DNA of 64,000 nucleotides from NCBI GenBank assembly GCA_038063615.1, contig JBBTUT010000002.1, positions 48,746 to 112,745 on the forward strand, read 5' to 3'. A model generated the notes under the pieces. That model had not been told where the DNA came from. It did no database searches and saw nothing but the letters and a program-made list of their open reading frames with translations. The translations under genes and the position numbers were made by a program. The stretch comes from Patescibacteria group bacterium (GTDB lineage: Bacteria > Patescibacteriota > Minisyncoccia > Phycocordibacterales > UBA1550). Below are positions 1-64,000 of this stretch, one piece after another (the stretch's first letter is position 1; each line of letters starts with the position of its first letter).

Positions 1-833
1 CGAAGTTCTGCCATAGCATTTGCGCCCTGCTCTTTATTTGGCGGATTACCATGCCATTTGTAATCGTTTTCAAACATCTCCACACCTTTGCCAGGAATCG
101 TATGCGCGATGATAACCGACGGTTTTTCAAAGATCGCGCGTGCTTCATCTACCGCGTCGACAATCGCTTCCATATTATGTCCATCAATCTCAAGCACATG
201 CCAGCCGAATGCGGACCATTTATCCGCGAGCGGTTCAAGCGGCATTATGTTTTCCGTGAAGCCGTCGATCTGAATGTTGTTGCGGTCCACGATGGCGACG
301 AGGTTGTGAAGTTTTTCTCTCCCCGCGAGCATCGCTGCTTCCCACACTTGCCCTTCGTTCAGCTCGCCGTCACCAAGGAAACAATAGACCGTTCTATTTG
401 AATTTTGCCCGCGGTCAAGGCGGTCTACAATAGCCATCCCCACCGCTTGCGAAAGCCCCTGCCCAAGCGGACCCGAACTCGTCTCAAGCATCGGCAAATA
501 TTCGCGGTGCGGATGCCCCTGCAAACGCGTGCCAAATTTGCGCAGTGTTTTCATTTCTCCCACAGGGAAATACCCCGCATGCGCCATCGCGGAATACAGC
601 ACGGGGCAAATGTGCCCGTTGGAAAGCACGACGCGGTCGCGGTCTTCCCATGTCGGATTCTTTGGGTCTTGTTTGAGAATATGAAAATAAAAAGCGGTAA
701 AAATATCCGCCATACCAAGAGGTCCCGCCGTGTGCCCGCTCTTTGCCTCTACAAGTGCCTCGATAATAGACTTGCGAACCTCAATCGCCTTTTCTTCAAG
801 GAATTTTATTTTATCGTCGTGAAGGTGAGTCAT
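1..833 (-). CDS. Transketolase, N-terminal (TPP-binding) subunit of a split transketolase. 3' end of the gene runs off the window; not in the ORF track because it has no in-window stop.
   Basis: Manual reverse translation from the ATG at 833..831 gives MTHLHDDKIKFLEEKAIEVRKSIIEALVEAKSGHTAGPLGMADIF...GHPHREYLPMLETSSGPLGQGLSQAVGMAIVD...FLGDGELNEGQVWEAAML...IDGHN. These are classic transketolase N-terminal motifs (GH-G / GPLGQG / GDGELNEG). Confidence 0.8.
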   Translation of the reverse strand, partial: MTHLHDDKIKFLEEKAIEVRKSIIEALVEAKSGHTAGPLGMADIFTAFYFHILKQDPKNPTWEDRDRVVLSNGHICPVLYSAMAHAGYFPVGEMKTLRKFGTRLQGHPHREYLPMLETSSGPLGQGLSQAVGMAIVDRLDRGQNSNRTVYCFLGDGELNEGQVWEAAMLAGREKLHNLVAIVDRNNIQIDGFTENIMPLEPLADKWSAFGWHVLEIDGHNMEAIVDAVDEARAIFEKPSVIIAHTIPGKGVEMFENDYKWHGNPPNKEQGANAMAEL

Positions 834-837
834 GTGA

Positions 838-1593
838 CTATGATACCAGATTTTTTAATTCATCAATAGCTGAAACAATGTCCTCACTCTCAAGGATTGC
901 CGACCCTGACACAAGGCGTGTCGCGCCGGCATCGACGAGTCGTTCTGCGGTTTCAAAATTTACCGAGCCGTCGATGCTGATTGGCATTTCGGGACGCAAT
1001 ACGCGAATCGCGCGGATATGTTCAAGCACGCGCTCGTCAAACACTTCACCCTGAAAACCGATCTTTGCGATTCCCATACATTGCACGAAATCGATGCGGT
1101 CGAGATAGAGTTCAAGTGCGGACACAGGCGTTGTAGTATTGATGGCAAGCCCGAGTTCAATCAAGCCCGTCGGCACCGACGCGCGAATGGCCTCAAAACT
1201 TGCCCCGTTAGAGGTAGGTCGTATACGACCGTCAGCTCTAACGGGGTCAATACTCTCCACATGCACAATAATGCGTCGCACTCCCGCACTCACCCACTTT
1301 GGCACAGCGAGCTCGGGGCTCTCGATCATCAAGTCCACCTCAAAATCAATGTCTTCCCACGCAGGCATCCCCTCTTCCTCGGCAACGATCGCATCAAAGT
1401 GTGGCTCGCGCCCAAGCGGATACGGCCAAGTGCGCTCCGGTACAAACTTGCCATCCATAATATCAAGCTGAACAAACGGAACGACCCCGACAAAAAGCCC
1501 CACCTTTTCAACAAGGTCTTCGTAACTCTTTGGCATTATCGCGGGGATGATTTCTGTCATAAAATTGCTTCGCAAACATTTAACAATTGACAT
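838..1593 (-). CDS. rpe: Ribulose-phosphate 3-epimerase, divergent CPR-type. The likely true start is the ATG at 1560 (MTEIIPAIMP).
   Basis: Motifs IIPAIMP, DIMDGKFVP, ISIDGSVN and LVDAGATRLVSGSAIL match the Rpe TIM barrel (IAPSIL, DVMDGHFVP, EVDGGV, AGAD..VAGSAIF). Confidence 0.7.
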   Translation of the reverse strand: MSIVKCLRSNFMTEIIPAIMPKSYEDLVEKVGLFVGVVPFVQLDIMDGKFVPERTWPYPLGREPHFDAIVAEEEGMPAWEDIDFEVDLMIESPELAVPKWVSAGVRRIIVHVESIDPVRADGRIRPTSNGASFEAIRASVPTGLIELGLAINTTTPVSALELYLDRIDFVQCMGIAKIGFQGEVFDERVLEHIRAIRVLRPEMPISIDGSVNFETAERLVDAGATRLVSGSAILESEDIVSAIDELKNLVS

Positions 1594-1663
1594 GTAACAT
1601 TTAACGAATTCCGAATCTTGTACCCGTCAATTGTCCGCGAAGCGGTGTCAACTGTCAATTGTC
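1584..1663. repeat. Cluster of GTCAATTGTC / GACAATTGAC motifs in the rpiB-rpe intergenic region. Same motif family as 14139..14231.
   Basis: Sequence contains caattgacatgtaacat ... gtcaattgtcc ... gtcaactgtcaattgtct. Confidence 0.35.
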
Positions 1664-2095
1664 TAACTTTTGGATTCTCCGCGCATGCCTCTCGTCTCCA
1701 CTAAACGCCGTCTCGAGCCACACGCGCACGACCTCTTTCGCTTCGTCCTCGTCGATGAATCGCGCGCCGAGTGAGAGAATATTCGCATCGTTGTGCTCGC
1801 GGGAAAGTACGGCGATATCAAATGGTCCGCCATAGTACACTGCCGCGCGTGCGCCTTTGACGCGATTCGCGCACATCGCCTCACCTTGCCCCGACCCGCC
1901 GAGAATGATCCCGCGCGCAGTGCTGTCTTTTGCCACCGCCTCCGCAACAGGACGGATAAAATCCGGATAATCATCGAGCGCTTCAAACGAATGCGCGCCC
2001 ATATCCTCCACCTCGTGCCCAAGCACGCGAAGAAAAGGAAGGAGCATCTCCTTTATTTCAAACCCCGCATGGTCACAACCGATGTAAATTTTCAT
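1655..2095 (-). CDS. rpiB: Ribose-5-phosphate isomerase B (RpiB/LacAB family)
   Basis: MKIYIGCDHAGFEIKE...ILGGSGQGEAMCANRVKGARAA is a full-length RpiB signature at 146 aa. Confidence 0.85.
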   Translation of the reverse strand: MKIYIGCDHAGFEIKEMLLPFLRVLGHEVEDMGAHSFEALDDYPDFIRPVAEAVAKDSTARGIILGGSGQGEAMCANRVKGARAAVYYGGPFDIAVLSREHNDANILSLGARFIDEDEAKEVVRVWLETAFSGDERHARRIQKLDN

Positions 2096-2102
2096 GAAAT
2101 TA

Positions 2103-3137
2103 TTATAGAAAGCTTGCTACTCTAACCACATGTTGTACGAGCGTATTCGTATACCCCATCTCATTGTCGTACCATGCCATCACTTTCACGAGATTGCCGT
2201 CCACGACGCGCGTCATCTCAAGGTCGGCGATGGAGCCGTAGAGCTCGCCGATGACATCCGATGAAACGATCGGTTCATCCGTCGCCGTGAAGATGCCCTC
2301 CCAGCGAGGGTCTTTCGCCGCATCGCGGAGGATTTGATTCACTTCTTCGACCGAAGTATTGCGCTTTGCGATGAATGTCACATCGGCGATGGAGCCCGAG
2401 ATTACCGGCACACGCACCGCGATACCGTCAAACTTTCCTTTCAAATCTTTCACGACTTCCGTCACCGATATCGCCGCACCCGTCGAAGCAGGCACCATAT
2501 TTTGCGCGCCCGCACGACCCCCGCGCAAGTCCTTGCCCCCAGGACCATCAACGATCTTTTGCGTACCCGTATACGCGTGCGTCGTATTCAAGATCGCTTT
2601 TTCGATACCAATCGTCTCGTTCAAAATACACACGACGGGACTTGCGGCGTTCGTGGTGCAAGAAGCATTGGAAGAAATTTTTGCATTTGCAAGTTCGCTA
2701 TCATTGATACCCATAAGCGCGGTCACGCACGGCACTTCGGGGAGGTCCTCTCCTTTTATCGGCGCGGTCACCACAACACGCTTCGCACCCTGCGCAAGGT
2801 GAATGTTCGCCTTTTCCGGGCTCGTGAAAAATCCGGTCGACTCCACCACAATATCAATATCATATTTTGCCCACGGAAGATTGGTCGGTTCTTTTTCCTG
2901 CACAAGGATTACTTTCTGCCCGTCCACGATGAACCCTGGCTCATCACCGCCCACAACCTCAACGACAAAATCCGCCTTGCCATATGCCGTATCGTATTTC
3001 AAAAGGTACGCCATATTCGACGGATCCCCGAGGTCATTCACCGCCACGATCTCAAGCTCCGGCCGTGTCCGCGCCAACTTATAAAACGCCCGCCCAATCC
3101 GCCCAAACCCATTGATCGCCACTCGTACTTTTTTCAT
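2103..3137 (-). CDS. gap: Glyceraldehyde-3-phosphate dehydrogenase
   Basis: VAINGFGRIGR Rossmann N-terminus, the ASCTTNA catalytic Cys motif and the WYDNEMGY C-terminal motif. Confidence 0.9.
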   Translation of the reverse strand: MKKVRVAINGFGRIGRAFYKLARTRPELEIVAVNDLGDPSNMAYLLKYDTAYGKADFVVEVVGGDEPGFIVDGQKVILVQEKEPTNLPWAKYDIDIVVESTGFFTSPEKANIHLAQGAKRVVVTAPIKGEDLPEVPCVTALMGINDSELANAKISSNASCTTNAASPVVCILNETIGIEKAILNTTHAYTGTQKIVDGPGGKDLRGGRAGAQNMVPASTGAAISVTEVVKDLKGKFDGIAVRVPVISGSIADVTFIAKRNTSVEEVNQILRDAAKDPRWEGIFTATDEPIVSSDVIGELYGSIADLEMTRVVDGNLVKVMAWYDNEMGYTNTLVQHVVRVASFL

Positions 3138-3249
3138 GTAAATTCGTGATTATTTCAACTATTAAATTATCTGTCTATTTTAGCATACCCAACAAAAAAG
3201 ACACGCGTTTCGTTCCTTTTTTAAAATACCTTCAGAAAAGATCCTGCAC

Positions 3250-3468
3250 CTACCTTCTCTTGGATTGGTCGGCACGCGCGGCGCGAATAACTCGCTCCGA
3301 AAACGGGGTCGGACCTAAAAGTGAAAACGAAATTGATTTATTCCGTACTAAATCTTTAAGCAACGCATTTATGATCGCCGAAAGAGAGAGGCCGAGCTCG
3401 TCAGCAACTTTCTGCGCTTCATTTTTTACCTTTGGGTCTATTTTGATATTTAATACTGCTGTTTTCAT
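3250..3468 (-). CDS. DinJ/RelB-like ribbon-helix-helix antitoxin, apparently an orphan with no adjacent toxin ORF
   Basis: IKIDPKVKNEAQKVADELGLSLSAIINALLKDLV resembles the DinJ N-terminal RHH. The 3138..3249 and 3469..3517 flanks are too short for a RelE/YafQ partner. Confidence 0.5.
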   Translation of the reverse strand: MKTAVLNIKIDPKVKNEAQKVADELGLSLSAIINALLKDLVRNKSISFSLLGPTPFSERVIRAARADQSKRR

Positions 3469-3477
3469 ATACGCTAA

Positions 3478-3506
3478 AGTATATACTTTGTCATTATTGC
3501 TGTCAA
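3478..3506 (-). promoter_or_regulatory. Sigma70-like promoter for the DinJ-like gene: TTGACA, 17 nt spacer, TATACT on the minus strand
   Basis: The minus strand reads TTGACAgcaataatgacaaagtaTATACT about 10 nt upstream of the ATG at 3468. Confidence 0.35.
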
Positions 3507-3517
3507 CGGCAACACTA

Positions 3518-4927
3518 CTATTTCAACCCCTCCTCAAACAGCACCTTGAGCGTTCCCGGGTTTGCGGAGCCTTTGCTTGCTTTCATCCCCTGCCCGATGA
3601 AAAATTGGAAGAGGGCGGTTTTTCCGGATTTGTAATCGGCGACGATGGTTGGGTTTGCGGCGACGATTTCGGCGACGATCTTTTTGAGCGCTTCGATGTC
3701 GTTTTTCTGGATGAAATTGTGTTTTTGCGCAATCTCGTGCGGGTGCCCGCCTTCGGCGTACAAGATGGCGAGCGTGTCTTTCGCACCGCGCGAAGAGAGG
3801 TCGCCTGCTTTGATCATCGTCACGAGGTCGGCAAGCCCCGCCCCTGTCACACCACCAAGAGTCCCATTCTCCTTCATTAAGCCAGCGAGGTCAGAGGTGA
3901 TGTAGTTTTCAATAAGCGCGATCGAGGGACGGTCGCTACCCGTAGCGACCACCGCATCTTCAAAAAGCCCGCCGAGTGTTGCGTCTATGGTAAATATCTC
4001 CGCATTCTCCGGCTTCACGCCGTATTCGCGCACGAGACGCGCGCGTTTCTCCCACGGGAGCTCCGGCAGTGTCGCCGAGAGTGCTTCTTTTGAAAATTCG
4101 GGAATCTCGCTCAACTTCAATTTTGGCAAGTCAGGGTCAGGGAAATAGCGATAGTCGTGCGCGCTTTCTTTCTTGCGTTGCGAAAATGTCGCCTGTTTGT
4201 TCTCGTCCCATCCGCGCGTCTCCTGTACTATCGTTTCGCCCTTGTCCAACATCTTCGTCATTCGTTCCACCTCATATGCGATAGCGCGCTCCACCGAGCG
4301 AAATGAATTCAAGTTTTTCACCTCCACTTTCGTACCGAGCGCATCGGTTTTTGATATTGAAATATTAGCCTCGACACGCATTTCGCCTTTTTCCATATTC
4401 GCATCGGACACACCGAGTGTGCGAAGGAGAAGCTGAAGCTCGCGCGCAAAGTTTCCCGCCTCTTCCGCACTCTTGATTGTGGGTGTCGTCACGAGCTCCA
4501 TGAGCGGCACACCTGCGCGATTGAAGTCCACAAGACTTCCCTCCGAGCCCTCATGCGACGAGCTCGCCGTATCTTCTTCGAGATGCACGCGCTCAATAAC
4601 GACACCGTTCAAAGCGCCCCCCGACACGAGCGGATATTTGTACTGGCTAATCTGGTACCCCTTTGGAATGTCAGGATAAAAATAGTTCTTGCGGTCAAAC
4701 TCGGTAAAGTCCGCAAGTGTACTCCCGAGTGCCACGCCCACGCGCAAAACATGCTTCACCGCCTCGCGGTTGATTACCGGCAATGTCCCCGGATGCGCCA
4801 TACACACGGGGCAAATATTCACATTCGGCTCTGCATTGAAAGGATCATTCGCCGAATTGCAGAACATCTTCGTCTTTGTTTTCAGCTCGGCGTGGACCTC
4901 GAGACCCACGGTTAGTTTATAACTCAT
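3518..4927 (-). CDS. gatB: Asp-tRNA(Asn)/Glu-tRNA(Gln) amidotransferase subunit B
   Basis: MSYKLTVGLEVHAELKTKTKMFC...YFYPDIPKGYQISQ, with a GatB/YqeY C-terminal domain. Confidence 0.9.
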   Translation of the reverse strand: MSYKLTVGLEVHAELKTKTKMFCNSANDPFNAEPNVNICPVCMAHPGTLPVINREAVKHVLRVGVALGSTLADFTEFDRKNYFYPDIPKGYQISQYKYPLVSGGALNGVVIERVHLEEDTASSSHEGSEGSLVDFNRAGVPLMELVTTPTIKSAEEAGNFARELQLLLRTLGVSDANMEKGEMRVEANISISKTDALGTKVEVKNLNSFRSVERAIAYEVERMTKMLDKGETIVQETRGWDENKQATFSQRKKESAHDYRYFPDPDLPKLKLSEIPEFSKEALSATLPELPWEKRARLVREYGVKPENAEIFTIDATLGGLFEDAVVATGSDRPSIALIENYITSDLAGLMKENGTLGGVTGAGLADLVTMIKAGDLSSRGAKDTLAILYAEGGHPHEIAQKHNFIQKNDIEALKKIVAEIVAANPTIVADYKSGKTALFQFFIGQGMKASKGSANPGTLKVLFEEGLK

Positions 4928-4947
4928 AAAATTTTATTTAATCGAGA

Positions 4948-5892
4948 CTAAGCACTGTATCTCGTTGGCTGAACCATAGTTAACAAGTATCCCCTATCTT
5001 CTGCTGTAGTAAGCAATTCAGTCCTAAACCCAATATCCGAAAGCAACTTTGTAACAACAGATTCACTAAACTTTTTTGAGCGAGCAAGTAAAAGGTTTTC
5101 TCCTTGTTTCAAAGTGAATTTTTCTCCTGCTATTTCCAGCGAGATATCTTTTTGAAGTGTAACCCTAATCTCAACTTGATTCTCAATAGCATTCCACGAA
5201 ACCTCCATTTTATAATCTTGACGAAACACCTTTAAATAATCGAGTGTAGCAAAAACAAAATTTTCTATATTTTCACCTTCGTAGTGATGAATAATATTCT
5301 GTGCTTTAACTAAATTTGTTAATTCGACTCCAACAATCATATAGTCCTTCGAGGTCATTGAATCCCTAAAGTTTGTAAGTACCCTGTGTAGGTCTGAATG
5401 ATTTCCTAATGTACTTCCAAAGAAAAGCATGAGATTGACTGAGCCGTTTTTCTTTAGGTCATACATTACATCTGAAAATTGACCCAACTCAAAATCTATT
5501 TGGAATGGATTACACTCTGTTCCACTAAATTCTTTTGTTACCGTTGTGACAGCTAGGTCGAGCAATTCTTGTGATATATCGATGGGTACATAAGTAAATT
5601 TTATATTCCTCTTTGTGAGATACGACAAAATAGGAAAAACAGGGTAACCGTTACCGCAACCAATATCAACAATATTTATTCCCTGACTGGTTGCCAATGT
5701 TTGAACAAAATCCTCAACTCTTTTTTGTAACAATATAGCCTCTGCGGAGTTAATTCCCCCTTCTTTGGCGCGTTGGGTCGCAATCTTGTCCCAATGTTTT
5801 GCTCCTTCACCCAAATAAGCAAACTTTAGAGGAACCTCTCCTCGCCCTTGGATTGCAGTCACTAATTCAGCTTCTTGTCTTTTTGATAACAT
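4948..5892 (-). CDS. EgtD-like (Methyltransf_33 family) SAM-dependent methyltransferase in a locally AT-rich segment
   Basis: VDIGCGNGYPV...YVPIDISQELL...LFFGSTLGNHS resemble the histidine N-alpha-methyltransferase (EgtD) family motifs. GC is clearly lower than in the flanking genes. Confidence 0.45.
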   Translation of the reverse strand: MLSKRQEAELVTAIQGRGEVPLKFAYLGEGAKHWDKIATQRAKEGGINSAEAILLQKRVEDFVQTLATSQGINIVDIGCGNGYPVFPILSYLTKRNIKFTYVPIDISQELLDLAVTTVTKEFSGTECNPFQIDFELGQFSDVMYDLKKNGSVNLMLFFGSTLGNHSDLHRVLTNFRDSMTSKDYMIVGVELTNLVKAQNIIHHYEGENIENFVFATLDYLKVFRQDYKMEVSWNAIENQVEIRVTLQKDISLEIAGEKFTLKQGENLLLARSKKFSESVVTKLLSDIGFRTELLTTAEDRGYLLTMVQPTRYSA

Positions 5893-5957
5893 ATGCGAAG
5901 TATATCATAAAATATCCCCACTCGCCCCAACCTCTCCTGTATCAAAAATTAATGCTT

Positions 5958-6001
5958 CAAAATCACCAAGTTTGACCTATAGGTCAAACTTGGTGATTTT
6001 G
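5958..6001. terminator. Perfect 20 bp stem with a 4 nt loop (caaaatcaccaagtttgacc tata ggtcaaacttggtgattttg) between hicA and the methyltransferase. Terminator-like or an operator palindrome.
   Basis: Perfect inverted repeat read directly in the sequence. There is no clean T-run after it on either strand. Confidence 0.4.
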
Positions 6002-6034
6002 AGGAAATTAATACGCCACACAAAAGTACTGTTA

Positions 6035-6265
6035 TTATTTTAACCAAAGATTTTGCGGGATTCCCGACTGCACAATGACCGACTTGAGAGTGCGCGGGTG
6101 GATCGACTTTTGTCCGTGATACTGAATGTGTGTTTGTCTCACTTTCCCACCATAATGACCAACATAATAAAAATGACTTCCGCCGGAGTGAGAGAGCTGG
6201 AACCTGTGCTCCTTCAAAAAATCAACAACATTTTTAAAGGTCCAATTGTTGAGTCCGCGAGGCAT
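6035..6265 (-). CDS. hicA: HicA-family toxin (YcfA-like mRNA interferase)
   Basis: FLKEHRFQLSHSGGSHFYYVGHYGGKVRQTHIQYHGQKSIHPRTLKSVIVQSGIP matches the HicA dsRBD-like consensus (GSH..Y ... V.V..H ... GTL..I..Q.G). Confidence 0.6.
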   Translation of the reverse strand: MPRGLNNWTFKNVVDFLKEHRFQLSHSGGSHFYYVGHYGGKVRQTHIQYHGQKSIHPRTLKSVIVQSGIPQNLWLK

Positions 6266-6271
6266 AATTCT

Positions 6272-6604
6272 TTACGCGAAGGCGAGGTTAAATTGACCCG
6301 AGCTCAACACATAAGGAGACTTGGTCGCTCGTGCGACGCGTTTGCCAACCCCCTGAACACTTTGCCACATTTGCTCATATTCAGGTTCAATAGCTTGGTT
6401 GAGCACATGCGGACGCAATTTGAATTTACGCGCAGACTCAAGGTAGCCCTGCACCGCCTCATTTAAAAGAACAATGGCTTCAATCTGAGACGCCGCCTCA
6501 ACAATAACATTGAATTCCAGGGCAACACCAAAAAAAACATCTCTTTCCTTAAATACCACATACCGCACTGACCCTTTTTGCAAAGTATTTTTAAAAGCTT
6601 TCAT
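6272..6604 (-). CDS. hicB: HicB-like antitoxin (UPF0150 / RNase-H-like N-terminal domain)
   Basis: VRYVVFKERDVFFGVALEFNVIVEAASQIEAIVLLNEAVQGYLE resembles the HicB N-terminal domain. It lies directly upstream of hicA on the same strand. Confidence 0.45.
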   Translation of the reverse strand: MKAFKNTLQKGSVRYVVFKERDVFFGVALEFNVIVEAASQIEAIVLLNEAVQGYLESARKFKLRPHVLNQAIEPEYEQMWQSVQGVGKRVARATKSPYVLSSGQFNLAFA

Positions 6605-6636
6605 ATCGCAATACTATCACGACCGTTCTCTGGAGT

Positions 6637-7611
6637 CTATACCACCACTTTCAAAAGTTTTAGCAACTCGTCTTGGAATGATTTCATCACCGCATCATCG
6701 AGAATTGAGATTGCGAAGACCTCCGGGCGAATTTTTTTTATCTGCTTTGTCACTTCGGCAACGCGTTCGGGCGTGACCATATCGGTTTTTGTGAGGACAA
6801 TAATCTCGCGCTTGTCGGCGAGCACTTTGTCAAAAGCGGAGAGTTCTTTGCGGACGGTTTCGTAGACAGCCATCGGGTCTTCGTTTTCGAGCGACACCAA
6901 GTGCGCGAGCATTTTTGTGCGCTTCACATGGCGGAGGAATTTATGCCCGAGCCCCTTCCCCTCGCTTGCGCCCTCGATAAGTCCCGGGATGTCCGCGATG
7001 ATGAAGCCGAAACATTCGCCGAGATTCGGCTCGAGTGTCGTAAAGGCATAGTCTGCAGTTTTTGCGCTCGCACGAGTGAGAGCGTTCAGCAAGCTCGACT
7101 TCCCCGCGTTCGGAAGACCAATGAGCCCGATGTCCGCGACTATTTGAAGCTCTATATGGAAATCCGCCTCGTGCCCTTTTGTGCCGGGGATGTGCTCCTT
7201 TGGCGAACGGTTGGTCGAGCTTTTGAAATGCTCGTTACCATACCCGCCACGACCACCCGTAAGCAAGACAATCTCCTCGCCTTCTTTCAAAAGCGACACC
7301 TCCTCGCCCGTATTCAAGTTGCACACGATAGAGCCGATAGGCAGATCAAGTACAAGGTCCTCCCCATTTTTCCCATGGAGACTGTCGCTTCCCCCATCTC
7401 CGCCTCGTTCGGCGAGAAACTCTTTCTGGTGACGATATTTTGAAAGTATGTGCACATCGCGCACGGCGCGCACATGCACCTCGCCTCCGTGTCCGCCGTC
7501 GCCGCCGGAAGGACCGGCAAATTCTTTGCTTTTGATATGCTTCCAGCGCTCGACGCCATTTCCGCCGTCGCCCGCTTTCATATGAATTGTCATTTCGTCG
7601 ATAAAGGCCAT
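6637..7611 (-). CDS. obg: GTPase Obg/CgtA
   Basis: Obg fold with GDGGNG repeats and IADIGLIGLPNAGKSSLLNALT...DIPGLIEGASEGKGLG. Confidence 0.9.
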   Translation of the reverse strand: MAFIDEMTIHMKAGDGGNGVERWKHIKSKEFAGPSGGDGGHGGEVHVRAVRDVHILSKYRHQKEFLAERGGDGGSDSLHGKNGEDLVLDLPIGSIVCNLNTGEEVSLLKEGEEIVLLTGGRGGYGNEHFKSSTNRSPKEHIPGTKGHEADFHIELQIVADIGLIGLPNAGKSSLLNALTRASAKTADYAFTTLEPNLGECFGFIIADIPGLIEGASEGKGLGHKFLRHVKRTKMLAHLVSLENEDPMAVYETVRKELSAFDKVLADKREIIVLTKTDMVTPERVAEVTKQIKKIRPEVFAISILDDAVMKSFQDELLKLLKVVV

Positions 7612-7648
7612 AGGGGTAGTTAATAGTTAAATAGTTAATAGCCAATAG

Positions 7649-8530
7649 TTAATTCGCGTCCACAGCAATCCTTGCGAGCATCATCGCTCCCTCCTTCGAC
7701 CCTGCGACGGCGATGAATCGTTTATTGTGACAGAAGAGTGCATCAGGGACGCCGGAGATCTCGGCGAGCTCTCCGTCAAATTTGCCCGCCCATGCGATCG
7801 GCAGATCCTTTCTGTTTTTGAACGAATGCGCGTCGCTCCGCACCGCTTCGACTTTCCACATGTTGTCGTCGCCACGCGCGGGCTTCACTACGAACAACGG
7901 TTCCGGGCGCGCGCCGAGCGACTCGTACCACGGATAATGATGGTCGAGAACGATGATGCGCTTGTCGACGGCGCGCGCGTACGCTTCTTCAGCGCGGAGC
8001 TTCCCCTCTTCCTCACTGCGTGCGTGAATGATCTCGCGCGCAAGAATTTTCTTTGCGACCTCAAACGCTTCAAAAAAACCTTCTTCCTCGGTGCGCGCCT
8101 CATTCCACGCAGGGCGGAAAGCGCTCACGACATCGTGAAGAAAATACGGCACCACTTCGCCGTGTGCGGCGAATGTTTCAACGCCGTTGTCTCCCGCATC
8201 GACCGGCTGTGCTATCAGTCCATCGATCATTTTTGCCGCATATACAGAGCCCGTGATTTTCTCGCCGTAATGTTTCCATACGAGACCGAACGATGAGTAC
8301 GGAATATTGTTTTCCCTCACCCCCGCGCCACCTATTTGATGATGGTCAAATCGCCCGGCATCTGCATCATAGACTCCGCCCACATCGACGACAAAATCCC
8401 CCGTCGCCCAAACTTCGGGGTCGCGACTGCGCACGACCTCGACTGCTCCATCGTGCAAGAGCGCAAGTGTGGCGCAGGAAAAAACCTCGTCTGTGTGGAA
8501 GTTACCGCTGTGGGTTACGATCTTTTTCAT
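7649..8530 (-). CDS. MYG1/UPF0160-family metal-dependent hydrolase. The start is set at MKKIVTHSG (ATG at 8530); the ORF track start at 8563 runs into the repeat element.
   Basis: IVTHSGNFHTDEVFSCATL is the MYG1 hallmark. Confidence 0.8.
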   Translation of the reverse strand: MKKIVTHSGNFHTDEVFSCATLALLHDGAVEVVRSRDPEVWATGDFVVDVGGVYDADAGRFDHHQIGGAGVRENNIPYSSFGLVWKHYGEKITGSVYAAKMIDGLIAQPVDAGDNGVETFAAHGEVVPYFLHDVVSAFRPAWNEARTEEEGFFEAFEVAKKILAREIIHARSEEEGKLRAEEAYARAVDKRIIVLDHHYPWYESLGARPEPLFVVKPARGDDNMWKVEAVRSDAHSFKNRKDLPIAWAGKFDGELAEISGVPDALFCHNKRFIAVAGSKEGAMMLARIAVDAN

Positions 8531-8632
8531 CCCGTTAGAAGTTTTGTTGTTAAAATTAGTCATAGTGATTTATCCAGCCCTTTGATTATTTCCTTGTCTT
8601 CTGATTAAAGTACATGGAAACTTCTAACGGGA
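8531..8632. repeat. MITE-like cassette, copy 1. About 102 bp, bounded by inverted repeats cccgttagaagtt / aacttctaacggg, abutting the MYG1 start codon and overlapping the DedA stop.
   Basis: The left arm at 8531-8543 is immediately 3' of cat (the ATG on the minus strand). The right arm is at 8619-8632. The interior is AT-rich and carries a conserved aaggaaa-aataat core shared with copy 2. Confidence 0.5.
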
Positions 8633-9235
8633 TTCAAGTTTTTGATGTTCGAGCCGTTCATAATAAGAGGTAATGAGTTTCTGAAGCAAAATGAATCCTA
8701 CCACGAAAACCACGATGAGCAAAACGAAGTGCGACGCTTTTCTCGTAAAGACGACCGCGGCATGCCCAAACATATAGCCCGCAACCGCATAGATAGCCAC
8801 CCATGCGAACGAAGCAATCGCTTCCGCTTTCATAAAAAGCGGGAACGATATGCGGAGAACCCCCGATAGCACCAGCACCGCATGGTTTACGCCGTAGATA
8901 AACTTGGAAAGGAATATCGAGAGGAACGGCTTTTCACGAAATCGCGGTAAGAAATAGAAGACGCTTTTTTCTGCAAAACGAGCGATGTACGCGAGCTTTT
9001 CCATCCGCGCGATGAACATGCCGAAAACATACCAAAACGCATCACCCAAAAGCACACCGACGAATGCGACCCAGAGTACATCGCCGAAATCAAGAGCGCG
9101 CAAGCTCGCGAGCATTCCCGCGATGATCAAAAACGCCTCCCCCTCTATGAGCATCGCTACAAAAAGAGCGCCATACGCCAAAAAGCGATGGTCTTGGACA
9201 AGCGGGATAAAAAAGTCAATGGATTGCTCGAGCAT
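8624..9235 (-). CDS. DedA-family (VTT/SNARE-associated) membrane protein
   Basis: AMLIEGEAFLIIAGMLAS is the DedA motif, with multiple transmembrane segments. Confidence 0.6.
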   Translation of the reverse strand: MLEQSIDFFIPLVQDHRFLAYGALFVAMLIEGEAFLIIAGMLASLRALDFGDVLWVAFVGVLLGDAFWYVFGMFIARMEKLAYIARFAEKSVFYFLPRFREKPFLSIFLSKFIYGVNHAVLVLSGVLRISFPLFMKAEAIASFAWVAIYAVAGYMFGHAAVVFTRKASHFVLLIVVFVVGFILLQKLITSYYERLEHQKLESR

Positions 9236-9238
9236 AAT

Positions 9239-9580
9239 TTAATCTTGAGAGAGAAGTTTGTCCGCGATAAAGCCAGCTACTGAAACAACGAGCGACCCCA
9301 AAAGTGCCGGCACGAATCCAGAAACATGGACACCTGTTATGAATGAGCCGATCCCCCAAAAGAGGAGCGCGTTGATGACGAACGAAAAAAGTCCGAGCGT
9401 GAGGATATTGACCGGTAAAAGGATGATGTTGAGAATCGGACGCACTGTGAGCATCACGAGCCCCCAGAAAAACGCGATAATGAGCGCAGTTGTGAACGAA
9501 GCGATACTGATACCGTCGATAACGCTCGGCAGAGCGAGGAATGCGAGTGCGACGAGGATCCATTTTGCAAGAAGCCGCAT
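9239..9580 (-). CDS. Small 3-4 TM membrane protein, YvlD/DUF360 (phage-holin-4_2-like) family
   Basis: LIIAFFWGLVMLTVRPILNIILLPVNILTLGLFSFVINALLFWGI closely resembles B. subtilis YvlD-type proteins. Confidence 0.5.
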   Translation of the reverse strand: MRLLAKWILVALAFLALPSVIDGISIASFTTALIIAFFWGLVMLTVRPILNIILLPVNILTLGLFSFVINALLFWGIGSFITGVHVSGFVPALLGSLVVSVAGFIADKLLSQD

Positions 9581-9590
9581 AAAAAATAAA

Positions 9591-10601
9591 CTATGCTTGG
9601 GGAATAAGATTTTTTATCTCACCATTGCTGAACGCAGTGACATTTTCGACCGTCGTGTCGAGGATGCGCTTGATCGCCTCTTCGGTATTGAATGCATTGT
9701 GCGGTGCGATGATCGCGCGCGGATGCTCGATCAAATAGTGATTGGCGAGTGTGGTTTTCAAGCTTGCTTCGTTCGGATGCGCGCTGAAAAGCAATCTCGT
9801 CTCGTCTTCGACAAAGCCCTCTTCTTCGAGCACATCGAGGCCGACGCCGAGGAGGATCCCCTCGCGGAGGCCTTTCACGAGCGCTTCCGTTTCTACGAGC
9901 GCGCCGCGTGCGGTATTGATGAGCACGCTCCCCCTTTTCATTTTTGCGATATTGTCGACATTCAAAATATGATGAGTTTCCTTCATATAAGGAAGATGCA
10001 CACTCACGATGTCGGACTGAGCGAGGAGGTCGTCGAACGATACATACGAAAAGCCGAGCTCTTGCGCGAGGTTGTCTTTCGGGTGCGCATCGAATGCGAT
10101 GACCTTCATATCAAATCCTTTCACCATTTTGATCATATGCACACCGATGCGCCCCGTGCCGAGAATGCCGATTGTCTTCCCCTTGAGGTCGAAACCGCGA
10201 AGCCCCGCCTGCGAAAAGAGCCCCTCTTCTTGAACTTTTTTCACGCACTCATACAGTTTGCGTGAGACCATGAGGAGGAGCCCGACCGCAAACTCGGCGA
10301 CAGTGTTTTCTCCGTAACCGGGAACGAACGAAACTGTGATCCCGCGCGCCTGCGTTTCAGTACGGTCGATGTGGTCGTACCCCGTCGAGCGCGCCGCGAT
10401 GTGTTTCAGGTTCGGGAACCGGTCGAGCTCCGTTTTTCCAACGGGAGAATTCACGAACACCGAGAGCACTTCCGCTTGCTCATCGCGCATATCCGGATAG
10501 TCGGTGGTGATGCCTTTCAAAAAAGTTATCTCGTGCCCAACAAGGCGCTCCTTCACATACCCCGCCTCCCAATCTTCATTGTAAAAATATATGATTTTCA
10601 T
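9591..10601 (-). CDS. D-isomer-specific 2-hydroxyacid dehydrogenase (glycerate/hydroxypyruvate reductase or D-lactate dehydrogenase-like)
   Basis: GILGTGRIGVHMIKMVKGFDMKVIAFD NAD-binding motif, and the catalytic region VSVHLPYMKETHHILN ... NTARGALVE. Confidence 0.8.
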   Translation of the reverse strand: MKIIYFYNEDWEAGYVKERLVGHEITFLKGITTDYPDMRDEQAEVLSVFVNSPVGKTELDRFPNLKHIAARSTGYDHIDRTETQARGITVSFVPGYGENTVAEFAVGLLLMVSRKLYECVKKVQEEGLFSQAGLRGFDLKGKTIGILGTGRIGVHMIKMVKGFDMKVIAFDAHPKDNLAQELGFSYVSFDDLLAQSDIVSVHLPYMKETHHILNVDNIAKMKRGSVLINTARGALVETEALVKGLREGILLGVGLDVLEEEGFVEDETRLLFSAHPNEASLKTTLANHYLIEHPRAIIAPHNAFNTEEAIKRILDTTVENVTAFSNGEIKNLIPQA

Positions 10602-10702
10602 CCCGTTAGAAGTTTAATTGATAAAATTTACTACAAAAATGATTTAACCTATTATTTGTTTCCTTACCATCTTTAAAAACTCTCGGGAAACTTCTAATGG
10701 GA
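10602..10702. repeat. MITE-like cassette, copy 2. About 101 bp, arms cccgttagaagttt / aaacttctaatggg, abutting the start codon of the 2-hydroxyacid dehydrogenase.
   Basis: Same arm sequence as copy 1 with one mismatch, and a similar interior (tgattta-cc...atttgtttcctt...ggaaacttcta). Confidence 0.5.
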
Positions 10703-10742
10703 TTCATAAAATTAACTTACTATGTAGTACATTGTACCACAA

Positions 10743-12014
10743 TCACGCCGTCAGCGTAAAATACCAATCCGACACATTCGCGCCTGTGCGCCCCGTGTCG
10801 ATATGCGAGCCGACTTTTTCGAAAAATGCATACGACTGACTCTCGGCGATTGCCGTCTTTGGGTCCACACTTATTTCCTGCGCGCGGAGCAAAACCTCCG
10901 TATCGCCAAGAGCTCCCGCGAAAGGCGTATTGTCCCATCCGTCCGATGTTGCCGCGACGACAACGACCCCTTCGCGCATCGCTCCAAGCGCGCCGAGTAC
11001 GACCTCGAGGCACCGCCCGCCCTTGCCCTCTCCTTTCACCGTCACCGTAGTTTCCCCGCCAAACAAACGACATGTTTTCGGGGCGACCGCATCACGCGCG
11101 AGCATTTCACCCACTTCGCGCGCCTCACCCTGAAGTTCCGCATTCTCTATTTTCGTACCATACCCAAGCTTCTCTGCCGCGCTTTTCATCGCGTCAAGCG
11201 CCTTCATATTGGTCACAAATAATATGTTGCGGACTCGTTCAAAGTAGCGATCTTCCTTTGGGGTCTCCAGAAGATTGGGAATGTTCGTGATTCCATACTT
11301 TTCCAAGACAGCGCGCGCATCGTCGACGGTAGTCTGATCAAGGACCGTCGGTCCGGACGCCACCGTCCCCATATCGTTTCCCGGCACATCGGAAAAGATA
11401 AGCGCCGCCACAATCGCCGGATACGCGAGTTTTGCAAATTGTCCGCCCTGTATTTGAGATGTGTGCTTCCGCACCGTGTTCAATTCGACGATGGTCGCTC
11501 CTTTGTCCATGAGCGTTTTTGTCACCGTCGCGAGATTGTCACAAGAAATATCGTACGGCAAACACAAGAGCGACGACGCACCGCCCGATATCACCGTAAT
11601 CAACAGGTCGCGCTCGGTGAGCCCTTCGAGAAGTTTTGCGATCGATTTCGTCGCTTCAACATTCGCCTCTGAGGGGAACGGGTGCGTGCCGATGTGCGAG
11701 CGCAGTTTTTGCAGTGGCGCCCCGCGCACATCGAGGATGATGCCGTCCGTGAGCCACCCGTGAAGCTTCTCTTCAAACACTTCTCCCGCATCAAACGCGC
11801 ATTTCCCGATCCCGACAAAAAAGATGCGCTCGTACGCATTGAGCGCGAAAAATTGCTCGCCGATCCTCAAAAATTTCCCATCGACCTCTACTTGCGACCG
11901 CACCACCTCTTTGGTCAAGACCGCTTGATACCCCGCCTCAAGGATCTCAAGCGCATCGCGCCGAAGCCCCGTCGTCGCAAGCTCATCGGCATTTTTGATG
12001 ACAGAGAAAGACAT
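10743..12014 (-). CDS. Glycerate 2-kinase (MOFRL family)
   Basis: GGETTVTVKGEGKGGRCLEVVLGA and VISGGASSLL, with typical MOFRL length and architecture. Confidence 0.75.
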   Translation of the reverse strand: MSFSVIKNADELATTGLRRDALEILEAGYQAVLTKEVVRSQVEVDGKFLRIGEQFFALNAYERIFFVGIGKCAFDAGEVFEEKLHGWLTDGIILDVRGAPLQKLRSHIGTHPFPSEANVEATKSIAKLLEGLTERDLLITVISGGASSLLCLPYDISCDNLATVTKTLMDKGATIVELNTVRKHTSQIQGGQFAKLAYPAIVAALIFSDVPGNDMGTVASGPTVLDQTTVDDARAVLEKYGITNIPNLLETPKEDRYFERVRNILFVTNMKALDAMKSAAEKLGYGTKIENAELQGEAREVGEMLARDAVAPKTCRLFGGETTVTVKGEGKGGRCLEVVLGALGAMREGVVVVAATSDGWDNTPFAGALGDTEVLLRAQEISVDPKTAIAESQSYAFFEKVGSHIDTGRTGANVSDWYFTLTA

Positions 12015-12148
12015 AATCGTAATTTATGCTATTATACTTTGAATTACAAAGCTCGTCGAGGCGTGCTGTTTTGAGGGGGTTTCGAGCGTGACGACGCGAG
12101 AACTTCAGACTTTTTTAAGCTTCAAAAAAGTCGTACCCTCAAAATAGC

Positions 12149-13429
12149 ATGCCGAGTAAGAGTTTTGAAATTCAAAGTTCCACTCTCATGATCGAGACAT
12201 TTTTCGACAGCATCCTCTATACATTCCTCTTTGTCACCCTCTACCTCGAGGTGTTTTTCCTCATCACCTTTTTCGAAGAACGATTGAAGCTTGCCGTAAA
12301 ATCCTCAAGCGCAAAACTTTCCTACTACCCATCGACCACCATTATCGTCCCCTGCTGGAACGAGGAAAAAACTGTTTCAAAAACAGTAGACTCGCTCCTC
12401 GGCTTGCACTATCCAAAAGACAGACTGCAAATTTTCATCATTGACGACGGCTCGACCGATAGCACTTGGGAAGTCATCCAAAAATTTGCAGATAATCCTC
12501 AGATCAAACTTTTCAAAAAAGAAAACGGTGGGAAACATACCGCGGTCAATCTCGGTATCGAAAATTCCACGAGCGAGCTCATCGGATGTCTCGACGCAGA
12601 CTCTTTCGTAGATAAAAACGCGCTCCATGAAATAGCGCGCGCCTTCAATGAAGACCCGCACATGATGGCTGGAATTCCTACAATTATAATCCATGAGCCA
12701 AAAACGATTCTCCAAAAAATGCAGAGAACAGAATACCACAACATCGCATTTTTTAAGCGTATGCTTTCACCACTTGATGCAATCCACATCACTCCTGGAC
12801 CATTTTCATTTTTCCGCCGTGAAGTGTTCAAAAAGATCGGCCTTTTCAAAAAGGCGCACAATACTGAGGATATGGAGTTGGCGCTTCGTATGCAAAAACA
12901 TCACTTGCGCATCAGGAGTGTGCACACCGCCCTCGTTCACACCACCTCCCCGGAAACACTCTACAAGCTCTACCGCCAACGACTTCGCTGGGCATATGGC
13001 GGAATGAAAAACACCCTCGACTATCGCTTTATGATGTTCCGCCGAGAATACGGCATCCTTGGGATGATTACGCTCCCCCTTTCATTTTTCGGCGTCTTCA
13101 TTTTTCTCTATAATTTCGGCTTTGTCGCATTCCATGCCACGCGCACCATTGCCGACAAAGCACTCCAAATAAGCACGGTGGGGATCTCGTTCGCACTCCC
13201 GCGCTTTGACTCATTCTTTTTCAACACAAACTTTATGGCAATTCTTTCCTATGTCTTTCTCGGACTCGGGCTCGTCATCATTTGGAATGGCACCAAGCTC
13301 GCCGAGGGTCGTTTCCGCCCCAGCATGGGCATCTTTTATTACATCTTCCTTTATGGTATTGTGGCACCAATCTGGTTCACCCGCGCGGTCATCAATCTAG
13401 TCTTTTCCCGTGGAACCAAGTGGCGATAA
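12149..13429 (+). CDS. Processive family-2 glycosyltransferase (PgaC/NodC/cellulose-synthase-like) with N- and C-terminal TM helices
   Basis: IIVPCWNEE, IFIIDDGSTD, CLDADS (DXD) and the QRLRWAYGG (QxxRW) motif. Confidence 0.75.
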   Translation: MPSKSFEIQSSTLMIETFFDSILYTFLFVTLYLEVFFLITFFEERLKLAVKSSSAKLSYYPSTTIIVPCWNEEKTVSKTVDSLLGLHYPKDRLQIFIIDDGSTDSTWEVIQKFADNPQIKLFKKENGGKHTAVNLGIENSTSELIGCLDADSFVDKNALHEIARAFNEDPHMMAGIPTIIIHEPKTILQKMQRTEYHNIAFFKRMLSPLDAIHITPGPFSFFRREVFKKIGLFKKAHNTEDMELALRMQKHHLRIRSVHTALVHTTSPETLYKLYRQRLRWAYGGMKNTLDYRFMMFRREYGILGMITLPLSFFGVFIFLYNFGFVAFHATRTIADKALQISTVGISFALPRFDSFFFNTNFMAILSYVFLGLGLVIIWNGTKLAEGRFRPSMGIFYYIFLYGIVAPIWFTRAVINLVFSRGTKWR

Positions 13430-14135
13430 TATGAGAGCAAAAATAGAAACAAAAAAATATGTAATTGCCTTTGCCACCACCGCCACGGTGTTTTTTGGCG
13501 CGCTCCTCGTAAGCAACCGTTTTGAGGCACAAAGACTTGCTGAAATAAAAAATGTCGAGAGCAAAATTTCACTTGACATACTCTCCTCTGAAACACAGTT
13601 CGCACTTCTCAAGGAGTCCTCTTGCAAGGCAATCGATCACTCGACCACATTCTCAGAAGAGCTCAGTTCTCTTGCCGCGAAACTTTCATATATGGAAGAT
13701 AATCTGGGCGACAGCAATGCCGAGGTGATCAACCTCAAAAAATACTACTCGCTCCTCCAGATTAAAGACTATCTCTTGGTCGCGCAGGTCAAAGAAAAAT
13801 GCGGGGTCAAGCCCATCACCATCATTTACTTTTATTCGAATAAAGGCGACTGTACTGACTGCAAAAAAGAGGGCTATGTTTTAACAAAGCTGCGTGAAGA
13901 GTTCCCCGAGCTCCGTATCTATGCATTCGATTACAATCTCGACCTCTCGGCGGTCAAAACGATGAAGTCTATCCAAGGCGTCAGAAACACCCTCCCCGCC
14001 CTCGTCATCTGGGAAGAAAATTATTACGGTTTCAAGAGCACCGAGGATATCGAAAAGATCATTCCCCAGCTCAAAAAGCTCCGCGCCACCCGCGAAAAAG
14101 CCGCGACCGCGACGAGCACGAAGGGAAACAATTGA
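13410..14135 (+). CDS. Membrane-anchored thioredoxin-like (CxxC) protein. Alternative start MRAKIETKK at 13431.
   Basis: N-terminal TM helix, then ITIIYFYSNKGDCTDCKK ... LPALVIWEE, which resembles a thioredoxin-fold CxxC motif and cis-Pro region. Confidence 0.3.
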   Translation: MEPSGDNMRAKIETKKYVIAFATTATVFFGALLVSNRFEAQRLAEIKNVESKISLDILSSETQFALLKESSCKAIDHSTTFSEELSSLAAKLSYMEDNLGDSNAEVINLKKYYSLLQIKDYLLVAQVKEKCGVKPITIIYFYSNKGDCTDCKKEGYVLTKLREEFPELRIYAFDYNLDLSAVKTMKSIQGVRNTLPALVIWEENYYGFKSTEDIEKIIPQLKKLRATREKAATATSTKGNN

Positions 14136-14138
14136 CAT

Positions 14139-14231
14139 GTGACAATTGACCGTAGACACAAAAGCGCGCCCTATGGGCGCGCTTTTTAAGTTTGCATTGG
14201 TCAAATGTCAATTGTCACATGTCAATTGTCA
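14139..14231. repeat. 22 nt inverted repeats (caattgacatgtgacaattgacc / ggtcaattgtcacatgtcaattg) bracketing the bidirectional terminator. The right side also carries a tandem ATGTCAATTGTCA pair.
   Basis: Read directly from the sequence. The motif is shared with 1584-1663. Confidence 0.45.
14163..14188. terminator. Bidirectional rho-independent terminator (agcgcgccc tat gggcgcgct + TTTTT, with an A-run upstream) between convergent genes
   Basis: GC stem of 9 bp, 3 nt loop, and T/A runs on both sides. Confidence 0.75.
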
Positions 14232-14238
14232 GTTGTCC

Positions 14239-14763
14239 CTACTCCCCCCTCTCAATCAAATCCATAAACTTTAAAATCTCTTTTGTATAAGTCGGAATGA
14301 CCGATGTATTGTAGTGCCAGAGTTTCTCTTGCGTCGTCTTGTCTTTGTAGTAGCGCGCGGTGTTTGGATTGTTCCCGCCCAAATTGCGCGCCACGGTTTC
14401 GATGGCATCATCAAAACTCTTAAACTCGATGTTGCACGAGCCCCAGCCGAAAGGATTGTTGTCACAGGCAAATTTCCCGCCTGTGGACTCCTTGATCGCG
14501 ATTGCGGGCAAAAGGCGCCAATCGAGATTATTCTTCTCGGCTTCTTTTACCATCTTTGCGCCAAAGCCCTCGAGTGGCATGTCGCGCTTTGCGAAGTATG
14601 CATCGATTTTTTTTGCATGCTCGTCAGAAAGCGAGATATAGGTCCCCTGCCCCTCATTGTTCACGAGAGAGAGAAAACTGCTATGAAGCATTGCGAGCGG
14701 TGATCCGGTTGTTAAAAACGGAATGAGCACCAGCCCTCGCATGAATTGTTTTGTTTGTTCCAT
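14239..14763 (-). CDS. Secreted lysozyme-like protein, possibly glucosaminidase (FlgJ C-terminal) family
   Basis: N-terminal signal-like segment. LLPAIAIKESTGGKFACDNNPFGWG resembles the glucosaminidase core. Confidence 0.3.
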   Translation of the reverse strand: MEQTKQFMRGLVLIPFLTTGSPLAMLHSSFLSLVNNEGQGTYISLSDEHAKKIDAYFAKRDMPLEGFGAKMVKEAEKNNLDWRLLPAIAIKESTGGKFACDNNPFGWGSCNIEFKSFDDAIETVARNLGGNNPNTARYYKDKTTQEKLWHYNTSVIPTYTKEILKFMDLIERGE

Positions 14764-15168
14764 AGATAGCGGTTTAGCTCCGCAAAACTCCGTGTTGGTG
14801 TGATCCTAAAGTCTCTCTAAAGAAAAAGGCACCATATAAAGGTGCACTTAGTCTCTATTGAAGATGAGTCAATCCTAGCATAGTCGAGCTAAAAAGTCAA
14901 TGATTTTAGGGTGTTTTAAAACACTAGTTTTAGAAAATTTGTCATTATATCCTTATCCTACAATGGTATTATAGGACAGCCATTTACAAACCCAACTTGG
15001 TGTTTTGCGGTCAAAAACTGTCCTTGCGCCTGTTTTTTAACAATTTCAAAGATCCCCCCACTCACATAATTTCCAAGATACAAACCCGCACCAAAACTTG
15101 ACAAAAATTCACCAAAAAGGTAAGGTTGCCGTAGATTTTGTTTTAAATTTCCGTTTAAAGGAGGAGCC

Positions 15169-15732
15169 ATGAGGAAAATAATCACGATTTCCGGAGTTTC
15201 TTGCTCAGGAAAAACAACATTGTGTAAGTACCTGTTTTTAAGTGGAGACTGTCGTATCGTGGAAAGCGTCACCGCGAGAGCTCCTCGCGCGCGCGACCAA
15301 AACGGCGAATTCTTCTACCTTTCGAAAGAAGAATTCGCTCAAAAGGAAAGTTCGCAAGAGTTTCTCTGGGTGACTCCATGGATTCATGGTGCCCAATATG
15401 GGACGCTCAAAAAATCCATTGATGATGCCGTCGCGTCGAACAAAACCTCACTGATGGACATCACAATAGGGAGTGTCCCCGACCTCGTTGATTATGTTGG
15501 AGACAGCGCTGAAGTTATTGCTCTCCACATCCTCTCGCCGGGACCAAAGATTCTGCGAGAGCGGATGAGAAAAAGAGGAGAGACTCTCAATGATATCGAA
15601 CAAAGGATTTCTGAAGGTCAGGATTGGGATTTTCAGGCTCAGATGTTCGTGGCGGATTGTCCAATTCAATGTATCTCGAACGCGGGGACATTGATTGATT
15701 TTCTCGCCGAGGCAAAATCAAAAATTCCCTAG
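15169..15732 (+). CDS. Guanylate-kinase-like P-loop kinase, preceded by a strong Shine-Dalgarno sequence (aaaggaggagcc ATG)
   Basis: ISGVSCSGKTTL Walker A, and TARAPRARDQNGEFFYLSKEEF resembles Gmk TTRPPR..E.DG.DY.FVS.EEF. Confidence 0.55.
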   Translation: MRKIITISGVSCSGKTTLCKYLFLSGDCRIVESVTARAPRARDQNGEFFYLSKEEFAQKESSQEFLWVTPWIHGAQYGTLKKSIDDAVASNKTSLMDITIGSVPDLVDYVGDSAEVIALHILSPGPKILRERMRKRGETLNDIEQRISEGQDWDFQAQMFVADCPIQCISNAGTLIDFLAEAKSKIP

Positions 15733-15771
15733 TTCCCTAGCAAAATGCCCACTGATTTTAGTGGGTATTTT

Positions 15772-16248
15772 TTATATTAGAATATCCACCTCCTCAATAT
15801 TCTTTTCCAAAATACAATCCCCTTCCCCAAAAAGAAACCTTCCTTTGAATTTTTTGCCGGCAAAAAAGAGCGGCATCCAGTGCGGGTCATCCGGCCACAT
15901 CTCGGCAAAAGGGATCTCGTCGCGGGAGAACCACTGCGGGAGCATTTCCTCACTTTCTGTCGGCTCCCCATGATATTCGCGTGCGCGAAAGATGTGTACC
16001 TCAAGAATCTCCGGATTCCCTTCAAATTCAAAATCCATAAGCCCCGCTTTTTCAAGAATAGGTATCTCTATCCCCGCCTCCTCGCGAAATTCCCTCCGCG
16101 CCGCCTCCTCTATCGTCTCTCCATCTTCCACTTTCCCGCCAAACCCATTCCACCTCCCCGCCCCAAACCCGCGCTTCTTTTTCCCCAAAAGCACATGAGT
16201 ATCAGTATGAAGGAGGCACAAAGTTAAAACTTTTTTCTTTTGCTCCAT
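15772..16248 (-). CDS. NUDIX hydrolase (MutT/MTH1-like). Start set at MEQKKKVL.
   Basis: Nudix box GGKVEDGETIEEAARREFREEAGI. Confidence 0.8.
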   Translation of the reverse strand: MEQKKKVLTLCLLHTDTHVLLGKKKRGFGAGRWNGFGGKVEDGETIEEAARREFREEAGIEIPILEKAGLMDFEFEGNPEILEVHIFRAREYHGEPTESEEMLPQWFSRDEIPFAEMWPDDPHWMPLFFAGKKFKGRFLFGEGDCILEKNIEEVDILI

Positions 16249-16325
16249 AGTTGGTAAATATACCACGCACCCCAACACAAAACAATCCTCCCCCAAATAA
16301 TACCTCTCTCTTCCTCCACATCCGC

Positions 16326-16369
16326 CACCATTATCTATTCCAAGTCATGACTTGGAATAGATAATGGTG
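16326..16369. repeat. Perfect 44 nt palindrome, family P1, 22 nt upstream of the PaaX-like gene 1 start
   Basis: caccattatctattccaagtca|tgacttggaatagataatggtg is its own reverse complement. Confidence 0.8.
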
Positions 16370-16391
16370 TATAATACAAAGTAAATACACC

Positions 16392-16946
16392 ATGGACAAA
16401 TACGAAAAAGGCGAACTTGCAAAAGAGATACTGCTTGGCATTGCGGCTTGTGGTTTCATCGTCGCAATGGCGGCGATGCCTGGGCTCGGTAAAGTAGTGC
16501 CACTTTTTAAAAATTTCAAAAGGGCAAAAGACCGCCACCGGATAAATCAAGCATTCCAAAAACTTCAAAAAAGAAAGCTGGTAAACATTTATACAAAAAA
16601 TAGTACCGAAGTCGTAGAGATTACCGAAGCGGGAAAGAAAAAAGTTCTTGAATACAATCTTGGCGAGATGAGATTAAAAGTCCCAAAGAAATGGGATGGC
16701 TGGTGGAGAATCGTGATGTTCGACATTCCACAGCCAAAGAAGAAAGCACGCGACGCGGTGAGCTGGAAGATAAAAGAGCTTGGTTTGTACCCGATCCAAA
16801 AGTCAGTTTTTGTATCACCATACTTATGTAAAAATGAAATTGATTTTATTGGAGAATTTTTTGGAGTACGCGACCACATCATCTACATCAAAGCAAAAGA
16901 GATCGAGGGTGTACGCAAACTCAAAGAATATTTTAACCTTGAATGA
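16392..16946 (+). CDS. PaaX-family-like transcriptional regulator, paralog 1 (wHTH N-terminal domain plus PaaX_C-like WDGxW domain; short form)
   Basis: C-terminal KKWDGWWRIVMFDIPQPKKKARDAVSWKIKELGLYPIQKSVFVSP parallels E. coli PaaX WDGKWLLLL...QL.W.GFG.L. The N-terminal half parallels PaaX_N. It is 45% or so identical to the ORF at 47433..48017. Confidence 0.5.
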   Translation: MDKYEKGELAKEILLGIAACGFIVAMAAMPGLGKVVPLFKNFKRAKDRHRINQAFQKLQKRKLVNIYTKNSTEVVEITEAGKKKVLEYNLGEMRLKVPKKWDGWWRIVMFDIPQPKKKARDAVSWKIKELGLYPIQKSVFVSPYLCKNEIDFIGEFFGVRDHIIYIKAKEIEGVRKLKEYFNLE

Positions 16947-17009
16947 CGCATCGGCACCAATTGACCCCATCGCAAACAAAAACCGCAACGAGTTAACTCA
17001 GTTGTCTCT

Positions 17010-17047
17010 TGTTATCTATTTCAAGCCATGACTTGAAATAGATAACA
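17010..17047. repeat. 38 nt palindrome, family P1, one central mismatch, 63 nt downstream of the PaaX-like gene 1 stop
   Basis: tgttatctatttcaagcca|tgacttgaaatagataaca. Confidence 0.75.
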
Positions 17048-17077
17048 GGGGGAACCGACAAAAAACTAATTCCATTT

Positions 17078-17380
17078 CTAAGACTCGTCTAAAATAATGC
17101 GCTTGGCAAACCCACCGCGCTCGCACGCTTTCTTTTCCTGTTCAGCGCGAAGCGCTTCTTTTGAAAACCCTTTATATGCCATCACGGCATCCAAGACCTC
17201 GGCGATATCGGCAAGCTCTTCGATGTTTTCAGCCATTAAAAACTCCTCCACCTCCTCGCGTAGCTTTTCCTTGAGTTTCATCCCATATTCCGCCTCATCG
17301 GCAATATGAAAGACCGCCTTCTCTCCTTTCGCCTCGATTCGCTCAACGATCTTGTCCCGCACGAGTTTATTGTAGTGCAT
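17078..17380 (-). CDS. MazG-like all-alpha NTP pyrophosphohydrolase (HisE/YpjD-like, about 100 aa)
   Basis: MHYNKLVRDKIVERIEAKGE...ENIEELADIAEVLDAV is the typical MazG/NTP-PPase small-protein pattern. Confidence 0.6.
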   Translation of the reverse strand: MHYNKLVRDKIVERIEAKGEKAVFHIADEAEYGMKLKEKLREEVEEFLMAENIEELADIAEVLDAVMAYKGFSKEALRAEQEKKACERGGFAKRIILDES

Positions 17381-17381
17381 A

Positions 17382-18002
17382 TTATAAATTGCTTAATTTC
17401 CTCCCCACGATCTGTATCCACTTTATTCTACCAGATGGAGTGACGGTACTGGAAACGACTTCAAATCCGGCATCAGAAAAATATTGCTCCAACTCGCCCT
17501 GTGTAAAGTAGCTGAAAAATAATTCATACGGATAACCATAGTCATCCATATCTTTTATTTCCTCTTCTGACTTGTCGGCGCGCTGTTCTTTCACCGCCAC
17601 ATAGAGATATCCGCCTTCTTTTATTTTCTCTTTAAATTTCTTGATGAGTGGCACGATCTCTTTCTTCGGAATATGGAGAAGTACTGCCTGCGCAAATATG
17701 CCGTCAAATGTTTCGGGAAGCGTGTCTATATCGCGCGCATCAAGGGTAGCGAACCGCGCTTGCGGGACTTCCCTCTTCGCGATGCTTATCATATTCTCCG
17801 AAAGATCCGCGCCGACAACGGTCATTCCTTTTTCGATAAAATATTTTGACTTCACTCCCCCTCCGCACCCAACATCCAAAACAAGCGAACCTTTCGGAAG
17901 AAGCGAGCAAAAATGCTCGGTCCCCGATACCCACCAATCATCATCCTTGTGGGTCCGGTGCCAATCCTCGGCGATTTTATTGTAGGTGTCTTTGATATTC
18001 AA
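17382..18002 (-). CDS. Class I SAM-dependent methyltransferase
   Basis: VLDVGCGGGVKSKYF motif I and VVGADLSENMI motif II. Confidence 0.75.
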   Translation of the reverse strand: MNIKDTYNKIAEDWHRTHKDDDWWVSGTEHFCSLLPKGSLVLDVGCGGGVKSKYFIEKGMTVVGADLSENMISIAKREVPQARFATLDARDIDTLPETFDGIFAQAVLLHIPKKEIVPLIKKFKEKIKEGGYLYVAVKEQRADKSEEEIKDMDDYGYPYELFFSYFTQGELEQYFSDAGFEVVSSTVTPSGRIKWIQIVGRKLSNL

Positions 18003-18008
18003 AGTATT

Positions 18009-20468
18009 TTACGCCCCGTGGCACTTCTTGTATTTCTTGCCAGATCCGCATGGGCACAAATCGTTCCTGCCTGTCTTGTCGGAGTGAATGGGTTCTGTGG
18101 CGGATGCGGTGTCCTCTCCCTCGCCGACTTCCTTTGCCTGCGCCACGCGCACGCGTGCTTCGGCTTCTTCTTTTGCAAAGCTACCCTCGCCGATGGCGGG
18201 AAGCAAGCGCAAAATTTCATTCTGCACCGATTCTTTCATCTCGCGAAACATGCGCAGTCCGTCTTTTTTATATTCCACGAGCGGATCGCGCTGACCGTAG
18301 GCGCGCAAGTTTACGGATGATTTCAAGTACTCCATCGCATCCAAGTGCTCCATCCACATCATATCGATGACCTGAAGGATGAGGCGTTTCACCGCATGGT
18401 AGAACTCCGCTTCACCGAGCACGGCGATTTTTTCATCAATTTGTTTCGTGAGCTCCGGGTCGCCCGCAACGATCTCGGTGATATATACCTTTGCCCCACC
18501 GTCCCCCATCAAAACATCCCGACGAACTCCATACACGAACGCGCGCTGTTTGGTCATCACATCATCATAGGAGAGCACATGCTTGCGCGCGTCAAAATGG
18601 AACCCTTCGATTTTTTCCTGAGCGGTCTCGAGGGAGCGCGAGATGAGCTTGTTTTGGATTGCTTCATCCTCGGGGATGCCGAGCCGTCCCATCATCTTTT
18701 TTACAATATCCGAAGCAAAGACGCGCATCAAGCTGTCTTCCATTGAAACGAAAAACTGCGTCTCGCCCGGGTCCCCTTGGCGTCCCGCGCGACCGCGGAG
18801 CTGGTTGTCGATGCGGCGCGCCTCGTGGCGCTCGGTACCAAGCACAAAAAGTCCGCCCAGAGATTTGATCTCCTCATACGCTTCGGGAGTCGCGGGGATA
18901 CCGCCGAGCTTGATGTCCACGCCACGCCCCGCCATATTGGTCGCGATGACGACGCTCCCTTTGCGCCCCGCTTGCGCGATGATCTCGCCTTCTCGTTCGT
19001 GATTTTTCGCATTGAGCAATTCATGCGGTACTCCTTCTTGCCTGAGATACCCCGAGAGGAGCTCGTTCTTTTCGATAGAAACCGTGCCGATGAGCACCGG
19101 CTGTCCTTTTTCATTGAGCTCTTTCACTTTGCGCGCGATCGCTTGAAACTTCCCGCTCTCCGTCTGAAAGATGAGGTCCGAGCGATCGATGCGCGCGACG
19201 GTGCGATTGGTCGGGATGGGAGAAACTTCGAGACCGTAGACCTTGAAAAATTCTTCGCTCGATGTCTCGGCGGTGCCCGTCATCCCCGCGAGCTTGCCGT
19301 AGAGGCGGAAATAATTTTGAAATGTAATCGACGCAAAAGTGCGCGACTCTTGCTGTATCTTCACGCCCTCTTTCGCCTCGACGGCTTGGTGAAGACCCTC
19401 CGACCAACGACGGCCCGGCTGGAGACGCCCTGTGAATTCATCCACAATCATCACCTCGTCGTTTTGCACGACATACTCCTTGTCGCGACGAAAGAGCGCC
19501 TGAGCACGGACAGCCGTTTCCAAATGATGCACATACTTCACCCCGCGCTCGGTATAGATATTTTCAATACCCAAAAGCTCCTCGGCGCGCGTGATGCCTA
19601 GATCCGTGAGCTGAATCGCTTTCAGCTTTTCGTCAACCGTATAGTGCTCGCCCTCGCTGAGCTTGGATGCGATGCCCGCAAATACCGTATACAGATTTTC
19701 CGCATCGCCCGACGGCGCGGAAATGATGAGCGGGGTGCGCGCCTCGTCGATGAGAATGGAATCGATCTCGTCCACGATCGCATAGTGGTAGTCTCTTTGT
19801 GAAAGATCCTCCGGCGTGTACGCGATATTGTCGCGCAGATAATCAAAACCAAATTCGTTGTTCGTGCCGTAGGTAATGTCAGCACGGTATGCATCACGCT
19901 TCGAGCACGGACGCATAAACTCGTGGATGACTTTAAATGAGCCGAGCTCGTCTCGCGCGGTGTCGAGGTCTTGATGGTTCGGATCATAGAGGTACGAAGT
20001 AGCGTGGTTGAGGACGCCGACCGAGAGACCGAGGAATGAATAGATCTGCCCCATCCATGTCGCATCACGGCGAGAGAGGTAGTCATTCACGGTGACGATG
20101 TGCACGCCCTTGCCGACGAGCGCATTCAAATATGCGGGAAGCGTTGCGACGAGTGTCTTTCCTTCGCCCGTCATCATCTCGGCAATCTTGCCCTCATGGA
20201 GCGCGATGCCGCCCAAAAGCTGGACATCGTAGTGGCGCTGACCAAGCGTACGGCGCGATGCCTCGCGAACGGCCGCAAACGCCTCGGGGAGAATGTCTTC
20301 CAGAGTTGCTCCCGAAGCGAGTCGTGCGCGAAACTCCACCGTTTTCTCACGGAGCGCATCGTCCGAAAGCGCCTGAAATGCAGGCTCAAAACTATTGATT
20401 TTCTTTACCAATGGAGCATATGTTGAAGCCGCCCCACCCCCACTGAATAAGGTTTTCAGAAATGACAT
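18009..20468 (-). CDS. secA: Preprotein translocase ATPase SecA
   Basis: Full-length SecA with DEAD motor motifs and a C-terminal zinc finger CPCGSGKKYKKCHG. Confidence 0.95.
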   Translation of the reverse strand: MSFLKTLFSGGGAASTYAPLVKKINSFEPAFQALSDDALREKTVEFRARLASGATLEDILPEAFAAVREASRRTLGQRHYDVQLLGGIALHEGKIAEMMTGEGKTLVATLPAYLNALVGKGVHIVTVNDYLSRRDATWMGQIYSFLGLSVGVLNHATSYLYDPNHQDLDTARDELGSFKVIHEFMRPCSKRDAYRADITYGTNNEFGFDYLRDNIAYTPEDLSQRDYHYAIVDEIDSILIDEARTPLIISAPSGDAENLYTVFAGIASKLSEGEHYTVDEKLKAIQLTDLGITRAEELLGIENIYTERGVKYVHHLETAVRAQALFRRDKEYVVQNDEVMIVDEFTGRLQPGRRWSEGLHQAVEAKEGVKIQQESRTFASITFQNYFRLYGKLAGMTGTAETSSEEFFKVYGLEVSPIPTNRTVARIDRSDLIFQTESGKFQAIARKVKELNEKGQPVLIGTVSIEKNELLSGYLRQEGVPHELLNAKNHEREGEIIAQAGRKGSVVIATNMAGRGVDIKLGGIPATPEAYEEIKSLGGLFVLGTERHEARRIDNQLRGRAGRQGDPGETQFFVSMEDSLMRVFASDIVKKMMGRLGIPEDEAIQNKLISRSLETAQEKIEGFHFDARKHVLSYDDVMTKQRAFVYGVRRDVLMGDGGAKVYITEIVAGDPELTKQIDEKIAVLGEAEFYHAVKRLILQVIDMMWMEHLDAMEYLKSSVNLRAYGQRDPLVEYKKDGLRMFREMKESVQNEILRLLPAIGEGSFAKEEAEARVRVAQAKEVGEGEDTASATEPIHSDKTGRNDLCPCGSGKKYKKCHGA

Positions 20469-20541
20469 TGGGCCAGTTTAGCACAAAAAACGACCTCCGC
20501 CGAATTTTACGAAGGACCGCCCTTCGTAAAATTACAAAAAC

Positions 20542-20569
20542 AAAAACCCCGCCGAAGCGGGGTTTTTGT
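20542..20569. terminator. Rho-independent terminator-like hairpin (ccccgc cgaa gcgggg + T-run, A-run upstream; bidirectional) inside a 1 kb non-coding region
   Basis: Read from the sequence. Preceded by a second hairpin at 20505-20531 (ttttacgaagg...ccttcgtaaaa). Confidence 0.5.
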
Positions 20570-20595
20570 TTGAGCGAAATATTATTTACGCTTTG

Positions 20596-20662
20596 TAGTC
20601 TTCTTTGCTTTCTTTGCTACTTTCTTTGCCTTCTTTGCTACTTTCTTTGCTTTCTTTTTTGC
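20596..20662. repeat. Short tandem repeat of 9-12 nt units (ttctttgct / actttctttgct), about 6 units
   Basis: tcttctttgct ttctttgct actttctttgcc ttctttgct actttctttgct ttctttttt. Confidence 0.7.
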
Positions 20663-21114
20663 TGCCATTTTTTTATGTGCTATTCGCTGATGCAGTGATG
20701 CATCCTCGAACATGTATGCAAATTATTTTATCTACAACAATTACTCGACCCGATCGTGTATGAGTAAATCTCATCATCAATCGCGTACAATTATTGGATC
20801 ATGTCTTGTGTGAAAATTCTCTCACACGGTGTACTGTGATCTACTACTATTATCGCGCATACAAAAATCAAACACAATACTTTTTAAAAATAAAACTGTG
20901 GATAACTTTTTTTCTTTGTCGTGAAGAAAATTTTTTTGAAACAAAAAAAATTTTACATCTGCTCCACGAAATTTTAATTTCATAAATTTAATTTCGCATT
21001 CCATTTTCCAATTTCAAATTTAAACTTCCCTTTCACTGCACACGCATCCGGACCTATGGGCCCGAATGCGTGTGCAGTGAAAAAATTTCAAAACATACCA
21101 GACAAAAATTAAAT

Positions 21115-21154
21115 CTTCCGCCTTCTATGTCCTATAGGACATAGAAGGCGGAAG
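21115..21154. repeat. Perfect 18 bp stem with a 4 nt loop (cttccgccttctatgtcc tata ggacatagaaggcggaag). An imperfect 14 bp hairpin lies just upstream at 21034-21079.
   Basis: Read from the sequence. Confidence 0.7.
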
Positions 21155-21172
21155 AACTTGGAAATTAAAAAA

Positions 21173-21196
21173 ATCCGCCAAATTGGCGGATTTTTT
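21173..21196. terminator. Bidirectional rho-independent terminator (atccgcc aaatt ggcggat with flanking A and T runs)
   Basis: Read from the sequence. Confidence 0.6.
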
Positions 21197-21380
21197 ACTC
21201 CTGTACTCTTAAGGCCAGCGGGGGCGAGCTCCAAAACAAATGTCTATGAGTGCAGCCGCTAGCCATAGGAACACACGATACTATTTAATACGATGAGCGT
21301 AGAGTACCGGGCAGTGTCTAGCCGACGCGAAACTCACCATTCACCATATGTTCTGTATTATAAACAATTTATACAAAAAC
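21197..21380. ncRNA. Candidate small structured RNA, about 185 nt, GC-rich relative to its surroundings and bracketed by terminators. Identity unknown.
   Basis: No ORF. The segment lies between the terminators at 21173-21196 and 21381-21408 and has GC-rich stems (ggccagcgggggcgagctcc ... ccgggcagtg). Confidence 0.2.
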
Positions 21381-21408
21381 AAAAAGCCCCGCTTTCGCGG
21401 GGCTTTTT
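21381..21408. terminator. Bidirectional rho-independent terminator (gccccgc tttc gcggggc + TTTTT, A-run upstream)
   Basis: Read from the sequence. Confidence 0.65.
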
Positions 21409-21491
21409 GTAGACATTCGTTTGTTTTGGAAGTACCTAGAGGTTTCCCTCACTGCACTCATGTAACCAATATAGCAAATTCACAGGAAAAG

Positions 21492-22133
21492 TCAAGCTCC
21501 AATCAATTTTACCTGTTTCGTAACCTCGCGCACAACACCTTTAATGATGCCTGAAACATCCTTATTTCTAAAATCTTCGGCTATTTCCAAAGGTACTTTT
21601 TGTATCGAGTCTACTGCGGACAAAGCAACGACCCAGCTCATGATATCTTGTTCCGGATAAACATCTTGCCACCACGATATCCACGAACGCACATCCGTTT
21701 CTTTCGCAATGCACGCAAGATCGAAATAATCTTTATACTCTTCCCTCCCGCATATCGCGACAAGCTTCATTACCGTTATGTCTTTGATGCTTGCAAGCCG
21801 AAAAAAATCCGTAGAATTTACCGGCTCCAAAAGCGTATTGAACCGAGAGATGAATGATATTTTCACGCCGTCGATAACACACCACAAGGTATCCTTAGTT
21901 TCAAAAAGAATCTCTACTGTGGTTTTTTGGAAAATATCAACAAGACTCTTTTTTAAAGCAAGCGTGTCTATCGGCTTCGCGATAAAATAATCGAGGTCCA
22001 CGCTTTTTCGATGCCCGACATAAAGCGCGAGCGCTGTTCCTCCGGCAAGATAATACTCTGGATCAATATTTTCAAAAACAAGGCGCGCAACAGTACACAT
22101 GGTGTCGGTAATTGTTTCTTGGTGAAGTGTCAT
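21492..22133 (-). CDS. AbiEii/AbiGii-family nucleotidyltransferase toxin (type IV TA / abortive infection)
   Basis: YLAGGTALALYVGHRKSVDLDYF matches the AbiEii nucleotidyltransferase motif (GG.A...R.S.D.D). Confidence 0.6.
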   Translation of the reverse strand: MTLHQETITDTMCTVARLVFENIDPEYYLAGGTALALYVGHRKSVDLDYFIAKPIDTLALKKSLVDIFQKTTVEILFETKDTLWCVIDGVKISFISRFNTLLEPVNSTDFFRLASIKDITVMKLVAICGREEYKDYFDLACIAKETDVRSWISWWQDVYPEQDIMSWVVALSAVDSIQKVPLEIAEDFRNKDVSGIIKGVVREVTKQVKLIGA

Positions 22134-22363
22134 GACAAAAGAAAATTTTTGAGATAGTGATATTTCCGTGCTGGGATACTCGTCGGCTTCATTGTTTCAA
22201 ACACTTGCGTCACTTTGGCATTCCCATATTCTCGTATCGCTTTCACAAGCAAAATGAGTCCACCGTACGAGAGAATCCTCTGTATTACAAAATCCGTGGA
22301 GAGCGTGTCAATGCTTTCCACACTGATGTCCCACAAGACTTTTTGGAGATCTTGCTTGTTCAT
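22130..22363 (-). CDS. Small 77 aa partner protein, translationally coupled to the AbiEii toxin. Putative cognate antitoxin (AbiEi-like fragment).
   Basis: Its stop overlaps the toxin start by 4 nt. There is no confident domain call. Confidence 0.3.
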   Translation of the reverse strand: MNKQDLQKVLWDISVESIDTLSTDFVIQRILSYGGLILLVKAIREYGNAKVTQVFETMKPTSIPARKYHYLKNFLLS

Positions 22364-22399
22364 AGATGTTTTTATTGTACCATATTTTCTGGATTTATC

Positions 22400-24424
22400 C
22401 TAGAGTTTTATTCCCGATATCGGATAAGCTTTCAATACCTTTTCCGCTTCGGCGCGCTTGCCGTTTGCCATCAAGATTTGTAAATAATATTTTTCAGCAA
22501 CCTCAAACTCCGGTGCAAGCTCGAATGCGCGTTTGAACAACTCCTCTGTTTTCGCCGTGTCTTTCTTGCGGTAATAAGCGCTTCCCAATTCAAAAAGCAT
22601 GGTTTGTTTTGCCGGAGAGAGTTCAACAGCCCTCGTGAGATACGGCAATGCTTTGTCCATCTCCCCCATCTTCGCGAAGTATGATCCCGCAAAAAGCTGG
22701 TAGCGCGCATCGCTGGGAAGCTCTTTCACCTGTTTCTCAAGCTCCTCTCCAGCGAGAACAATATACTGTTTCTGCAAATCCGATATTCCTTTTGTTTGGT
22801 CAAAGGCGGTCGTTGAGAACGATGCAAGCTGTTCGCGTGCTTCAGCCGTTCCAAATGAATCGTATGCAATGGTGTCCTTGAAGAGCTTGAGGTTATTCAA
22901 TGGGTCCGCAGATCGCTCCGTCAGCGCGCGAATGAGCGTCGTGTTTTGCTTGAAACCATTGTAATTCACGGTGTAGATGAGTACGAGCGCGAGGATGAAA
23001 GCCCCGCCTGAAACAAAGATAGTCAGGTCTTCCTCTTCCGTCACTTTCTTCTTACTTTCCACTTTCGACTTCGAATCAGCTGATTTCGTGGCTCGGCCAT
23101 AAACACTTTCCATTTGTGGGTGGCTCATACTTTCAACGAATGCAAGAATCGTTCCAAAATAAATGAGCGACGAAATACTGTCGAACACAAAAAGATTTTG
23201 AAAAAAGTATCCGCCGAGGAGACCCGTGAGCACACTTTTTTCAACGACCGAAAGCTCGTCCGCGCGACGCCAGATGCAATACACCGCGCATCCAAAAAGT
23301 GAAATATACCCGAGAGCACCGAGAATACCGCCCGCGATAAGCCAGTCAAAAAACACATTGTGTGCGCGATCGAACCACTGCTCCTGCCCCCACATATTCG
23401 GGTCATAGTATTTATTGAAAACGAAATTGAAATTCTCCATCCCCCAGCCGAGGATTGGGCGCTCCTTGAACCCTTCGTATGCCATACCCCAGACCATGAG
23501 GCGCGCTTTGCCTGTCCCCTCGCTTGGCGAAATAGCCGCAAGACGCGAGAGGATAGGACTCTGCTGTATGAACGATGCGTCGCGAAGCGCAATGAAACCG
23601 CCGACAAAAATAAACATCGCGAGTAAAATACCGATAGCCCCTCTTCGCACCGCTTTATTGTTTCTCTCAAAGATCGCGACGAGAAGCGTGATGAGTCCGA
23701 GTCCCGCAAAAAGCCCGAGCACCGCCCCGCGAGTCCCCGAATGGTAGAGCACGAACATTTGCAAAAGAATGATCGCGCCGTATATCGCCACACGCACTCT
23801 TTCTCCTGCTGTCGTAAAACTTTGGCGAACGAGAAAAAATCCCGCGAGAAAAATATTGAAGAGCGCGTAGGTGCTCATGTACTCGGCATTGCCGAGTGTG
23901 CCATTGATACGGATGCCGTCCTGCACAACTTTAAACACTCCCGCCCACTGCATGACGCCATAGAGCGCCATGATTACGCCGACGCCAAGGTGGAAGTTTA
24001 AATACGGGCGCCACATGTCGCGCGCCGTAAGTACGGTAGACGCGACGACAAAATATGCGAAAAGATGAAAGTAGGTCACCACGCCCTCCATGCGCTCAAA
24101 GTTGGACCAAAAACTTTTTGTAGGATTTTCGCCAAAAATAGCAGAAAGTGTGATGATACCGAGAAATGCTACAAACGCACCGAGGAGCCAGCCGAACCAG
24201 CTGGTTCGTGTCTTGGATATAAACTTTAATCGATATGCGGGGTCGATGAAAGCGAGAACGAGCCATGCAGAAAACATTATCTCAACGACAATCCGAAACG
24301 CGAAATTCTTCCCCACAATAAACGGGAAAAAAGTAGTTTGCGAAAGAATGACGAACGGGATAAACGGCACCGCCACAAACCCCGCCAAAACCACCGCATT
24401 CGCCAAAATTTTGTGTATGTTCAT
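22400..24424 (-). CDS. O-antigen ligase / Wzy_C-family polymerase-like membrane protein with C-terminal TPR repeats. Start set at MNIHKIL.
   Basis: About 12 TM segments with the YHSGTRGAVLGL Wzy_C/WaaL motif. The C-terminal 230 aa have TPR-like periodicity (AYYRKKDTAKTEELFKRAFELAP). Confidence 0.7.
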   Translation of the reverse strand: MNIHKILANAVVLAGFVAVPFIPFVILSQTTFFPFIVGKNFAFRIVVEIMFSAWLVLAFIDPAYRLKFISKTRTSWFGWLLGAFVAFLGIITLSAIFGENPTKSFWSNFERMEGVVTYFHLFAYFVVASTVLTARDMWRPYLNFHLGVGVIMALYGVMQWAGVFKVVQDGIRINGTLGNAEYMSTYALFNIFLAGFFLVRQSFTTAGERVRVAIYGAIILLQMFVLYHSGTRGAVLGLFAGLGLITLLVAIFERNNKAVRRGAIGILLAMFIFVGGFIALRDASFIQQSPILSRLAAISPSEGTGKARLMVWGMAYEGFKERPILGWGMENFNFVFNKYYDPNMWGQEQWFDRAHNVFFDWLIAGGILGALGYISLFGCAVYCIWRRADELSVVEKSVLTGLLGGYFFQNLFVFDSISSLIYFGTILAFVESMSHPQMESVYGRATKSADSKSKVESKKKVTEEEDLTIFVSGGAFILALVLIYTVNYNGFKQNTTLIRALTERSADPLNNLKLFKDTIAYDSFGTAEAREQLASFSTTAFDQTKGISDLQKQYIVLAGEELEKQVKELPSDARYQLFAGSYFAKMGEMDKALPYLTRAVELSPAKQTMLFELGSAYYRKKDTAKTEELFKRAFELAPEFEVAEKYYLQILMANGKRAEAEKVLKAYPISGIKL

Positions 24425-24531
24425 AGTTTCCCTATCGTACCATAAATTTACGAAAATCGAGAGCGAATTTTGTCCGTATGTTCGCAAAAAAACTCAGTCG
24501 TAATTACTTCTATTTTTGCTTCTTTATACTG

Positions 24532-24807
24532 TTAAACCCCGCCAATCTCTTTCAATAATTCCAATGTTGTTTTAACAGACGGATTTTCTGTGTTTAAAAA
24601 TACCACTCGATCCTTAAATTTTTTAGCTATAGGACCCAGGAACTCCGCTCCCCACGATGGAGAAAAAGCGACAACTCCGTCAAAATCGATCATGACAGGT
24701 TCGTCTTTTTTTATTTCGTTCAACAATGGGGAAAAAGCGAGAGAGGCCTCTCTTCCTGCTGGGCGGGACATTAGTATTGTTCCAAATTTTTTTAAATAAA
24801 TTTTCAT
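24532..24807 (-). CDS. STAS-like DUF4325-family protein (putative anti-anti-sigma-type partner)
   Basis: 91 aa with GTILMSRPAGRE...IDFDGVVAFSPSWGAEFLG, the DUF4325/STAS-like pattern. Sits immediately downstream of a GHKL-ATPase protein. Confidence 0.45.
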   Translation of the reverse strand: MKIYLKKFGTILMSRPAGREASLAFSPLLNEIKKDEPVMIDFDGVVAFSPSWGAEFLGPIAKKFKDRVVFLNTENPSVKTTLELLKEIGGV

Positions 24808-24811
24808 ATAT

Positions 24812-25531
24812 TTAGAATGTTATATATGCAAGACACCCGCGAATAATATTTTTAGTTGCCTTCATGTTCAGAATACCATCATCCTTATGAAGGAGCACTT
24901 CCGTATTGCCAGACTGAAACACAAGTCCTATAGGATTTTCAGTAATAACCTTCTTCACAAACTTTAGACCGTTCCCCCTCTCTTCTGGAGCACGACCTGA
25001 CAAAATTTCCATAAAAGCCACAGAGAGTGCCGCCTCATCAGTATTCAAACTTGGTCTCACTCGCTTTAAACTTGCGAGCACCCCGATACCGCGATCCGCC
25101 AACACTATCTGTCGTCTTGAAATATCGTATCCGAAAAATATACCTGGGACATCCGGCCAATTTCCAATATTGTGGTCAAAAGAATTATTTCCTATTTCTC
25201 CAGTAACTGCAAGTACAAGGGAAGAGATATGAGCAAGGGCAGGCACCGTTGCAATTTCGTCGTACATTCTTTTGATCCGCGCCTGAAAAACACCGCTGTT
25301 TTGACAATAAAACATTTCTGGTATTTCTGTCTCGTTCACACACCAATCCTTTGCCAAAACGAAGATATCCTTCAAGTAAATCCCCACTTTTGCTTTTGAA
25401 TACAATCGATGTCCACCTTCCGATTTTTCAGCATGAAAACGACCGGATTTATCCCAGCGACGGAGAGTATCAATGGAAACACCTAGTATTTCTGCCGCTT
25501 CCCCAATAGAGATAAGGTCTTTCTCGTTCAT
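24812..25531 (-). CDS. Fusion of a MerR-type HTH (N-terminal) and a GHKL/HATPase_c (RsbW-like serine-kinase-type) ATPase domain. Start set at MNEKDLISIG.
   Basis: ISIGEAAEILGVSIDTLRRWDKSGRF...HRLYS is a canonical MerR HTH. The C-terminal part has an N-box EIGNNSFDHN, G1 LADRGIG and G2 GNGL. Confidence 0.55.
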   Translation of the reverse strand: MNEKDLISIGEAAEILGVSIDTLRRWDKSGRFHAEKSEGGHRLYSKAKVGIYLKDIFVLAKDWCVNETEIPEMFYCQNSGVFQARIKRMYDEIATVPALAHISSLVLAVTGEIGNNSFDHNIGNWPDVPGIFFGYDISRRQIVLADRGIGVLASLKRVRPSLNTDEAALSVAFMEILSGRAPEERGNGLKFVKKVITENPIGLVFQSGNTEVLLHKDDGILNMKATKNIIRGCLAYITF

Positions 25532-25557
25532 CCCTAACATGATAACATAACAAAAAA

Positions 25558-25629
25558 ATCTATGCAAGAATTCAAAAATCTATGCACTCATCGAGCAGTC
25601 ATGCATAGATATTTGGCAAAATCTATGCA
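25558..25629. promoter_or_regulatory. Cluster of ATCTATGCA repeats (three direct, one inverted forming ATCTATGCA-N15-TGCATAGAT) immediately upstream of the MerR-GHKL gene. Candidate operator.
   Basis: Sites at 25558, 25578 and 25621, and an inverted copy at 25602. Confidence 0.4.
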
Positions 25630-25743
25630 TGACTATTTTAATAACTGTTCCAGCATACCCCATTGTTGCCAAAATATAACATTTTGACCTCAACGGGATT
25701 CATGGTGCCACTATCGTAACATAATTGCAGAAAACGAGAAATC

Positions 25744-26418
25744 CTATTTGTTGTATTTTTTTAGTAACCATGAGCTTGACTGCACTTTCCCACCACCAAC
25801 ATTAAAAACCATCTCCACGCCAAGTTCTTTACAGATCTTTGCCTCAGGAATATCCGCCTCCGCCTTGCGGTCGCCACCATTCGCAAATACCTGTGGTCTG
25901 ATTTTCTCAATTGCTTCTCCAACATCTTCGCGCTCAGTCTCAAGAATAAACACATCATCAACACAACTAAATCCTCGAATAATCCCCGCGCGTTCTTCTT
26001 GATTCATAAAGTTTTTCCCTTTCTTGCGGATGAGCCAGTTATCGCAATTTAACACTACGACCAATCTGTCACCAAGCTTCTTTGCCTCTTCAAACATTTG
26101 CAAATGGCCGATATGAACAGGATCAAACCCTCCACTTACAATTACTACGCGCTTTGCAGTTTCACGCCCATAATCATCTTCGTAGCGAATAATATCATCT
26201 TCTTGCGGATTACCATAAACAAACTCGAAATATGCGCCGGGCAATAATCTATGTTTCTGCATCGGTTCTACTTTATAAAAACCAAAATGCCACTCGGTGC
26301 GTTGGCTATGCGACTGCAAGCTTGTGCGACCCCGCACAAGGATAAATTTAAGCCAAGTATGCTTGGTGTTAAAAAGTTTCCACATCGTCCCCCAAGGTCG
26401 TACGATTTTCATGCCCAA
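25744..26418 (-). CDS. Cytidylyl/adenylyltransferase (RfaE domain II / TagD-like) with an N-terminal cupin-like extension
   Basis: VVIVSGGFDPVHIGHLQMFEEAKKLGDRLVVVLNCD is the (H/T)xGH nucleotidyltransferase motif. Confidence 0.5.
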   Translation of the reverse strand: MGMKIVRPWGTMWKLFNTKHTWLKFILVRGRTSLQSHSQRTEWHFGFYKVEPMQKHRLLPGAYFEFVYGNPQEDDIIRYEDDYGRETAKRVVIVSGGFDPVHIGHLQMFEEAKKLGDRLVVVLNCDNWLIRKKGKNFMNQEERAGIIRGFSCVDDVFILETEREDVGEAIEKIRPQVFANGGDRKAEADIPEAKICKELGVEMVFNVGGGKVQSSSWLLKKYNK

Positions 26419-26484
26419 TACTATAACATAAAAAAATGCGCAAAACTATCAAAATAAGCAAAAATATTGTAGTATATTCAATAT

Positions 26485-27519
26485 ATGAAAAAAGCACTCA
26501 TCACCGGCATCACGGGGCAAGACGGTTCATATCTCGCGGAACTTCTCCTTGAAAAAGGATATGAAGTTCACGGTATAATCAGACGCGCAAGTACATTCAA
26601 TACCTCACGCATCGATCATCTTTATCAAGATCCCCACATCAAGGGCGTAAAATTATTCCTACACTATGGAGATCTCTCCGACGGAAGCAACATCAACAGA
26701 CTTCTCACGCAAATAAAACCGGACGAAATTTATCATCTCGGCGCTCAAAGTCATGTGCGCGTAAGTTTTGATATACCGGAATATACCGGCGATGTAACGG
26801 GGCTCGGAACACTCCGCATCCTTGACGCAATTCAAGAAACGGGAATCAAAACAAAATTTTACCAGGCATCATCAAGCGAAATGTTTGGAAAAGCGCTTGA
26901 GATCCCCCTCAAAGAAACCACACCATTTTATCCTCGCTCGCCATACGGCTGCGCAAAAGTATATGCGTACTGGATAGCAAAAAATTACCGTGAATCCTAC
27001 GGTGTTTTTGCCTCGAACGGCATACTTTTTAACCATGAGTCCCCTCGTCGCGGAGAAACATTTGTGACTCGTAAGATCACGCGAGGACTCGCGCGTATCA
27101 AACTCGGCAAGGAGGAAAAACTTTATCTTGGGAACCTCGATGCAAAAAGAGACTGGGGGTATGCAAAAGACTATGTGTATGGGATGTGGCTGATGCTCCA
27201 ACACACAGAGCCGGATGATTTCATTCTCGCCACAAACGAAACGCACAGTGTTCGTGAATTCATCGAAGAAGCATGCAAGCATCTTGGTTTTGAACTTAAA
27301 TGGAAAGGAGAGGGTGTAAATGAAAAAGGTATCGATAAAAAATCAGGAAAAACTATCGTAGAAATTGACGCAAAATACTTTAGGCCTGCCGAAGTTGATA
27401 TTCTCCTTGGGGACTACTCAAAAGCAAAAAATAAGCTCGGGTGGGAACCAGAAACAAAATTCAAGGAGCTGGTGAAACTTATGGCTGAAGAAGATCTTAA
27501 AAATGAACAAAAATTCTAA
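26485..27519 (+). CDS. gmd: GDP-mannose 4,6-dehydratase
   Basis: [34 protein letters not shown]...[10 protein letters not shown] match Gmd over the full length. Confidence 0.95.
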
Positions 27520-28435
27520 AATTTTTGTTGCAGGGCATCGCGGGCTTGTTGGCTCCGCTATTGTACGCGTGCTCCAAAAAAATGGCTTCACGAACCTCGT
27601 TCTCAAAACACACAAGGACATGGACCTCACCGACCAACACGCGGTCACTGAATTTTTTGCAGAAGAGAAACCTGAGTATGTTTTTCTTTCCGCGGCAAAA
27701 GTGGGCGGTATTATGGCAAACAAAACTATGCCTGCCGACTTTGCCTATAACAATCTCGCAATCCAGACAAACATCATCCATAGCGCCTACATACACAAAG
27801 TAAAAAAGTTGTTATTTCTCGGAAGCTCCTGCATCTATCCAAAACTCTGCCCACAGCCGATAAAAGAGGAATATCTTTTATCCGGAGAACTTGAGTCATC
27901 GAACAAAGCGTATGCAATAGCAAAAATAGCGGGCATCATTATGTGCCAATCCTACAACGAACAATACGGCACAAATTTCATTTCATTGATGCCGACCAAC
28001 CTCTATGGACCCCACGATAACTTCGATCTCGAAAACTCGCATGTCCTCCCTGCGATGATTCGAAAATTCCACGAGGCAAAAGTTAACGATGCACCAAGTG
28101 TTACTTTATGGGGCACAGGAAGCGCGAAGCGCGAGTTTCTCCATGTGGACGACCTCGCGGAAGCAAGTTTATTCTTGATGCAGAATTACAACGACTCCTC
28201 CATTATCAATGTCGGCACTGGCGAAGATGTGACTATTAAAGAACTCGCGGAAAAAATAAAAGAAGTTGTTGGATACAGGGGTGAAATCATTTGGGATATC
28301 ACCAAGCCCGACGGCACCCCAAGAAAACTCCTTGATGTCAGCAAGCTTCATACACTTGGATGGGGACACTCTATATCGCTCAATGATGGTATCTCCTCGA
28401 CATATAAATGGTTTAAGGAAAACCATAAATACTAA
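27503..28435 (+). CDS. fcl: GDP-L-fucose synthase (GDP-4-keto-6-deoxymannose 3,5-epimerase/4-reductase)
   Basis: [16 protein letters not shown]...[10 protein letters not shown]...YAIAKIAGI are Fcl/WcaG motifs. Confidence 0.9.
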
Positions 28436-29298
28436 ATCCTAACCCACCCTTCTGGAATTATATTTGGCTGCGGGTCTGGCTCCTTATTCACCCATTTCTT
28501 TGGCGCAATAACTATTTTGTTTGGATTTTGATTGAGGTATGCACCCCACCATGAAAAAGAGGAGTTTGCGATAATATTGTGGGCGCACGAGGACATGAGA
28601 ACTAACTCTTCGTAATCCTGAAGGGTTGGATTTGAAACATACCTAAAATCAGAATGTTCGCCAAATTCTTTTTTGACCCAGTCGATATCGTCAGAAAAAA
28701 AGTAAAAGACCGGTGATTCTACTTTTGCCTTAATCAGATTGATGGTCTTTTCATAATACTCCTTGGAACAAAGTCCATGAGCGATATTGGTTTTGGGGTC
28801 GCTCACATAATCTCCCCGTCGAATATGCACCGAGACGCTCCTTGTTTTATCAATCTTATTTTTCTCCGTGAGAAAGACCTCAGATTCAAGTTCTTTTTTG
28901 AGAGCAAACTCTTTGAAAACTTTATCTTTAACATCTATGAAGTTTTTCTCTGACTGAAAGTACCCTTCAATATAGTTATGGCTTTTCTTAAAAAAGTTTG
29001 GGTCATAATCCACATAATACCTCTTTAAAATCCTAAAGTTAAAAAACCTCATAGCTTTTGAAAAAATCCCGAAGGGATACTTATAGGACTTGACCTCATC
29101 CGGAGTCGCAATAACTGCCGAAAGATTAAATGGGAACATTCTGTACTGCCGTGGCGTATCGGCTGTTACATAACGAGGATCATCATACCCAGTAATATCA
29201 AGTTTTAGCGTTTGACTACACACCGAAACAACCTCAAGCCCAGTGGCGTACTGAAACATCTGGTTCCCTAACCCGCCTTTTAATTTAACGACAATCAT
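28432..29298 (-). CDS. Alpha-1,2-fucosyltransferase (GT11). Start set at MIVVKLKGG.
   Basis: [11 protein letters not shown] and HIRRGDY, the GT11 motifs I and II. Confidence 0.8.
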
Positions 29299-29300
29299 AG

Positions 29301-30026
29301 TTATTTTTTGAACAAAAAACACCCACATGCGTAATTTTGAGATTGAACAAGTTTTGGGTCAGCGTGTTCAATAAAATCTCCCTGCTCGACTGTATCAGTA
29401 ATTAAAGAAAACTCAGCAAGTTTCAAATCTTGGAACATGCCCAAAACTTGGTCATAACTATAAATTCTATGCGCATTGAATTCTATTTTTGGCTTACCAA
29501 CAGGGACAACAAATAACAAGTAGCCACCAGAGGAAAGGACGCGGCTAAGCTCTTTAGTTGCTTTTATATCACCATCTGGATCGATTGCATCACCATACCT
29601 ACCAAGACCAACATGCTCAACAGTGTGCATACATGAAAGTGATTTCATTGAACTATCTGCAAATGGGAGATTCGTGAGGTCAGCCACACCACTTTCAATG
29701 CCGGAGAGTTTCAATTGTGCCGGCCGATAATCGTAAAATTTTATATGGACAAACGCGGACACGATGCTAGAAAAATAGAGTGATGAAGAAATATCAGTAT
29801 GAAACCCCGAGTTTATCTCCTTCACTTTTCGCGCCGCCCACGCTGTATGATAAACATAATGCCGATCAAACCCCGTTTTAACCGTTTTATCTTTTACTTG
29901 CGGGTAAAAATCCTCAAACGCCAAGCTGAAGCGACAGCTTTTATCCATACTCATAAACTGAAAGTAATCCCTTAAGACAAATGGTGTGAGAAATAAACGA
30001 ATTACTTTTTTAATTATTTTTTTCAT
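29301..30026 (-). CDS. DUF268-like putative SAM-dependent methyltransferase
   Basis: HTVEHVGLGRYGD..DPDGD resembles DUF268 methyltransferase-fold proteins. Confidence 0.35.
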   Translation of the reverse strand: MKKIIKKVIRLFLTPFVLRDYFQFMSMDKSCRFSLAFEDFYPQVKDKTVKTGFDRHYVYHTAWAARKVKEINSGFHTDISSSLYFSSIVSAFVHIKFYDYRPAQLKLSGIESGVADLTNLPFADSSMKSLSCMHTVEHVGLGRYGDAIDPDGDIKATKELSRVLSSGGYLLFVVPVGKPKIEFNAHRIYSYDQVLGMFQDLKLAEFSLITDTVEQGDFIEHADPKLVQSQNYACGCFLFKK

Positions 30027-30036
30027 ACAATAATAC

Positions 30037-31134
30037 TTATTCTACAATAGAAAGTAGAGCATCAATCTCTTTTTTAACATCTGCGACGCTTATATTTTTT
30101 ATACACGGAGCTGGCTCTCCTTTTGAGAGACCTTCTGCGCATTTCCATCCATCCCCTCTACACTTCATGTTGGGATTAAATACGATCCTATTTATATCTA
30201 GATTACCATAAGGAAAGAAGCGCCCAAAATGACCACCACCCATTATCGCAATTGATGGGGTCCCGACGGCAACGGCTAAGTGAAGCGTTCCTGTATCGTT
30301 TCCAAAATACAGCTTTGCACCAGCAAGCAAATGCGCGAGGGAAGGTAGACTTGTTCTACCTATAAGGTTGATAACCTTATCTCTGTGTTTCGATTGTTTC
30401 ATTATTTCTTCTCCGAGCAATTGTTCTTCCGTTGTCCCCGAAAGAACTACGGACAACCCTTTTTCTACTAAATAATCCACAATTTCAAACATTTTGTTCA
30501 ATTGCCACATCTTGTACGTCGCCCCAGCTCCAGGAACGACAGCAACATATTTTCCAGATTCTAAGGCATATTCTTTGTAAATTTGTTCATAGTGTTTCTT
30601 GTCCAGAAGAGAAACATCGATTGTTGGGAACAATGCCTCACATGGCTTGCCTACGACATTTGAAACAAAGGCCATATTTTTGTCTAGCTCATTTAGACTG
30701 TCCGGGATTGCAATTGTTTTAAAATCCAAGACTTTCGGTGCTCTTGTATCCTTCATTATGATGTCTCCAATTTTTTCACTGGTGTAAACAGGATAAATAG
30801 CGACATCAAATCCTTTCTGTGCAAGATTTTTTATAAATGCCCTTCGGTGCCAAAAATTTGTTCGAAATTTTTTCTGATCAAAAATAATTACATCATCTAT
30901 AAAGGGAAATAACGGAGTGAGCTCTGCGCATACACTATTCACTACTAAGCTAATGTCGTAATCTTTATAGTACTCACGATAATACTTTAGTGTTGGTATA
31001 AAAATTACAAAATCACCCAGTACATCTTTTCTGAAAATTAATACGCGTCTTTTTTTATGTATTTCTTGTCGAACAAACCGACACTCAAGTGCGATAAGAT
31101 TATCCATAATATTTTTTACAATTTGCCTCAACAT
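30037..31134 (-). CDS. Glycosyltransferase family 9 (heptosyltransferase-like)
   Basis: VLIFRKDVLGDFVIFIPTLKYY...AVVPGAG...LIGRTSL...FGNDTGTLHLAVAVGTPSIAIMGG, the GT9 pattern. Confidence 0.7.
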   Translation of the reverse strand: MLRQIVKNIMDNLIALECRFVRQEIHKKRRVLIFRKDVLGDFVIFIPTLKYYREYYKDYDISLVVNSVCAELTPLFPFIDDVIIFDQKKFRTNFWHRRAFIKNLAQKGFDVAIYPVYTSEKIGDIIMKDTRAPKVLDFKTIAIPDSLNELDKNMAFVSNVVGKPCEALFPTIDVSLLDKKHYEQIYKEYALESGKYVAVVPGAGATYKMWQLNKMFEIVDYLVEKGLSVVLSGTTEEQLLGEEIMKQSKHRDKVINLIGRTSLPSLAHLLAGAKLYFGNDTGTLHLAVAVGTPSIAIMGGGHFGRFFPYGNLDINRIVFNPNMKCRGDGWKCAEGLSKGEPAPCIKNISVADVKKEIDALLSIVE

Positions 31135-31135
31135 A

Positions 31136-31912
31136 TTATGTGTTCTCTTGATTTACAAGCATCACATTGTCCGAAACTGTTTTACTCTTGAGTAATTTTC
31201 GCACTATCAAATCAACCTGAACAGTGGTCAATGAAAGCAACAATTTAAAAAGCCAATTAGTAATTATCTTCTTCGTAAATAAATGGAGGTTTGCACCATC
31301 ACTATATATATTCACATTATATTTATTAGCAATATATTCAAGAGTTTTTAATGAATAAAAGGAGACATGCTGTCCGTGGTTTAAACCATAATATTCCCAA
31401 TCATCTGATGGTGCCTCTTTCCCTGAAAACAAAACGGTTGAAAAGAATATATTCGGAGAAATGGAAAATATTTTACCAATTTCATTTTTCGGATCTGCGA
31501 GATGTTCGAAGCATTCAAAACATGTCACTGCTTCAATTTTTTGATTGTTATATTCAAGCCCTTTCATAAACAAATTCGGTGTGTATGCGTCATCAGTCAG
31601 GAAATCCAGACCGTAGTCGCGCATCAGGCGCGCGAGCATCCCGTATCCACCGGCAAAATCAAGGAAGGTCGCTTTCGTGTTAAAAAGGAATAAAAAAAGT
31701 ACCAGAGTTTTGCGAGATAAATACACATTGCGCAACACATATCCCGTATCGGTTGTGTTTATCGGTTCTTTGTAGGCCTCACTAAGCCATATTGGGCTAC
31801 CAACAAACATAAACCCACACTCATCGCATAAATAATACTCGGCATTGTAAACACCCCTTACCTTCAAGGTTTTTACAAGAATTGCTTCAGATTGGCAGAT
31901 CTTACATTTCAT
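31136..31912 (-). CDS. SAM-dependent methyltransferase with N-terminal CxxC...CxxC zinc ribbon
   Basis: MKCKICQS...CDECG, then FLDFAGGYGMLAR motif I. Confidence 0.45.
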   Translation of the reverse strand: MKCKICQSEAILVKTLKVRGVYNAEYYLCDECGFMFVGSPIWLSEAYKEPINTTDTGYVLRNVYLSRKTLVLFLFLFNTKATFLDFAGGYGMLARLMRDYGLDFLTDDAYTPNLFMKGLEYNNQKIEAVTCFECFEHLADPKNEIGKIFSISPNIFFSTVLFSGKEAPSDDWEYYGLNHGQHVSFYSLKTLEYIANKYNVNIYSDGANLHLFTKKIITNWLFKLLLSLTTVQVDLIVRKLLKSKTVSDNVMLVNQENT

Positions 31913-31923
31913 AAGTTATGAAT

Positions 31924-32874
31924 TCAATTTAACACAAACTGTAGCTTTCTCAATATTCTCACAAAAACGGTTTTAACAAGTAAAGAACTATAATTTGTAT
32001 CCGCCTCTTCATTTACCACAATCGAAGCTGGGTGAACAATTGTTCCAATCTTGCCAGTCGGTATTTCACTAAAGATACCATCTAACTTCTTCGTATGCGT
32101 GGCATTTTCATCAAAACCAATATTTGATACTAGATTTACATTTGGAAGAATAACTACACCATTGTTGTTATATACAGAATAGACCCATTGCCCATCCCAT
32201 GTATCAATTTTATTATCATAAAGTCTATCAAAAAGATTAAGCCAGTATTTTTGAACCCTCTTATCTTCAAATATTTGTGCAATACGATTCCTCTTTTTGA
32301 ATTCCGGGTAGGTTTTCATATCAATATCATATTCCCTCCATGCTCTCCGCCATGTCGCCCACCCCCAAATATGTGGAAAATTTGAAAAGTAATAGCTCGC
32401 ATCTCCGTATTTTTTACCAAATTGGAAATTATCACCCGAAATCATTTTTACTTTATCGATATTTCTGTATTTACCCAGCAACTCTTGACAGAAAGAGAAG
32501 AAGGACTGATCAGGCAAGCAATCATCCTCTAAAACAATCCCCTCTTCAACATTATCAAAAAACCATGTGATAGCGCTTGATACCCCTTTTTTGCAACCTA
32601 AATTTTGGTCAGAATATTTTCTATGCACTTCGCATGCCCAATCAATATTCTCTGTTACCATTCTTGTATCTTCGCAGAGCTTTGATTCATCTTCTCTGTT
32701 CATCCTTGGCCCATCGGTGGCAATATACAATTTTGAAGGTTTAATTTTTCGTATAACTTCAAAAACCCGCTTAGTCGTATCGGGCCGATTAAAAACTACA
32801 AAAAGAATTGGCACGGGAAATAAGCTTATATCTTTATTTGCAGACAAATCTTGTATTGTGTAAGTATCATCCAT
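31924..32874 (-). CDS. GT-A-fold putative glycosyltransferase, paralog A (same family as 38830..39795)
   Basis: ILFVVFNRPDTTKR...YIATDGP...HIWGWATWRRAW. The paralog shares GGGWGTWKNRW and VAIFVYNRLDNT. Confidence 0.4.
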   Translation of the reverse strand: MDDTYTIQDLSANKDISLFPVPILFVVFNRPDTTKRVFEVIRKIKPSKLYIATDGPRMNREDESKLCEDTRMVTENIDWACEVHRKYSDQNLGCKKGVSSAITWFFDNVEEGIVLEDDCLPDQSFFSFCQELLGKYRNIDKVKMISGDNFQFGKKYGDASYYFSNFPHIWGWATWRRAWREYDIDMKTYPEFKKRNRIAQIFEDKRVQKYWLNLFDRLYDNKIDTWDGQWVYSVYNNNGVVILPNVNLVSNIGFDENATHTKKLDGIFSEIPTGKIGTIVHPASIVVNEEADTNYSSLLVKTVFVRILRKLQFVLN

Positions 32875-32890
32875 AAAAATAAATCCTTAT

Positions 32891-33862
32891 CTATTTCCTT
32901 TTACAAAATAAATAATAATTATCTTTTACATACTCTGTCTCTTCGTCATAAATCTTGTCATATATTTCTGTAACATTTTTTATATCTTCTGCAAAAGCGA
33001 ATGTATCTGCTGATTTCTGATATGCAAGAAGTAGGTATTTTGCCTTGAAGTAATCAATACTCTTTACATAGCTTTGCATAGCTTCATTTGACTCTGAGAG
33101 TGCCCAAGTGCTTATAAATAGATCAACACCGCTTATTATCTTGCTTATTTCACCAAAAATCTTTTTGTTTAAAGGGATGACATTTATTGAGCCCTTTTTA
33201 ATATAAATTTTATTATTATGCACAATATGAACTGCTTCCCTCCCGAATATTGTCTTTAAATACACTGCTTGTATGTATGAAAAGATAGGGATATCAATTA
33301 TAATATATGTTGATTCCTTATTCATTTTTTTATATATCTTGGACATATTGCCATAACCACCACCAACTTCAACCACAGTATTGATGTTCGATGAATTAGT
33401 TTCAGTTTCTTTAAAAAACTTAATCAGGTGATACAGATGATGGATATTATTTCCTGATGTAACATACCCAATATCATTTAGAAGAGGTTTGCCAATATTA
33501 TATTCACGAAGGATTTCTTTTGCCTTGTTTCTTGTTAAATATGTAGAAATAAGTTCCTTCTGGATATTTTTCCACTCACTATGTGTATACATGAACATAG
33601 TTGCTTTAATAACTTGATGGTTTAAAAATGAAAATGAAAAGTTATTTGAAAAATATTTTTCAATTTCAAGCATATTTTTGTTCCACTGAGGTACAATAAA
33701 CTCCGAGAAATCATAATTATCTTTATTAACTAAATATAAATTTTTCATTTCAGAATAAATTACCTCAAAATCTTTTTTACTAATACGCCTCTCGAATGGT
33801 GCCGTGAGAACAGAATAAGAATATCGATATATTTTAGAAATGATTTGCTTTACTTTTTGCAT
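32891..33862 (-). CDS. Class I SAM-dependent methyltransferase (putative sugar O-methyltransferase), very AT-rich
   Basis: VVEVGGGYGNMSKIY motif I. Confidence 0.45.
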   Translation of the reverse strand: MQKVKQIISKIYRYSYSVLTAPFERRISKKDFEVIYSEMKNLYLVNKDNYDFSEFIVPQWNKNMLEIEKYFSNNFSFSFLNHQVIKATMFMYTHSEWKNIQKELISTYLTRNKAKEILREYNIGKPLLNDIGYVTSGNNIHHLYHLIKFFKETETNSSNINTVVEVGGGYGNMSKIYKKMNKESTYIIIDIPIFSYIQAVYLKTIFGREAVHIVHNNKIYIKKGSINVIPLNKKIFGEISKIISGVDLFISTWALSESNEAMQSYVKSIDYFKAKYLLLAYQKSADTFAFAEDIKNVTEIYDKIYDEETEYVKDNYYLFCKRK

Positions 33863-34812
33863 AATATTTTTTTAAGTTTATACTTGATTCTTAAATAGTA
33901 ACCCTTGGTGCTGTTTCTTTTAATATATGTCGGTTTCGAAAATTTTATTTGTAAGGGTGGATATATTTTCCCAAAAGTGCTTTCATAGTTTGATATTAAA
34001 ATATTATCTCTGTTTATTAATTCATCCATAATATTTTTAGTGAAGTCGCTGCAGTCAAATGTGCATATAAAAGAAAGAGTTTCATTATTAAAAATATAAT
34101 AGTGCTCTAGGAAAATATCTCTCCAATTATAATTCATTTTACCATTATTATATTCTCTCATAAAATATGATTCGTTGAAGTGTATGCGATGTAAGTATTC
34201 AGAATCTGGGCAGGTATAAGCACTTAGTCCAGCACATAAGAATCTCCAAGCAAACCCTTGTGTGTCATAACCATGCGAAGTTGGATAACCACCCGTTTTG
34301 TTGAATGCACTTTTGGTATACAAAAAATTTACATAAAGCGGAGAAAAATTTTTATTTTTTGAAAGTAAAGATGCAAGTTGTATTTTCCCCCCAGGATAAG
34401 GAGATTTTTCTATGTGATGTATATTGTGAATATTATTACCACTGAACTTAACCGATCTATCTATGGTTACCCCATCACATCTTTTTTCTTTCAAAAATTT
34501 TATCATTTTTGAAAGTGTTCCATCTGGCAACACATCATCGCTATCAAGACAAAAGATAACATCCCCTTCGGCACTAGATATGGCGGTGTTGCGAGCGGCC
34601 CCACCACCAAGATTTTTATCGTGCCAAAAATACTTTATGGAGGAATTTTTTTTTGCCAATTCAACAATCAATTTTCGTGTATTGTCGGTCGAACCATCAT
34701 CAACAAGCACTACCTCAAAAGGAATATCTAAATCCTGCCTGTAAGCTGAAGCAACTGCTTCCTCAAGCGTTCTTACGCAATTATAACAAGGGATGATGAT
34801 GGAGAGTTTCAT
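33850..34812 (-). CDS. Family-2 glycosyltransferase. Start set at MKLSIIIPCYN.
   Basis: SIIIPCYNCVRTLEEAVASAYRQ...VVLVDDGSTDNT...CLDSDD. Confidence 0.8.
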   Translation of the reverse strand: MKLSIIIPCYNCVRTLEEAVASAYRQDLDIPFEVVLVDDGSTDNTRKLIVELAKKNSSIKYFWHDKNLGGGAARNTAISSAEGDVIFCLDSDDVLPDGTLSKMIKFLKEKRCDGVTIDRSVKFSGNNIHNIHHIEKSPYPGGKIQLASLLSKNKNFSPLYVNFLYTKSAFNKTGGYPTSHGYDTQGFAWRFLCAGLSAYTCPDSEYLHRIHFNESYFMREYNNGKMNYNWRDIFLEHYYIFNNETLSFICTFDCSDFTKNIMDELINRDNILISNYESTFGKIYPPLQIKFSKPTYIKRNSTKGYYLRIKYKLKKILCKK

Positions 34813-34823
34813 TTTTAAAGTGG

Positions 34824-35720
34824 TTACAAAAACATCCAATTTGCAGGGATATAATCTGTCGATGGAAGATTGGGGCAAGAATGGTGTGATTTTGGAGAAA
34901 AAACAATTTGCCCTTCTTTTTTGCCGAGCCAAGCACCCCACCAACTGAAAGTACTATTACCGAGAATATGATGCTTGCAGTGAGTCATGAGCCTCATGTC
35001 CTCATGGTTTTTTTTATCACCATTGTGCGAAACATAAATAGTTGGATATTTTAACTTTAAATTATTGCGCGCCCATTCTGGATCATCGGAAAAAACATAA
35101 AAAATGGGATCTTTTATTTTTAAGGCAATTTCCATTACTGCGCGGTGATAATATTCCAGCGGAAGAACCCCATTGATCATCTTTGTATTATCTCCATGAC
35201 GAACATGGAGACTGACTGAATTGCTTCCATCTATATCTTTTATCATTCGGCTGTTTATTTCATCAGGGACCTCTTTGAAAGAAAGTTCTTTTCTTATGAT
35301 ATTTTCAATATTTTTGAAATATTTCTCTGACTGCCAGTATCCTTCAACATAGACATCATTTTGTTGCTTTGTCGCCAAGATACATGGATCAAATTTAAAA
35401 TAATTTTTTTCCGGTTCTAAAATATATTTTCTCTTATAATAAGAATCTGGCTTACTGTAGAAACGAATGAGGTGTCTAAAAATTTTATTTTTAAGCAGAA
35501 AATTAAACTTAACCATGTCTTCTTTTGATGCCTGCTTTGCTGTAATATTGAAATTATCAAGACCGCAGACCCTAACCCCACGAATTGGATCTGGCTCAAT
35601 TTCCTTGTATCCAGAAATATCGACCTTGTGTTCTGTTTTATTAAGTACCGCTAAGTGGCACCCAAATGCGTATTGGAATAATTGATTTCCTAGCCCAGCA
35701 CTTATGTTGCTTATGATCAT
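34824..35720 (-). CDS. Alpha-1,2-fucosyltransferase (GT11), second copy
   Basis: AGLGNQLFQYA and HVRHGDN, the GT11 motifs. Confidence 0.8.
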   Translation of the reverse strand: MIISNISAGLGNQLFQYAFGCHLAVLNKTEHKVDISGYKEIEPDPIRGVRVCGLDNFNITAKQASKEDMVKFNFLLKNKIFRHLIRFYSKPDSYYKRKYILEPEKNYFKFDPCILATKQQNDVYVEGYWQSEKYFKNIENIIRKELSFKEVPDEINSRMIKDIDGSNSVSLHVRHGDNTKMINGVLPLEYYHRAVMEIALKIKDPIFYVFSDDPEWARNNLKLKYPTIYVSHNGDKKNHEDMRLMTHCKHHILGNSTFSWWGAWLGKKEGQIVFSPKSHHSCPNLPSTDYIPANWMFL

Positions 35721-35725
35721 GAATA

Positions 35726-36364
35726 CTAGTTAGATTCAATCACCATAATATCTCTTTCTATTTTAAATGAAAGATAACTATAATTAGCCACCAAATCTTG
35801 GATTTGTTTTACGGTTGGATAATCATGTGTCCCATCAAAACATCTAGCATCGTCGATTAAAATAATATCTTTTGCATTTTTTCTCGAAAAAATCGTGAGT
35901 AATTCTTTTATAACCGGCGTTTCTACCTCCCCTTTCGCGGTACCTTCGCCGGAATAATGAGCATCGAGCCAGAACAAAGCTGGCTCACTAATTGTGGGCA
36001 ATATTTCTATAAGTTTTTCTCCGCTGTCACCATGTATTAAGGTGACATTTTTATAATTAGCAAAATTATTTTTTGCATTTTCAAACAAAAAGTTGTCGAG
36101 CTCTATTGATACAATCTTAGAAAAGATATTTTTTACAGCGTTTATCATCAACCCCCCAGCTGTGCCAGTTTCTATAAAAGTTTTTAATTTGTTTTTTTTA
36201 CCAAACCTTCTAACGATTTTTTGTTTAATTAAATCTGGAGGAGGAACCGGCTGGCCTTCAAGAGACCATCTTAGTACAGCTTTTTCGTCCCGGATTCTTT
36301 TGATTATAGATTGTGGGATTATTTTTTTAAAAAATGCTTTTATTTTTTTATTCATATTTTTCAA
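35726..36364 (-). CDS. Class I SAM-dependent methyltransferase (TylF/MycF-like O-methyltransferase fold)
   Basis: FIETGTAGGLMINA motif I and ILIDDAR. Confidence 0.45.
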   Translation of the reverse strand: MKNMNKKIKAFFKKIIPQSIIKRIRDEKAVLRWSLEGQPVPPPDLIKQKIVRRFGKKNKLKTFIETGTAGGLMINAVKNIFSKIVSIELDNFLFENAKNNFANYKNVTLIHGDSGEKLIEILPTISEPALFWLDAHYSGEGTAKGEVETPVIKELLTIFSRKNAKDIILIDDARCFDGTHDYPTVKQIQDLVANYSYLSFKIERDIMVIESN

Positions 36365-36412
36365 GTTAATTTAAAGCCCTTATTCAAGAATAACGCCTAT
36401 TTTCCATGATAC

Positions 36413-37270
36413 TTAAAAAGTGCCATTTCTGCAAATTATTTTCTTAGAAAGGTCAAAAACCGTGCATTCTCGAATATTAATCCTTGGAATGCCTAAACTA
36501 TTTTTTGTCTTCTTTGCGAGTTTTTGCGTGTTTGAATACGCAAAATCAAAACCGGCCTGCTCAACTATTTCTTTTGAAAAATTATTAAAATCATAGATTC
36601 CACCAAAAGGATAGGCAAAACTTCTTACTTTTTCTCCAATTATATATTCAAGTGTAAGCTTGCTTTTTAAAATTTCTTTTTTCTGTTCTTCTGGGGTTGC
36701 GCTCGCAAGCCTTTGGTGTGTTTCTGTATGAGCGCCTATTTCTATCAATGGGTGTTCATAGAGTGATTTTATTTCTGTTTCACTTAAAAAAACTGCTCGG
36801 TCAGATTCTTTATATTTCATATCCCATTCAAACGATGCTTTTCTCCCGAGTGCGCCAGTTGTTATGAATATTGTTGCTGGTATATTATATTTTTCAAGTA
36901 AAGGAAGGGCATTGATTATGTTGTCGCGGTATCCATCATCAAAAGTAACCGCGGCCTCATTCCCTTTAAGTGTTCCCGCTATGAGTAGCCCGCTTAATTC
37001 TGAAAGAGGTATAATATTGTAATGTTTTTTGAGGAACTGTAGGTGATTTTCAAAACACACAGGTGTCACACATAGCATAAGTGGATCAGCAGATGTTGTC
37101 GAGATACGATGGTAAAGTAAAATTGGCGCGGTCTTGTAAAAAGTTTTATAAAATATATTAGCGATTTTTGCCTGAGTATGTAGTAGCAGAAAAAATAAAC
37201 GATGCATCGATACATAAAGACCGGTTGCTTCAAAAAAGGGTTTTATATAAATCTTTAAAATTCTTTTCAC
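36413..37270 (-). CDS. Polysaccharide deacetylase (NodB / CE4)
   Basis: AAVTFDDGYRDN...ATIFITTG...EIGAHTETHQRL, the CE4 motifs. Confidence 0.75.
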   Translation of the reverse strand: MKRILKIYIKPFFEATGLYVSMHRLFFLLLHTQAKIANIFYKTFYKTAPILLYHRISTTSADPLMLCVTPVCFENHLQFLKKHYNIIPLSELSGLLIAGTLKGNEAAVTFDDGYRDNIINALPLLEKYNIPATIFITTGALGRKASFEWDMKYKESDRAVFLSETEIKSLYEHPLIEIGAHTETHQRLASATPEEQKKEILKSKLTLEYIIGEKVRSFAYPFGGIYDFNNFSKEIVEQAGFDFAYSNTQKLAKKTKNSLGIPRINIRECTVFDLSKKIICRNGTF

Positions 37271-37992
37271 GGTTTTACTGCTTTAACTGTTATAATTAAC
37301 GGAAAATTTGGATCATTTTTCCCAAGTATCCTGCTCGAAGTATCCTCTTGCGCAAGACCCGCATAAAAATATATTCCCGAACGAGCGTTTCCATAGGTGG
37401 AGATGTTCAATTGTTTGGAGCTAAATTTTTTTTCAAATAGATACTTCGCTGACGCCTCAGTAAATCTCCAATAATCACCCTCAACACCCGAAACACAATC
37501 AATTCTACTTATGGAAGGCAATGTCACGAGAAGGACGCCACCGCTCTTAAGTATTCGGTGGCACTCAGAAATCCCCGCATCAACATTATCAATAAACTGA
37601 AATACCTGAGTAAGTATTATGCAGTCGTAAGAATTATCAGCTATTTTTTTAAGATGTCGCAAGTCATCGAAAATGTTTGCCATCTTGTTTTTTTCATCAA
37701 GATCCAAAACATCGCTTTTAACAACCTTCTCTTTCCCGTAGGTTGTGGTGTAGTTATTGTTTAACAGTTCGAGACATGTCCCATGGATGTCTTTCTGGTT
37801 TTGTTTAAGGAAATTCTCAATATAAAAACGGTCAATTGGTACTCCTCGGTCAAACCCATAGTAGTTGCTGAGTGGACCAGTTGTACTTCTGCAAAAATAG
37901 AATGCCGCAGGTTTTATTATTCGTCGCAGAAGTTTTCTTGTACTTTCAGAAAATGGAAGTTTTTTAATGATTTTTTTTAAATATGAGTACAT
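37267..37992 (-). CDS. Putative SAM-dependent methyltransferase
   Basis: HGTCLELLNNNY...DCIILTQVFQFIDN...LKSGGVLLVTLP, the Methyltransf_11/23-like pattern. Confidence 0.4.
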   Translation of the reverse strand: MYSYLKKIIKKLPFSESTRKLLRRIIKPAAFYFCRSTTGPLSNYYGFDRGVPIDRFYIENFLKQNQKDIHGTCLELLNNNYTTTYGKEKVVKSDVLDLDEKNKMANIFDDLRHLKKIADNSYDCIILTQVFQFIDNVDAGISECHRILKSGGVLLVTLPSISRIDCVSGVEGDYWRFTEASAKYLFEKKFSSKQLNISTYGNARSGIYFYAGLAQEDTSSRILGKNDPNFPLIITVKAVKP

Positions 37993-38015
37993 AATATTGA
38001 AAAGTTTATCACTTT

Positions 38016-38789
38016 TTACATTTTTTTTACAAACAGGTAATCTTTTTCATCTATTTCATCAACAAAGGAATACCCTCGAGGTTCCAGAAAATCGGTAATC
38101 TTTTCCAATCTGTCAGAATTTTGAGACTCCAAAAGAATATGGGTGGGTAAATTTCTAGAAAAATCGAGTCCATGCAATATTTGAAGTTCATATCCCTCAA
38201 CATCCGCAACAAAAAGATCAATAGGCCTATTGCATGAAGTTATTGCTTGCCCGTCTATTATCGACTGAATTGTTTGCGCTGGTACAGTGATTTCTCTGCA
38301 ATCTATATTTTGTGCTTGCTCACTATCTTTAATCCACTCTGAACTATTCTCAATACTACTTTTTACGAAAGACATAAAATTACAATCAATAAAAGACACC
38401 GTGCTCTCACGGTAGTCAAATGAGACACAAGCACTTTGTATTACCACCGAATTTTTACGATTTCTTTGACACAATTTACTTATAGGTAAGGGTTCAACAA
38501 TAATCCCTTCCCACCCCATAAACTTTTCGAGATAATAGGTAGGATCAAAACCATAACCATCATTACCCCCGCATTGTACAAAAAACCCATTTTTCTTGGT
38601 AATATGTTTCAGTAGTGCCTCATGACCAGAGTACGGCTTTGAATATTTTTCTGAACCAAAAAACTCATACAAATCCCTCTTGTATGGCGCAATTTTACTT
38701 CTTATAAATGGGAAGATTTTACCGATATTCTTTCGCGGGTTTTGTATCAGTTTCTTTATTTTTTGAAGATTTGTCTCTTGATATGCCAT
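38016..38789 (-). CDS. FkbM-family methyltransferase
   Basis: FFVQCGGNDGYGFDPTYY and DLFVADVEGYELQIL. Confidence 0.55.
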   Translation of the reverse strand: MAYQETNLQKIKKLIQNPRKNIGKIFPFIRSKIAPYKRDLYEFFGSEKYSKPYSGHEALLKHITKKNGFFVQCGGNDGYGFDPTYYLEKFMGWEGIIVEPLPISKLCQRNRKNSVVIQSACVSFDYRESTVSFIDCNFMSFVKSSIENSSEWIKDSEQAQNIDCREITVPAQTIQSIIDGQAITSCNRPIDLFVADVEGYELQILHGLDFSRNLPTHILLESQNSDRLEKITDFLEPRGYSFVDEIDEKDYLFVKKM

Positions 38790-38829
38790 AGGTTTTTATA
38801 TTTTTTATTACAATACTTAAAATTAATCT

Positions 38830-39795
38830 TTACGCAAGGATGCGTTTTAATAGTTTTGTAATTCTTAGTGCCACCAGTATCTTTACAAAATAATGCAATA
38901 CTCTGTCTCTTTTCCTTTTACCTATTTTACTATAAAATTCTTTTAATAACCTTACTGCTTCTGTATTTTCAACAATATTATCTTCAAAAATTATTTCTTC
39001 TTCATCGCTCAATTCAACCTCAAATTGGTGCTTCCCAAGAATTTTATTAATTGCAGAAAAGTGAGTGCCATTAAATAACCCGTTATTCTTTATTAAAGGT
39101 TTCGGTGAATTTACCGCAAGTCCATTGTTGCGTGTAATCGCAACATACCAACATATATCCCAAGGGATTGGATTTAATTTCAAGCTAGATAAACAATTAA
39201 ATGCGCCATCTAATTCCATTTTTCCCCTCTGTTCAATCGATAAAGCGTCTAATCCCTCTGCTTCATTTTGAAACCACTTGAATTTATCCCAGCGATTTTT
39301 CCAAGTACCCCACCCACCTCCAGTATTTTCTGAGTATCTCCAGAAAAATACTTTGTTGTACCCAGCTGGCATTTTAATAAATGTGAAGGTTGCAATATGC
39401 ATGACCTTCTCTTTGTCTTCATAAAAATCGAGAGCATTATTCATAAATGTGAGAAAGTTTTTTGCAGACACACCATCGTCCTCTAAAACGATAATTTTGC
39501 CATATCTGTTTACTATTTCAGTCACACCTTCAATTATATTTCTTTCGATATAGAAATTTTCTTTCCGTTCAATTATATTTACAGACTTAAAACCGGTTAT
39601 TGTTTTTATATACTGACGCACAGCATCAACAGCTTTCTTATTTTTTGCAGTTTTCGGCGCATCAGAAAAAATAAAGATATCTGTTTTTTGGGCTAGATAA
39701 TTATTTTTTAGCGCTTCTATTGTCTGCCTTGTATTATCCAAGCGATTGTACACAAAAATGGCGACAGGAGCTTGCGTTTTATTTAGATTATCCAT
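38830..39795 (-). CDS. GT-A-fold putative glycosyltransferase, paralog B (same family as 31924..32874)
   Basis: VAIFVYNRLDNTRQ...IFSDAP...GGGWGTWKNRW. Confidence 0.4.
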   Translation of the reverse strand: MDNLNKTQAPVAIFVYNRLDNTRQTIEALKNNYLAQKTDIFIFSDAPKTAKNKKAVDAVRQYIKTITGFKSVNIIERKENFYIERNIIEGVTEIVNRYGKIIVLEDDGVSAKNFLTFMNNALDFYEDKEKVMHIATFTFIKMPAGYNKVFFWRYSENTGGGWGTWKNRWDKFKWFQNEAEGLDALSIEQRGKMELDGAFNCLSSLKLNPIPWDICWYVAITRNNGLAVNSPKPLIKNNGLFNGTHFSAINKILGKHQFEVELSDEEEIIFEDNIVENTEAVRLLKEFYSKIGKRKRDRVLHYFVKILVALRITKLLKRILA

Positions 39796-40582
39796 GTTTT
39801 TGTAACGCTCGAGGATGATTACCTGGCGTGCTAATAAGTATTGATTTTGCGCGAGTAATGCGTTTTTCTGGTGGCGGTGGGGTTATATAATCTTTGCCAT
39901 ACATCAAAGATAAATATTCATGTACTTTTTTAGGTGCAGGATATAATTTACTCTCAAACTCAATATAATTAAGCGGGTAAATATAAGATTTTGGTATTGC
40001 ATAATAATACCAATTATCCTCAACAGTTTGGGCTACCTTGTCACTTTTAAATGGAGAAAGTAACAGCCAAATAAATTTGCACAATAGGTAGATAGAATAA
40101 TTAAAAAAGACATTTTCTCTGGAAATAACAGCTTTAGCGCGTGATCGACCAGTAAAGTACAGTAATCCCTTTCTCAAAAAGTCAGGCATCTTAGGATAAA
40201 TTACTGATGGGAAAATATCGATGTAGATTCCCTGATGATACGACTCTTCACCTGTTTCATTTTCGTGTAAAAATGTAGAATAACAATCACAGAGTTTTGC
40301 GAAGTGCTGCTTATATGCTTTGTCTGTTTTGGCGGTCTGCAGGAAAATATCTTGCGGGAGTTCTTTCTCTGCTATTTTTAAGAATTTTTTATAATCCTCT
40401 ACTGGCATTGACACATCAATGTCATCATCCCAAGGAATAAATCCTTTTTGTCGTACCGCACCAAGCAGGGTCCCAAAATCTATCCAAAAGACCAACCCAT
40501 GTTTGTCACAAATTTCTTTCAACGCATCCAGAAGATATATCTCTTTTTTCCTATACTCAATGTAGTCTTTTTCGCTTATCAT
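39788..40582 (-). CDS. LicD-family phosphotransferase (cholinephosphotransferase / fukutin-like)
   Basis: YLLDALKEICDKHGLVFWIDFGTLLGAVRQKGFIPWDDDIDVSM, the LicD nucleotidyltransferase-fold motif. Confidence 0.75.
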   Translation of the reverse strand: MISEKDYIEYRKKEIYLLDALKEICDKHGLVFWIDFGTLLGAVRQKGFIPWDDDIDVSMPVEDYKKFLKIAEKELPQDIFLQTAKTDKAYKQHFAKLCDCYSTFLHENETGEESYHQGIYIDIFPSVIYPKMPDFLRKGLLYFTGRSRAKAVISRENVFFNYSIYLLCKFIWLLLSPFKSDKVAQTVEDNWYYYAIPKSYIYPLNYIEFESKLYPAPKKVHEYLSLMYGKDYITPPPPEKRITRAKSILISTPGNHPRALQKHG

Positions 40583-40592
40583 ATATTTTATG

Positions 40593-41219
40593 TTATTTTT
40601 TTACCGCAATCACCCTTATGAATGTATAGTCAGTATCCCCAAATGGGGCAAAACCAGACTTTTCCTCTTTAAATACGACTTCAAATCCTGCCTTTATTAG
40701 TTTTTTGTGCAATCTGTCTATATCTATGAATCTACGAAAATGGCCTTCATAAATGTAGGCGTCTGGCTCACCATGAACAGGATCTCCTAATTTGTATATT
40801 TCGTTCTTCTTCCCCCTTGTTTCGATTAGTAGTTTACCATTGTTTTCTATGTGTTCATATGTCCACTTAATAACATCATCTTCCTCTTTTTCTGTAATAG
40901 AATGTAGCGTAAAACGAGAATAAACATTGTCAAAAAAGCCTATTTCGCCTAATTTTGTAAAATCAGCACACATAAATTTTAAATTGGGGATGTTATTTTT
41001 TTCTGCTAACACAGATATTTCATTTTCACATTGATCTACTGCTAAAACGTCAACGCCATGATCACTAAAAAGAAAACTATCTCTGCCATTTCCGCAACCA
41101 AGTTCTAATAAAGAATTTTTTTCTTTTATATAATTTTCTAATACGAACTGCGCGAATAAAGACGCTTGTAAAGGCGCATTCTTTATTTTATAATAATTTT
41201 CCCAATATTTTTTGTCCAT
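40593..41219 (-). CDS. Class I SAM-dependent methyltransferase
   Basis: LLELGCGNGRDSFLF, VLAVDQCENEI and MCADF. Confidence 0.7.
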   Translation of the reverse strand: MDKKYWENYYKIKNAPLQASLFAQFVLENYIKEKNSLLELGCGNGRDSFLFSDHGVDVLAVDQCENEISVLAEKNNIPNLKFMCADFTKLGEIGFFDNVYSRFTLHSITEKEEDDVIKWTYEHIENNGKLLIETRGKKNEIYKLGDPVHGEPDAYIYEGHFRRFIDIDRLHKKLIKAGFEVVFKEEKSGFAPFGDTDYTFIRVIAVKK

Positions 41220-41264
41220 GTTTTATATTATTACCTAATTAACTGCGTAAATTCTTGTATATTT

Positions 41265-42566
41265 TTAATTTTTTTGGGTGAAAATTTTAATTATACCATC
41301 TCTTGATCTTTTAAAAAGGAGCAAGCTGGCTACAACCACAAGATATGATATCATAGTCCCCCATGCAGATCCTTTGGGGCCAAACTGCGGAATCAGAATA
41401 ACATTAAGCAGAATATTTGCTGTAGCGCCAATAATGCTTGTGTATAAAAATATTCTGCTAAGATTTTCGACGATGAGGTAATGTTGCGCAAGAACTACTA
41501 GCGTTATAGCGATACTTGTCCATAGGTATATTCGAAGAATCGGAGATGATTCAGCAAAGGCTCCTCCAAAAACAATTTGGATAATTAATGGCGCAAAAAT
41601 AAACAGCGGAAGAGCAATTACGGCTGTTGCCACCACGGTAACCCATGATAGAGCTCGAAATCTTTTTGCATACAATGAAAAATTTGTTTTTTTTGCATTT
41701 ACTATTGCTGGAAACATTGAACTAATAATTAACCCAGGCAAGAATGCCCAAATTTGAGTAAGCTTAACAGCGGCGCCGTAAATTCCGACAGTTGCAGAAT
41801 CGAGATAGTGTAAAAGTAACACCTGATCCATTTTTGCATATATATATCCAGAAAATCCAGCTAGAAGTAACGGCCATGAGTCTCGCATTAGTTGTTTAAA
41901 TATATCTAAACGAAAATTCCACAAAAAAGGACTGTTGTTAAAACGAACAATATAAATATAAAGATACCATGCGACAGATATGATTGCTTCAATAAAAATT
42001 ATTACAGCAAAGTATATAATACCTTTGTTTAGAAACACGACAAGAATCTTAAGCGCAGGTATGAAAAAAGCTAGGAAAATGGAAATTTGGGAGCTAAATT
42101 TTGCTTTTACTTGAGCGTTGAAAAGAATTCCGACTGTGCCTATTGGGCTAATGATGAAAGCTAACGCGCAAATACCAATTAATATAGTTAAGATTGAATC
42201 ATTGCCTAAGAGAAGTGAGATCACAATTGACAATAAGAACGCGAGTATCCCAAAAATTAATTTTGAAAATATAGCAGTTCCAAGTAGCTCATTTTCTTTT
42301 TCTGGATTAGTAATAAGATCACGATATAAGATTTGATCAATACCCAATGATGCAAATACTGAAATAATGGCTACAAAACTTTGGGCATAATCAAGTTTCC
42401 CAAGGTTCTCTGGCCCAAGGTAGCGTGCAACAATTGCAACAGTAAGAAATGATGTAAAGAAAGTAGTAATACGCGCAGCAAACATCCACCCCATGTTTCT
42501 GAAGTACTTCTGAAAGCCAGCATGTGCCCATGTTTCTTTTATGTATGAGGCGGTAATTGGGGGCAT
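41265..42566 (-). CDS. Wzx-type polysaccharide flippase (MOP/PST family)
   Basis: 433 aa with about 12-14 TM segments and the typical PST N-terminus. Confidence 0.7.
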   Translation of the reverse strand: MPPITASYIKETWAHAGFQKYFRNMGWMFAARITTFFTSFLTVAIVARYLGPENLGKLDYAQSFVAIISVFASLGIDQILYRDLITNPEKENELLGTAIFSKLIFGILAFLLSIVISLLLGNDSILTILIGICALAFIISPIGTVGILFNAQVKAKFSSQISIFLAFFIPALKILVVFLNKGIIYFAVIIFIEAIISVAWYLYIYIVRFNNSPFLWNFRLDIFKQLMRDSWPLLLAGFSGYIYAKMDQVLLLHYLDSATVGIYGAAVKLTQIWAFLPGLIISSMFPAIVNAKKTNFSLYAKRFRALSWVTVVATAVIALPLFIFAPLIIQIVFGGAFAESSPILRIYLWTSIAITLVVLAQHYLIVENLSRIFLYTSIIGATANILLNVILIPQFGPKGSAWGTMISYLVVVASLLLFKRSRDGIIKIFTQKN

Positions 42567-42650
42567 AATATTGGGACTTTATTGGAGGATAATACCATTT
42601 TCCCTACTTATTTTCTATAGGGGATGGTATATTAAACAGGAAAGAATATC

Positions 42651-43421
42651 ATGAAATTTAGCATAATTACCCCAACATACAAGAGGAGAAAATTGCTTGA
42701 GCGAGCTGTTCAGTCGGTTCTTCGCCAGACCTATACCGAATGGGAAATGATCATTGTGAACGATTCTCCGGATGATTCTTCATACCAAGTGCTTCCTTTC
42801 TCCGTCTCTGACCCGCGAATTCATTACCTTGCGAATGATACAAATCGTGGTGTAAACTATTCTCGTAATCGGGCTCTCGACAGTATTTCCGAAGATTCAG
42901 ACTGGGTTGTTTTTTTGGATGATGACGACTACCTAGCGCCTGACACACTTACGACTTTTCACAAACTAGTCACTTCTCACCCAAAGGGAATGTGGTTCGT
43001 CACCAATCGCGCATACGCAGGAGGAAAGCTAGTCACAAAATACCCAAAGCTGGAAACATGGTATTCATATATCAAAGATGTTCTCATCTTAAAACGATGC
43101 AAAGGCGATGTAACACATTGTATAAAAGCAAACCTACTTACCAACATTAGATATTCAAAACACATCAAGCAAGCCGAGGAATGGTTATTCTACTACCAAA
43201 TTGCGCTTCGAGAAAAAATATTCTACCACGACCACAATAGTACTTTGACTGATGGGTATGATAAAGTTTCTGGGCTCAACTTCCGTAAACGCACTCGCGC
43301 CGAGCAATTCAAAACGCTCCGTGTCTTTATCCGCGAAGGGTCTGAACTTCACCTTCTCCATCACCCAACATTTCTCATTTATCTTTTCATGCGGTTCGTG
43401 CGACTGTGCCTCAAACCGTAG
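42651..43421 (+). CDS. Family-2 glycosyltransferase
   Basis: FSIITPTYKRRKLLERAVQSVLRQTY...IIVNDSPDD...VFLDDDD. Confidence 0.8.
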   Translation: MKFSIITPTYKRRKLLERAVQSVLRQTYTEWEMIIVNDSPDDSSYQVLPFSVSDPRIHYLANDTNRGVNYSRNRALDSISEDSDWVVFLDDDDYLAPDTLTTFHKLVTSHPKGMWFVTNRAYAGGKLVTKYPKLETWYSYIKDVLILKRCKGDVTHCIKANLLTNIRYSKHIKQAEEWLFYYQIALREKIFYHDHNSTLTDGYDKVSGLNFRKRTRAEQFKTLRVFIREGSELHLLHHPTFLIYLFMRFVRLCLKP

Positions 43422-43426
43422 GAGAA

Positions 43427-43502
43427 AGCGCCTTCACCATATAAGTCCCCTCAAGCACATATCCCCACTTGCGGTAGTATTCGCGGACGCCGATGCCGGA
43501 GA
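43427..43502. repeat. Displaced duplicate of the elp3 3' coding end, about 76 bp and about 88% identical to 44767..44842
   Basis: Minus-strand translation keeps the Elp3 C-terminal frame ISGIGVREYYRKWGYVLEGTYMVKAL, versus ...WGYRLEGTYMVKAL* in the intact gene. Confidence 0.7.
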
Positions 43503-43546
43503 TAGCTTTGAATACCTGATTTTAGTCTAATTCCCCCAAATAGGTA

Positions 43547-43595
43547 TATTACGGGGAGTTTGACTCCCCGTAATTGACATATTACGGGGAGTTTG
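43547..43595. promoter_or_regulatory. Direct repeat tattacggggagtttga (twice) with an internal inverted repeat (attacggggag / ctccccgtaat), upstream of the AAA+ ATPase gene
   Basis: Read from the sequence. Contains TTGACA at 43575-43580. Confidence 0.3.
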
Positions 43596-43611
43596 ATACC
43601 CTTAAAGGTAT

Positions 43612-44745
43612 ATGAGGATTCCAAGACTATATGCTGACATAGGAAGCCGTCTCCAACCAAACAAGGTCTTGGTTATCTTTGGTCCGCGTCGTGTCGGCAA
43701 AACGACCCTTATCACCGACTTTCTCTCAACATACAAAGGAAAATATCGCTTAGAATCCGGTGACGATATTCGTGCGCGTGAAGTCCTTGGATCAGAAGAT
43801 CTTTCCTTGTTGAAAGAGTATGCGGCAGGATACGACCTCATCGTAATTGATGAAGCACAGCGCATACCTAAGATTGGCTGGGGACTGAAACTGCTTGTTG
43901 ATCATATCCCGGGAATTCGCATCATTGCTACCGGCTCATCATCGTTTGAGCTTGCCGGGCAGATTGGCGAGCCACTCACCGGGCGCAAAAACACAATAAC
44001 ACTCTTCCCTATTTCTCAGCTCGAGTTGCTCGCCTATCACGGTGGGAACCGCCACGACCTCTCCGTAGAAATTACTGAGCGGCTTGTATTTGGCAGCTAT
44101 CCAGAAGTTGTCTCTACTAAAAACACAGGCGAAAAAAAAGATATTCTTGGAGAAATTGTCGGATCATACTTGCTCAAAGATATCTTGGAGCTTGACCGTA
44201 TTCGCAATACAAAAATATTAAGCGACCTCGTACGGCTTGTCGCGCTTCAAGTGGGAAATGAAGTATCTTTGAGCGAGCTCGCGACAATACTTGGAATAGA
44301 CAGGAAGACGGTCGCTCGATATCTCGACCTTCTCGAGAAATCATTCATCCTTTACAATCTACGCGGATATAGCCGTAACCTTCGCAAAGAGGTGACCAAG
44401 AAAAGCAAATACTATTTCTACGACACGGGTGTACGAAATGCGGTCATTTCAAACTTCAACGATCTTTCTCACCGCGATGACGCTGGAGCGCTGTGGGAAA
44501 ACTTTATGGTAATCGAGCGACTTAAAACGCGTTCATACAAAAACATACCTGCAAATGATCACTTTTGGCGCACATGGGATCAAAACGAAATTGACTTCGT
44601 TGAAGAGCGCGACGGAAAACTTTTTGGTTATGAATTTAAGTGGAAAAATCTAAAAGCGAAAGAACCGAAGGGTTGGCGCGAAACATATCCTGAGGCAAGC
44701 TACGAGGTAATCACTCCCGAGAATTATCTAAAAATACTCGAATAG
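43612..44745 (+). CDS. AAA+ ATPase with C-terminal DUF4143 (AAA_14 / DUF4143 family)
   Basis: VLVIFGPRRVGKTTL Walker A, LIVIDEAQRIP Walker B, and a C-terminal DUF4143-like region (FFYDTGVRNAV...). Confidence 0.75.
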   Translation: MRIPRLYADIGSRLQPNKVLVIFGPRRVGKTTLITDFLSTYKGKYRLESGDDIRAREVLGSEDLSLLKEYAAGYDLIVIDEAQRIPKIGWGLKLLVDHIPGIRIIATGSSSFELAGQIGEPLTGRKNTITLFPISQLELLAYHGGNRHDLSVEITERLVFGSYPEVVSTKNTGEKKDILGEIVGSYLLKDILELDRIRNTKILSDLVRLVALQVGNEVSLSELATILGIDRKTVARYLDLLEKSFILYNLRGYSRNLRKEVTKKSKYYFYDTGVRNAVISNFNDLSHRDDAGALWENFMVIERLKTRSYKNIPANDHFWRTWDQNEIDFVEERDGKLFGYEFKWKNLKAKEPKGWRETYPEASYEVITPENYLKILE

Positions 44746-44762
44746 TTAGAGAAAAGAGTGCG

Positions 44763-46448
44763 CTACAGTGCCTTCACCATATATGTCCCCTCGAGCCGGT
44801 ATCCCCATTTGCGGTAATATTCGCGGACGCCGATGCCGGAGATGATGGCGAGTTTGGCGTAGCCGGCTTCGCGCGCGATGCGTTCTGCTTCGACGAGGAG
44901 GCGGCGGCCGAAGCCGATGTGCTGGCTTTGCGTGCCTGCGGTGCCGATTGGGGTGAGCTGCCCGTAGGTGTGGAGCTCGCGCACGAGTGCGGCGTCGCGG
45001 AGGACCTCGAGTGGTCCGCCGACGAATTCTTCGCCGTGATTGTCGGGGAGGCGCAGGCGAAGAAAAGCGGCGAGTTTGCCCTCGTTCGGCTCTTCAAAAC
45101 TAAGAAAGATCTCGCGCCCTGTTTTAGTGCGATACTCGGTCGTCGTGAGCGGAAACTTTTCCAAGTCAATGACGGCGCCACGCACTTCGCGACAGCGGAT
45201 GCATACGCAGTGCCAGTTGTGCTTTTTCATATCATTAAAAAGCCATTGGCGGAGATTTGAAATTTTGCTTCCCGCTTGAATGTAGGTCGCGGGGATGTCG
45301 CGGATGACCCGAATGATGCGCACATATTTCGGCACCTGTTTTTTTGCGCCGACGAGCACGCGAAAAAGCTCCTCGTCCGTGTACGGCTTGAACCCGCCTT
45401 CCTTCCATATTTGAAAAAGCTCACTCCCCTCGAGCACCATACACGGATACACCTTGAGCATATCGGGTTGAAAATCCTCGCCGGAAAAAAGCTCGCCAAA
45501 CATTTCGATGTCGCGCTCCACGGTCGAGCCGGGAAGATTGGGCATCATATGGTATACGACTTTGAGTCCCGCATTGCGGAGGCGCTCAGTTGCCTGTGCC
45601 ACCTGCGCAATCTTCATATCGCGTTTTGTTTGTTTGAGGACAGCATCATCAAGATGCTGAACACCAATCTCGACTTTGGTCACACCGAGCAGACGCAGTC
45701 GTTCAATTTCGTAAGTCGTAATGTAATCGGGACGCGTCTCTATTGAAAGTCCGATGATGCGCGTTCCCGCCGTTTCGTTTTCATTTTGTAATTCCGCAAG
45801 AGACTTTACACCCTTTGGTGTCTGCATGTCTTTCTGTTTTCCAAAATTGTTGCATGCGCGATAGCATTCAGCGAGAAATTCTTCCTGATATTTCGGATGA
45901 TAAAAACTCCAAGTCCCGCCGATGACGATCATCTCTATCTTGTCGGTCGCGTGTCCGTTCATCACGAGCGCAGAGAGACGGCTCGTCACTTGGTCGTACG
46001 GATCGAAGTCGTTGGCAAGGGCGCGCGCGGCGGCCGGCTCTTTTGAAAGATAGCTCTTCGGCATTTTCTCTTCGGTCGGACAATAGGTACACCGCCCCGG
46101 ACAGGGATACGGTTTGGTAAGGAGCGACACGACCGCAACGCCGGAATTGCTTCGTGTCTTTATTTTTTTCAAAACAAGCTCCGCGTCAAGATTTGGCATC
46201 TCATCCCCTGTTGCGATGACCTCTTTGTACAAGGCAAGCATTTCCGCATTGGTAGGCATTTTTGGACCCAATCCATCCTCAGAAACCGCCGTATTCGGCT
46301 CATTTTGCCCCATAGAAGCGGGTTTGTTCTGTCGAGAGGGGATGTTTTGGCGAAGCTCCAAAATACGCGCATAGAGCACCGGATTGGTGGCGATGCGCCG
46401 TTTGAGCTTGTCCAAGTCCTTTTCGGTTTTTATGTCGGTGAAAAGCAT
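44763..46448 (-). CDS. elp3: Elp3-type radical-SAM / GNAT tRNA uridine(34) acetyltransferase. Start set at MLFTDIKTEK.
   Basis: CPGRCTYCP radical SAM cluster motif, a C-terminal GNAT domain (GFGRRLLVEAERIAREAGYAKLAIISGIGVREYYRKWGY), and typical Elp3 length. Confidence 0.85.
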   Translation of the reverse strand: MLFTDIKTEKDLDKLKRRIATNPVLYARILELRQNIPSRQNKPASMGQNEPNTAVSEDGLGPKMPTNAEMLALYKEVIATGDEMPNLDAELVLKKIKTRSNSGVAVVSLLTKPYPCPGRCTYCPTEEKMPKSYLSKEPAAARALANDFDPYDQVTSRLSALVMNGHATDKIEMIVIGGTWSFYHPKYQEEFLAECYRACNNFGKQKDMQTPKGVKSLAELQNENETAGTRIIGLSIETRPDYITTYEIERLRLLGVTKVEIGVQHLDDAVLKQTKRDMKIAQVAQATERLRNAGLKVVYHMMPNLPGSTVERDIEMFGELFSGEDFQPDMLKVYPCMVLEGSELFQIWKEGGFKPYTDEELFRVLVGAKKQVPKYVRIIRVIRDIPATYIQAGSKISNLRQWLFNDMKKHNWHCVCIRCREVRGAVIDLEKFPLTTTEYRTKTGREIFLSFEEPNEGKLAAFLRLRLPDNHGEEFVGGPLEVLRDAALVRELHTYGQLTPIGTAGTQSQHIGFGRRLLVEAERIAREAGYAKLAIISGIGVREYYRKWGYRLEGTYMVKAL

Positions 46449-46456
46449 GATAAATG

Positions 46457-46550
46457 GTAGAATGTTGAATATCGAATATGGAATGTCGAATTGGATGCAA
46501 TTCAATACGGGCTTGATTCAATATTCAATATTCTACATTCGATATTCTAC
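46457..46550. repeat. Low-complexity imperfect inverted repeat of GAATAT/CGAAT-rich arms in the divergent elp3 / methyltransferase promoter region
   Basis: ggtagaatgttgaatatcgaatatggaatgtcgaattg ... caatattcaatattctacattcgatattctacc. Confidence 0.5.
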
Positions 46551-46562
46551 CCCATACTACCA

Positions 46563-47297
46563 ATGCGCAAAGAATATGCAAATGAAGTACTCTCGGCGTC
46601 AAAAGCGGGATACGAAATAATAGCGGAGGATTTTTCGCGGACGCGAGGAAAATTTTGGAAAGAGCTTCTTTTTGTGCGGGACATGATTCCAAAAGGGGCG
46701 CGACTTCTCGATGTTGGCTGCGGGAACGGAAGATTCCTTGGTTCTCCACTCGACGAGTCGATTGACTACACAGGAATTGATTTCTCGGAAGGATTGATCA
46801 GTGTCGCACGGGAACGCTACGATTCACGAGCACACACCACATTCGTCGCTGGCGATGCTCTTACCCTCCCCTTCCCCGACCACTCATTTGATATCGTGGT
46901 TTCTTTTGCCGTGCTTCACCATATCCCCTCGCGCGCATACCGCGTGGAATTTTTGCGTGAGGTGGCGCGCGCAGTGAAACCCGGCGGACTCATTATTATC
47001 ACCGCATGGAATGTGTGGCGCGCGAAACCGCGGATAATTTTAAAATACGCATTCAAAAAGATCTGCGGGCTTGCCAGCCTAGATTTTGTACTTAAAAATT
47101 TTTGCGGGCTTTCGCGTCTCGATTTCGGCGATGCATTCCTCGGTTTTGGAAAAGAAAAAAACGCGCGCTTCGTGCACGCGCTTTCGAAACGCGAACTCTT
47201 CTCCCTCGCGCGCGAAGCAGGGCTTACGGTAGAAAAATTCGACATCATCCGCCGCCCCTTCGGAGAAGAAAACTTTTTTATGATCATGCGCAGCTAA
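46563..47297 (+). CDS. Trm9-like (Methyltransf_11) SAM-dependent methyltransferase, divergent from elp3. Start set at MRKEYANEV.
   Basis: LLDVGCGNGRFL ... GIDFSEGLISVAR ... FVAGDALTLPFPDHSFDIVVSFAVLHHIPSRAYRVEFLREVARAVKPGGLIIITAWNVW parallels the Trm9/ALKBH8 methyltransferase motifs (AV.HH.ST...R...L.E..RVLKPGG...WA.EQ). Confidence 0.5.
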   Translation: MRKEYANEVLSASKAGYEIIAEDFSRTRGKFWKELLFVRDMIPKGARLLDVGCGNGRFLGSPLDESIDYTGIDFSEGLISVARERYDSRAHTTFVAGDALTLPFPDHSFDIVVSFAVLHHIPSRAYRVEFLREVARAVKPGGLIIITAWNVWRAKPRIILKYAFKKICGLASLDFVLKNFCGLSRLDFGDAFLGFGKEKNARFVHALSKRELFSLAREAGLTVEKFDIIRRPFGEENFFMIMRS

Positions 47298-47343
47298 CCC
47301 CGTAACCCCTATCTCCACAACTATCTCCCCAATCTTATCTTTT

Positions 47344-47389
47344 TCTCTTCAGCCTGTTTGATACTATAGTATCAAACAGGCTGAAGAGA
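47344..47389. repeat. Perfect 46 nt palindrome, family P2, 44 nt downstream of the PaaX-like gene 2 stop
   Basis: tctcttcagcctgtttgatacta|tagtatcaaacaggctgaagaga. Confidence 0.8.
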
Positions 47390-47432
47390 AATTCAACGAG
47401 ACCTCCTCGAAACGAGTGCTCCTGCGGATAAT

Positions 47433-48017
47433 TTAAAGCTTGAATGTCTTCTTAATCTGCTCCACGCCTTCAACATCATGGGCGACAACAATACGAATAT
47501 ATTTTCGAACATCAAAACATTCTCCAACAAAATCAATCTCCTTGGTGCAAGGAAACGGCGTAATAAACACTGACTTTTGATACTGCGCACAACCAAGCTT
47601 CTTGAGGGCGAGATTGACTGCTCGACGCGCCATCTTTTTTTCTTCAGGAACATCGAACATAATTAAACGCCATGTTCCATCCCATTTTTTTTGAGGAGAT
47701 ATTTTCATCAAATCAAGCTGATTTCGCTTTGCGCGATTATACCCTAAGTCGGTAAGCGAATAATAATCATCTCCATTTTTCGTACTCTTTTTTACAAACC
47801 CTCTTTTCTCAAGCCGTGAAAATGAGCGGTGAACCTCCCATCTATCTTGAGAGTTTCGCGGAAGAAAATATTTAAAAAGTTGCACGGCGTTGGGAGCAAC
47901 GATTGCTGTTGTTAAAAGCCCAACACCAAGCAAAATATTCAGAATCATCTCCTGTCGTTCTTGTTTTTTCAAAATCATCTCCTGCTTCTTTTGTTTTTCT
48001 TTTTCTTGTTTTTTCAT
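47433..48017 (-). CDS. PaaX-family-like transcriptional regulator, paralog 2, with a K/E/Q-rich N-terminal extension
   Basis: SFSRLEKRGFVKKSTKNGDDYYSLTDLG (PaaX_N-like wHTH) and KKWDGTWRLIMFDVPEEKKMARRAVNLALKKLGCAQYQKSVFITP (PaaX_C-like). Homologous to the ORF at 16392..16946. Confidence 0.5.
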   Translation of the reverse strand: MKKQEKEKQKKQEMILKKQERQEMILNILLGVGLLTTAIVAPNAVQLFKYFLPRNSQDRWEVHRSFSRLEKRGFVKKSTKNGDDYYSLTDLGYNRAKRNQLDLMKISPQKKWDGTWRLIMFDVPEEKKMARRAVNLALKKLGCAQYQKSVFITPFPCTKEIDFVGECFDVRKYIRIVVAHDVEGVEQIKKTFKL

Positions 48018-48026
48018 ATTAAATCA

Positions 48027-48068
48027 TTTACAGCCTGTTTGATACTATAGTATCAAACAGGCTGTAAA
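48027..48068. repeat. Perfect 42 nt palindrome, family P2, 10 nt upstream of the PaaX-like gene 2 start
   Basis: tttacagcctgtttgatacta|tagtatcaaacaggctgtaaa. The 34 nt core is identical to the 47344..47389 copy. Confidence 0.8.
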
Positions 48069-48178
48069 TGTAAACAGGGATGAACAGGGAATTAAGGAAC
48101 TTACAAAAATCTACTGATTCGTCTATTTCGCTGACAAACTCACAAAAGTGACCCGTACAATTAAGGTCGAGCAACTTC

Positions 48179-49564
48179 TTAAAAAATATCGGCCTTTTTG
48201 TCTTCGTCGCTTTCTTCGACGATTTCAAAATCGTCTGTATTCGCTTCTGAGGAAGAATCAATTCCGCGTTCTTCCTTTTCTCGCGTGAGGCGAATGCCGC
48301 CGAGCGCAAAAACTCCGAGGAATGCGGCGCCGATATACCATGGCCACAAGCTCCCCTCTTTTTGTGTCAGCGGTGTTTGAGTATCGGGAAGCGCGACGAT
48401 GGCAGAAGCTTCTTGTTGTTGCGGTATTGATGCGGTGCGCGGTTGAGTGACAGCTTTCACTTTTGGTTTTTCTTCTGCTTTTGGAGCTGGCGCTTCTGCG
48501 GTTGCCGTTTCATTTTTGGTCTCAACGCGCGAGCCGTTCGGAAAACGGAGCTCGATGACGCTCCCCTCCGGCGTCGCAAGCCCCGTCACTTCGCTTGCAA
48601 AAGTCGCGTTCTTTTTTACACCGAGAATCGTATTTTTAGGAAATGTAAAAATTTTTTCAGCACTTGCAACTTGCCATCCCGACAAATCGATTTCGTCCCC
48701 TCCGCGATTTTGGATTGTAAAAAATGAGCGCGCCGTATCGCCACCCGCGTTCAAGGAGAGGACTGGCAAGACAACGCGCACGAGCATTCGGTCTGTCGCC
48801 GTCATGCTCCCCGACACGACATCGAGGACTGCGGTGTATTCGCCGGGATAATAATAGGTGTGCGAAACACTGCTGCCTTCCGCCGATGCGCCATCGCCAA
48901 ACGACCATGTCGTGCGCGCGGGCGCTGAATAACCATTTTCGAGGCCGGCAATTTTACCTTCAAAAATTATTGGCGCGCCCGCAAGCACCACCCGCGTTTG
49001 CGGTCCTGCTTGGGCGGTCATTTGAGAGCTTGTCGGCGCGGATGATGTGTTTGTATTTGCCACAGGCATCGTAGCGGTGTTTTGTGGAGCGACGCTTGTA
49101 CCCGGTGAAATTGCGTTTGCAACACCTGGTGTCGGTATTGCTTCGCTCCACACTCCGCCAATTTTCTGAGTAGAATTTTTGCTTCCTTTAATTCCGGTGT
49201 ACGAAACGGTGTCAATAGTATTTGTGTCTGACGACTTGATGCTGATTGTCTCGCCTACATCAAGCAATGAAAATGAGCTATCAAAAAGTATTCCAGAAAA
49301 TCCACTGTGTTCAGTTAAAAATGCTGTCGCATCGTCTGCTATAATCGCGTAACCGCCAGAAGCGAGTGTTACATCTCCCTGCACTGATTTTAATTTGTGA
49401 TTTGTTCCCCCTTCAAAAAATTTCCACAGAGACAAATCGGCTGACGCTCCGCTGTTTGAAATCTCAATCCATTCATTTCCCGTGTATTTTATTTCTGAAA
49501 TCAAAACCTGCGCGGACACCATCCGCGCAAAAAATAATATTGAAATAACTGCTATCGTTTTCAT
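48179..49564 (-). CDS. Secreted, membrane-anchored surface protein with two lamin-tail (LTD) domains and a PKD domain. Start set at MKTIAVISILFF (signal peptide).
   Basis: VLISEIKYTGNEWIEISN is an LTD motif, SFGDGASAEGSSVSHTYYYPGEYTAVLDV is a PKD motif, and there is a C-terminal TM helix plus acidic tail. Confidence 0.55.
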   Translation of the reverse strand: MKTIAVISILFFARMVSAQVLISEIKYTGNEWIEISNSGASADLSLWKFFEGGTNHKLKSVQGDVTLASGGYAIIADDATAFLTEHSGFSGILFDSSFSLLDVGETISIKSSDTNTIDTVSYTGIKGSKNSTQKIGGVWSEAIPTPGVANAISPGTSVAPQNTATMPVANTNTSSAPTSSQMTAQAGPQTRVVLAGAPIIFEGKIAGLENGYSAPARTTWSFGDGASAEGSSVSHTYYYPGEYTAVLDVVSGSMTATDRMLVRVVLPVLSLNAGGDTARSFFTIQNRGGDEIDLSGWQVASAEKIFTFPKNTILGVKKNATFASEVTGLATPEGSVIELRFPNGSRVETKNETATAEAPAPKAEEKPKVKAVTQPRTASIPQQQEASAIVALPDTQTPLTQKEGSLWPWYIGAAFLGVFALGGIRLTREKEERGIDSSSEANTDDFEIVEESDEDKKADIF

Positions 49565-49723
49565 AAAGACCCGCTGTGTAAAAATTTTTGTAACGAAACT
49601 TTCAATTTTCTCGGCGAGGCGAAGAGAAAATTCTAAAGAATATCGGGATATTTTGAAGAATTTTATCGAAGCCATAGCCGAAAATTTAAAGTTGTAGTAA
49701 AAATTTTTACACAGCGGGTCTTT
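49565..49723. repeat. 25 bp perfect inverted repeats (aaagacccgctgtgtaaaaattttt / aaaaatttttacacagcgggtcttt) separated by 109 nt. The left arm abuts the LTD-gene start codon and the right arm overlaps the stop of the upstream ATPase gene.
   Basis: Read from the sequence. Confidence 0.7.
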
Positions 49724-51696
49724 TAATCATCCCCGCGCAAGATTGCGGTGAGCACATCTTCGGGAACTTCTCTGACTTTCGGTTCTTCGCGTTTTTGTTC
49801 CGGTGCGCGCGGCGACTCCGCACGGTTTCCTTCGCTTGCTTGCGGTACTGCTTTTGGCGCATGCGCTGATTGTGTGCGCGCATGCGGTGGCGGTGGAACA
49901 ACCGAGGCAACGGGTTTCTTTTCTGTCCCAATGACTCCCGCGAGCGCATCTTTCAAGCTCCCCAAATTCCCCACGCTCGGACCTTTGCTTTTCACGGGCA
50001 CAAAACCGCCATTCTCCGGTCTTGATTGAGCGAGGGTTGAAAGGGGGACGGCTTTTCCTGCGTCCTTTTGTGCGGAATAATTTTCGCGAGCCTCAATTTT
50101 CGGGATGTCCTTGAATGCCTGCGCAAACGGCTTTTCGAGCTTCTCCGGTCTGGATATTTCCTCTCGTTTTGGTTGTGGCTTTTCAATTCGCTCGGCTTGT
50201 CCGCCTAGGTTTTTCTCAGCAAAATTTTGACGAGGTCGCTCGAACATCGCATTGCTGTTTCGCTTTACAAGTGGCGCGCGTTCCGCCGGCGTTTCTTTTT
50301 TTGGTACATAGTCCGTGCGCGGAGCAGTGCGTTCAGGTACTTGCGCATGTCGCGCTTCAATGGACACTGCACGACGCGATTCTGCAGAATCGTCATTTCC
50401 TCCGCCAAACCATTCGGCAATATCCTTTTCCACTTTCTCGCGCGGATGCCCATAGAGCTCGCGCGACGACTTGATGACTTCATCGCGAAGCGATTTTGCA
50501 GGTGCCGCGATAGGTCCGAGCGTGACCGCCGAGAATGGGTGCGAAGCAACGCCATCGATCATGAGTTTCAGATAAATCTGCGTGAAGCCCAGGCTCACCA
50601 TATCCTCTGCTGTAAAAACGGGAGCATATTCTTTTTCAAGTTCCTCTGCATCCGGCGCGCCGACGCGAAACATAATCTGTGTGCCGACATTGCCAAAAAC
50701 CGCATCGGCAACCTTCTCATCCATTTGTTTGATGTACTGGTGCGCAATAGTCAAAGCGAGCTTGTATTTGCGCGCCTCGGACAAAATATCCGCAAATGAC
50801 TCGTTGGCAAAGTTCTGAAACTCATCCACATACATATAAAAGTTGGGGAGCTTTTTGAGCTCACCCTCGGTGAGGTCCGCGCGCGACATCGCCGCAAGAT
50901 AGATCTTGGTAATAATCATGCCTCCCAAAAGGGCAGCGTTCCCCTCGCCAAGCTGACCTTTTGAAAGATTCACAATGAGGATCTTTCGCTCGTCCATCAT
51001 TGTGCGCAGGTCAAAGCTCGAGTGTGGCTGTCCGATGATATTTCTGATGAGCGGATTTGAGGTGAACTGCCCGAGCTTGTTTTGCACAGCGGGAGTCGCC
51101 TCTGCTGCAAACTTTTCGGTATACTTTGCAAACTCCTCAACCCAATAGGCCTTTACCGACGGGTCCTTCACATTGTCCACGACTTTCTTTCGGTACACTT
51201 TGTCGGTGAGCATTCTGTTCACGCCAAGAAGTGTCGAGTCTGGGTATTCAAGAAGAGCGAGGAGGCAGTTCATAAGAATGTATTGCATTCTGTCTGAGAA
51301 AGATTCTGCTCCAAAAATCTTTTTGAACGCACTGAGAAGGCCATTGGCAACGAGATGTCGCTTGTCTTTACCTACATCCTCCATCACATTGAAAGAAATA
51401 GGGTAATCAGAATCAAACGGTGCAAAGTAAACAACATCTTTTATTCGGTCTTCTGGAATATAATCAAGAAGGAGCGCTGCGGATTTGCCGTGCGGGTCGA
51501 TGAACGCAAACCCTTCGCCGTTCTTGATATCCTGTACCACCATGTTTTCAATACAGGTCGACTTCCCCATACCGGTCTTCCCGATGATGTACATATGCCG
51601 CGTGCGGTCCTCCGCCTTGATCCCAAACGGAATTCGTTTGTTGCGCCGATCCGTCTCGGCGAAATAGGTGATGCGATTTTTGTCGTAGAGGTACAT
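49723..51696 (-). CDS. TraD/VirD4/TrwB-family (type IV coupling-protein-like) P-loop ATPase, soluble, with a long low-complexity C-terminal tail
   Basis: YIIGKTGMGKST Walker A, FAFIDPHGK, and YMYVDEFQNF Walker B. The last 250 aa are P/E/K/A-rich and likely disordered. Confidence 0.5.
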   Translation of the reverse strand: MYLYDKNRITYFAETDRRNKRIPFGIKAEDRTRHMYIIGKTGMGKSTCIENMVVQDIKNGEGFAFIDPHGKSAALLLDYIPEDRIKDVVYFAPFDSDYPISFNVMEDVGKDKRHLVANGLLSAFKKIFGAESFSDRMQYILMNCLLALLEYPDSTLLGVNRMLTDKVYRKKVVDNVKDPSVKAYWVEEFAKYTEKFAAEATPAVQNKLGQFTSNPLIRNIIGQPHSSFDLRTMMDERKILIVNLSKGQLGEGNAALLGGMIITKIYLAAMSRADLTEGELKKLPNFYMYVDEFQNFANESFADILSEARKYKLALTIAHQYIKQMDEKVADAVFGNVGTQIMFRVGAPDAEELEKEYAPVFTAEDMVSLGFTQIYLKLMIDGVASHPFSAVTLGPIAAPAKSLRDEVIKSSRELYGHPREKVEKDIAEWFGGGNDDSAESRRAVSIEARHAQVPERTAPRTDYVPKKETPAERAPLVKRNSNAMFERPRQNFAEKNLGGQAERIEKPQPKREEISRPEKLEKPFAQAFKDIPKIEARENYSAQKDAGKAVPLSTLAQSRPENGGFVPVKSKGPSVGNLGSLKDALAGVIGTEKKPVASVVPPPPHARTQSAHAPKAVPQASEGNRAESPRAPEQKREEPKVREVPEDVLTAILRGDD

Positions 51697-51756
51697 TGGT
51701 ATCAGTATACGAAAAAAATAGCGACCTGTACATTACGCAGGTCGCTATTTTCGTTT

Positions 51757-53016
51757 TTACTCCCCTCTCAGCGCCTCCTTCGTATACACATTCCTCGGGT
51801 CCCAGAGGAACCAGGAGTTGAGGCCGGAGTCGTAGGTGGCTTGGATCTGCGCGCGGACTTCCGTGGCGCCGTAGTTGCCACCGTAGTCAAAATCTTGGAG
51901 CCACGGACGGAGCTTGTTTCGGCTGTATGGTTCTTTTGTATAAAGTGCGGGCGTCGAGGTGCCGATGCGCTGTGCTCCAAGGTGAAGCGCGGGGGTCGTC
52001 GTTGCTTCGGCTCTCTCTGCGGCGCGACTCATCGAAAACTGCACAACATCGTACACATGCTGATTTGGATTTTTCCAGCCATTGAAATTTGGCGGATAGT
52101 GCGACGGGTACACCATCGGCGAAACGAAATCAAAGTATGGGAGCGCGCGCTCGAGCACTTGCCCGATATTCAGGTCGTCGGTATTGGTCGCGGTCATTCC
52201 AAAAAGATCGGCGGAAAGCTTTGCTCCCGTATCTTTGAGCGCGTCGTGCAAGTATGCGAAAAAATGCTCGAGCGCCTCCTCCTTGCTCACCCCTTTTTCT
52301 CCCCACGAAAAATAAATGTTCTTCATATCGCCGTCCGAAGGAAAACGAATGTAATCAAAATTGAGTTCGTCGAAACCCAGCGCATACGACTCTTTGCCGA
52401 GTGCTGCGATGTAGTCCCAAAACGGCTTCGCGCTCACATCCACGAAACTCAAACCTTTTTTGTCTTTCCATACCCCGCCATCGCTCGCGCGCTTGACCGC
52501 GAACTCAGGGTGAATCTTTGTATAATAGGGATCCTGAAACACCGTGATGCGCGCGATGGCATAGATTCCCTTTTCGTGAAGATGCGCGATGAATTCACGG
52601 AGGTCTTTCGTACGGCACCCCAGACCAACATTGTCTTTGAGGAGCGGGTCTGTCGCTGGAAACACGATTGTACCGCTGAAATCCTTCACATCGATGATGA
52701 TGCTGTTCACCTCTGTCATGTCGGCGATATGCACCAGCTTTTCACGAAAGCTCGGCATCGTCGCAACGCATGCGGTCATATAGATTGCCTTCACCGCATC
52801 GGGAGTTTCGATATGGGTCACCTTGACCTCGAGCTTGTCCAATAACACATTCAAAGCGACATCCTCAGAAGTCGTCGCTGTGGTGACGGGGATATCGCCG
52901 GCTTCATCCGAACGATACGCCACCGAGAAAATCGTGGGGATAAAAAAATAAAAGACGGAGAATGCTCCGGCTGCAAAGACACCCCCTATCGCGATGTGCT
53001 TGTGCGCGCGCTTCAT
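51757..53016 (-). CDS. Putative glycoside-hydrolase-like TIM-barrel protein (DUF4015/YngK-like) with an N-terminal TM anchor
   Basis: IIIDVKDFSGTIVFP ... GIYAIARITVFQDP ... FDELNFDYIRFP pattern. The family assignment is tentative. Confidence 0.35.
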   Translation of the reverse strand: MKRAHKHIAIGGVFAAGAFSVFYFFIPTIFSVAYRSDEAGDIPVTTATTSEDVALNVLLDKLEVKVTHIETPDAVKAIYMTACVATMPSFREKLVHIADMTEVNSIIIDVKDFSGTIVFPATDPLLKDNVGLGCRTKDLREFIAHLHEKGIYAIARITVFQDPYYTKIHPEFAVKRASDGGVWKDKKGLSFVDVSAKPFWDYIAALGKESYALGFDELNFDYIRFPSDGDMKNIYFSWGEKGVSKEEALEHFFAYLHDALKDTGAKLSADLFGMTATNTDDLNIGQVLERALPYFDFVSPMVYPSHYPPNFNGWKNPNQHVYDVVQFSMSRAAERAEATTTPALHLGAQRIGTSTPALYTKEPYSRNKLRPWLQDFDYGGNYGATEVRAQIQATYDSGLNSWFLWDPRNVYTKEALRGE

Positions 53017-53249
53017 TATTGTGTATGAGGAGGGACTATTTCACTCTCGGCAGACGGGAGGGCCTGCTCGGCATCGTCGATGAGTTTTTTGCAGTTACTG
53101 CAATAAGTGACCGATGAGAGATACGCGAGAACCACGATACCAAGCCCGCTTGCGACGAGAAGAGTCGTTTGCACCCACGATGGAAGCCCGAGGATAGGGA
53201 GCGCCACCACCAAAGCGCCGAGGAATATCATTGCAGTGTGTTTTGTCAT
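53016..53249 (-). CDS. Small 77 aa two-TM membrane protein with a CxxC near the C-terminus
   Basis: MTKHTAMIFLGALVVALPILGLPSWVQTTLLVASGLGIVVLAYLSSVTYCSNCKK. A family P1 palindrome sits at its start. Confidence 0.3.
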   Translation of the reverse strand: MTKHTAMIFLGALVVALPILGLPSWVQTTLLVASGLGIVVLAYLSSVTYCSNCKKLIDDAEQALPSAESEIVPPHTQ

Positions 53250-53303
53250 AGGGATAGAATACAGGGAATAATGAAAATATTCAATAGCGATGATCGGACC
53301 ACC

Positions 53304-53347
53304 GCCCATTATCTATTTCAAGTCATGACTTGAAATAGATAATGGGC
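53304..53347. repeat. Perfect 44 nt palindrome, family P1, third copy, far from the PaaX-like genes
   Basis: gcccattatctatttcaagtca|tgacttgaaatagataatgggc. Confidence 0.8.
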
Positions 53348-53361
53348 ACATTTACTTTTAA

Positions 53362-54072
53362 CTAGCGCGCAGGCGCCACTATTACCACAAACTCTCCGCG
53401 GACGCGGTCGGGTTTTTGGGCAAAATGAGCGCGCGCCTCGGCGACCGTGCCTCGCACAAATTCCTCATATATTTTGGTCAGCTCACGCGCGACAATGACG
53501 CCACGGTCTGCGCCACAAAATTTCTCGAGCGACTCAAGCGCTTTTTCGATGCGATGCGGTGATTCGTAAAATGCCATTACGCGCTTTGACTCGGCAATCT
53601 CTTTGAACAAAGTTTCCCTGCCTTTCTTGTGCGGAAGAAACCCGAGAAAGGTGAACTCCGCAACCGAGATGCCCGCCGCCGAGAGCGCGGTCACGAGCGC
53701 GGATGGTCCGGGAATTGGGACAATCAAAACCGCGTCGCCAAATTTTTCACGCACCTGCGCGACGAGGAGCATCCCCGGGTCCGAGATGCACGGTGTTCCA
53801 GCATCCGATACGAGCGCGAGATTTTTCCCCTCTTCGAGAAGCGCGAGAATTTTGTCCACCTTCGCGAGCTTCGACTGCGCATGGTAGCTCATCTTGGGCG
53901 TCGCGATGTCATATTTGGAAAGCAACCGCCCCGTCACGCGCGTATCCTCGCACAAAATGAGATCAACCTCTTTGAGCACGCGCAAAGCCCGCAGGGTGAC
54001 ATCCTCGAGGTTTCCTATCGGCGTGCCGATGATGAAAAGTTTGCCTTGAATTTTATTGGAAGGTGTTGCCAT
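53362..54072 (-). CDS. rsmI: 16S rRNA (cytidine1402-2'-O)-methyltransferase
   Basis: LFIIGTPIGNLEDVTLRALRVLKEVDLILCEDTR, a tetrapyrrole-methylase fold of the RsmI type. Confidence 0.85.
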   Translation of the reverse strand: MATPSNKIQGKLFIIGTPIGNLEDVTLRALRVLKEVDLILCEDTRVTGRLLSKYDIATPKMSYHAQSKLAKVDKILALLEEGKNLALVSDAGTPCISDPGMLLVAQVREKFGDAVLIVPIPGPSALVTALSAAGISVAEFTFLGFLPHKKGRETLFKEIAESKRVMAFYESPHRIEKALESLEKFCGADRGVIVARELTKIYEEFVRGTVAEARAHFAQKPDRVRGEFVVIVAPAR

Positions 54073-54078
54073 AGTTTT

Positions 54079-54759
54079 TTATTGAGAAAGTATTTCCTCC
54101 GCACGCTTAATGTCATACGGATACGCGATCGGGATCCAGAGTTCGCTCTCCACCACCTGCATCGGATGGTCGTGTATGTATCGTTCGATCATCTCCGTCA
54201 AATAGTACTCGCCATTTTTTGTATGTTTGGCTTCATAGTCAAAAATTTTAGGAGTGAGCACATATACGCCCGTTGCCACAAGATTTGATTTTGGATGCTC
54301 GGGCTTCTCTTCGATGTTTTGAATTGTGCCATCCTCGCGCATGACCACCACACCAAAAGCGCGCGGATCATCAACAAAAGAGACAAGGAGTGCCGAATCA
54401 TTCTTCATGCATTGAGCAATACTTTCTTTCCCATGAATGTCATCAGCGTACATAAGCAAAAACTTTTCTTCATTCTCGAGATGCAGGCGACAAAGCTTGA
54501 GTGCGTGCGCGGTGCCAAGCGGTTCATCCTGTTCGACATAGGTCACCCGCTTCCCCAAAAATGTATCACCCAAAAAATCGTGCATCATTTCGCTCTTGTA
54601 CCCCACGACGATCACCACTTCGTTGATGACCTCGGGCAACGCTTCCCAGATATGCTGGATGAGCGGTTTGCCGAGGACCTCGACGAGCGGTTTCGGCCGC
54701 TCAAGCGTAAGCGGATGGAGCCGTCTCCCCTCTCCTGCCGCGATGATAACTGCTTTCAT
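54079..54759 (-). CDS. Sugar-phosphate nucleotidyltransferase (NTP_transferase, e.g. glucose-1-phosphate thymidylyl/uridylyltransferase-like)
   Basis: MKAVIIAAGEGRRLHPLT..PKPLV is the G-x-G-T-R nucleotidyltransferase N-terminus. Confidence 0.8.
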   Translation of the reverse strand: MKAVIIAAGEGRRLHPLTLERPKPLVEVLGKPLIQHIWEALPEVINEVVIVVGYKSEMMHDFLGDTFLGKRVTYVEQDEPLGTAHALKLCRLHLENEEKFLLMYADDIHGKESIAQCMKNDSALLVSFVDDPRAFGVVVMREDGTIQNIEEKPEHPKSNLVATGVYVLTPKIFDYEAKHTKNGEYYLTEMIERYIHDHPMQVVESELWIPIAYPYDIKRAEEILSQ

Positions 54760-54925
54760 CCCGTTAGAGACAGGAGATTTGTCCCGTTAGAAGTCGCGAG
54801 GGTTCGCAGCGTGTAGTCACTTCTAACGGGATAAAATCTCCGTGCCTAATTACATTATACTGCCAATAATATTTATTCAACATATGTCTATATTACCAAA
54901 AAATAACATAAGGGTCTCTAACGGG
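54760..54925. repeat. Composite MITE-like cassette. An outer copy (arms cccgttagagac / gtctctaacggg) carries a nested 48 bp mini-copy (cccgttagaagt-gac...gtc-acttctaacggg at 54783..54830). It abuts the start codon of the NTP-transferase gene.
   Basis: All four arms were read from the sequence. The nested copy has extended flanking inverted repeats ggagattt / aaatctcc. Confidence 0.5.
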
Positions 54926-55001
54926 ATTCATACTGATTGCAATCATAGCAAACCCGCACGAACAAAAAAAGGGGCCGGTAGCAACCGACCCCTCGAATAA
55001 C

Positions 55002-55460
55002 TCAAACAGAAGCTTTCTTTAATGCATCTACAGCGATCTTCCCGAGAGTGAAACTTCCACCACAATCTTCTCCTGACCCGATGAAGTCGAGCCCCTCCGC
55101 TTTTGCGAAGCTCTCTTTCTTTTGAAGATCACCTGAGCACCCGACAAGGTGGACATTCTCGCTTCTAACACGGTCCAGCGCTATCTTTATGAATGTTAGC
55201 GTCGTTACGATCTTGTTCTCTTTTTTTAGGGTATCCGTAGATGACGAGAACCCCGCCAAATACACAAAAGCCATCTCGACTTCTTTATCCCATAAAAGAT
55301 CGAGAATCTTTGGAATCTGCACCAGGGTTACATCTTCTTTCCCGGACACAACAACCAAAGAACCTTCCCCGTAAACCCCTGTTTCGAACGGTATGTTGTC
55401 TTCCGGGTTTATAATGGAGTGACAACTCATCAGCAAAGTACACTTCCTCTTTTGATTCAT
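55002..55460 (-). CDS. Hypothetical protein, 152 aa
   Basis: ORF only. Weak resemblance to a DsrE/YchN-like fold (VHLVGCSGDL); not callable. Confidence 0.25.
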   Translation of the reverse strand: MNQKRKCTLLMSCHSIINPEDNIPFETGVYGEGSLVVVSGKEDVTLVQIPKILDLLWDKEVEMAFVYLAGFSSSTDTLKKENKIVTTLTFIKIALDRVRSENVHLVGCSGDLQKKESFAKAEGLDFIGSGEDCGGSFTLGKIAVDALKKASV

Positions 55461-55547
55461 AGCTCCTCCTCCTTCATTTTTTTGATTTACTGTTTCTACC
55501 CAAATACTAGCATTTTAATGGACAAAGTCAAGACTAAAATCTGTGCG

Positions 55548-55617
55548 CGATGGAGGCACTCGAACATGGGACCTCGTCGTTATCAGGGCGACGGGAGTGC
55601 CCGCATCCGTCGCCCGC
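55548..55617 (-). pseudogene. tRNA-Ile-like pseudo-copy D: D-arm 3' part, a 28 nt GC hairpin insert (GGCGACGGATGCGGGCACTCCCGTCGCC), anticodon loop CTGATAA, a degenerate T-arm and a 3' acceptor strand
   Basis: Aligned by eye to the intact tRNA-Ile. The T-stem strands are not complementary and there is no 5' acceptor strand. Confidence 0.4.
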
Positions 55618-55644
55618 TCTATCTAAATTAAGTTCATTGTGCGC

Positions 55645-55670
55645 GATCCAGGACTCGAACATGGGAAACT
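55645..55670 (-). pseudogene. Partial tRNA-Ile copy: T-arm plus 3' acceptor strand (CCCATGTTCGAGTCCTGGATCGCGCA), 17 nt after the intact gene
   Basis: Near-identical to the 3' 26 nt of the tRNA-Ile, with one T-stem mismatch. Confidence 0.5.
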
Positions 55671-55686
55671 TATCTGCTTTTCAAAG

Positions 55687-55760
55687 TGCGCGATCCAGGA
55701 CTCGAACCTGGGACCTCGTCATTATCAGTGACGCGCTCTAACCACCTGAGCTAATCGCGC
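55687..55760 (-). tRNA. tRNA-Ile (anticodon GAU), 74 nt, no encoded CCA
   Basis: GCGCGATTAGCTCAGGTGGTTAGAGCGCGTCACTGATAATGACGAGGTCCCAGGTTCGAGTCCTGGATCGCGCA. A 7 bp acceptor stem, GTGG D-loop, anticodon loop CTGATAA and TTCGAGT T-loop. Confidence 0.85.
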
Positions 55761-55785
55761 ACTTTGAAAACCAATTTTAAAAACC

Positions 55786-55855
55786 TCGTCGTGATTAGGG
55801 CGACGGGAGTGCCCGGCATCCGTCGCCCGCTCTAACCACCTGAGCTAATCGCGCT
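55786..55855 (-). pseudogene. tRNA-Ile-like pseudo-copy A: an intact 5' acceptor strand and D-arm, then a 29 nt GC hairpin insert and an altered anticodon region (CTAATCA), with no T-arm
   Basis: GCGCGATTAGCTCAGGTGGTTAGAGCG is identical to the intact gene's first 27 nt, followed by GGCGACGGATGCCGGGCACTCCCGTCGCC CTAATCA CGACGAGGT. Confidence 0.4.
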
Positions 55856-55917
55856 TTTCAGCACTTGGAGAACATACCATAAAACACCCCTTTACGCAAC
55901 GATTTCGTTAAAAAAGC

Positions 55918-55946
55918 CGGGTACGCAATGCGTACCCGACCATACT
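55918..55946 (-). terminator. Rho-independent terminator on the minus strand (cgggtacgc att gcgtacccg + TTTTTT) after the two mini-ORFs
   Basis: Read from the sequence. Confidence 0.6.
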
Positions 55947-55964
55947 TCATCCTTTTTAAGGGTC

Positions 55965-56108
55965 TCACAGACCTAATCGTTTTGCAACCGATGTTGTAAT
56001 GAGATAGCTTAAAATAAGCACTGCAATAAATAACAACAAGAAGAGCACCTCCCCTATGCCATTGCCACTCCTCAAATCACTTTCCTTCCCCTCATTTCTT
56101 TCTTCCAC
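55965..56108 (-). CDS. Mini-ORF 2: a 47 aa peptide (GTG start) with a charged N-terminus and one C-terminal TM helix, preceded by GGAGGTG
   Basis: Manual translation gives VEERNEGKESDLRSGNGIGEVLFLLLFIAVLILSYLITTSVAKRLGL. It is below the ORF track's 60 aa cutoff. Confidence 0.3.
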   Translation of the reverse strand: MEERNEGKESDLRSGNGIGEVLFLLLFIAVLILSYLITTSVAKRLGL

Positions 56109-56142
56109 AACACACCTCCGTTTTTAATTTATCACCTATTAT

Positions 56143-56310
56143 TTATTTCAGCGTGCTAACGAACCATAAAAGGAAATCTGCCGTTAGGTCTAAAGAAAGA
56201 TAGATCAGAGCGGAAGCCAGCAATGCGGCAATCAGTAGAGTCACCTCCATCTTCACGCCAATACTGCCATCGCTCCATTCTCTTTTCTTCTCGTTAAATT
56301 TCTTCATCAT
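56143..56310 (-). CDS. Mini-ORF 1: a 55 aa peptide with a charged N-terminus and one C-terminal TM helix, preceded by a strong Shine-Dalgarno sequence GGAGGTGG
   Basis: Manual translation gives MMKKFNEKKREWSDGSIGVKMEVTLLIAALLASALIYLSLDLTADFLLWFVSTLK. Confidence 0.35.
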   Translation of the reverse strand: MMKKFNEKKREWSDGSIGVKMEVTLLIAALLASALIYLSLDLTADFLLWFVSTLK

Positions 56311-56382
56311 CCACCTCCGTTAATAGGATAGTAAAAAAACAATCTCCGTCGATTAAAGCACGGCACCGTGCAAAAGTCAAAC

Positions 56383-56410
56383 AAAAAACCCGCCATATGG
56401 CGGGTTTTTT
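56383..56410. terminator. Strong bidirectional rho-independent terminator (cccgcc atat ggcggg with A and T runs) about 255 nt past the 16S 3' end
   Basis: Read from the sequence. Confidence 0.75.
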
Positions 56411-57026
56411 GTTTGAAAAATTGCATGTATGTAATATCTAAAAATTATTTGTTGAGTATTCTTTCTTTTGTTCCGTTCTTCGCCTTGCTTTGCCGTCCGT
56501 TTTAAAAAAACAGGCGATTAAGCAAGGTCTTGCGTACCGGTAACCCTTCCGGTAAGGGAGCCCCTTTTTGAGATGGGAGGGCCTTCATCTTAATTCCTTG
56601 CGGAAAAAACCGACCAATTCAGCGTATCGCAACCACGAGGGCGTACGATACAACATTATATTTTGAATTGATTCACGACCAGCTTCCGCTAGCCGTGCCT
56701 TGTTACGACTTAGTCCTTGTTACCAAGCTTACCTTAGGTCCACGCGAGGTGGAACTTCGGGTACTCTCGGCTCCCCTGACTTGACGGGCGGTGAGTACAA
56801 GACTTGAGAACGTATTCACCGCAGTATAGCTGACCTGCGATTACTAGCGATTCCAACTTCATGAGGTCGAGTTTCAGCCCTCAATCCGAACTGGGGCCAC
56901 CTTTATTAGGATTAGCTCAGGGTTACCCCGTCGCGACCCGTTGTAGTGGCCATTGTATCAAGTGTGCAGCCCAGGGTATCAAAGGGACATGCTGACCTGG
57001 CGTCATCCTCTCCTTCCTCCCCCGCC

Positions 57027-57153
57027 TTTATTCGCGAAGCGAACAAAGGCAAGTCAAAAGTTAAAAGTCACAAGTCGAAAGTAGATGCATTTTGCATTCA
57101 CTTTTTACTTTACACTTTCTACTTTCCACTTGCCTTTGCGCTTCGTGCGCAAA
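57027..57153 (-). other. 16S insertion 1: an AT-rich extended hairpin of about 116 extra nt replacing the small loop before the GGAGGAAGG region (E. coli position about 1165)
   Basis: Sense strand reads TTTGCGCACGAAGCGCAAAGGCAAGTGGAAAGTAGAAAGTGTAAAGT...ACTTTCGACTTGTGACTTTTAACTTTTGACTTGCCTTTGTTCGCTTCGCGAATAAA, full of (G/C)AAAGT repeats. No ORF. Confidence 0.6.
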
Positions 57154-57388
57154 GGCGGGGGCAGTCTCGTCTGACACATATAACAGACAACGAGGGTTGC
57201 GTTCGTTGACCCACTTAAGGGGACAGTTCAAACCACGAACTGACGACGGCCATGCATCACCTGTCCATAAGTCCTTGCGGAGTTACCGAGTTTCCTCGGT
57301 CTTTCTTATGGATTTCTAACCCTGGTGAGGTTCTTCGTTTACCATCGAATTAAGCCACCTGATCCACCGCTTGTGCAAGTCCCCGTCT

Positions 57389-57420
<32 letters not shown>

Positions 57421-57918
57421 TCCCAGGCGGATCTCTTAACGCGTTAGCTTCGCCTCTCAGAGGGTCGATACTCCGAAAAGCTAGAGATCATCGTTTAGGG
57501 CGTAGACTACTGGGGTATCTAATCCCATTCGCTACCTACGCTTTCGTGTTTCAGTGTCAGAAATGTGCCAGTTTGCTGCCTTCGCATTTGGTGTTCCCCA
57601 TGATATCAACGGATTTCACCCCTACACCATGAGTTCCGCAAACCTCTCACACCCTCTAGTCGTGCCGTTTCAGCCGCAATTCTCCGGTTAAGCCGGAGGC
57701 TTTGACGAATGACTAACACGACCACCTACACACCCTTTACGCCCAATAATTCCGGATAACGCTTGGGGTACTCGTATTACCGCTGCTGCTGGCACGAGTT
57801 TAGCAACCCCTTATTCATGAGGTACTATCAAAAATTTCTCCCTCATAAAAGATCTTTACATCCCGAAAGACTTCATCGATCACGCGGCGTCGCTCCATCA
57901 GACTTTCGTCCATTGTGG

Positions 57919-57949
<31 letters not shown>

Positions 57950-58189
57950 ATGGTCCGTGTCTCAGTACCATCGGTGGGGGTCAGGCTCTCACCTCCCCTA
58001 AGCGTCATAGCCTTGGTAAGCCATTACCTTACCAACTAGCTGATACTCAATAAGCCAAGCCCCAAGCGATAAATCTTTACTCCGAAGAGACTATCAAGTA
58101 TTAGCCCGCCTTTCGGCGGGTTATTCCTGACTTGGGGGTTTGTACCTATTTATTACTACCTCGTTCGCAACTCCGAGCATCACGCTACG

Positions 58190-58292
58190 CGCGATACACG
58201 AGTCAAAAGTCGAAAGTCCTTAAAGTCCAAAGTAAATACGAATTGTATTCACTTTTGACTTTCGACTTTATAAACTTTTTGACTTGTGCATC
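58190..58292 (-). other. 16S insertion 2: an AT-rich hairpin expansion of helix 6 (V1 region), about 95 extra nt, with the same AAAGT/GACTTT repeat flavour
   Basis: Stem base CCGAGCATCAC ... GTGATGCTCGG. The interior reads CAAGTCAAAAAGTTTATAAAGTCGAAAGTCAAAAGTGAATACAATTCGTATTTACTTTGGACTTTAAGGACTTTCGACTTTTGACTCG. Confidence 0.6.
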
Positions 58293-58674
58293 ACACCCAA
58301 TGTGATGCTCGGCGTTCTACTTGCATGCCTTATCCACGCCGCCAGCGTTCATCCTGAGCTAGGATCAAACTCTCTTAAAAAGAGCATTTGAATTAACTCT
58401 CAAGAACGGAACAAAAGAAAAAATACTCTTTTGTATTCTTGTTATTTTACTCACAAGATCTGCCCAACTGCTAAAATCGAACAGATCCTTTTTTGGACTT
58501 GCAATCCAAACTTTAGATGTTTACATATATGCAATTGTCAAAGGTCGTTTTGCTTTCGGGCAAATACCCTGAAAGCAAAAGCGCTCATTCCTAAGCGCTT
58601 GAGCAGTATATACTTGTGTCGAAAAGAAGTCAAGCGCGAATTTTAGGCATATTTTATAGGCAAAATAAAGGTTT

Positions 58675-59871
58675 TTAGCTCTTTACCTCCCACAAATCCC
58701 ATACATGCTTTGCGACATCGATCGGCGTCCCCTCGAGGGAAAAATAGTGCAGGTCGATGAACGGGAGCGAGTTGCATTCGATGATCCCCCACCTCTGCGT
58801 ATCGGGGTCTTGCGTAGGGTCCGGAATAATGAGATCGAAACCGAGGACAGGAGCCGAGACCAGCTCGCCGGCCTTTTTGAAAATAGCATACATTTTCGGA
58901 TGCACCTCCGGAAGCATTTCTTTCGTATGCCCGCCACGGAATCTCCCCGTTTTCGCCGACAGGTCGATGACGGTGCCGAGTGGAAGCACGCTGTCCAGAG
59001 TATATCCTTGTCGCTCAATGAAACTGACAAGGTCCTCATCGATGAGAATTTCATTCAGTCGCTCATTTCTCTTGCTATTTTTCTCCACGATCAATTCGCG
59101 AATATTTTTTATTCCATCTCCCGTTGCTTGCGGAGGGTCGCCGCGGAAAAATCCAACCAGCACATTGTCAACGACCGTCGCGCGATAGATGCTGCCGAAG
59201 AGGTGCTCCTGCAATACCATCGCGGGAGTGATCTGACGAGCGATGGAAACAGCTCTTTCCAATTCTTCCACATTTTTTATGTTGGTCGTAGTATGCCGTC
59301 CTCGGGAACCAGACTTCGGCTTGATGATGAGCGGTTTACTCAGTTTTTCAAATGCAAGGATGGCTTCGGACATACTTGATATCTTTCTTGTCGTCGGAGT
59401 TGGAATGCCGGCGGTGTTGAGTCTTTCTGCCAAAATAAATTTATCGTCGATCCAGTCGTATCCTCCTTGAGGAAGCCATGGCGGAATAGGCAAGCTCTGA
59501 AAATAAAAAGTTCCACCATTTATTTTCACCCGATAGTGCTCCAGAGGCCTCCCCAAAAAGACAGATTGCTCCATCTCTATCCCCCTCCTTTGCGCTTCCT
59601 CCCAAACAAGCTTCGAGCGACCGCTCCGCGCTTTCTCTACATCGGTGCTATGACGGAGTATACCCATCAGCCGAAACAGATCGAACGACCGTTTTTCCAA
59701 AAAATCCGCCGCACCCTGAAATTTTTTTGTCGGCAATTTAGGTAAAAAGGACGAAAAAGCATCGCCAAATCTGCCTATGATCTCATCAATAAAGTTTGAT
59801 GTAAAAACAAAGCGATGATTGACAACACTGTTCCCGCACGCACTGCATGTTTTTTCTGCCTTTTTTGTCAT
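58675..59871 (-). CDS. Stand-alone ATP-grasp enzyme related to the cyanophycin-synthetase N-terminal ATP-grasp domain. Start set at MTKKAEKT.
   Basis: KPKSGSRGRHTTTNIKN ... FFRGDPPQATGDGIKNIRELI parallels CphA KP.DGNHGRG.T.NI and VVGDGKSTI.ELI. There is no Mur-ligase domain. Confidence 0.55.
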   Translation of the reverse strand: MTKKAEKTCSACGNSVVNHRFVFTSNFIDEIIGRFGDAFSSFLPKLPTKKFQGAADFLEKRSFDLFRLMGILRHSTDVEKARSGRSKLVWEEAQRRGIEMEQSVFLGRPLEHYRVKINGGTFYFQSLPIPPWLPQGGYDWIDDKFILAERLNTAGIPTPTTRKISSMSEAILAFEKLSKPLIIKPKSGSRGRHTTTNIKNVEELERAVSIARQITPAMVLQEHLFGSIYRATVVDNVLVGFFRGDPPQATGDGIKNIRELIVEKNSKRNERLNEILIDEDLVSFIERQGYTLDSVLPLGTVIDLSAKTGRFRGGHTKEMLPEVHPKMYAIFKKAGELVSAPVLGFDLIIPDPTQDPDTQRWGIIECNSLPFIDLHYFSLEGTPIDVAKHVWDLWEVKS

Positions 59872-59896
59872 AAAATCAAAGGTACCTGATCCCAAT

Positions 59897-60238
59897 TTAT
59901 CCCTGTATAAGCGTGAGCAATTTCCCCTCAACATCATCAGCCACGGCAGGTGGTGCTTTCTCTACAAATACCAAGTCTCGCTTGCTCCAATCCATTGTCC
60001 GTACCTGGTCGGCAAGAATTACTCCCTTAACTTTTTCTCCCTCATATAAAACATCGAAAACATGACCTTTAATTTTTGATGTTATTGGACAAAAAAGAGC
60101 GCGACCACTTATTGCGTTATATGCATCCAAAGAAACAACCATCGCGGGGCGACGACCACTTTGCTCATGCCCCTTTGTCGGATCAAAATCAATCCAAACA
60201 ATATCTCCACGACACGGTATATATTTTACTCTTGCCAT
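59897..60238 (-). CDS. mazF: MazF/PemK-family endoribonuclease toxin
   Basis: RGDIVWIDFDPTKGHEQSGRRPAMVVS is the canonical MazF/PemK motif. Confidence 0.85.
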   Translation of the reverse strand: MARVKYIPCRGDIVWIDFDPTKGHEQSGRRPAMVVSLDAYNAISGRALFCPITSKIKGHVFDVLYEGEKVKGVILADQVRTMDWSKRDLVFVEKAPPAVADDVEGKLLTLIQG

Positions 60239-60483
60239 GGTGGGAGTATCTCGTTGCCAACATCTGGACCCCAGTCAATCAACTCATGCTGATTTTTCTT
60301 ATCAAAATTTTTAAGCAAACCTTCAAGTGTATATTTAGGCTTTTTAGGACTACTCAACACAATCGAGCCATTTTCGACAGAAAAAGAAACGGTGCCCCCC
60401 TCGCGAATTTCCACCTCACGAACAATTTCTTTGGGAATACGCACCGCTAAGCTATTCCCCCATTTTTGATACTTTGTGGTCAT
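60226..60483 (-). CDS. mazE: MazE/AbrB-family (SpoVT-AbrB) antitoxin
   Basis: KWGNSLAVRIPKEIVREV swapped-hairpin motif. Its stop overlaps the mazF start. Confidence 0.8.
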   Translation of the reverse strand: MTTKYQKWGNSLAVRIPKEIVREVEIREGGTVSFSVENGSIVLSSPKKPKYTLEGLLKNFDKKNQHELIDWGPDVGNEILPPWQE

Positions 60484-60490
60484 ATGGGAA

Positions 60491-60634
60491 GTATATACTA
60501 TGTATATACGGTGTCAACTAATTACACCACACAATTCCTAAAACAATGGTGGCTGTCCTCAATTATCCAAGATATCACAAGACCAAATTACACCACACTT
60601 TTGACAAAACAATGGTGGCTGTCCCCATTATCTC
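60491..60634. promoter_or_regulatory. mazEF upstream region: a double 8 bp palindrome GTATATAC-tat-GTATATAC, plus two 49 nt direct repeats (aattacaccacac...aaaacaatggtggctgtcc...attatc)
   Basis: Repeats at 60520-60568 and 60586-60634. Candidate operator sites for MazE/MazF autoregulation. Confidence 0.4.
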
Positions 60635-60637
60635 TGA

Positions 60638-61645
60638 CTATAAACTTGCTTTGAAGAGCGCCATATGGCGAATCATGGCATTATAACCAATATCTCCGAG
60701 ATGAACCATTTGGGGCACACTAGTGAGGGTGAACTGATCGGCAAATTTTGCTATCGTGCAGTTTATTGTTTCTCCATATGTCTGTTTTGGGCCACAACCC
60801 AACTCATCATTTGAAGCCATGCTGGCTATCGTGCCATTAAGGATGGTCATCTTCATCTCTGCCTGCGTAGCAGTAGCAAGCCGAACATTGTCATTATATT
60901 GAACTATATCAGTACCAAGGAAATCAAGTCCTAAAATATTTGATATGCCGCTGTTTGCCAAATTAATATTTCGAGGCAAAAGTCCGCCATTTTTCTCAGC
61001 TAAAACAACAGCTGCTTCAGAATATGCAGTTATATTAACTTCAACACTCTTCGCTACTGCGTCTACAATATCAACAGCAGCGCGGAACCTAAAATCAAGG
61101 GGTAATGGGACATCAACTTTGAGTACCTCATCTTTTTCAATAGAACCGTTGCGCGTAACAACCTGGAGGAGGATGACCCCTTTTGGTTTTGGCATTGAGA
61201 CTGAAAAATCGCCGGACGAACCAATCTCAACTTCTTTTGCGGTCCCACTCATTTTCCCATCAACCATTTCAGTAGCACGAATTTTCGCATTTAAAATTAT
61301 GCCTTTAGCCGCCTTGCCGTGTACTACAACCTCATTTGCTGTCTTTGTGGGGATGACCGAAGGCTGAGTTGGGGTAGCCGATACCACTTTTGTTTTCGTT
61401 GCAGGAACGCTAGTTTGTGCGTTTGTTTTTTGTACAGAAGAAACAACAGTTGAGTTAATTTCTTCTGCAGAAGCAGGGGTTTGAGTTGGATTATTAATCT
61501 TAGTCTGAATGGTTTCAGGCGTTGTTGATACTTGAATACCGACTACTTTTAGTTCTTCACTCTTCACCTGCTGATACGCCCAAAATGCTCTACCCGCAAT
61601 AGCAAGAATTATCACTGCAAAAATTATCAGTATATATTTTTTCAT
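60638..61645 (-). CDS. Secreted, membrane-anchored hypothetical protein (N-terminal signal/TM, T/S/P-rich linker)
   Basis: MKKYILIIFAVIILAIAG signal anchor. No recognisable domain. Confidence 0.4.
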   Translation of the reverse strand: MKKYILIIFAVIILAIAGRAFWAYQQVKSEELKVVGIQVSTTPETIQTKINNPTQTPASAEEINSTVVSSVQKTNAQTSVPATKTKVVSATPTQPSVIPTKTANEVVVHGKAAKGIILNAKIRATEMVDGKMSGTAKEVEIGSSGDFSVSMPKPKGVILLQVVTRNGSIEKDEVLKVDVPLPLDFRFRAAVDIVDAVAKSVEVNITAYSEAAVVLAEKNGGLLPRNINLANSGISNILGLDFLGTDIVQYNDNVRLATATQAEMKMTILNGTIASMASNDELGCGPKQTYGETINCTIAKFADQFTLTSVPQMVHLGDIGYNAMIRHMALFKASL

Positions 61646-61736
61646 TTCCTAAAGTATACCACGTAAACAAAAAAACCTACCCCTTATTCTGTCATCCCAT
61701 TAGAGCTGGGACACGCTGCGTAAAACTCGTGACATC

Positions 61737-62612
61737 TTAACGGGACTGTCGCTTCTCAAGCACCACAAGGAGCGGGCTGGCGATGAATACTGATGAATAT
61801 GTACCGATGGCGATACCGATCCAGAGGATGAGAGAGAAGTCTTTTGTTGACGCGGGACCAAAGAAGAAGAGTGTTGCGAGAACGAGCATCACGGTGAGAG
61901 AGGTATTGATTGAGCGGGTGAATGTTTGGCGAAGTGACATGCCGACAGTTGTTGCAAAATCATTGGAAACGCGATTCTTCAGGTTCTCTCGGATACGGTC
62001 GAACACAACAATCGTGTCATGCACCGAAACGCCCATGATTGAGAGGAGGGCGACCACGAAAAGCGTGTCCACTTCTTTGCCCATCCAAACGAACACGCCT
62101 GCTGGAACAATGATGTCGTGGAGGAGAGTGACCGTTGTAATGGCGCCGTACTTCCATGAGGAGATCGGTTCGGAAACCTTGCGAAATGCGTATGCGACGA
62201 AGAGAACAATACCGAGAATCACCAGAACGATTGCCTTCCACGCATTATTGCGGAGCTCTTTGCCGACTGTTGGTCCGATAGAGTTCAAGCGTTTCTCTTC
62301 CATTTTGAGAGTCCCGTCGAGGCTAAGCGCGGCTACGAGCGCCTGACGGTCCGTCTCGGAAAGAGCTTTGGTCTTGAGCATCACCTCACTCTCCCCTGCC
62401 ATCTGAATGTGCGCGCCTTCAAACCCTGCTTTATCAAGAGAAGCTTTGAGTGTGTCACCGTCGGGGCGTTTCTCGTATGAAACTTCCATGATAGAACCCC
62501 CGGCGAAATCAATACTTGCATTGAAACCCTTGACCACCATCGCATAAAAAGAGAGGGCGATGGTGATTGCCGAGAGAGTAAAGAAAATTTTGCGATATTT
62601 TACGATGAACAT
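61737..62612 (-). CDS. secF: Protein translocase subunit SecF
   Basis: Six-TM SecF pattern, with FAGGSIMEV and a conserved C-terminal TM bundle. Confidence 0.9.
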   Translation of the reverse strand: MFIVKYRKIFFTLSAITIALSFYAMVVKGFNASIDFAGGSIMEVSYEKRPDGDTLKASLDKAGFEGAHIQMAGESEVMLKTKALSETDRQALVAALSLDGTLKMEEKRLNSIGPTVGKELRNNAWKAIVLVILGIVLFVAYAFRKVSEPISSWKYGAITTVTLLHDIIVPAGVFVWMGKEVDTLFVVALLSIMGVSVHDTIVVFDRIRENLKNRVSNDFATTVGMSLRQTFTRSINTSLTVMLVLATLFFFGPASTKDFSLILWIGIAIGTYSSVFIASPLLVVLEKRQSR

Positions 62613-62645
62613 GATAATTAGTTATTAGGTTTTAGCTTTTAGGTG

Positions 62646-64000
62646 TTAGCGAATTCTCAAAAAACCGCTGCCGAACAGGAACCTCACAAAAGTGCCGTGC
62701 CCTTTGACCGGAAGAGCAAAGAGGAATGCGCGGGAGAGGGTGATCGCTGAGAACATCGAGATGACGACACCGAGACCGAAAGTGAGCGCAAATCCCTTGA
62801 TCAAGCTCGTGCCGAACCAGAAGAGGATGACCGCGGTAATAATACTTGAAATATTCGAATCGCGAATCGAAGTCCATGCGCGCGCGAAGCCCTCGATGAT
62901 TGCGTCGTGGACTCCATGCCCTTTGCGGAGCTCCTCTTTCGTGCGCTCGAAGATGAGGATGTTTGCATCCACCGCCATACCCATAGAAAGAATGAAGCCA
63001 GCAATGCCCGCCGCCGTGAGCGTGATGTGGAAGAACTTGAAAAGCGTGAGCATCAAGACTACATAAATGAGGAGAGCGATAGTCGCCACAAATCCTGGGA
63101 GGCGATACCAGACGATGAGGAAGCCGGCGACAATAAGAAGTCCCCATACGCCCGCCCAGATACCCGCATTGAGTGCCTTTGCACCGAGCGGCGCGCTGAT
63201 GGTTTGCGTCGAAACGAGCTCGAGCTTGTCCACGGGGAGCGCGCCTGAGTTGAGGCGACCCACAAGTGTACGCGCTTCGATGGTGGTAAACTTGCCGGTA
63301 ATCTGCGCCTTGCCACCCGTGATGGCCTCGCGCACGACGGGTGCGGAGATGGGCTCGCTATTGCCGAGCTCGCGGTCGAGAAAGATAGCAATCGGCTTGC
63401 CGATATTTTCTTTAGTCAGCTTAGCAAAAAGCTCCGAGCCATGCTCATTGAAGACGAGGGAAATGATAGGCGCGCGCGTCGTCTGGTCAAACTCAAGCAC
63501 GGCGCGCTCAAGGAAACGACCATTGAGCTCGGTCGGCTGGTATGGACCGGCGAGAAGCTCGGCGGGGATATTCAATGGTTTACCGGCTGCTTGGTCGGCT
63601 TTAAACTTCTCGATCGCTTTATTGTACTTTTCGAGCTCTGCAGTAGACCGTTCCTTCATAAACTCTAGCTTTGGCGTCTGACCGATCATCTCGACTGCCT
63701 TTTTCACATCGGTAATACCCGGAAGCTCCACAATAAGGCGCTCTTCGACAGGACCCGTGATCCCGCCTTTTTCCTCGATCTGCACGACCGGCTCCGAGAC
63801 CCCAAAGAGATTGATACGGCGTTCCACCACATCGCGAAGGGATGCCATCGCGTCTTTCACTTCTTCCGGTTTTATCGACGAGACATCTGCCTGATACACG
63901 AGCTGGACCCCGCCAGAAAGGTCGAGACCGAGCTTGAATGGGAACTTTTCCGCAAAGCCCTGACCGTATACCGTTTTGCCCGAGTGGAGCGCCGGCTCCG
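62646..64000 (-). CDS. secD: Protein translocase subunit SecD. The N-terminus lies beyond the window; the reading frame stays open to position 64000.
   Basis: GLDLSGGVQLVYQAD ... a C-terminal 6-TM SecD/RND-type bundle. The ORF track start at 63899 is a GTG inside the continuing frame. Confidence 0.9.
   Translation of the reverse strand, partial: EPALHSGKTVYGQGFAEKFPFKLGLDLSGGVQLVYQADVSSIKPEEVKDAMASLRDVVERRINLFGVSEPVVQIEEKGGITGPVEERLIVELPGITDVKKAVEMIGQTPKLEFMKERSTAELEKYNKAIEKFKADQAAGKPLNIPAELLAGPYQPTELNGRFLERAVLEFDQTTRAPIISLVFNEHGSELFAKLTKENIGKPIAIFLDRELGNSEPISAPVVREAITGGKAQITGKFTTIEARTLVGRLNSGALPVDKLELVSTQTISAPLGAKALNAGIWAGVWGLLIVAGFLIVWYRLPGFVATIALLIYVVLMLTLFKFFHITLTAAGIAGFILSMGMAVDANILIFERTKEELRKGHGVHDAIIEGFARAWTSIRDSNISSIITAVILFWFGTSLIKGFALTFGLGVVISMFSAITLSRAFLFALPVKGHGTFVRFLFGSGFLRIR

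Follow-up and report, generated by a model that had tools for sequence, protein, structure and literature searches.

The 64-kb window, the whole stretch of DNA analyzed here, comes from a Yonathbacteria-type CPR bacterium and probably harbors a surface-glycan island of the serotype kind, for which we propose a pathway, an acceptor and a mode of exchange. Its design is familiar from the serotype islands of other bacteria and is found here in the CPR, a poorly known group. Judged by its sequence, the host is a Yonathbacteria-like Parcubacterium (CPR), an ultra-small bacterium of the Hainich groundwater: SecA is 86% identical to that of Yonathbacteria and Nomurabacteria MAGs, and the source material consisted of 0.1/0.2 µm groundwater fractions from Hainich. 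The simple envelope assumed in the initial annotation is therefore reasonable for such a cell. The gene content is based on Pfam and NCBIfam matches above curated cut-offs unless stated otherwise (bit scores vs cut-off, where paired):

18009..20468, minus, SecA (Pfam SecA domains), conserved left anchor
20960..21190 (approximate), site of absent murB, which is located here in L090, L091 and L092
21492-22133, minus, AbiEii toxin (Pfam and PADLOC AbiEii)
22130-22363, minus, DUF6922 antitoxin-like gene (weak precomputed match)
22400..24424, minus, Wzy_C-TPR membrane protein, 674 aa (PF04932, 69.6 bits vs 31.7; TPR matches at residues 595-689)
24532-24807, minus, DUF4325 gene (weak precomputed match)
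24812-25540, minus, MerR/excisionase-HTH protein (Pfam MerR; NCBIfam excisionase HTH, 32.1 bits vs 28.8)
25744..26412, minus, nucleotidyltransferase of the cytidylyl/adenylyl-transferase family (PF01467)
26485..27519, plus, Gmd, GDP-mannose 4,6-dehydratase (TIGR01472, 578.9 bits vs 415)
27503..28435, plus, Fcl, GDP-L-fucose synthase (NF047922, 502.2 bits vs 500)
28432..29298, minus, GT11a, alpha-1,2-fucosyltransferase family (PF01531, 135.8 bits)
29301..30026, minus, DUF268-family SAM methyltransferase (PF03269, 55.7 bits vs 25; Methyltransf_11)
30037..31107, minus, GT9, heptosyltransferase family (PF01075, 89.6 bits)
31136..31912, minus, MT23, class I SAM methyltransferase (Methyltransf_23, PF13489, 59.4 bits)
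31924..32874, minus, GTA1, GT-A fold, GT13-like, paralogue of 38830 (no Pfam match; WATWRRAW)
32891..33862, minus, NanM-type putative sugar O-methyltransferase (TIGR04371, 58 bits vs 44)
33850..34812, minus, GT2a (PF00535, 128.9 bits)
34824..35720, minus, GT11b, alpha-1,2-fucosyltransferase family (PF01531, 91.6 bits)
35726..36355, minus, MTx, probable class I SAM methyltransferase (ETGTAGG motif; sub-threshold matches only)
36413..37270, minus, CE4 polysaccharide deacetylase (PF01522, 89.4 bits)
37267..37992, minus, MT11, class I SAM methyltransferase (Methyltransf_11, PF08241, 37.5 bits)
38016..38789, minus, FkbM-family methyltransferase (PF05050, 54.3 bits vs 22.7)
38830..39795, minus, GTA2, distant GTA1 paralogue (PF00535, 25.1 bits vs 23.3; WGTWKNRW)
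39788..40582, minus, LicD-family phosphotransferase, phospho-alcohol from a CDP-activated donor (PF04991, 130.1 bits)
40593..41219, minus, class I SAM methyltransferase (Methyltransf_25/23/11, Pfam above cut-off)
41265..42566, minus, Wzx (MOP-family) flippase (PF01943, 96.1 bits; PF13440)
42651..43421, plus, GT2b (PF00535, 97 bits; in NCBIfam resembling PglI, TuaG and WcaA)
43427..44843, insertion of about 1.34 kb, a 77-nt direct repeat bracketing a DUF4143/AAA_14 ATPase gene
44763..46448, minus, Elp3-type radical-SAM/GNAT tRNA-modification enzyme (TIGR01211, 537.5 bits vs 350), conserved right anchor

These matches support the initial annotation of the locus as one for a surface glycan, equipped to supply GDP-fucose and rich in SAM methyltransferases besides its fucosyltransferases, and its calls of Gmd, Fcl, two GT11, two GT2, GT9, LicD, CE4, Wzx and Wzy_C-TPR all exceed the cut-offs. 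Sixteen co-directional AT-rich genes on the minus strand (42566 to 28432, gaps ≤57 bp) form an operon that begins with wzx and ends with GT11a, and one GT2 gene (42651) is transcribed divergently from it. Operon and divergent gene encode seven glycosyltransferases, namely, two GT11, one GT9, two GT13-like and two GT2. Wzx and Wzy_C-TPR are the only integral membrane proteins; a hydropathy scan revealed no TM segments in the methyltransferases, glycosyltransferases and CE4.

The composition of the locus is uneven in both GC and GC3, and the low-GC block initially placed at roughly 28.4-42.6 kb could be confirmed. The GC content amounts to 0.349 at 28432-42566 compared with 0.483 outside the locus, and mean gene GC3 increases from 0.315 (16 genes at 29.3-43.4 kb) via 0.448 (6 genes at 22.4-29.3 kb) to 0.542 in the 32 genes outside the locus (Mann-Whitney p = 1.4e-7). 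The GC minimum of the locus is found in the NanM-type gene (0.285). An assembly artefact as the source of the GC drop is ruled out by nine collinear contigs from independent Hainich assemblies that span both GC transitions; eight of the nine are 99.5-100% identical to the window without indels. The variable parts of relatives exhibit GC dips too, even in hosts with a GC content of about 0.55-0.6.

Our comparison with relatives showed that the AT-rich block behaves as a variable cassette, with both flanks retained and an insert that differs in length and content. The common frame comprises UbiE-MT/Elp3, the variable island and Wzy_C-TPR-(MurB)-SecA. Among 80 SecA loci examined, many have Wzy_C-TPR upstream of SecA, the two being syntenic in many Paceibacteria. 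L108 and L113 also keep Elp3 in synteny with Wzy_C-TPR, but the stretch between these two genes varies from 1.2 kb (L108) and 4.8 kb (L113) to 20.3 kb in the window, and the gene content between the same two anchors is wholly different among genomes with 83-87% identical SecA. The contents represent a mosaic of shared AT-rich modules that recur in other genomes in differing combinations and orders, i.e., GTA1-MT23-GT9 in L173 and L175, MT11-CE4(-GT2a) in L091 and L174, and MTx and FkbM in L173. The variable island length between shared anchors and this mosaic support cassette swapping. The Hainich contigs all contain the same cassette, and no same-species strain with a different one was found.

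According to the comparison, swapping does not extend to the proximal third (Wzy_C-TPR, nucleotidyltransferase, Gmd, Fcl, GT11a, DUF268), which is inherited vertically. Gmd, Fcl, GT11, DUF268 and Wzy_C-TPR are common to L090, L091 and L092, beyond which divergence is complete; the nucleotidyltransferase (88-95% identical in relatives) is shared with L090 and L092, and a canonical ManC occupies its slot in L091. This module has a GC content of 0.39-0.44, which is itself below that of the genome. Together with the occurrence of AT-rich cassettes in all relatives, whatever the host GC, this would suit glycan genes that are weakly expressed, vertically inherited and low in GC through relaxed selection or a mutational bias acting over long periods, and so would the result that no integrase, tRNA attachment site, phage similarity or flanking island repeat was found. 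We nevertheless regard such an origin as very improbable, because vertical decay cannot yield the complete turnover of content between the anchors and the reuse of modules in differing combinations. The initially claimed horizontal acquisition holds only in the sense that Parcubacteria have a common pool of AT-rich genes and exchange them within it; the closest homologues of the cassette genes are mostly metagenome proteins.

By homology, GDP-L-fucose is predicted to be made by Gmd and Fcl. The nucleotidyltransferase, which the initial annotation did not mention, has its best NCBIfam matches to rfaE domain II (82 bits) and TagD (56 bits), both sub-cut-off, and its PDB matches are Etn-P, Gro-P and Cho-P cytidylyltransferases; the N-terminal ~85 aa are cupin-like by eye, with an RPWG motif. 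It is a possible source of a CDP- or ADP-activated donor.

Seven methyltransferases are located within the locus (29301, 31136, 32891, 35726, 37267, 38016, 40593), fewer than the "at least eight" counted before. Two more lie outside (17382-18002 and 46491-47297), the second of which is a conserved neighbor of the flanking elp3 in distant relatives. Among the types previously named, FkbM (38016) and DUF268 (29301) were recovered, whereas TylF has no match among the window proteins. The NanM type of 32891-33862 had not been named before. For 35726, a TylF identity was rejected for lack of similarity; it weakly matches RrnaAD (E 4e-4), Erm (E 9e-6) and PDB 3NTV (MW1564 protein, E 0.0045), and shares 42% identity with the C-terminal half of an L173 protein; the N-terminal half of that protein matches FkbM just under the cut-off. 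Non-sugar targets had been considered at the outset, but the typable enzymes are of the sugar type, namely, NanM and FkbM, the GT11-adjacent FkbM counterparts of which in relatives also match V_cholerae_RfbT. Family names and gene context suggest sugars as the substrates. DUF268 adjoins GT11 in the window, L092, L108 and L175 and is one gene apart in L090 and L091, so that it regularly accompanies GT11; it is a candidate fucose or fucosyl-glycan O-methyltransferase. MT23 is 71-82% identical in L090, L091, L173 and L175, always adjacent to a GTA1 homologue.

The fucosyltransferase GT11a belongs to the conserved proximal module (72-84% identical in L090, L091, L092, L175 and L012) and shares 32% identity with GT11b (E 2e-50). 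GT9 matches the heptosyltransferase I/II models with 74-86 bits (sub-cut-off). Its subfamily comprises 133 proteins, the named members of which are mostly CPR; the nearest named homologues are CPR, farther ones include an Omnitrophica and a cyanobacterium, and GDP-heptose genes are near in one of five neighborhoods. The two paralogous GT-A-like proteins with a W(G/A)TW(K/R)(N/R)RW motif reported initially were found again as GTA1 and GTA2 (23% identity, E 2.6e-12). The family profile weakly matches GT13 (POMGnT1, E 0.0048; GnT-I, E 0.81), the motifs EDD and GW..W..W are invariant in the GTA1 family, and the GTA1 homologue of L034 carries a fused TylF methyltransferase domain. GT2a has homologues with 46-68% identity in L173, L174 and L175. 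The best NCBIfam matches of CE4 are PgaB and IcaB (sub-cut-off), and neither a TM segment nor a signal peptide was detected in the hydropathy scan; the MT11-CE4 pair recurs in L091 (62% and 49%) and L174 (66% and 64%). Wzx has nine hydrophobic segments and is the sole multi-TM protein of the cassette.

Wzy_C-TPR is a candidate WaaL-fold glycan ligase or O-oligosaccharyltransferase. The best PDB fold match of its AlphaFold model (pLDDT 81.6, pTM 0.84) is WaaL 7TPG, a lipid-directed ligase, with a TM-score of 0.66 (normalised to target). Hydropathy predicts ~13 TM helices (two of them by eye), with a large loop and the TPR tail outside, and Arg and His residues are invariant in 29 orthologues. 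Although the cassettes differ, identity of the protein reaches 79-80% in L092, 70% in L090 and 61% in both L021 and L076. Its orthologues adjoin Wzm/Wzt ABC exporters in L021 and L034 (Wzt_C over the cut-off in L034 only) and Wzx in L026, L030, L053 and L076. The conservation across differing cassettes and the location beside either Wzx or Wzm/Wzt argue for a ligase or O-oligosaccharyltransferase and against a polymerase.

The initial annotation had spoken of a "polymer", and the presence of Wzx and the general layout, which is that of O-antigen and CPS clusters, match a Wzx/Wzy-dependent capsule or O-antigen-like product. Wzy_C-TPR would then be the repeat-unit polymerase, since some Wzy polymerases also carry the Pfam domain Wzy_C, and the long chain would either be released or be anchored to the wall through a ligase from another locus. 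This scenario is quite unlikely. Polymerases generally co-vary with the repeat unit, whereas Wzy_C-TPR retains 60-80% identity across genomes with different cassettes; the Wzm/Wzt route completes chains in the cytoplasm without Wzy, and the best fold match is WaaL. Moreover, the cassette contains no dedicated Wzy, Wzz or other multi-TM protein and the window no Wzz/PCP or LCP gene, and seven glycosyltransferases plus a phosphotransferase are many for a single repeat unit. Still, part of the glycan may be constant, built by the conserved proximal module, which would explain a conserved polymerase equally well as a ligase. The term polymer is not supported, and an oligosaccharide moved en bloc is at least as likely.

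With respect to the acceptor, simple sequence similarity cannot tell WaaL from PglL (PMC3643930). A membrane glycolipid or lipoglycan instead of a protein, in an otherwise identical pathway with WaaL-like ligation, would be in agreement with the fold match to a lipid A-core ligase, the GT9 family typical of LPS-core synthesis, and the absence of the PglL-specific Pfam PglL_A from the Wzy_C-TPR matches. Such an acceptor is unlikely, given that CPR bacteria are, to our knowledge, generally held to be devoid of lipid A, that the window harbors no genes for lipid-anchor synthesis, and that proteins are the usual binding partners of TPR domains. Furthermore, C-terminal TPR tails have been reported for the protein O-oligosaccharyltransferases WsfB and PglL (PMC2943079). 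The window encodes candidate acceptor proteins at 48179-49675 and 60638-61645, which have signal peptides and linkers rich in S/T/P.

In the proposed pathway, the glycan would be started on a polyprenyl-phosphate carrier at the cytoplasmic membrane face by an initiating phosphoglycosyltransferase encoded elsewhere (none was found in the 64-kb window) and extended by the glycosyltransferases. Its modification would comprise O-methylation at more than one position, de-N-acetylation and the addition of a phospho-alcohol, after which Wzx would carry it across the membrane. On the outer face, the WaaL-fold Wzy_C-TPR would move it en bloc onto an acceptor held by the extracytoplasmic TPR tail; WsfB and PglL, as analogues, make a Ser, Thr or Tyr residue of surface proteins the most likely acceptor. 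The comparison shows the distal genes to be a mosaic from the AT-rich pool shared among Parcubacteria. Recombination within the conserved flanks is the likely exchange route towards lineage-specific glycans, and phage and host-recognition pressure are the likely selective forces.

The closest known analogues are Gram-positive S-layer and general protein O-glycosylation clusters. S-layer clusters encode an O-oligosaccharyltransferase with a Wzy_C domain, which carries a C-terminal TPR in WsfB as in PglL, their G+C content is low and lowest in strain-specific genes, and some of the glycans have methyl caps (PMC2943079). The slg clusters of Bacillales (Geobacillus stearothermophilus WsaB, Paenibacillus alvei WsfB; PMC2943079) share with our locus a monoderm host, the combination of nucleotide-sugar genes, several glycosyltransferases and O-methylation, the domain structure of the final transfer enzyme, and a G+C content that is under the genome average and lowest in strain-specific genes. 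The putative TagD and putative CDP-glycerol glycerophosphotransferase of P. alvei are paralleled here by the cytidylyltransferase-like gene and LicD, and the slg export route Wzm/Wzt is used by relatives of the present locus. In contrast, our locus lacks an adjacent S-layer gene, its transferase has a fixed SecA-linked position outside the variable part, its sugar chemistry is that of GDP-fucose, GT11, GT9, GT13-like enzymes and seven methyltransferases, and the window contains no initiating WsaP-type enzyme; the present system is known from genes alone.

The PglL systems (Neisseria pgl, Acinetobacter, Burkholderia; PMC3643930) involve, as is proposed here, Wzx-type flipping of a lipid-linked oligosaccharide and its en bloc transfer by an enzyme of the Wzy_C family whose glycan specificity is relaxed; the invariant Arg/His of the examined Wzy_C-TPR orthologues and the C-terminal TPR reported for PglL are further similarities. 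They differ from our locus in the PglL_A signature, which was not detected here, and in the Gram-negative host. No pilin or other target gene adjoins our locus, for which we predict a larger glycan with heavy methylation. Gram-negative O-antigen/capsule clusters, e.g., E. coli rfb between galF and gnd, also consist of a low-GC hypervariable cassette with nucleotide-sugar genes, glycosyltransferases and Wzx amid conserved flanking genes, diversify by replacement and mosaicism, and have a conserved ligase outside the swapped part. However, the cassette described here is devoid of Wzy and Wzz, no lipid A-core acceptor is expected in CPR, and the ligase has an extra TM helix and a TPR domain. O-methylated fucose and rhamnose are found in mycobacterial phenolic glycolipid/glycopeptidolipid pathways, which pair Gmd and Fcl with fucosyl- or rhamnosyltransferases and make multiply methylated deoxyhexoses by means of several dedicated sugar O-methyltransferases. 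Their glycosyltransferases belong to other families, however, the aglycone is a lipid or peptide, and a Wzx/Wzy_C step is lacking.

The flanks contain several non-glycan genes. murB is missing at its site (tblastn of the MurB proteins of three relatives against the window, best E 0.39), although the gap is bordered on either side by the non-coding DNA that flanks murB in relatives, in conserved form. The AbiEii/DUF6922 pair between Wzy_C-TPR and SecA is found in some relatives only. The DUF4325 and MerR genes (24532-25540), overlooked in the initial annotation, are judged from their slot, which in relatives is empty or occupied by another small gene pair (PemK in L090), to be an insertion of non-glycan genes; the MerR protein has an ATPase-like C-terminal part (read by eye only) and no full-length homologue among the fetched relatives. 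At the opposite end, the two copies of the 77-nt direct repeat (43427-43503 and 44767-44843, 90% identical) duplicate the 3' end of elp3. The enclosed DUF4143/AAA_14 ATPase gene (43612-44745, plus strand) is the PADLOC defence candidate PDC-S01 (479.5 bits), and an 89% identical gene likewise follows elp3 in L096.

The surface-glycan island lies between the Wzy_C-TPR/SecA side (secA, 18009-20468, minus strand) and the elp3 side. Its core consists of 16 head-to-tail genes on the minus strand, which span 42566 to 28432 and are separated by no more than 57 bp. The ORF map and the Pfam and NCBIfam scans upheld nearly all gene calls of the initial annotation, and the resulting order is as follows.

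22400-24424: Wzy_C-TPR gene, the leftmost of these genes
24532-25540: inserted MerR-HTH/DUF4325 gene pair, between the nucleotidyltransferase and Wzy_C-TPR genes
25744-26412, minus strand: cupin-like nucleotidyltransferase, left of Gmd and Fcl
26485-28435, plus strand: Gmd and Fcl, convergent with GT11a
42566 to 28432, minus strand, first half in order of transcription: Wzx, MT25, LicD, GTA2 (38830-39795), FkbM, MT11, CE4, MTx (35726-36355)
The same run, second half: GT11b (34824-35720), GT2a (33850-34812), NanM-type methyltransferase, GTA1 (31924-32874), MT23, GT9, DUF268 methyltransferase, GT11a (28432-29298)
42651-43421: GT2 gene, divergent from Wzx

Gmd and Fcl both exceed the cut-offs of their NCBIfam equivalog models (TIGR01472, 578.9 versus 415; NF047922, 502.2 versus 500), and by these scores they are predicted members of the de novo pathway for GDP-L-fucose. 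The two GT11 genes, which belong to the alpha-1,2-fucosyltransferase family of CAZy, reach 135.8 and 91.6 bits against PF01531 (gathering score 23.9), and Wzx is recognized as a MOP flippase by PF01943 (96.1 bits) and PF13440 (73.7 bits). Judged by family membership, the nucleotidyltransferase and LicD could jointly add a phospho-alcohol. The nucleotidyltransferase is 88-95% identical among relatives and thus more conserved than SecA; its N-terminal ~85 residues with an RPWG motif look cupin-like by eye. In the related locus L091 its position (13513-15663) is occupied by a canonical ManC, with NTP-transferase and mannose-6-P isomerase cupin domains, and a HAD phosphatase.

The low GC content noticed at about 28.4-42.6 kb was borne out: the value for 28432-42566 is 0.349, as opposed to 0.483 beyond the locus. 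Gene GC3 averages 0.542 outside, 0.448 for the proximal and 0.315 for the distal block (Mann-Whitney p = 1.4e-7). In independent Hainich assemblies, nine contigs run collinear with the window, and eight of these match it at 99.5-100% identity and lack indels. Since this collinearity extends over both GC transitions, the AT-rich block is not an artefact of assembly or binning. Related loci that share its cassette modules are AT-rich themselves (GC 0.29-0.39), and the variable parts of the relatives dip in GC even in hosts with genes at 0.55-0.6. Surrounded by GC-rich housekeeping genes, a lone AT-rich gene (4948-5892, minus strand; GC 0.368, GC3 0.311) for an EgtD-like, histidine-specific methyltransferase (Methyltransf_33) may be another acquisition.

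Identical proteins occur in assemblies from the Hainich groundwater wells H41 and H43, in both the 0.1 and the 0.2 um fraction. SecA is 86% identical to its equivalents in MAGs of Candidatus Yonathbacteria and Nomurabacteria, which identifies the host as a Parcubacterium (Paceibacterota) of the CPR. Its 16S rRNA gene (56661-58380, minus strand) measures 1,720 nt versus the 1,533 positions of the model and probably carries an insertion of ~190 nt. A tRNA-Ile(GAT) gene (55687-55760, minus strand) follows ~900 nt downstream, and protein-coding genes lie beyond it, where the 23S rRNA gene might be expected.

The frame of the island is conserved far beyond this population. Among 80 SecA loci, a Wzy_C-TPR orthologue with 29-79% identity is located just upstream of SecA in many Paceibacteria. 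The same linkage was recovered from the opposite end by a metagenome scan with the Elp3-type radical-SAM protein. L108 has the order UbiE-like methyltransferase, Elp3, a single epimerase, Wzy_C-TPR, a 345-aa ORF in the position of murB, and SecA. The distance between Elp3 and Wzy_C-TPR is 1.2 kb in L108, 4.8 kb in L113 and 20.3 kb in the window.

The insert between these anchors is a mosaic. Three close relatives found via GT11a homologues (L090, L091 and L092; SecA 87% identical, as measured in L092) have in common a proximal module of Wzy_C-TPR, nucleotidyltransferase (ManC in L091), Gmd, Fcl, GT11 and DUF268. The genes beyond this module all differ from those of the window, namely a PfkB kinase, a transketolase-like E1 and an alcohol dehydrogenase in L090 and L091, and a GDP-heptose pathway, WavE and GDPD in L092. 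Conversely, modules of the window recur in other combinations elsewhere: L175 contains GTA1-MT23-GT9-DUF268-GT11-Fcl-Gmd at 70-88% identity, L173 harbors GTA1-MT23-GT9 together with FkbM, MTx and GT2a, and L174 has MT11-CE4-GT2a. The closest organism-named homologues of GT9 and GT11a also belong to the CPR. The postulated cassette swapping is thus supported by the comparison across genomes, with fixed anchors, an insert of varying length and content, and modules in other combinations at other loci. The source of this cassette-type variation would be a pool of genes common to the CPR. Horizontal acquisition as originally proposed was too general a claim, and it is the exchange of cassettes from this pool that stands.

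Even the "conserved" proximal module is not uniform. The window and L175 have a 344-aa Gmd, overlapping Gmd and Fcl genes and no NUDIX gene, while L090, L091 and L092 share a 360-aa Gmd type, with a NUDIX hydrolase gene separating Gmd from Fcl. The Gmd of the window is 93% identical to that of L012 and L015 versus 86% for SecA, which hints at exchange inside this module, too.

A search of the window for an integrase, a tRNA attachment site or flanking direct repeats yielded none for the island; the sole clean repeat found brackets a neighboring DUF4143 gene. Phage similarity of the AT-rich block is limited to a single match of 55 nt. The likeliest mechanism of exchange would be homologous recombination in the conserved flanks. 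Within the Hainich population no cassette replacement was found, all nine contigs carrying the same locus.

A conserved component of this system is the Wzy_C-TPR protein. Residues 239-395 match PF04932 with 69.6 bits (gathering score 31.7). Its AlphaFold model is confident (pLDDT 81.6, pTM 0.84), and the top Foldseek match of this model is the O-antigen ligase WaaL (7TPG; TM-score 0.66 normalized to the target, E 5.4e-5); the other matches at E <=0.001 are TPR proteins without exception. A PDB search with the sequence alone retrieved TPR proteins only, so WaaL was reached via the structure model. Domain score and predicted multi-TM, WaaL-like fold place the protein in the WaaL/O-antigen-ligase superfamily. 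Hydropathy and the positive-inside rule fit a core of 12 TM helices whose large extracytoplasmic loop follows at about TM9, a tentative topology in which two helices under the hydropathy threshold were placed by eye. The loop with its GWG and AHN motifs is predicted outside, and a 13th helix would also place the TPR tail outside. R232, R294, R308 and H355 (RAHN motif) are invariant in 29 orthologues; the reference residues of the loop region are R215, R288 and H338 in E. coli WaaL and R224, R298 and H349 in PglL (PMC3643930).

A member of this superfamily could also act as a repeat-unit polymerase, but several observations argue for a ligase or O-oligosaccharyltransferase. The protein is 60-80% identical across genomes with different cassettes. 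Depending on the genome, its orthologues adjoin either Wzx or Wzm/Wzt ABC exporters; the exporters are found in L021 and L034, with a Wzt_C match over the cut-off in L034 only, and represent a route without need of Wzy. Moreover, the cassette contains neither Wzz nor any multi-TM protein besides Wzx, and hence no cassette-specific Wzy; Wzz/PCP families are absent from all Pfam scans of the window. The expected product is accordingly better described as a methylated, fucose-containing surface glycan than as the "polymer" of the initial annotation, a term that is too specific for a locus lacking both Wzz and its own Wzy. An initiating phosphoglycosyltransferase of the WecA/MraY or WbaP type is missing among the scanned ORFs of the window and may be encoded elsewhere.

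The acceptor of a putative ligase could be a lipid or a protein. PF15864 (PglL_A) is not among the Pfam matches of Wzy_C-TPR at E <=0.01, which is weak evidence because the PglL_A/PglL_B signature was defined on Gram-negative PglLs only, and simple similarity cannot separate PglL from WaaL (PMC3643930). Genes for lipid A or core are lacking in the window. A protein acceptor is favored and a lipid is possible. Two secreted proteins of the window are possible glycosylation acceptors, as candidates only. One is an LTD/PKD surface protein (48179-49675, minus strand) that combines a signal peptide with an S/T/A/P-rich linker and a C-terminal anchor; its gene adjoins that of a T4SS coupling-protein-like ATPase (49723-51696, minus strand). 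The other (60638-61645, minus strand) lacks Pfam matches and carries an S/T/P-rich stalk.

The number of methyltransferases is lower than the initial count of at least eight: seven are encoded between 22400 and 43421, including the weakly supported MTx. The TylF-like type does not exist in the window, where no protein matches PF05711; MTx itself was rejected as a member (E 1.8 against the TylF domain of L034). The protein encoded at 32891-33862 is a sugar O-methyltransferase of the NanM type (TIGR04371, 58 bits versus a curated cut-off of 44). The DUF268 gene scores 55.7 bits against PF03269 (gathering threshold 25) and is located next to GT11, or one gene apart, in six independent loci. The function of this family, which was named after C. 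elegans proteins, is uncharacterized, and the enzyme that methylates fucose in C. elegans has yet to be identified (PMC7614267). The recurrent pairing with GT11 therefore represents a testable lead.

The pair of paralogous GT-A-like proteins turned out to be GTA1 and GTA2 (E 2.6e-12). The alternative pair of GTA1 and the NanM-type protein, both without a Pfam match, is unrelated by BLASTP (E 0.45). A profile of the GTA family has weak PDB matches to POMGnT1 (E 0.0048) and GnT-I (E 0.81), both of GT13, and in the former its invariant EDD aligns with the corresponding region; GTA2 also shows a marginal GT2 match (25.1 bits versus 23.3). Two fusion proteins tie the unassigned GTA1 and MTx families to glycan methylation. 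In L034 a GTA1-type glycosyltransferase is fused to a TylF O-methyltransferase domain (1638-3218, minus strand), and in L173 an MTx homologue (42% identical) is fused to an N-terminal half with a weak FkbM match just under the cut-off (1354-2781, plus strand).

GT9 is well supported as a member of the heptosyltransferase family of CAZy (PF01075, 89.6 bits versus a gathering score of 22), but all heptosyltransferase equivalog models of NCBIfam remain under their cut-offs. GmhA, HddA and GmhB are lacking in the window, where a search for genes of the GDP- and ADP-heptose pathways yielded only a generic NTP-transferase with ~35% identity to HddC. GDP-heptose genes accompany a GT9 homologue in one of five neighborhoods (L174, homologue 69% identical) and are absent from the other four including the window, so heptose as donor is possible but unsupported here. 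The consistent partners of GT9 are DUF268 and GT11.

The initial observation is real except for its methyltransferase count and the TylF label, and its interpretation as a methylated, fucose-containing surface glycan with cassette swapping was right. Among described systems, the clusters for S-layer glycosylation in Gram-positive bacteria come closest. Their predicted O-OTases WsaB and WsfB contain Wzy_C, a C-terminal TPR is present in WsfB and PglL, and some of the glycans bear O-methyl caps; G+C contents of 30-43% are under the genome average and lowest in strain-specific genes, and export proceeds via Wzm/Wzt in the two best-studied systems (PMC2943079). Known O-antigen, capsule and S-layer glycan loci follow the same design, in which a swappable AT-rich cassette is combined with a conserved ligase and has defence genes in its vicinity. 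Islands of variable glycan genes with a conserved transferase of the WaaL family are thus already known, and the present one extends them to the CPR. Our literature search for Patescibacteria with O-antigen ligase or fucosyltransferase returned nothing relevant and no description of this system in the CPR; a 2024 study of cultivated Saccharibacteria (TM7x pili) calls their glycosylation processes "unexplored" (PMC11623550).

An attached life on other microbes is assumed for CPR bacteria, and their surface chemistry is, to our knowledge, hardly known. The value of the island lies in the extension of a known design to this lineage rather than in a new principle, and in two leads, Wzy_C-TPR and the GT11-DUF268 pair. 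The elp3 to Wzy_C-TPR/secA frame represents a site of variable surface-glycan genes in Yonathbacteria and related Paceibacteria and provides metagenomic strain typing with a marker region. Wzy_C-TPR is a concrete enzyme candidate for tests of protein O-glycosylation, and the GT11-DUF268 pair could identify the unknown family of fucose O-methyltransferases. As a tentative and still rather doubtful proposal, the SecA-linked Wzy_C-TPR might be a general protein O-oligosaccharyltransferase of Paceibacteria that puts island-encoded, lineage-specific, multiply O-methylated and fucosylated glycans on pili, S-layer or LTD-type surface proteins, with the GT11-DUF268 pair making O-methyl-fucose. If so, CPR episymbionts would own a serotype system governing phage susceptibility and host attachment, and DUF268 would receive its first functional assignment.

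Independent of the island, the window contains a PgaC/IcaA-like processive GT2 synthase (183 bits, under the cut-off) with a conserved 234-aa partner (12149-14135, plus strand), syntenic in relatives. The CE4 deacetylase of the island (36413-37270, minus strand) has its best matches in PgaB and IcaB. On the basis of both observations a separate PNAG-like exopolysaccharide may exist, with CE4 acting on that polymer instead of the island glycan.

The flanks of the frame record further changes. In L090, L091 and L092, murB is located between SecA and Wzy_C-TPR/AbiE; it is missing in the window (20468-21492). The 1 kb without ORFs that separates SecA from AbiEii was considered as a murB pseudogene, but this reading was rejected for want of residual similarity, which is indicative of a clean deletion. 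The deletion point lies at ~20960-21190, and the non-coding DNA that flanks murB in the relatives is kept on both sides. The Hainich contigs L003 and L004 break at ~20766 within the same intergenic region. The MerR/excisionase-type HTH protein, the C-terminal part of which resembles kinase-type ATPases by eye, and its DUF4325 partner are inserted at 24532-25540. The MerR gene is without a full-length homologue among the fetched relatives. In L090 this slot is occupied by a PemK toxin pair, so toxin-antitoxin or defence-like pairs appear to have a small hot spot here.

At the opposite end, the radical-SAM gene (44763-46448) encodes a bacterial homologue of Elp3, a tRNA U34 modification enzyme (TIGR01211, 537 bits versus 350), and its position beside a UbiE-like methyltransferase gene is kept across distant CPR relatives. 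The adjacent DUF4143/AAA_14 ATPase gene (43612-44745) strongly matches PDC-S01, a defence candidate of PADLOC (479.5 bits). A 77-nt direct repeat (90% identical) that copies the last ~26 codons of elp3 lies on both sides of the gene, and the segment (43427-44843) resembles an insertion of one gene, 1.34 kb in size, into the elp3 3' end. In L096 a DUF4143 gene (89% identical) directly follows elp3 (79% identical), and in the window a 34-nt palindrome (43526-43596) is located upstream of the DUF4143 gene.

What the first reader, a model, noticed from the sequence alone, without database searches (positions are those of the whole stretch)
24532..25629. Fusion of MerR-HTH with a GHKL (RsbW-like) ATPase plus a downstream STAS-like DUF4325 protein, with ATCTATGCA operator repeats
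A DNA-binding MerR domain fused to an anti-sigma-type serine-kinase/ATPase fold, immediately followed by a STAS-like partner, looks like a partner-switching module wired directly to DNA binding. That is not the classic RsbW/RsbV/sigma arrangement. The upstream region has three direct and one inverted ATCTATGCA sites, including ATCTATGCA-N15-TGCATAGAT, consistent with MerR-type autoregulation. The module sits at the edge of the glycan locus.
Basis: partly seen in the sequence, partly recalled or inferred. Interest (0 to 1): 0.6.

Follow-up and report, generated by a model that had tools for sequence, protein, structure and literature searches.

The report
DNA-binding kinase with STAS-like partner
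A two-gene regulatory module widespread in the tiny 'candidate phyla radiation' (CPR) bacteria joins a DNA-binding domain to an anti-sigma-type protein kinase and pairs it with a small STAS-like partner. The regulator reads direct repeats in its own promoter, so this is a sigma-free relative of classical partner-switching systems.

Summary

The A-B pair is conserved in 88 of 88 related loci across many CPR lineages, while all other neighbours change. Non-CPR relatives keep the pair but carry a different HTH or none.

The ATCTATGCA sites are part of a conserved promoter layout:
- 2-4 direct repeats of TGCATAG, spaced 20-21 bp;
- the proximal repeat at the -35 position;
- an extended -10;
- an ATG 6-9 nt further on.

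Residue 21 of the recognition helix covaries with the repeat core (D with CA, Q/M/A/T with TA, N with GG, T/S with AG or GA). This argues that A binds its own promoter. The binding mode resembles BldC on direct repeats, not classical MerR.

The closest characterised systems are VapK-VapS and CapK-CapS (2026); VapS is itself a DUF4325 protein. I rate it a new variant of a known kind. Phosphotransfer, the direction of control and any targets beyond autoregulation remain untested.

The parts
24812..25531 (-). Gene A, 239 aa: HTH-GHKL fusion protein (coordinates include the stop codon at 24812-24814)
   Evidence: ORF. Full-length homologues at 49-90% identity start at the same Met.
25382..25513 (-). 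MerR/BldC-type winged HTH (about residues 7-50). The recognition helix is S19-I-D21-T-L-R-R-W26.
   Evidence: Pfam MerR E 1.2e-13. Best PDB matches are the BldC-DNA complexes 6AMA/6AMK. Residue 21 covaries with the operator core.
25235..25381 (-). Helical linker region (about residues 51-99) with CPR-invariant W63, Y75, C76 and F82. It contains no STAS domain.
   Evidence: Alignment; helices in both models.
24815..25234 (-). GHKL (Bergerat-fold) ATP-binding domain of the RsbW/SpoIIAB type (about residues 100-239). It has an N box at E112/N116/H120, a G1 box at D146-G150 and a G2 box at R185-L189.
24532..24807 (-). Gene B, 91 aa: single-domain DUF4325 STAS-like protein. It starts 4 nt after the stop codon of A.
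   Evidence: Pfam PF14213 E 3.5e-6. A homologue lies directly downstream of A in 88/88 loci. BLASTP to VapS gives E 9e-5.
24655..24663 (-). Codons for S49-P50-S51 of B, the candidate phospho-acceptor at the start of the second helix
   Evidence: The P-S-W motif is invariant in 88 unique homologues. S49 is S/T in CPR. The motif aligns around VapS S48 and CapS S54.
25556..25567 (-). Operator copy O1, TTGCATAGATTT. It is the proximal copy, and its TTGCAT occupies the -35 position.
   Evidence: A proximal copy is followed by a 16-18 nt spacer and TAnnnT in 61/83 loci.
25576..25587 (-). Operator copy O2, GTGCATAGATTT. It is a direct repeat 20 bp upstream of O1.
   Evidence: Spacing of 20-21 bp accounts for 66 of 89 adjacent pairs.
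25601..25612 (+). Operator copy O3, ATGCATAGATAT, in inverted orientation
   Evidence: The same arrangement occurs in L007/L008, and in a covarying form in L006.
25619..25630 (-). Operator copy O4, ATGCATAGATTT. It is the distal direct copy and forms a 10-nt-spaced inverted pair with O3.
25539..25547 (-). Extended -10 element TGT-TATCAT. It lies 17 nt after TTGCAT and 7 nt before the ATG, which implies a leaderless or nearly leaderless mRNA.
   Evidence: Read. TG precedes the -10 in 54/61 loci. The gap from the -10 to the ATG is 6-9 nt in 36/61 loci.

Best explanation
This is a self-regulating two-gene signalling operon. Protein A joins a BldC/MerR-type DNA-binding domain to an RsbW/SpoIIAB-like serine-kinase (GHKL) domain. 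Protein B is its single-domain STAS-like (DUF4325) partner and probable substrate.

Shown by comparative evidence:
- A's HTH recognises direct repeats of TGCATAG.
- These repeats are phased two helical turns apart, at and upstream of the -35 position of the operon's own extended -10 promoter.
- A therefore occupies its own promoter, most likely as a repressor, because the proximal site sits where sigma region 4 would bind.

Inferred by analogy with SpoIIAB-SpoIIAA, RsbW-RsbV, CapK-CapS and VapK-VapS:
- Unphosphorylated B docks on A's ATP-bound GHKL domain.
- B is phosphorylated on the conserved S49/S51 motif.
- The bound and free states of A differ in oligomerisation or DNA affinity. Promoter occupancy would then report the ATP/ADP state or an unknown input.

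The covalently attached HTH takes the place that a sequestered sigma factor has in classical partner switching.
For: Domain identities:
- The HTH is supported.
- The GHKL motifs E112/N116/H120, DxGxG and RGNGL are invariant across 149 sequences.
- A's N116 aligns with CapK N218, whose mutation abolishes CapS phosphorylation.

Partner:
- B is DUF4325.
- VapS, shown experimentally to be a phospho-regulated partner of a GHKL kinase, is also DUF4325 (E 2.7e-17).
- B is adjacent to A in 88/88 CPR loci and in 4/4 distant relatives.
- The PSW motif is invariant.

Operator:
- 67/83 loci have at least two same-strand copies of a locus-specific core within 130 nt upstream.
- Spacing is 20-21 bp in 66/89 adjacent pairs.
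- Site density is 543-fold above the rest of the loci.
- HTH residue 21 is D in 60/62 loci where the core is CA, and never D with other cores (0/21, Fisher 1e-17). Q/M/A/T pairs with TA, N with GG, and T/S with AG or GA.

Promoter geometry is given. In addition, 57 of 133 exact double-site matches in metagenomes are directly followed by gene A.
Against: - No kinase activity, A-B binding or DNA binding has been measured.
- The GHKL domain fails every sequence-library threshold.
- Similarity to VapK and CapK is weak (hhalign E 3e-4 and 2.4e-3).
- The acceptor serine is ambiguous. S49 is Gly in some non-CPR relatives, and VapS S48 aligns between S49 and S51.
- No second paired operator was found in the 64-kb window or in about 0.5 Mb of flanks. 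An output beyond autoregulation is therefore not shown.
- The covariation statistic is not corrected for phylogeny.
- No PP2C phosphatase was looked for.
- A symmetric GHKL dimer does not obviously fit direct repeats.
Confidence: 0.6

Rival explanations
1. The HTH serves only for housekeeping autoregulation. The real output is a protein-protein interaction. The GHKL domain sequesters an unlinked target, such as a sigma factor or an enzyme, and B releases it, as in classical partner switching or SiaB-SiaC.
Against: No candidate target gene is conserved next to the pair. The HTH and its operator are under strong, covarying constraint across lineages. An unrelated wHTH has been fused to the same domain independently, which suggests that DNA binding is part of the function.
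Confidence: 0.25
2. The GHKL domain is an ATP/ADP-sensing, non-catalytic or slow ATPase module. B is a stoichiometric co-regulator that is never phosphorylated.
For: S49 is not universal. No phosphatase is linked to the pair. The family-specific loop HN(L/I)GNWPD and other differences from RsbW leave catalysis unproven.
Against: The general-base Glu and the Mg-binding Asn of the N box are invariant. The closest characterised relatives phosphorylate their STAS partners. S51 is invariant.
Confidence: 0.12
3. It is a mobile defence or toxin-antitoxin controller like CapKS or VapKSC, regulating an adjacent immune or glycan operon.
For: VapS is DUF4325. Close relatives have a PemK toxin gene nearby. 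The module borders a variable glycan locus.
Against: There is no PADLOC hit beyond the HTH and no toxin or conserved downstream operon, since the neighbours differ in each lineage. The pair is 49-64% identical across many CPR classes and is found in at least 573 species representatives. That pattern fits an old, mostly vertically inherited core gene pair.
Confidence: 0.03

Closest known systems
VapK-VapS(-VapC) and CapK-CapS (Chambers et al., EMBO J 2026, PMC13373217)
   Same: A GHKL serine kinase sits next to a STAS-type substrate. VapS belongs to the same Pfam family as B (DUF4325). The conserved Ser lies at the same place in the partner. CapK also carries an N-terminal HTH, and the CapK-CapS pair autoregulates. 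The GHKL boxes align.
   Different: CapK and VapK have a STAS domain inside the kinase that binds ssDNA, whereas A has only a helical linker. In CapS the DNA-binding wHTH is on the substrate, and in VapS a C-terminal tail inhibits a toxin. B has neither. Here the kinase carries the functional HTH. There is no immune operon or toxin. The distribution is CPR-wide rather than in defence islands. Sequence similarity is marginal.
SpoIIAB-SpoIIAA, RsbW-RsbV and UsfX-RsfB partner-switching modules
   Different: No sigma factor is sequestered or encoded nearby. The partner is DUF4325, not the canonical STAS family PF01740. The kinase is fused to a DNA-binding domain. No linked PP2C phosphatase is seen.
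BldC family of MerR-like regulators (Schumacher et al., Nat Commun 2018, PMC5859096)
   Same: The HTH has its best PDB sequence matches to BldC. The operators are direct repeats of variable number, the hallmark of BldC head-to-tail binding.
   Different: BldC is a 68-residue stand-alone protein, and its repeats are contiguous. Here the repeats are 20-21 bp apart and the HTH is tethered to a kinase domain.
Classical MerR regulators (MerR, CueR, BmrR)
   Same: The N-terminal winged HTH belongs to the MerR Pfam family.
   Different: A has no coiled-coil or effector domain. Its operator is not a palindrome in an over-long 19-20-nt spacer. The spacer is 17 nt in 51/61 loci.
SiaB-SiaC (Pseudomonas aeruginosa)
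   Different: SiaC is not in the Pfam family of B; from memory it is DUF1987, which I did not check. From established knowledge, its output is a diguanylate cyclase. It has no DNA-binding domain.

Membership tests
GHKL / Bergerat-fold ATPases | N box (E-x3-N-x3-H), G1 box (D-x-G-x-G) and G2 box (G-x-G-L) in the canonical order | tested here: met
   E112/N116/H120, D146-G150 and R185-G-N-G-L189 are invariant or nearly invariant in 26 and 149 sequences.
GHKL / Bergerat-fold ATPases | Bergerat alpha/beta sandwich fold | tested here: met
GHKL / Bergerat-fold ATPases | A match to a Pfam HATPase_c family above the gathering score | tested here: not met
   The window protein has no hit at E <= 0.1. 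Sub-threshold HATPase_c, _c_2 or _c_5 hits occur in 7 of 10 divergent relatives.
RsbW/SpoIIAB-type partner-switching kinases | A minimal GHKL domain structurally closest to anti-sigma kinases | tested here: met
RsbW/SpoIIAB-type partner-switching kinases | An adjacent STAS-fold antagonist with a conserved Ser/Thr at the start of helix 2 | tested here: met
   A DUF4325 gene is adjacent in 88/88 loci. S51 is invariant and S49 is S/T in CPR. The fold of B was not modelled, and which Ser is the acceptor is unresolved.
RsbW/SpoIIAB-type partner-switching kinases | A cognate sigma factor that is bound and inhibited, usually encoded in the operon | tested here: not met
   No sigma gene lies next to the pair in any neighbourhood. 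Binding cannot be tested here.
RsbW/SpoIIAB-type partner-switching kinases | A PP2C phosphatase that resets the antagonist | not tested
   None is adjacent in the neighbourhoods listed. Genome-wide presence was not examined.
RsbW/SpoIIAB-type partner-switching kinases | Serine phosphotransfer to the partner | not testable with these tools
   This requires a kinase assay.
CapK-CapS / VapK-VapS | A partner of the DUF4325-type STAS family | tested here: met
   VapS gives PF14213 E 2.7e-17 and B gives E 3.5e-6. B against VapS by BLASTP gives E 9e-5. The CapS STAS domain itself is not hit by PF14213.
CapK-CapS / VapK-VapS | A STAS domain within the kinase, N-terminal to the GHKL domain (the ssDNA sensor) | tested here: not met
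   Residues 51-99 of A are modelled as helices only. No Pfam hit.
CapK-CapS / VapK-VapS | An output domain on the partner (a wHTH in CapS, an antitoxin tail in VapS) and a downstream immune or toxin gene | tested here: not met
   B is 91 aa and consists of the STAS-like domain only. The downstream genes vary.
CapK-CapS / VapK-VapS | Significant sequence homology of the kinase domain | tested here: inconclusive
   hhalign of A2 against VapK gives E 3e-4, probability 39%, over 134 columns. Against CapK it gives E 2.4e-3, probability 12%.
MerR family | An N-terminal MerR-type winged HTH | tested here: met
   PF00376 E 1.2e-13 and PF13411 E 5e-10.
MerR family | A palindromic operator within a 19-20-nt -35/-10 spacer, with activation by DNA distortion | tested here: not met
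   The operators are direct repeats at and upstream of -35. The spacer is 17 nt in 51 loci and 16 or 18 nt in 10 loci, out of 61.
BldC family | A MerR-like HTH without a coiled coil that binds direct repeats of variable number | tested here: inconclusive
   The best PDB hits are BldC (E 3e-5). There are 1-4 direct copies per promoter. The binding mode is not testable here, and A is not a stand-alone small protein.

The most novel reading that the evidence does not exclude
The pair may be a lineage-defining master switch of CPR/Patescibacteria. In this reading a promoter-bound serine kinase has its occupancy toggled by a STAS-like partner according to cellular energy or host-contact state. It would be a partner-switching circuit that dispenses with sigma factors altogether, controlling a regulon of single-site promoters and stand-alone B genes that could not be seen here.
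Probability: 0.25. Interest if true: 0.8.

Novelty: new variant of a known kind. Interest (0 to 1): 0.6.

Why it matters
- CPR bacteria make up a large share of bacterial diversity, have tiny genomes, and have hardly any regulators studied by experiment; this is background knowledge, not tested here.
- This pair is found in thousands of CPR sequence clusters at 50-60% identity. Public records name it only 'helix-turn-helix domain-containing protein', 'excisionase family' or 'hypothetical protein'.
- The work gives the pair a testable mechanism. It defines an operator and a predicted specificity residue (D21) whose mutation should re-programme DNA recognition.
- It gives DUF4325 a second, non-defence context beside VapS.

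Tried and rejected
- Sequence-only identification of the C-terminal domain failed. Pfam, NCBIfam, PADLOC, PDB phmmer and two PDB profile searches gave only HTH hits or nothing.
- The first AlphaFold run used 26 close homologues and was too poor to use (pLDDT 61). A 149-sequence alignment that included HTH-less relatives fixed this.
- The afdb50 fold library was unavailable.
- The classical MerR mechanism was rejected on spacer length and repeat orientation.
- A functional link to the glycan locus was rejected because the neighbours are not conserved.
- The defence-system reading was rejected.
- The regulon search was negative. The other TGCATAG copies in the window lie inside ORFs, and the flanks of 83 loci hold no other paired sites.
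- The metagenome scan for the double site gave 57 hits followed by A. Most of the 69 other hits are tandem satellites or coding repeats. Only a few are plausible extra targets.
- No solved structure matches B by sequence.

Full report
**What is there.** Both genes lie on the minus strand.
- Gene A runs 24812-25531 and encodes 239 aa. Homologues fix its start at the ATG of MNEKDL.
- Gene callers elsewhere start three codons earlier, and the ORF list offers a TTG at 25567. Both of those positions fall inside the promoter.
- Gene B runs 24532-24807 and encodes 91 aa. It begins 4 nt after A's stop codon.
- Residues 8-44 of A match Pfam MerR (E 1.2e-13). B matches DUF4325, the 'STAS-like domain of unknown function' (27.1 bits against a cut-off of 23).
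- ATCTATGCA occurs five times in the window where 0.41 are expected.

**The C-terminal domain of A.** No sequence method recognises it. Pfam, NCBIfam, PADLOC and PDB searches, with a single sequence or with profiles, return only HTH hits.
- The family alignment shows invariant E112-x3-N116-x3-H120, D146-R-G-x-G150 and R185-G-N-G-L189. These are the N, G1 and G2 boxes of GHKL ATPases.
- A search of 1.84 billion representative proteins found only 295 relatives. These include forms of about 195 aa that lack the HTH. Seven of ten such forms give sub-threshold HATPase_c-type hits.
- A first model from 26 close homologues was poor (pLDDT 61). With 149 diverse sequences the domain folded at pLDDT 94 and pTM 0.90.
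- Foldseek returned only GHKL ATPases.
- 'RsbW-like' is therefore justified by structure, though not by sequence thresholds.

**Conservation of the pair.**
- The full-length protein has 5,652 relatives among 90% clusters. Nearly all named ones come from Patescibacteria/CPR.
The best 80 are 49-64% identical and cover many CPR classes.
- In all 88 loci held, a B homologue (45-86% identical) starts 3-60 nt after A.
- Every other neighbour differs between lineages. The glycan-locus position in this window, which its 88%-identical relative shares, is therefore incidental.
- Outside CPR the same GHKL domain occurs without an HTH or with an unrelated winged HTH (HTH_24/MarR). The carriers are MAGs labelled Deltaproteobacteria, Elusimicrobia, Lindowbacteria and Bdellovibrionales. 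All four such loci examined have a DUF4325 gene directly downstream.
- The kinase-like domain plus DUF4325 is thus the ancient unit. DNA-binding domains were added to it more than once.

**The operator.** Upstream regions of 83 non-redundant loci share one layout.
- They hold direct repeats of (T/A)TGCATAG(A/T/G)(T/G)TT. 67 of 83 loci have at least two exact same-strand copies of a locus-specific 7-mer core within 130 nt of the start.
- Spacing is 20-21 bp in 66 of 89 adjacent pairs. Most of the rest are 10, 30 or 41 bp, which also fits helical phasing.
- Site density is 543 times that in the rest of the loci.
- The proximal copy is followed after 16-18 nt (17 nt in 51 loci) by TAnnnT in 61 loci. 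TG precedes that hexamer in 54 of these 61, making an extended -10.
- The base before TG is T in 90% of proximal copies but only 52% of distal ones. This fits the proximal copy doubling as the TTG of a -35 element.
- The ATG follows the -10 by 6-9 nt in 36 of 61 loci, so the mRNA is probably leaderless.
- In this window the layout is TTGCAT (25567-25562), 17 nt, TGT-TATCAT (25547-25539), 7 nt, ATG (25531).

**Evidence that A reads these sites.** Residue 21 of the recognition helix (S-I-D21-T-L-R-R-W) covaries with the two variable bases of the core TG[NN]TAG.
- D pairs with CA in 60 of 62 loci.
- Q, M, A or T pairs with TA.
- N pairs with GG.
- T or S pairs with AG or GA.
- No locus without D has CA as its main core (0 of 21; Fisher 1e-17, not corrected for phylogeny).
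- The HTH's best solved relatives are the BldC-DNA complexes 6AMA and 6AMK. BldC binds direct repeats head to tail, unlike classical MerR proteins.
- Classical MerR logic, a palindrome in a 19-20-nt spacer, is not met.

**Regulon.**
- The other three TGCATAG copies in the 64-kb window lie inside ORFs.
- No other paired sites occur in the flanks of 83 loci.
- An exact double-site scan of metagenomes gave 133 matches in 120 stretches of DNA. 57 are directly followed by A and 7 lie at contig ends. The other 69 are mostly tandem satellites or coding repeats.
- Three of those matches precede a stand-alone B gene with no A on the contig (L095, truncated; L106; L196).
- Only autoregulation is therefore supported. 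Wider targets are open.

**Comparison with known systems.** A 2026 paper (PMC13373217) describes two related systems.
- CapK (HTH-STAS-GHKL) phosphorylates the STAS-wHTH repressor CapS on S54.
- VapK (STAS-GHKL) is inferred to phosphorylate VapS at S48 and so release VapC; the support is phosphomimetic and S48A mutants, not a direct assay.
- I took the sequences from that paper's supplements.
- VapS is a clear DUF4325 protein (E 2.7e-17). This fits an older note that one VapC clade is 'transcriptionally coupled to DUF4325 genes'.
- B aligns to VapS (E 9e-5), with VapS S48 falling between B's S49 and S51.
- The A profile aligns weakly to the GHKL domains of VapK (E 3e-4) and CapK (E 2.4e-3). 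In that alignment A's N116 sits on CapK N218, a residue required for phosphorylation.
- The differences are clear. A has no internal STAS domain, B has no output domain, the functional HTH is on the kinase, and there is no toxin or immune operon.

**Mechanism.** These points are shown or strongly supported:
- the two-gene operon;
- the HTH plus RsbW-like GHKL architecture;
- the obligate DUF4325 partner;
- sequence-specific recognition by A of phased direct repeats that overlap its own -35 position.

These points are inferred:
- A represses its own promoter;
- B binds the GHKL domain and is phosphorylated on S49 or S51;
- the state of that complex, set by ATP/ADP or an unknown signal, changes A's promoter occupancy.

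The main rival model is that the HTH only autoregulates and the real output is a protein target of the kinase domain.

**Verdict.** I rate it a new variant of a known kind, notable for its breadth and conservation in CPR bacteria and for its readily testable specificity code.

Noticed in passing
window 56661-58380 (-), 55687-55760 (-): A bacterial 16S rRNA gene spans 1720 nt against a 1533-nt model, so it carries about 190 nt of insertion, as is common in CPR. A tRNA lies downstream. No 23S rRNA reached the gathering score anywhere in the window, so the rRNA genes may be unlinked.
   Followed up: no
window 25529-25567 (-): Gene A appears to be leaderless, with only 7 nt between the extended -10 and the ATG. 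The same holds in many related loci. Gene callers begin the protein three codons early, at the ATG at 25540 (P0001, 242 aa), and the ORF list offers a TTG at 25567. Both positions fall in the promoter.
   Followed up: partly
L106 6968-7280; L196 1665-2019; L095 2481-2512: In these metagenome contigs the double TGCATAG operator sits directly in front of a stand-alone DUF4325 (B) gene, with no gene A on the contig. This suggests either split modules or extra B copies under A control.
   Followed up: partly
L089 3960-4000; L091 3960-4000: Non-CPR relatives have a winged HTH in place of the MerR HTH. They carry palindromes (TTGATAGTATACTATCAA and TAGTTTATACTAAACTA) just before their start codons. 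Autoregulation may therefore be general, while the operator symmetry follows the type of HTH.
   Followed up: no
window gene A residues 76, 233 and 120-127 (about 25304-25306, 24833-24835, 25151-25174): C76 and C233 are invariant within the CPR clade, and the loop HN(L/I)GNWPD is nearly invariant across the family. To my knowledge neither has a counterpart in RsbW/SpoIIAB. They could be a redox or ligand site, but this is unexplained.
   Followed up: no
L007 4021-4803; L008 2653-3435: In the 88%-identical relatives, the gene upstream of A is a PemK-toxin/DUF5674 pair instead of the window's cytidylyltransferase-like gene. The Wzy_C/TPR gene downstream is retained, which shows local gene turnover at this border.
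   Followed up: no
L147 2230-2261; L157 264-295; L141/L172; L168: A few metagenome contigs carry 2-3 phased TGCATAG copies upstream of unrelated genes. These include a Cys-rich 198-aa protein, a 59-aa basic protein with no assigned family and a 211-aa protein. They may be regulon members or chance matches.
   Followed up: no
window 27503-27519: The 26485-27519 and 27503-28435 ORFs (a likely GDP-mannose dehydratase and GDP-fucose synthase, judged from their translations only) overlap by 17 nt, which suggests translational coupling.
   Followed up: no

What the first reader, a model, noticed from the sequence alone, without database searches (positions are those of the whole stretch)
43427..44842. 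A 1.3 kb single-gene cassette (AAA+ DUF4143 ATPase) inserted at the 3' end of elp3, with about 76 bp duplication that keeps elp3 in frame
The sequence 43427..43502 is a displaced copy (about 88% identical) of the last about 25 codons of elp3 and still translates to the Elp3 C-terminus. The intact gene end lies 1.26 kb away at 44767..44842, with the ATPase gene and a repeat-rich leader in between.

This is the footprint of site-specific integration into a gene's 3' end with a replacement 3' end, as integrative islands do at tRNA genes. But there is no integrase, and the cargo is a single gene. DUF4143 ATPases are frequent mobile-element passengers.
Basis: seen in the sequence. Interest (0 to 1): 0.55.

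Follow-up and report, generated by a model that had tools for sequence, protein, structure and literature searches.

The report
Displaced elp3 end beside defence-type ATPase
A single candidate anti-phage gene with its own promoter sits between the working end of the tRNA-modification gene elp3 and a leftover second copy of that end; the leftover is most likely a recombination scar rather than the footprint of an integrase-driven island, and similar scars bracket about one in five relatives of this gene.

Summary
A 78-nt direct repeat (43426-43503 / 44766-44843, 69/78 identical, unique in the window) brackets a 1.26-kb unit. The unit is a promoter/operator leader plus one gene for an AAA+ ATPase fused to a wHTH and a PD-(D/E)XK nuclease domain (AAA_14+DUF4143; PADLOC candidate defence gene PDC-S01). 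Elp3 is intact, and the left copy is a displaced pseudo-end.

No integrase or transposase was found among about 50 ORFs of the window.

- One relative has the same ATPase tail-to-tail with elp3 and no repeat (L181).
- Near-isogenic L098 has elp3 with nothing inserted.
- Other relatives have a toxin-antitoxin pair or a 48%-identical ATPase in the opposite orientation at the same elp3 end, each bracketed by its own elp3-end repeat.

Across 69 distinct homologous loci, 15 carry a bracketing direct repeat and 1 an inverted one. The repeats are always target-derived, usually end at a neighbour's start or stop codon, and cluster at 68-89 nt.

Best reading (about 0.5): 3'-end displacement by one homologous and one non-homologous join between two haplotypes. 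Rival readings are a self-mobilising ATPase-nuclease, an integrase acting in trans, and duplication in situ.

The parts
42651..43421 (+). GT2 glycosyltransferase gene. It is the last gene of a low-GC, hypervariable surface-polysaccharide cluster and forms the left flank. Its last codons overlap the read-through of the displaced elp3 end.
   Evidence: Pfam Glycos_transf_2 E 1.5e-27. GC 0.30-0.42 to the left against 0.50-0.62 in elp3. The left flank differs between relatives.
43426..43503 (-). Displaced pseudo-copy of the last 26 codons of elp3. It has no stop codon, and the frame runs on to TGA at 43412-43414.
   Evidence: 69/78 identical to 44766-44843, with 7 of the 9 differences at third codon positions. 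tblastn to Elp3: 25/26 aa.
43504..43611 (+). Leader of the cassette. It contains the right arm only of an upstream hairpin (from 43507). The operator has three perfect copies of ATTACGGGGAGT (43548-43559 +, 43563-43574 -, 43581-43592 +) and a degenerate one (43529-43542 -). The -35 box is TTGACA at 43574-43579 and the extended -10 is TGATACCCT at 43594-43602. The ATG follows 9 nt later.
   Evidence: The exact 12-mer occurs only here in the window. The same layout, with co-varying half-site sequences, appears in 18 homologous leaders (alignment A3). Homology to relatives starts at 43507-43532. The simple promoter scan missed it because the -10 is weak.
43612..44745 (+). Gene for a 377-aa AAA+ ATPase with a wHTH and a PD-(D/E)XK nuclease-like domain (AAA_14 + DUF4143). 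It belongs to the PADLOC candidate single-gene defence family PDC-S01.
   Evidence: Pfam. PADLOC PDLC04789 E 1.8e-144. Walker A G24-T32, Walker B D80-E81 and the nuclease motif D328...E341-x-K343 are invariant or nearly so in 40 homologues. The fold is generic AAA+ (SSO1545, RuvB, RFC, MuB), from a low-confidence model.
44746..44762 (.). 17-nt spacer between the convergent stop codons of the ATPase gene and elp3.
   Evidence: Sequence. The same tail-to-tail adjacency has a 5-6 nt spacer in L006 and L181.
44766..44843 (-). Functional copy of the repeat: the last 26 sense codons of the intact elp3.
44763..46448 (-). elp3, a tRNA U34 modification radical-SAM/GNAT enzyme of 561 aa (the mechanical ORF extends to 46505). 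It is the conserved anchor gene.
   Evidence: TIGR01211 E 3e-161. Orthologues are 70-86% identical in Yonathbacteria and other Paceibacteria genomes.

Best explanation
What it is. The region contains a self-contained single-gene module. It has its own promoter with a four-site operator, probably bound by the protein's own wHTH domain. The gene encodes an ATPase-nuclease of the PDC-S01 / DUF4143 type. The module lies at the border between the conserved elp3-methyltransferase block and a hypervariable polysaccharide and defence region of a groundwater Patescibacteria (Yonathbacteria-like) genome.

How the repeat arose (inferred). Two haplotypes recombined. One carried the ATPase module tail-to-tail with elp3, as L181 and L006 still do. 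The other carried the GT2 cluster directly against elp3. On the elp3 side the exchange was homologous. On the other side the join was non-homologous: position -78 of one elp3 was joined to the middle of the hairpin upstream of the ATPase promoter. The result is 3'-end displacement: elp3 body, working 3' end, ATPase, old 3' end, GT2.

This is what homology-facilitated illegitimate recombination would give. A single Campbell-type crossover of a circularised fragment carrying 'elp3 end + ATPase' would give the same. Either needs only host recombination and DNA uptake, not an integrase.

Once formed, the two copies can loop the module out again or serve as homology arms to pass it to relatives.

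Shown here: the anatomy, the allelic nature of the copies, filled and empty relatives, the non-fixed left end, and the same scars around other cargo.

Inferred: the recombination route and the direction (module into the GT2 haplotype, or GT2 flank into the module haplotype).
For: 1. The repeat is real and unique.
2. The two copies are sister alleles. They share W13 and A25, against R/L and Y/N in eight relatives. They differ at 7 third-codon positions plus one hypervariable codon, with no indel and no stop.
3. The same module sits against elp3 in L181 (90% aa) with no repeat. In L006-9 (89% aa) it has only a decayed remnant beyond a TA pair.
4. L098 has flanks 86-89% identical to L181 and is an empty site: elp3 stop, 2 nt, next gene. 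L099 has only RelB-YafQ there.
5. Homology to relatives begins 3 nt after the left repeat, inside a hairpin whose left arm is missing in the window. In L010 and L182 the moved DNA carries a 43-nt relB fragment from the former neighbour. The end is therefore not a defined terminus.
6. The same architecture occurs with other cargo:
   - RelB-YafQ with a 187-nt elp3-end repeat in L100.
   - Fic with a 68-nt repeat in L011.
   - NYN with a 75-nt repeat in L181.
7. In most bracketed loci, the repeat edge that lies at the duplicated gene's own terminus falls within a few nt of that gene's start or stop codon. That is where two haplotypes with different neighbours stop being homologous.
8. No recombinase was found in the window or the related loci.
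9. Patescibacteria are reported to be naturally competent and to keep homologous recombination genes (PMC12455944). The same route has been proposed for displaced 3' ends at T6SS and rhs loci (PMC5361080).
Against: - Random non-homologous joins do not predict the clustering of repeat lengths at 68-89 nt. Twelve of about 22 cases fall there, and L014's 259 nt equals 68 nt plus a 191-nt MITE.
- They also do not predict near-coincident in-gene boundaries of independent events: elp3 -78 in the window against -72 in L132, and the GT 3' end at -54 in L011 against -50 in L014.
- Bracketing repeats are much commoner around this ATPase (15/69, or 8/46 in 400-nt flanks) than around its neighbours (2/117). 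In experiments, illegitimate outcomes are reported to be rare compared with clean double crossovers (PMC5361080).
- No microhomology is visible at the window's junction.
- No donor or recipient haplotype close enough to show a breakpoint inside elp3 was found. Neither repeat copy is closer to relatives than the other.
- The third-position bias is only marginal (p about 0.06) against a model of duplication in situ with purifying selection on one copy. Across other loci the synonymous/non-synonymous counts are mixed.
Confidence: 0.5

Rival explanations
1. The ATPase-nuclease module is itself a mobile element. Its product (an AAA+ oligomer plus a PD-(D/E)XK nuclease) would cut target DNA at gene ends about 70-85 nt apart. 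This would work either as a transposon-like insertion with a long target duplication, or as a free-standing homing nuclease whose break is repaired from a module-bearing genome. It might also mobilise small neighbouring cassettes.
For: - 15 of 69 distinct homologous loci are bracketed by target-derived direct repeats, against 1 inverted. Strong brackets occur at 8/46 ATPase genes against 2/117 neighbouring ORFs.
- Repeat lengths cluster at 68-89 nt.
- The unit is compact: 74-236 nt of leader, and the repeat starts 0-25 nt after the stop in most cases.
- Tandem arrays exist (L029).
- The Fic and NYN cassettes with repeats of like size lie beside ATPase modules.
- The nuclease and ATPase motifs are intact and conserved.
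- MuB appears among the AAA+ fold matches (weak).
- Many contigs of about 1.3 kb carry just this gene.
Against: - There are no terminal inverted repeats and no conserved end motif.
- The left end varies and can include fragments of the former neighbour.
- About 78% of loci, and all four finished plasmid copies examined, have no bracket.
- L181 has the module at the elp3 end without a repeat.
- A TA pair with no ATPase nearby has the same scar (L100).
- In the window the adjacency predates the repeat.
- No DDE, HUH, tyrosine or serine catalytic domain is present, and no strand-joining activity is known for this family.
Confidence: 0.2
2. The repeat is an attL/attR pair made by a site-specific recombinase encoded elsewhere in the genome. 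The cassette would be an integrase-less, cis-mobilisable islet (CIME-like) that borrows that enzyme.
For: - The architecture is that of islands integrated in the 3' end of a gene with a replacement end.
- The same elp3 end is used by different cargo in different genomes (window, L132, L100). The same GT 3' end is used by Fic and by the ATPase.
- Tandem arrays exist.
- Only 64 kb of the genome could be searched.
Against: - No integrase, resolvase or transposase domain was found in the window or in about 20 related loci.
- Repeat sequences differ at every locus, so very many specificities would be needed.
- Boundaries at the same target are near but not identical (-78, -72, -135; -54, -50).
- The cassette is inserted in both orientations.
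- The 9 differences are spread over the first 52 nt of the repeat instead of flanking a short crossover core.
Confidence: 0.1
3. The repeat arose in situ, by tandem duplication or slippage of 'ATPase + elp3 end' followed by loss of one ATPase copy, or by an old duplication kept similar by gene conversion. No DNA came from another genome.
For: - Both copies share derived residues, as expected from a recent local copy or from conversion.
- Tandem ATPase modules separated by repeat copies do exist (L029).
- L014's two 259-nt copies are 99.6% identical and both contain the same MITE, although the module was already in place in the L011 lineage.
Against: - It needs two precise steps.
- A neutral pseudo-copy should not differ almost only at third codon positions. 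Seven of 9 gives p about 0.008 against uniform decay and about 0.06 if the functional copy also drifts at silent sites.
- It does not explain why the displaced copy is continuous with a different neighbour (GT2) from the one found in relatives.
Confidence: 0.1

Closest known systems
3'-end ('C-terminal') displacement at rhs, CDI and T6SS effector loci, proposed to arise by homology-facilitated illegitimate recombination (Kirchberger et al. 2017, PMC5361080, which cites Jackson et al. 2009)
   Same: A conserved gene body receives a new 3' end together with adjacent cargo. The old 3' end is pushed downstream as an orphan fragment in the same orientation. No dedicated recombinase is involved, and successive events build arrays.
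   Different: There the new end encodes a different toxin domain and the cargo is its immunity gene. Here the old and new ends are near-identical alleles of a housekeeping gene, and the cargo is an unrelated, separately promoted gene that can lie in either orientation.
Homology-facilitated illegitimate recombination and insertion-duplication (Campbell-type single crossover) in transformable bacteria (de Vries & Wackernagel 2002; Prudhomme et al. 2002; Meier & Wackernagel 2003, as cited in PMC5361080; PMC3240628)
   Same: One homologous anchor plus one non-homologous join, or one crossover of a circle carrying a gene fragment. Foreign DNA is inserted next to a conserved gene, with a duplicated segment of that gene.
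   Different: These are known from laboratory selections, where deletions of recipient DNA are the usual outcome (my recollection). A preferred duplication length of about 70-85 nt is not a known property.
Genomic islands and ICEs integrated in the 3' end of tRNA or protein genes, and their integrase-less derivatives (CIMEs) (own knowledge)
   Same: Direct repeats that contain the end of the target gene. The gene stays intact through a replacement end. Tandem accretion occurs at one site.
   Different: Those depend on a tyrosine or serine recombinase with one specific att core. Here there is no recombinase, every locus has a different repeat, and the boundaries are not exact.
PDC-S01, PADLOC candidate single-gene defence system (AAA_14 + DUF4143; COG1373)
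   Same: The window protein matches the PDC-S01 model over its full length (E 1.8e-144). The family is described as an ATPase fused to a PD-(D/E)XK domain and as the fourth most common defence candidate in prokaryotes (PMC12988326; PMC3424549).
   Different: Nothing in the papers found describes bracketing repeats, an operator, or how the gene spreads. Defence activity itself is untested.
IS1634/IS1549-type insertion sequences that make long, variable target duplications; free-standing homing endonuclease genes of T4-like phages (own knowledge)
   Same: Long duplications of tens to hundreds of nt (the IS elements). A nuclease gene with its own promoter wedged between conserved genes and spreading by repair from a carrier genome (the homing genes).
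   Different: The IS elements have a DDE transposase and inverted ends. The homing genes leave no duplication. Neither feature set is met here.

Membership tests
AAA_14 + DUF4143 ATPase (COG1373) / PADLOC PDC-S01 | Full-length match to the family profiles | tested here: met
   Pfam AAA_14 2-129/129 and DUF4143 2-159/160. PDLC04789 6-373/375, E 1.8e-144.
AAA_14 + DUF4143 ATPase (COG1373) / PADLOC PDC-S01 | Intact Walker A/B and PD-(D/E)XK motif | tested here: met
   GPRRVGKTT, VIDEAQ and EID...YEFK are present. G24, G29-T32, D80, E81, D328 and E341 are invariant and K343 is nearly invariant in 40 homologues.
AAA_14 + DUF4143 ATPase (COG1373) / PADLOC PDC-S01 | Protection against phage | not testable with these tools
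   The literature calls it an unvalidated candidate.
Integrase-driven integrative island at a gene 3' end | Tyrosine or serine recombinase gene in or beside the element | tested here: not met
   None in the 1.26-kb unit. None among about 50 window ORFs or in related loci.
Integrase-driven integrative island at a gene 3' end | Direct repeats containing the target gene's end, with the gene kept intact | tested here: met
Integrase-driven integrative island at a gene 3' end | Same att core and exact boundaries wherever the element family inserts | tested here: not met
   Repeats differ at every locus. Boundaries at elp3 are -78, -72 and -135.
CIME-like integrase-less element mobilised in trans | A cognate recombinase or ICE in the same genome using the same att site | not testable with these tools
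   Only 64 kb of the genome is available, and none is seen in it.
Transposon / insertion sequence | Transposase (DDE, HUH, Tyr or Ser) and defined ends (inverted repeats or conserved termini) | tested here: not met
   No such domain. The only inverted repeats are the operator and a hairpin. Left ends vary and no junction motif is seen.
Transposon / insertion sequence | Target-site duplication of characteristic length | tested here: inconclusive
   Lengths range from 24 to 259 nt, but 12 of about 22 fall at 68-89 nt.
Integron cassette | attC site at the cassette end and an IntI/attI platform | tested here: not met
   The repeats are fragments of neighbouring genes. There is no IntI, and the cassette has its own promoter.
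3'-end displacement / HFIR-type recombination scar | Order: gene body, functional end, cargo, displaced homologous end in the same orientation, then a different downstream flank | tested here: met
.
3'-end displacement / HFIR-type recombination scar | Relatives exist that carry the cargo natively next to the anchor gene, and relatives exist with an empty site | tested here: met
   L181 and L006 are filled, L098 and L101 are empty, and L099 has TA only.
3'-end displacement / HFIR-type recombination scar | Microhomology at the non-homologous junction, and a recombination breakpoint in the anchor gene | tested here: inconclusive
   No clear microhomology. No relative is close enough to reveal a breakpoint.
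Free-standing homing endonuclease gene | Nuclease gene with its own promoter between conserved genes, with filled and empty alleles in relatives | tested here: met
Free-standing homing endonuclease gene | The product cleaves the empty allele near the insertion point | not testable with these tools
   Needs biochemistry.
Elp3 (TIGR01211) | Full-length radical-SAM + GNAT protein above the curated cut-off | tested here: met
   537 bits against a cut-off of 350, aligned to model positions 51-522/522.

The most novel reading that the evidence does not exclude
DUF4143/PDC-S01 ATPase-nuclease genes are a new class of single-gene, self-mobilising elements. The AAA+ oligomer would act as a ruler and the PD-(D/E)XK domain as the cutter, opening target DNA at gene termini about 70-85 nt apart. 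The promoter-plus-gene unit would then be inserted or copied in with a long target duplication, and small neighbouring cassettes (Fic, NYN, TA) might be mobilised the same way. That would explain why this untested 'defence candidate' is among the commonest accessory genes of bacteria and archaea.
Probability: 0.2. Interest if true: 0.85.

Novelty: new variant of a known kind. Interest (0 to 1): 0.5.

Why it matters
PDC-S01 is reported as the fourth most common candidate defence gene in prokaryotes, yet nothing is known about how it works or spreads.

Three points follow from this locus:
- The gene travels as a compact, self-regulated unit.
- It lodges at the borders of conserved genes in small, integrase-poor genomes.
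- About one copy in five carries a scar made of the neighbour's own end, often about 75 nt long.

If the scars are passive, they are a readable record of how streamlined, naturally competent bacteria gain accessory genes with only one homologous anchor. If they are active, the family is a new kind of mobile element.

Either way the scars give a simple sequence signature, a duplicated gene end, for dating and tracing the gain of defence genes in metagenomes.

Tried and rejected
- **Chance or generic repeat:** rejected. There is no third copy in the window and no Rfam match in 43300-44900.
- **Assembly artefact:** rejected. Identical junctions occur in independent assemblies.
- **Integrase or transposase in the window:** none found.
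- **Empty-site or alternative haplotype in the same Hainich population:** none on record via exact Elp3 and GT2 look-ups.
- **Recombination breakpoint inside elp3:** sliding identity to seven relatives is uninformative at 60-88% identity.
- **Which repeat copy is 'native':** both are equally similar to eight relatives.
- **Synonymous bias across other loci:** mixed, and strong only in the window and L182. My first L132 and L074 frames were wrong and are not used.
- **Junction motifs or microhomology:** none.
- **Structure:**
  - The AlphaFold model is poor (pLDDT 63).
  - Foldseek gives only generic AAA+ hits.
  - There is no PDB relative by sequence.
  - There is no PHROG match.
  - Only one homologue occurs in 2.9 million viral contigs, so the gene is not phage-borne.
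- **Finished plasmids:** four homologues (L183-L186) have no bracketing repeat.
- **Literature:** searches for DUF4143, COG1373, PDC-S01 and AAA_14 + 'direct repeats' found nothing on mobility.


Full report
**1. The observation**

The window comes from a groundwater Patescibacteria genome. The ATPase protein is deposited as 'Patescibacteria group bacterium', its closest relatives are Candidatus Yonathbacteria, and identical contigs come from Hainich well H41.

A direct repeat of 77 nt by the repeat finder and MAFFT, or 78 nt in codon register, lies at 43426-43503 and 44766-44843. The copies are 69/78 identical and start 1340 nt apart. A self-BLAST of the window finds no other copy (E 1e-22).

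On the minus strand both copies encode the last 26 residues of Elp3, with one amino-acid difference. The right copy belongs to an intact elp3 (44763-46448; TIGR01211, 537 bits, aligned to the end of the model). The left copy lacks the stop codon and reads four more codons into the end of the GT2 gene. Independent assemblies from several samples carry both junctions (L003, L004).

**2. What lies between the copies**

The unit 43504-44762 holds a 108-nt leader and one gene.
- The protein (377 aa) is AAA_14 + DUF4143.
- It matches PADLOC's candidate defence family PDC-S01 end to end (E 1.8e-144).
- Its Walker A, Walker B and D...ExK nuclease motifs are conserved.
- The family is listed among PD-(D/E)XK nucleases (PMC3424549).
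- It is described as an ATPase-nuclease fusion, the fourth most common defence candidate, and untested (PMC12988326).

The leader has three perfect copies of ATTACGGGGAGT, found nowhere else in the window, and one degenerate copy. They are arranged around a TTGACA -35 box and a TGnTAnnnT -10 box. Eighteen homologous leaders share this layout while the half-site sequence changes from cassette to cassette. The most economical reading is autoregulation by the protein's own wHTH domain; this is an inference.

The structure model is poor (pLDDT 63). It only shows a generic AAA+ fold (SSO1545, RuvB, RFC, MuB).

**3. Surroundings and relatives**

To the left is a low-GC polysaccharide gene cluster. 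To the right are elp3, a methyltransferase, a PaaX_M/Cas2-like gene, an LTD/PKD protein and a TrwB-like ATPase. About 50 ORFs of the window were scanned and none is an integrase, resolvase or transposase.

Orthologous ATPase modules (84-92% aa, about 77% nt) occur in related genomes in the same general region but with different immediate neighbours.
- In L181 (90% aa) and L006-9 (89% aa) the module is tail-to-tail with elp3, as in the window.
- L181 has no elp3 remnant.
- L006 has only a decayed remnant 1.35 kb away, beyond a RelB-YafQ pair.
- L098, whose flanks are 86-89% identical to L181, is an empty site: elp3 stop, 2 nt, start of the next gene.
- L099 has only RelB-YafQ there.
- L181 has ATPase + RelB-YafQ + NYN. 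The NYN gene is itself bracketed by a 75-nt duplicate of the next gene's 5' end.
- L100 has RelB-YafQ bracketed by a 187-nt, 75%-identical duplicate of the elp3 end.
- L132 has a 48%-identical ATPase in the opposite orientation, bracketed by a 74-nt, 97%-identical duplicate of the elp3 end.

The elp3 end is therefore a hot spot where small accessory modules accumulate, with or without a duplicated end.

**4. A family-wide pattern**

Flank-against-flank BLAST was run on 69 distinct homologous loci. Fifteen have a direct repeat (E < 1e-5) bracketing the ATPase within 1 kb, against one with an inverted repeat (raw hits). With 400-nt flanks the figures are 8/46 ATPase genes against 8/119 neighbouring ORFs. 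One of those control hits is itself an ATPase gene (L029). Excluding it leaves two strong non-ATPase hits (E < 1e-4) among the other ORFs, which I report as 2/117: Fic in L011 and one in L062.

Every repeat has a different sequence and is a piece of the neighbouring DNA. Examples are 3' ends of convergent or upstream genes, 5' ends of downstream genes, and a sequence in L043 that looks by eye like part of a tRNA gene (not scanned). In most bracketed loci one repeat edge lies within a few nt of the neighbour's start or stop codon.

Lengths cluster at 68-89 nt:
- 78 (window)
- 75 (L132)
- 73 (L021/L022)
- 72 (L029)
- 73 (L059)
- 76 (L088)
- 83 (L182)
- 86 (L037)
- 89 (L074)
- 68 (Fic, L011)
- 75 (NYN, L181)
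- L014's 259 nt, which equals 68 nt plus a 191-nt MITE present in both copies

Tandem modules separated by repeat copies occur in L029. Four homologues on finished plasmids have no repeat. The gene is essentially absent from viral contigs.

**5. How the window's repeat most likely arose**

Both copies share two derived residues (W13, A25) that none of eight relatives has. Seven of their nine differences are silent third-position changes, and the other two fall in a hypervariable codon. They are thus two recent alleles of a working elp3 end. They are not an old insertion scar.

The ATPase-elp3 adjacency is shared with lineages that have the ancestral residues (L181, L006). So the adjacency is older than the repeat.

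Homology to relatives starts 3 nt after the left copy, inside a hairpin whose left arm is missing. In L010 and L182 the DNA that moved with the ATPase includes 43 nt of relB, its neighbour in L181 and L006. The left end is therefore a break point and not a defined terminus.

The simplest account is a join of two haplotypes, GT2|elp3 and ATPase|elp3. The join was homologous in elp3 and non-homologous at elp3 -78 / leader -108. This displaced one elp3 end.

That is the topology proposed for rhs and T6SS '3'-end displacement' through homology-facilitated illegitimate recombination (PMC5361080). A single crossover of a circular 'elp3 end + ATPase' fragment would give the same product. Patescibacteria are reported to be competent and to retain homologous recombination (PMC12455944). 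I give this about 0.5.

**6. What this account does not explain**

- Random joins do not predict a preferred length of about 75 nt.
- They do not predict near-coincident boundaries of independent events (elp3 -78 and -72; GT -54 and -50).
- They do not predict the strong enrichment around this gene family.

These points keep alive the idea that the ATPase-nuclease itself makes measured cuts or homing-type breaks (0.2). A trans-acting integrase (0.1) is disfavoured by the diversity of repeats, the inexact boundaries, both orientations and the lack of any recombinase. Duplication in situ (0.1) is disfavoured by the third-position bias (p about 0.008 to 0.06 depending on the null) and by the foreign left flank. 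L014, however, shows that very young identical copies can form around a resident module.

**7. Verdict**

The feature is real. It is not a classical integrative island. It is best filed as a displaced gene end beside a self-regulated PDC-S01 module, one instance of a recurrent and apparently undescribed signature of this gene family.

Novelty: a new variant of a known kind.

Interest is moderate (0.5). It would be high if the about-75-nt brackets prove to be made by the ATPase-nuclease itself.

Noticed in passing
window 16326-17047 and 47342-48070; L108 3306-4022: Two PaaX_M/Cas2-like genes (16392-16946 +, 47433-48017 -) are each bracketed by long perfect palindromes (44 and 38 nt; 50 and 46 nt) that share 34-40-nt cores. 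A further copy lies at 53304-53347. In L108 a gene of the same family is bracketed by a perfect 41-nt direct repeat. This looks like another small cassette type.
   Followed up: partly
window 55540-55860: Partial copies of tRNA-Ile (gene at 55687-55760, minus strand) lie on both sides of it: 55543-55586, 55571-55621/55783-55834 and 55828-55854. They sit just downstream of the 16S rRNA gene.
   Followed up: no
window 56661-58380: The 16S rRNA gene (minus strand) spans 1720 nt against a 1533-nt Rfam model, so it carries about 190 nt of insertion.
   Followed up: no
L011 6251-7391: A Fic gene with its own promoter-like leader is bracketed by a 68-nt, 98.5%-identical direct repeat. The repeat consists of 18 nt of intergenic DNA plus the last 16 or so codons of the next glycosyltransferase gene. 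The Fic gene sits immediately beside the ATPase module.
   Followed up: yes
L014 (=L015, L020) 4592-4782 and 6265-6455: A MITE-like element of about 190 nt, with 18-20-nt terminal inverted repeats (AGCCTATCTCCAATCTCG), lies between the ATPase trailer and the glycosyltransferase gene. It is present in both copies of the 259-nt repeat and absent from L011.
   Followed up: partly
L181 (reverse complement) 4369-5120; L098 4302-4376: An NYN-domain gene is bracketed by a 75-nt duplicate of the 5' end of the downstream glycosyltransferase gene. L098 is the matching empty site.
   Followed up: partly
L100 6288-7248; L099 6477-7064: A RelB-YafQ toxin-antitoxin pair is inserted directly after the elp3 stop codon. 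L100 has a 187-194-nt, 75%-identical elp3-end duplicate, and L099 has none. The TA leader carries a palindromic operator (TTGTAGCACACCTGTGCTACAA).
   Followed up: partly
L130 5789-6069: The elp3 of a Nomurabacteria genome is interrupted in mid-gene by about 280 nt that do not align to other elp3 genes. This could be an insertion, an intervening sequence or an assembly problem.
   Followed up: no
window 8524-8636 and 10595-10706: A 116-nt, 72%-identical direct repeat brackets a VTT-domain gene and a 2-hydroxyacid dehydrogenase gene.
   Followed up: no
window 21031-22133: An AbiEii-type toxin gene (21492-22133) lies next to two long palindromes (21031-21082, 21114-21155). L180 shows AbiEi, a second DUF4143 ATPase, Fic and the 92%-identical ATPase side by side, which looks like a small defence islet.
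   Followed up: no
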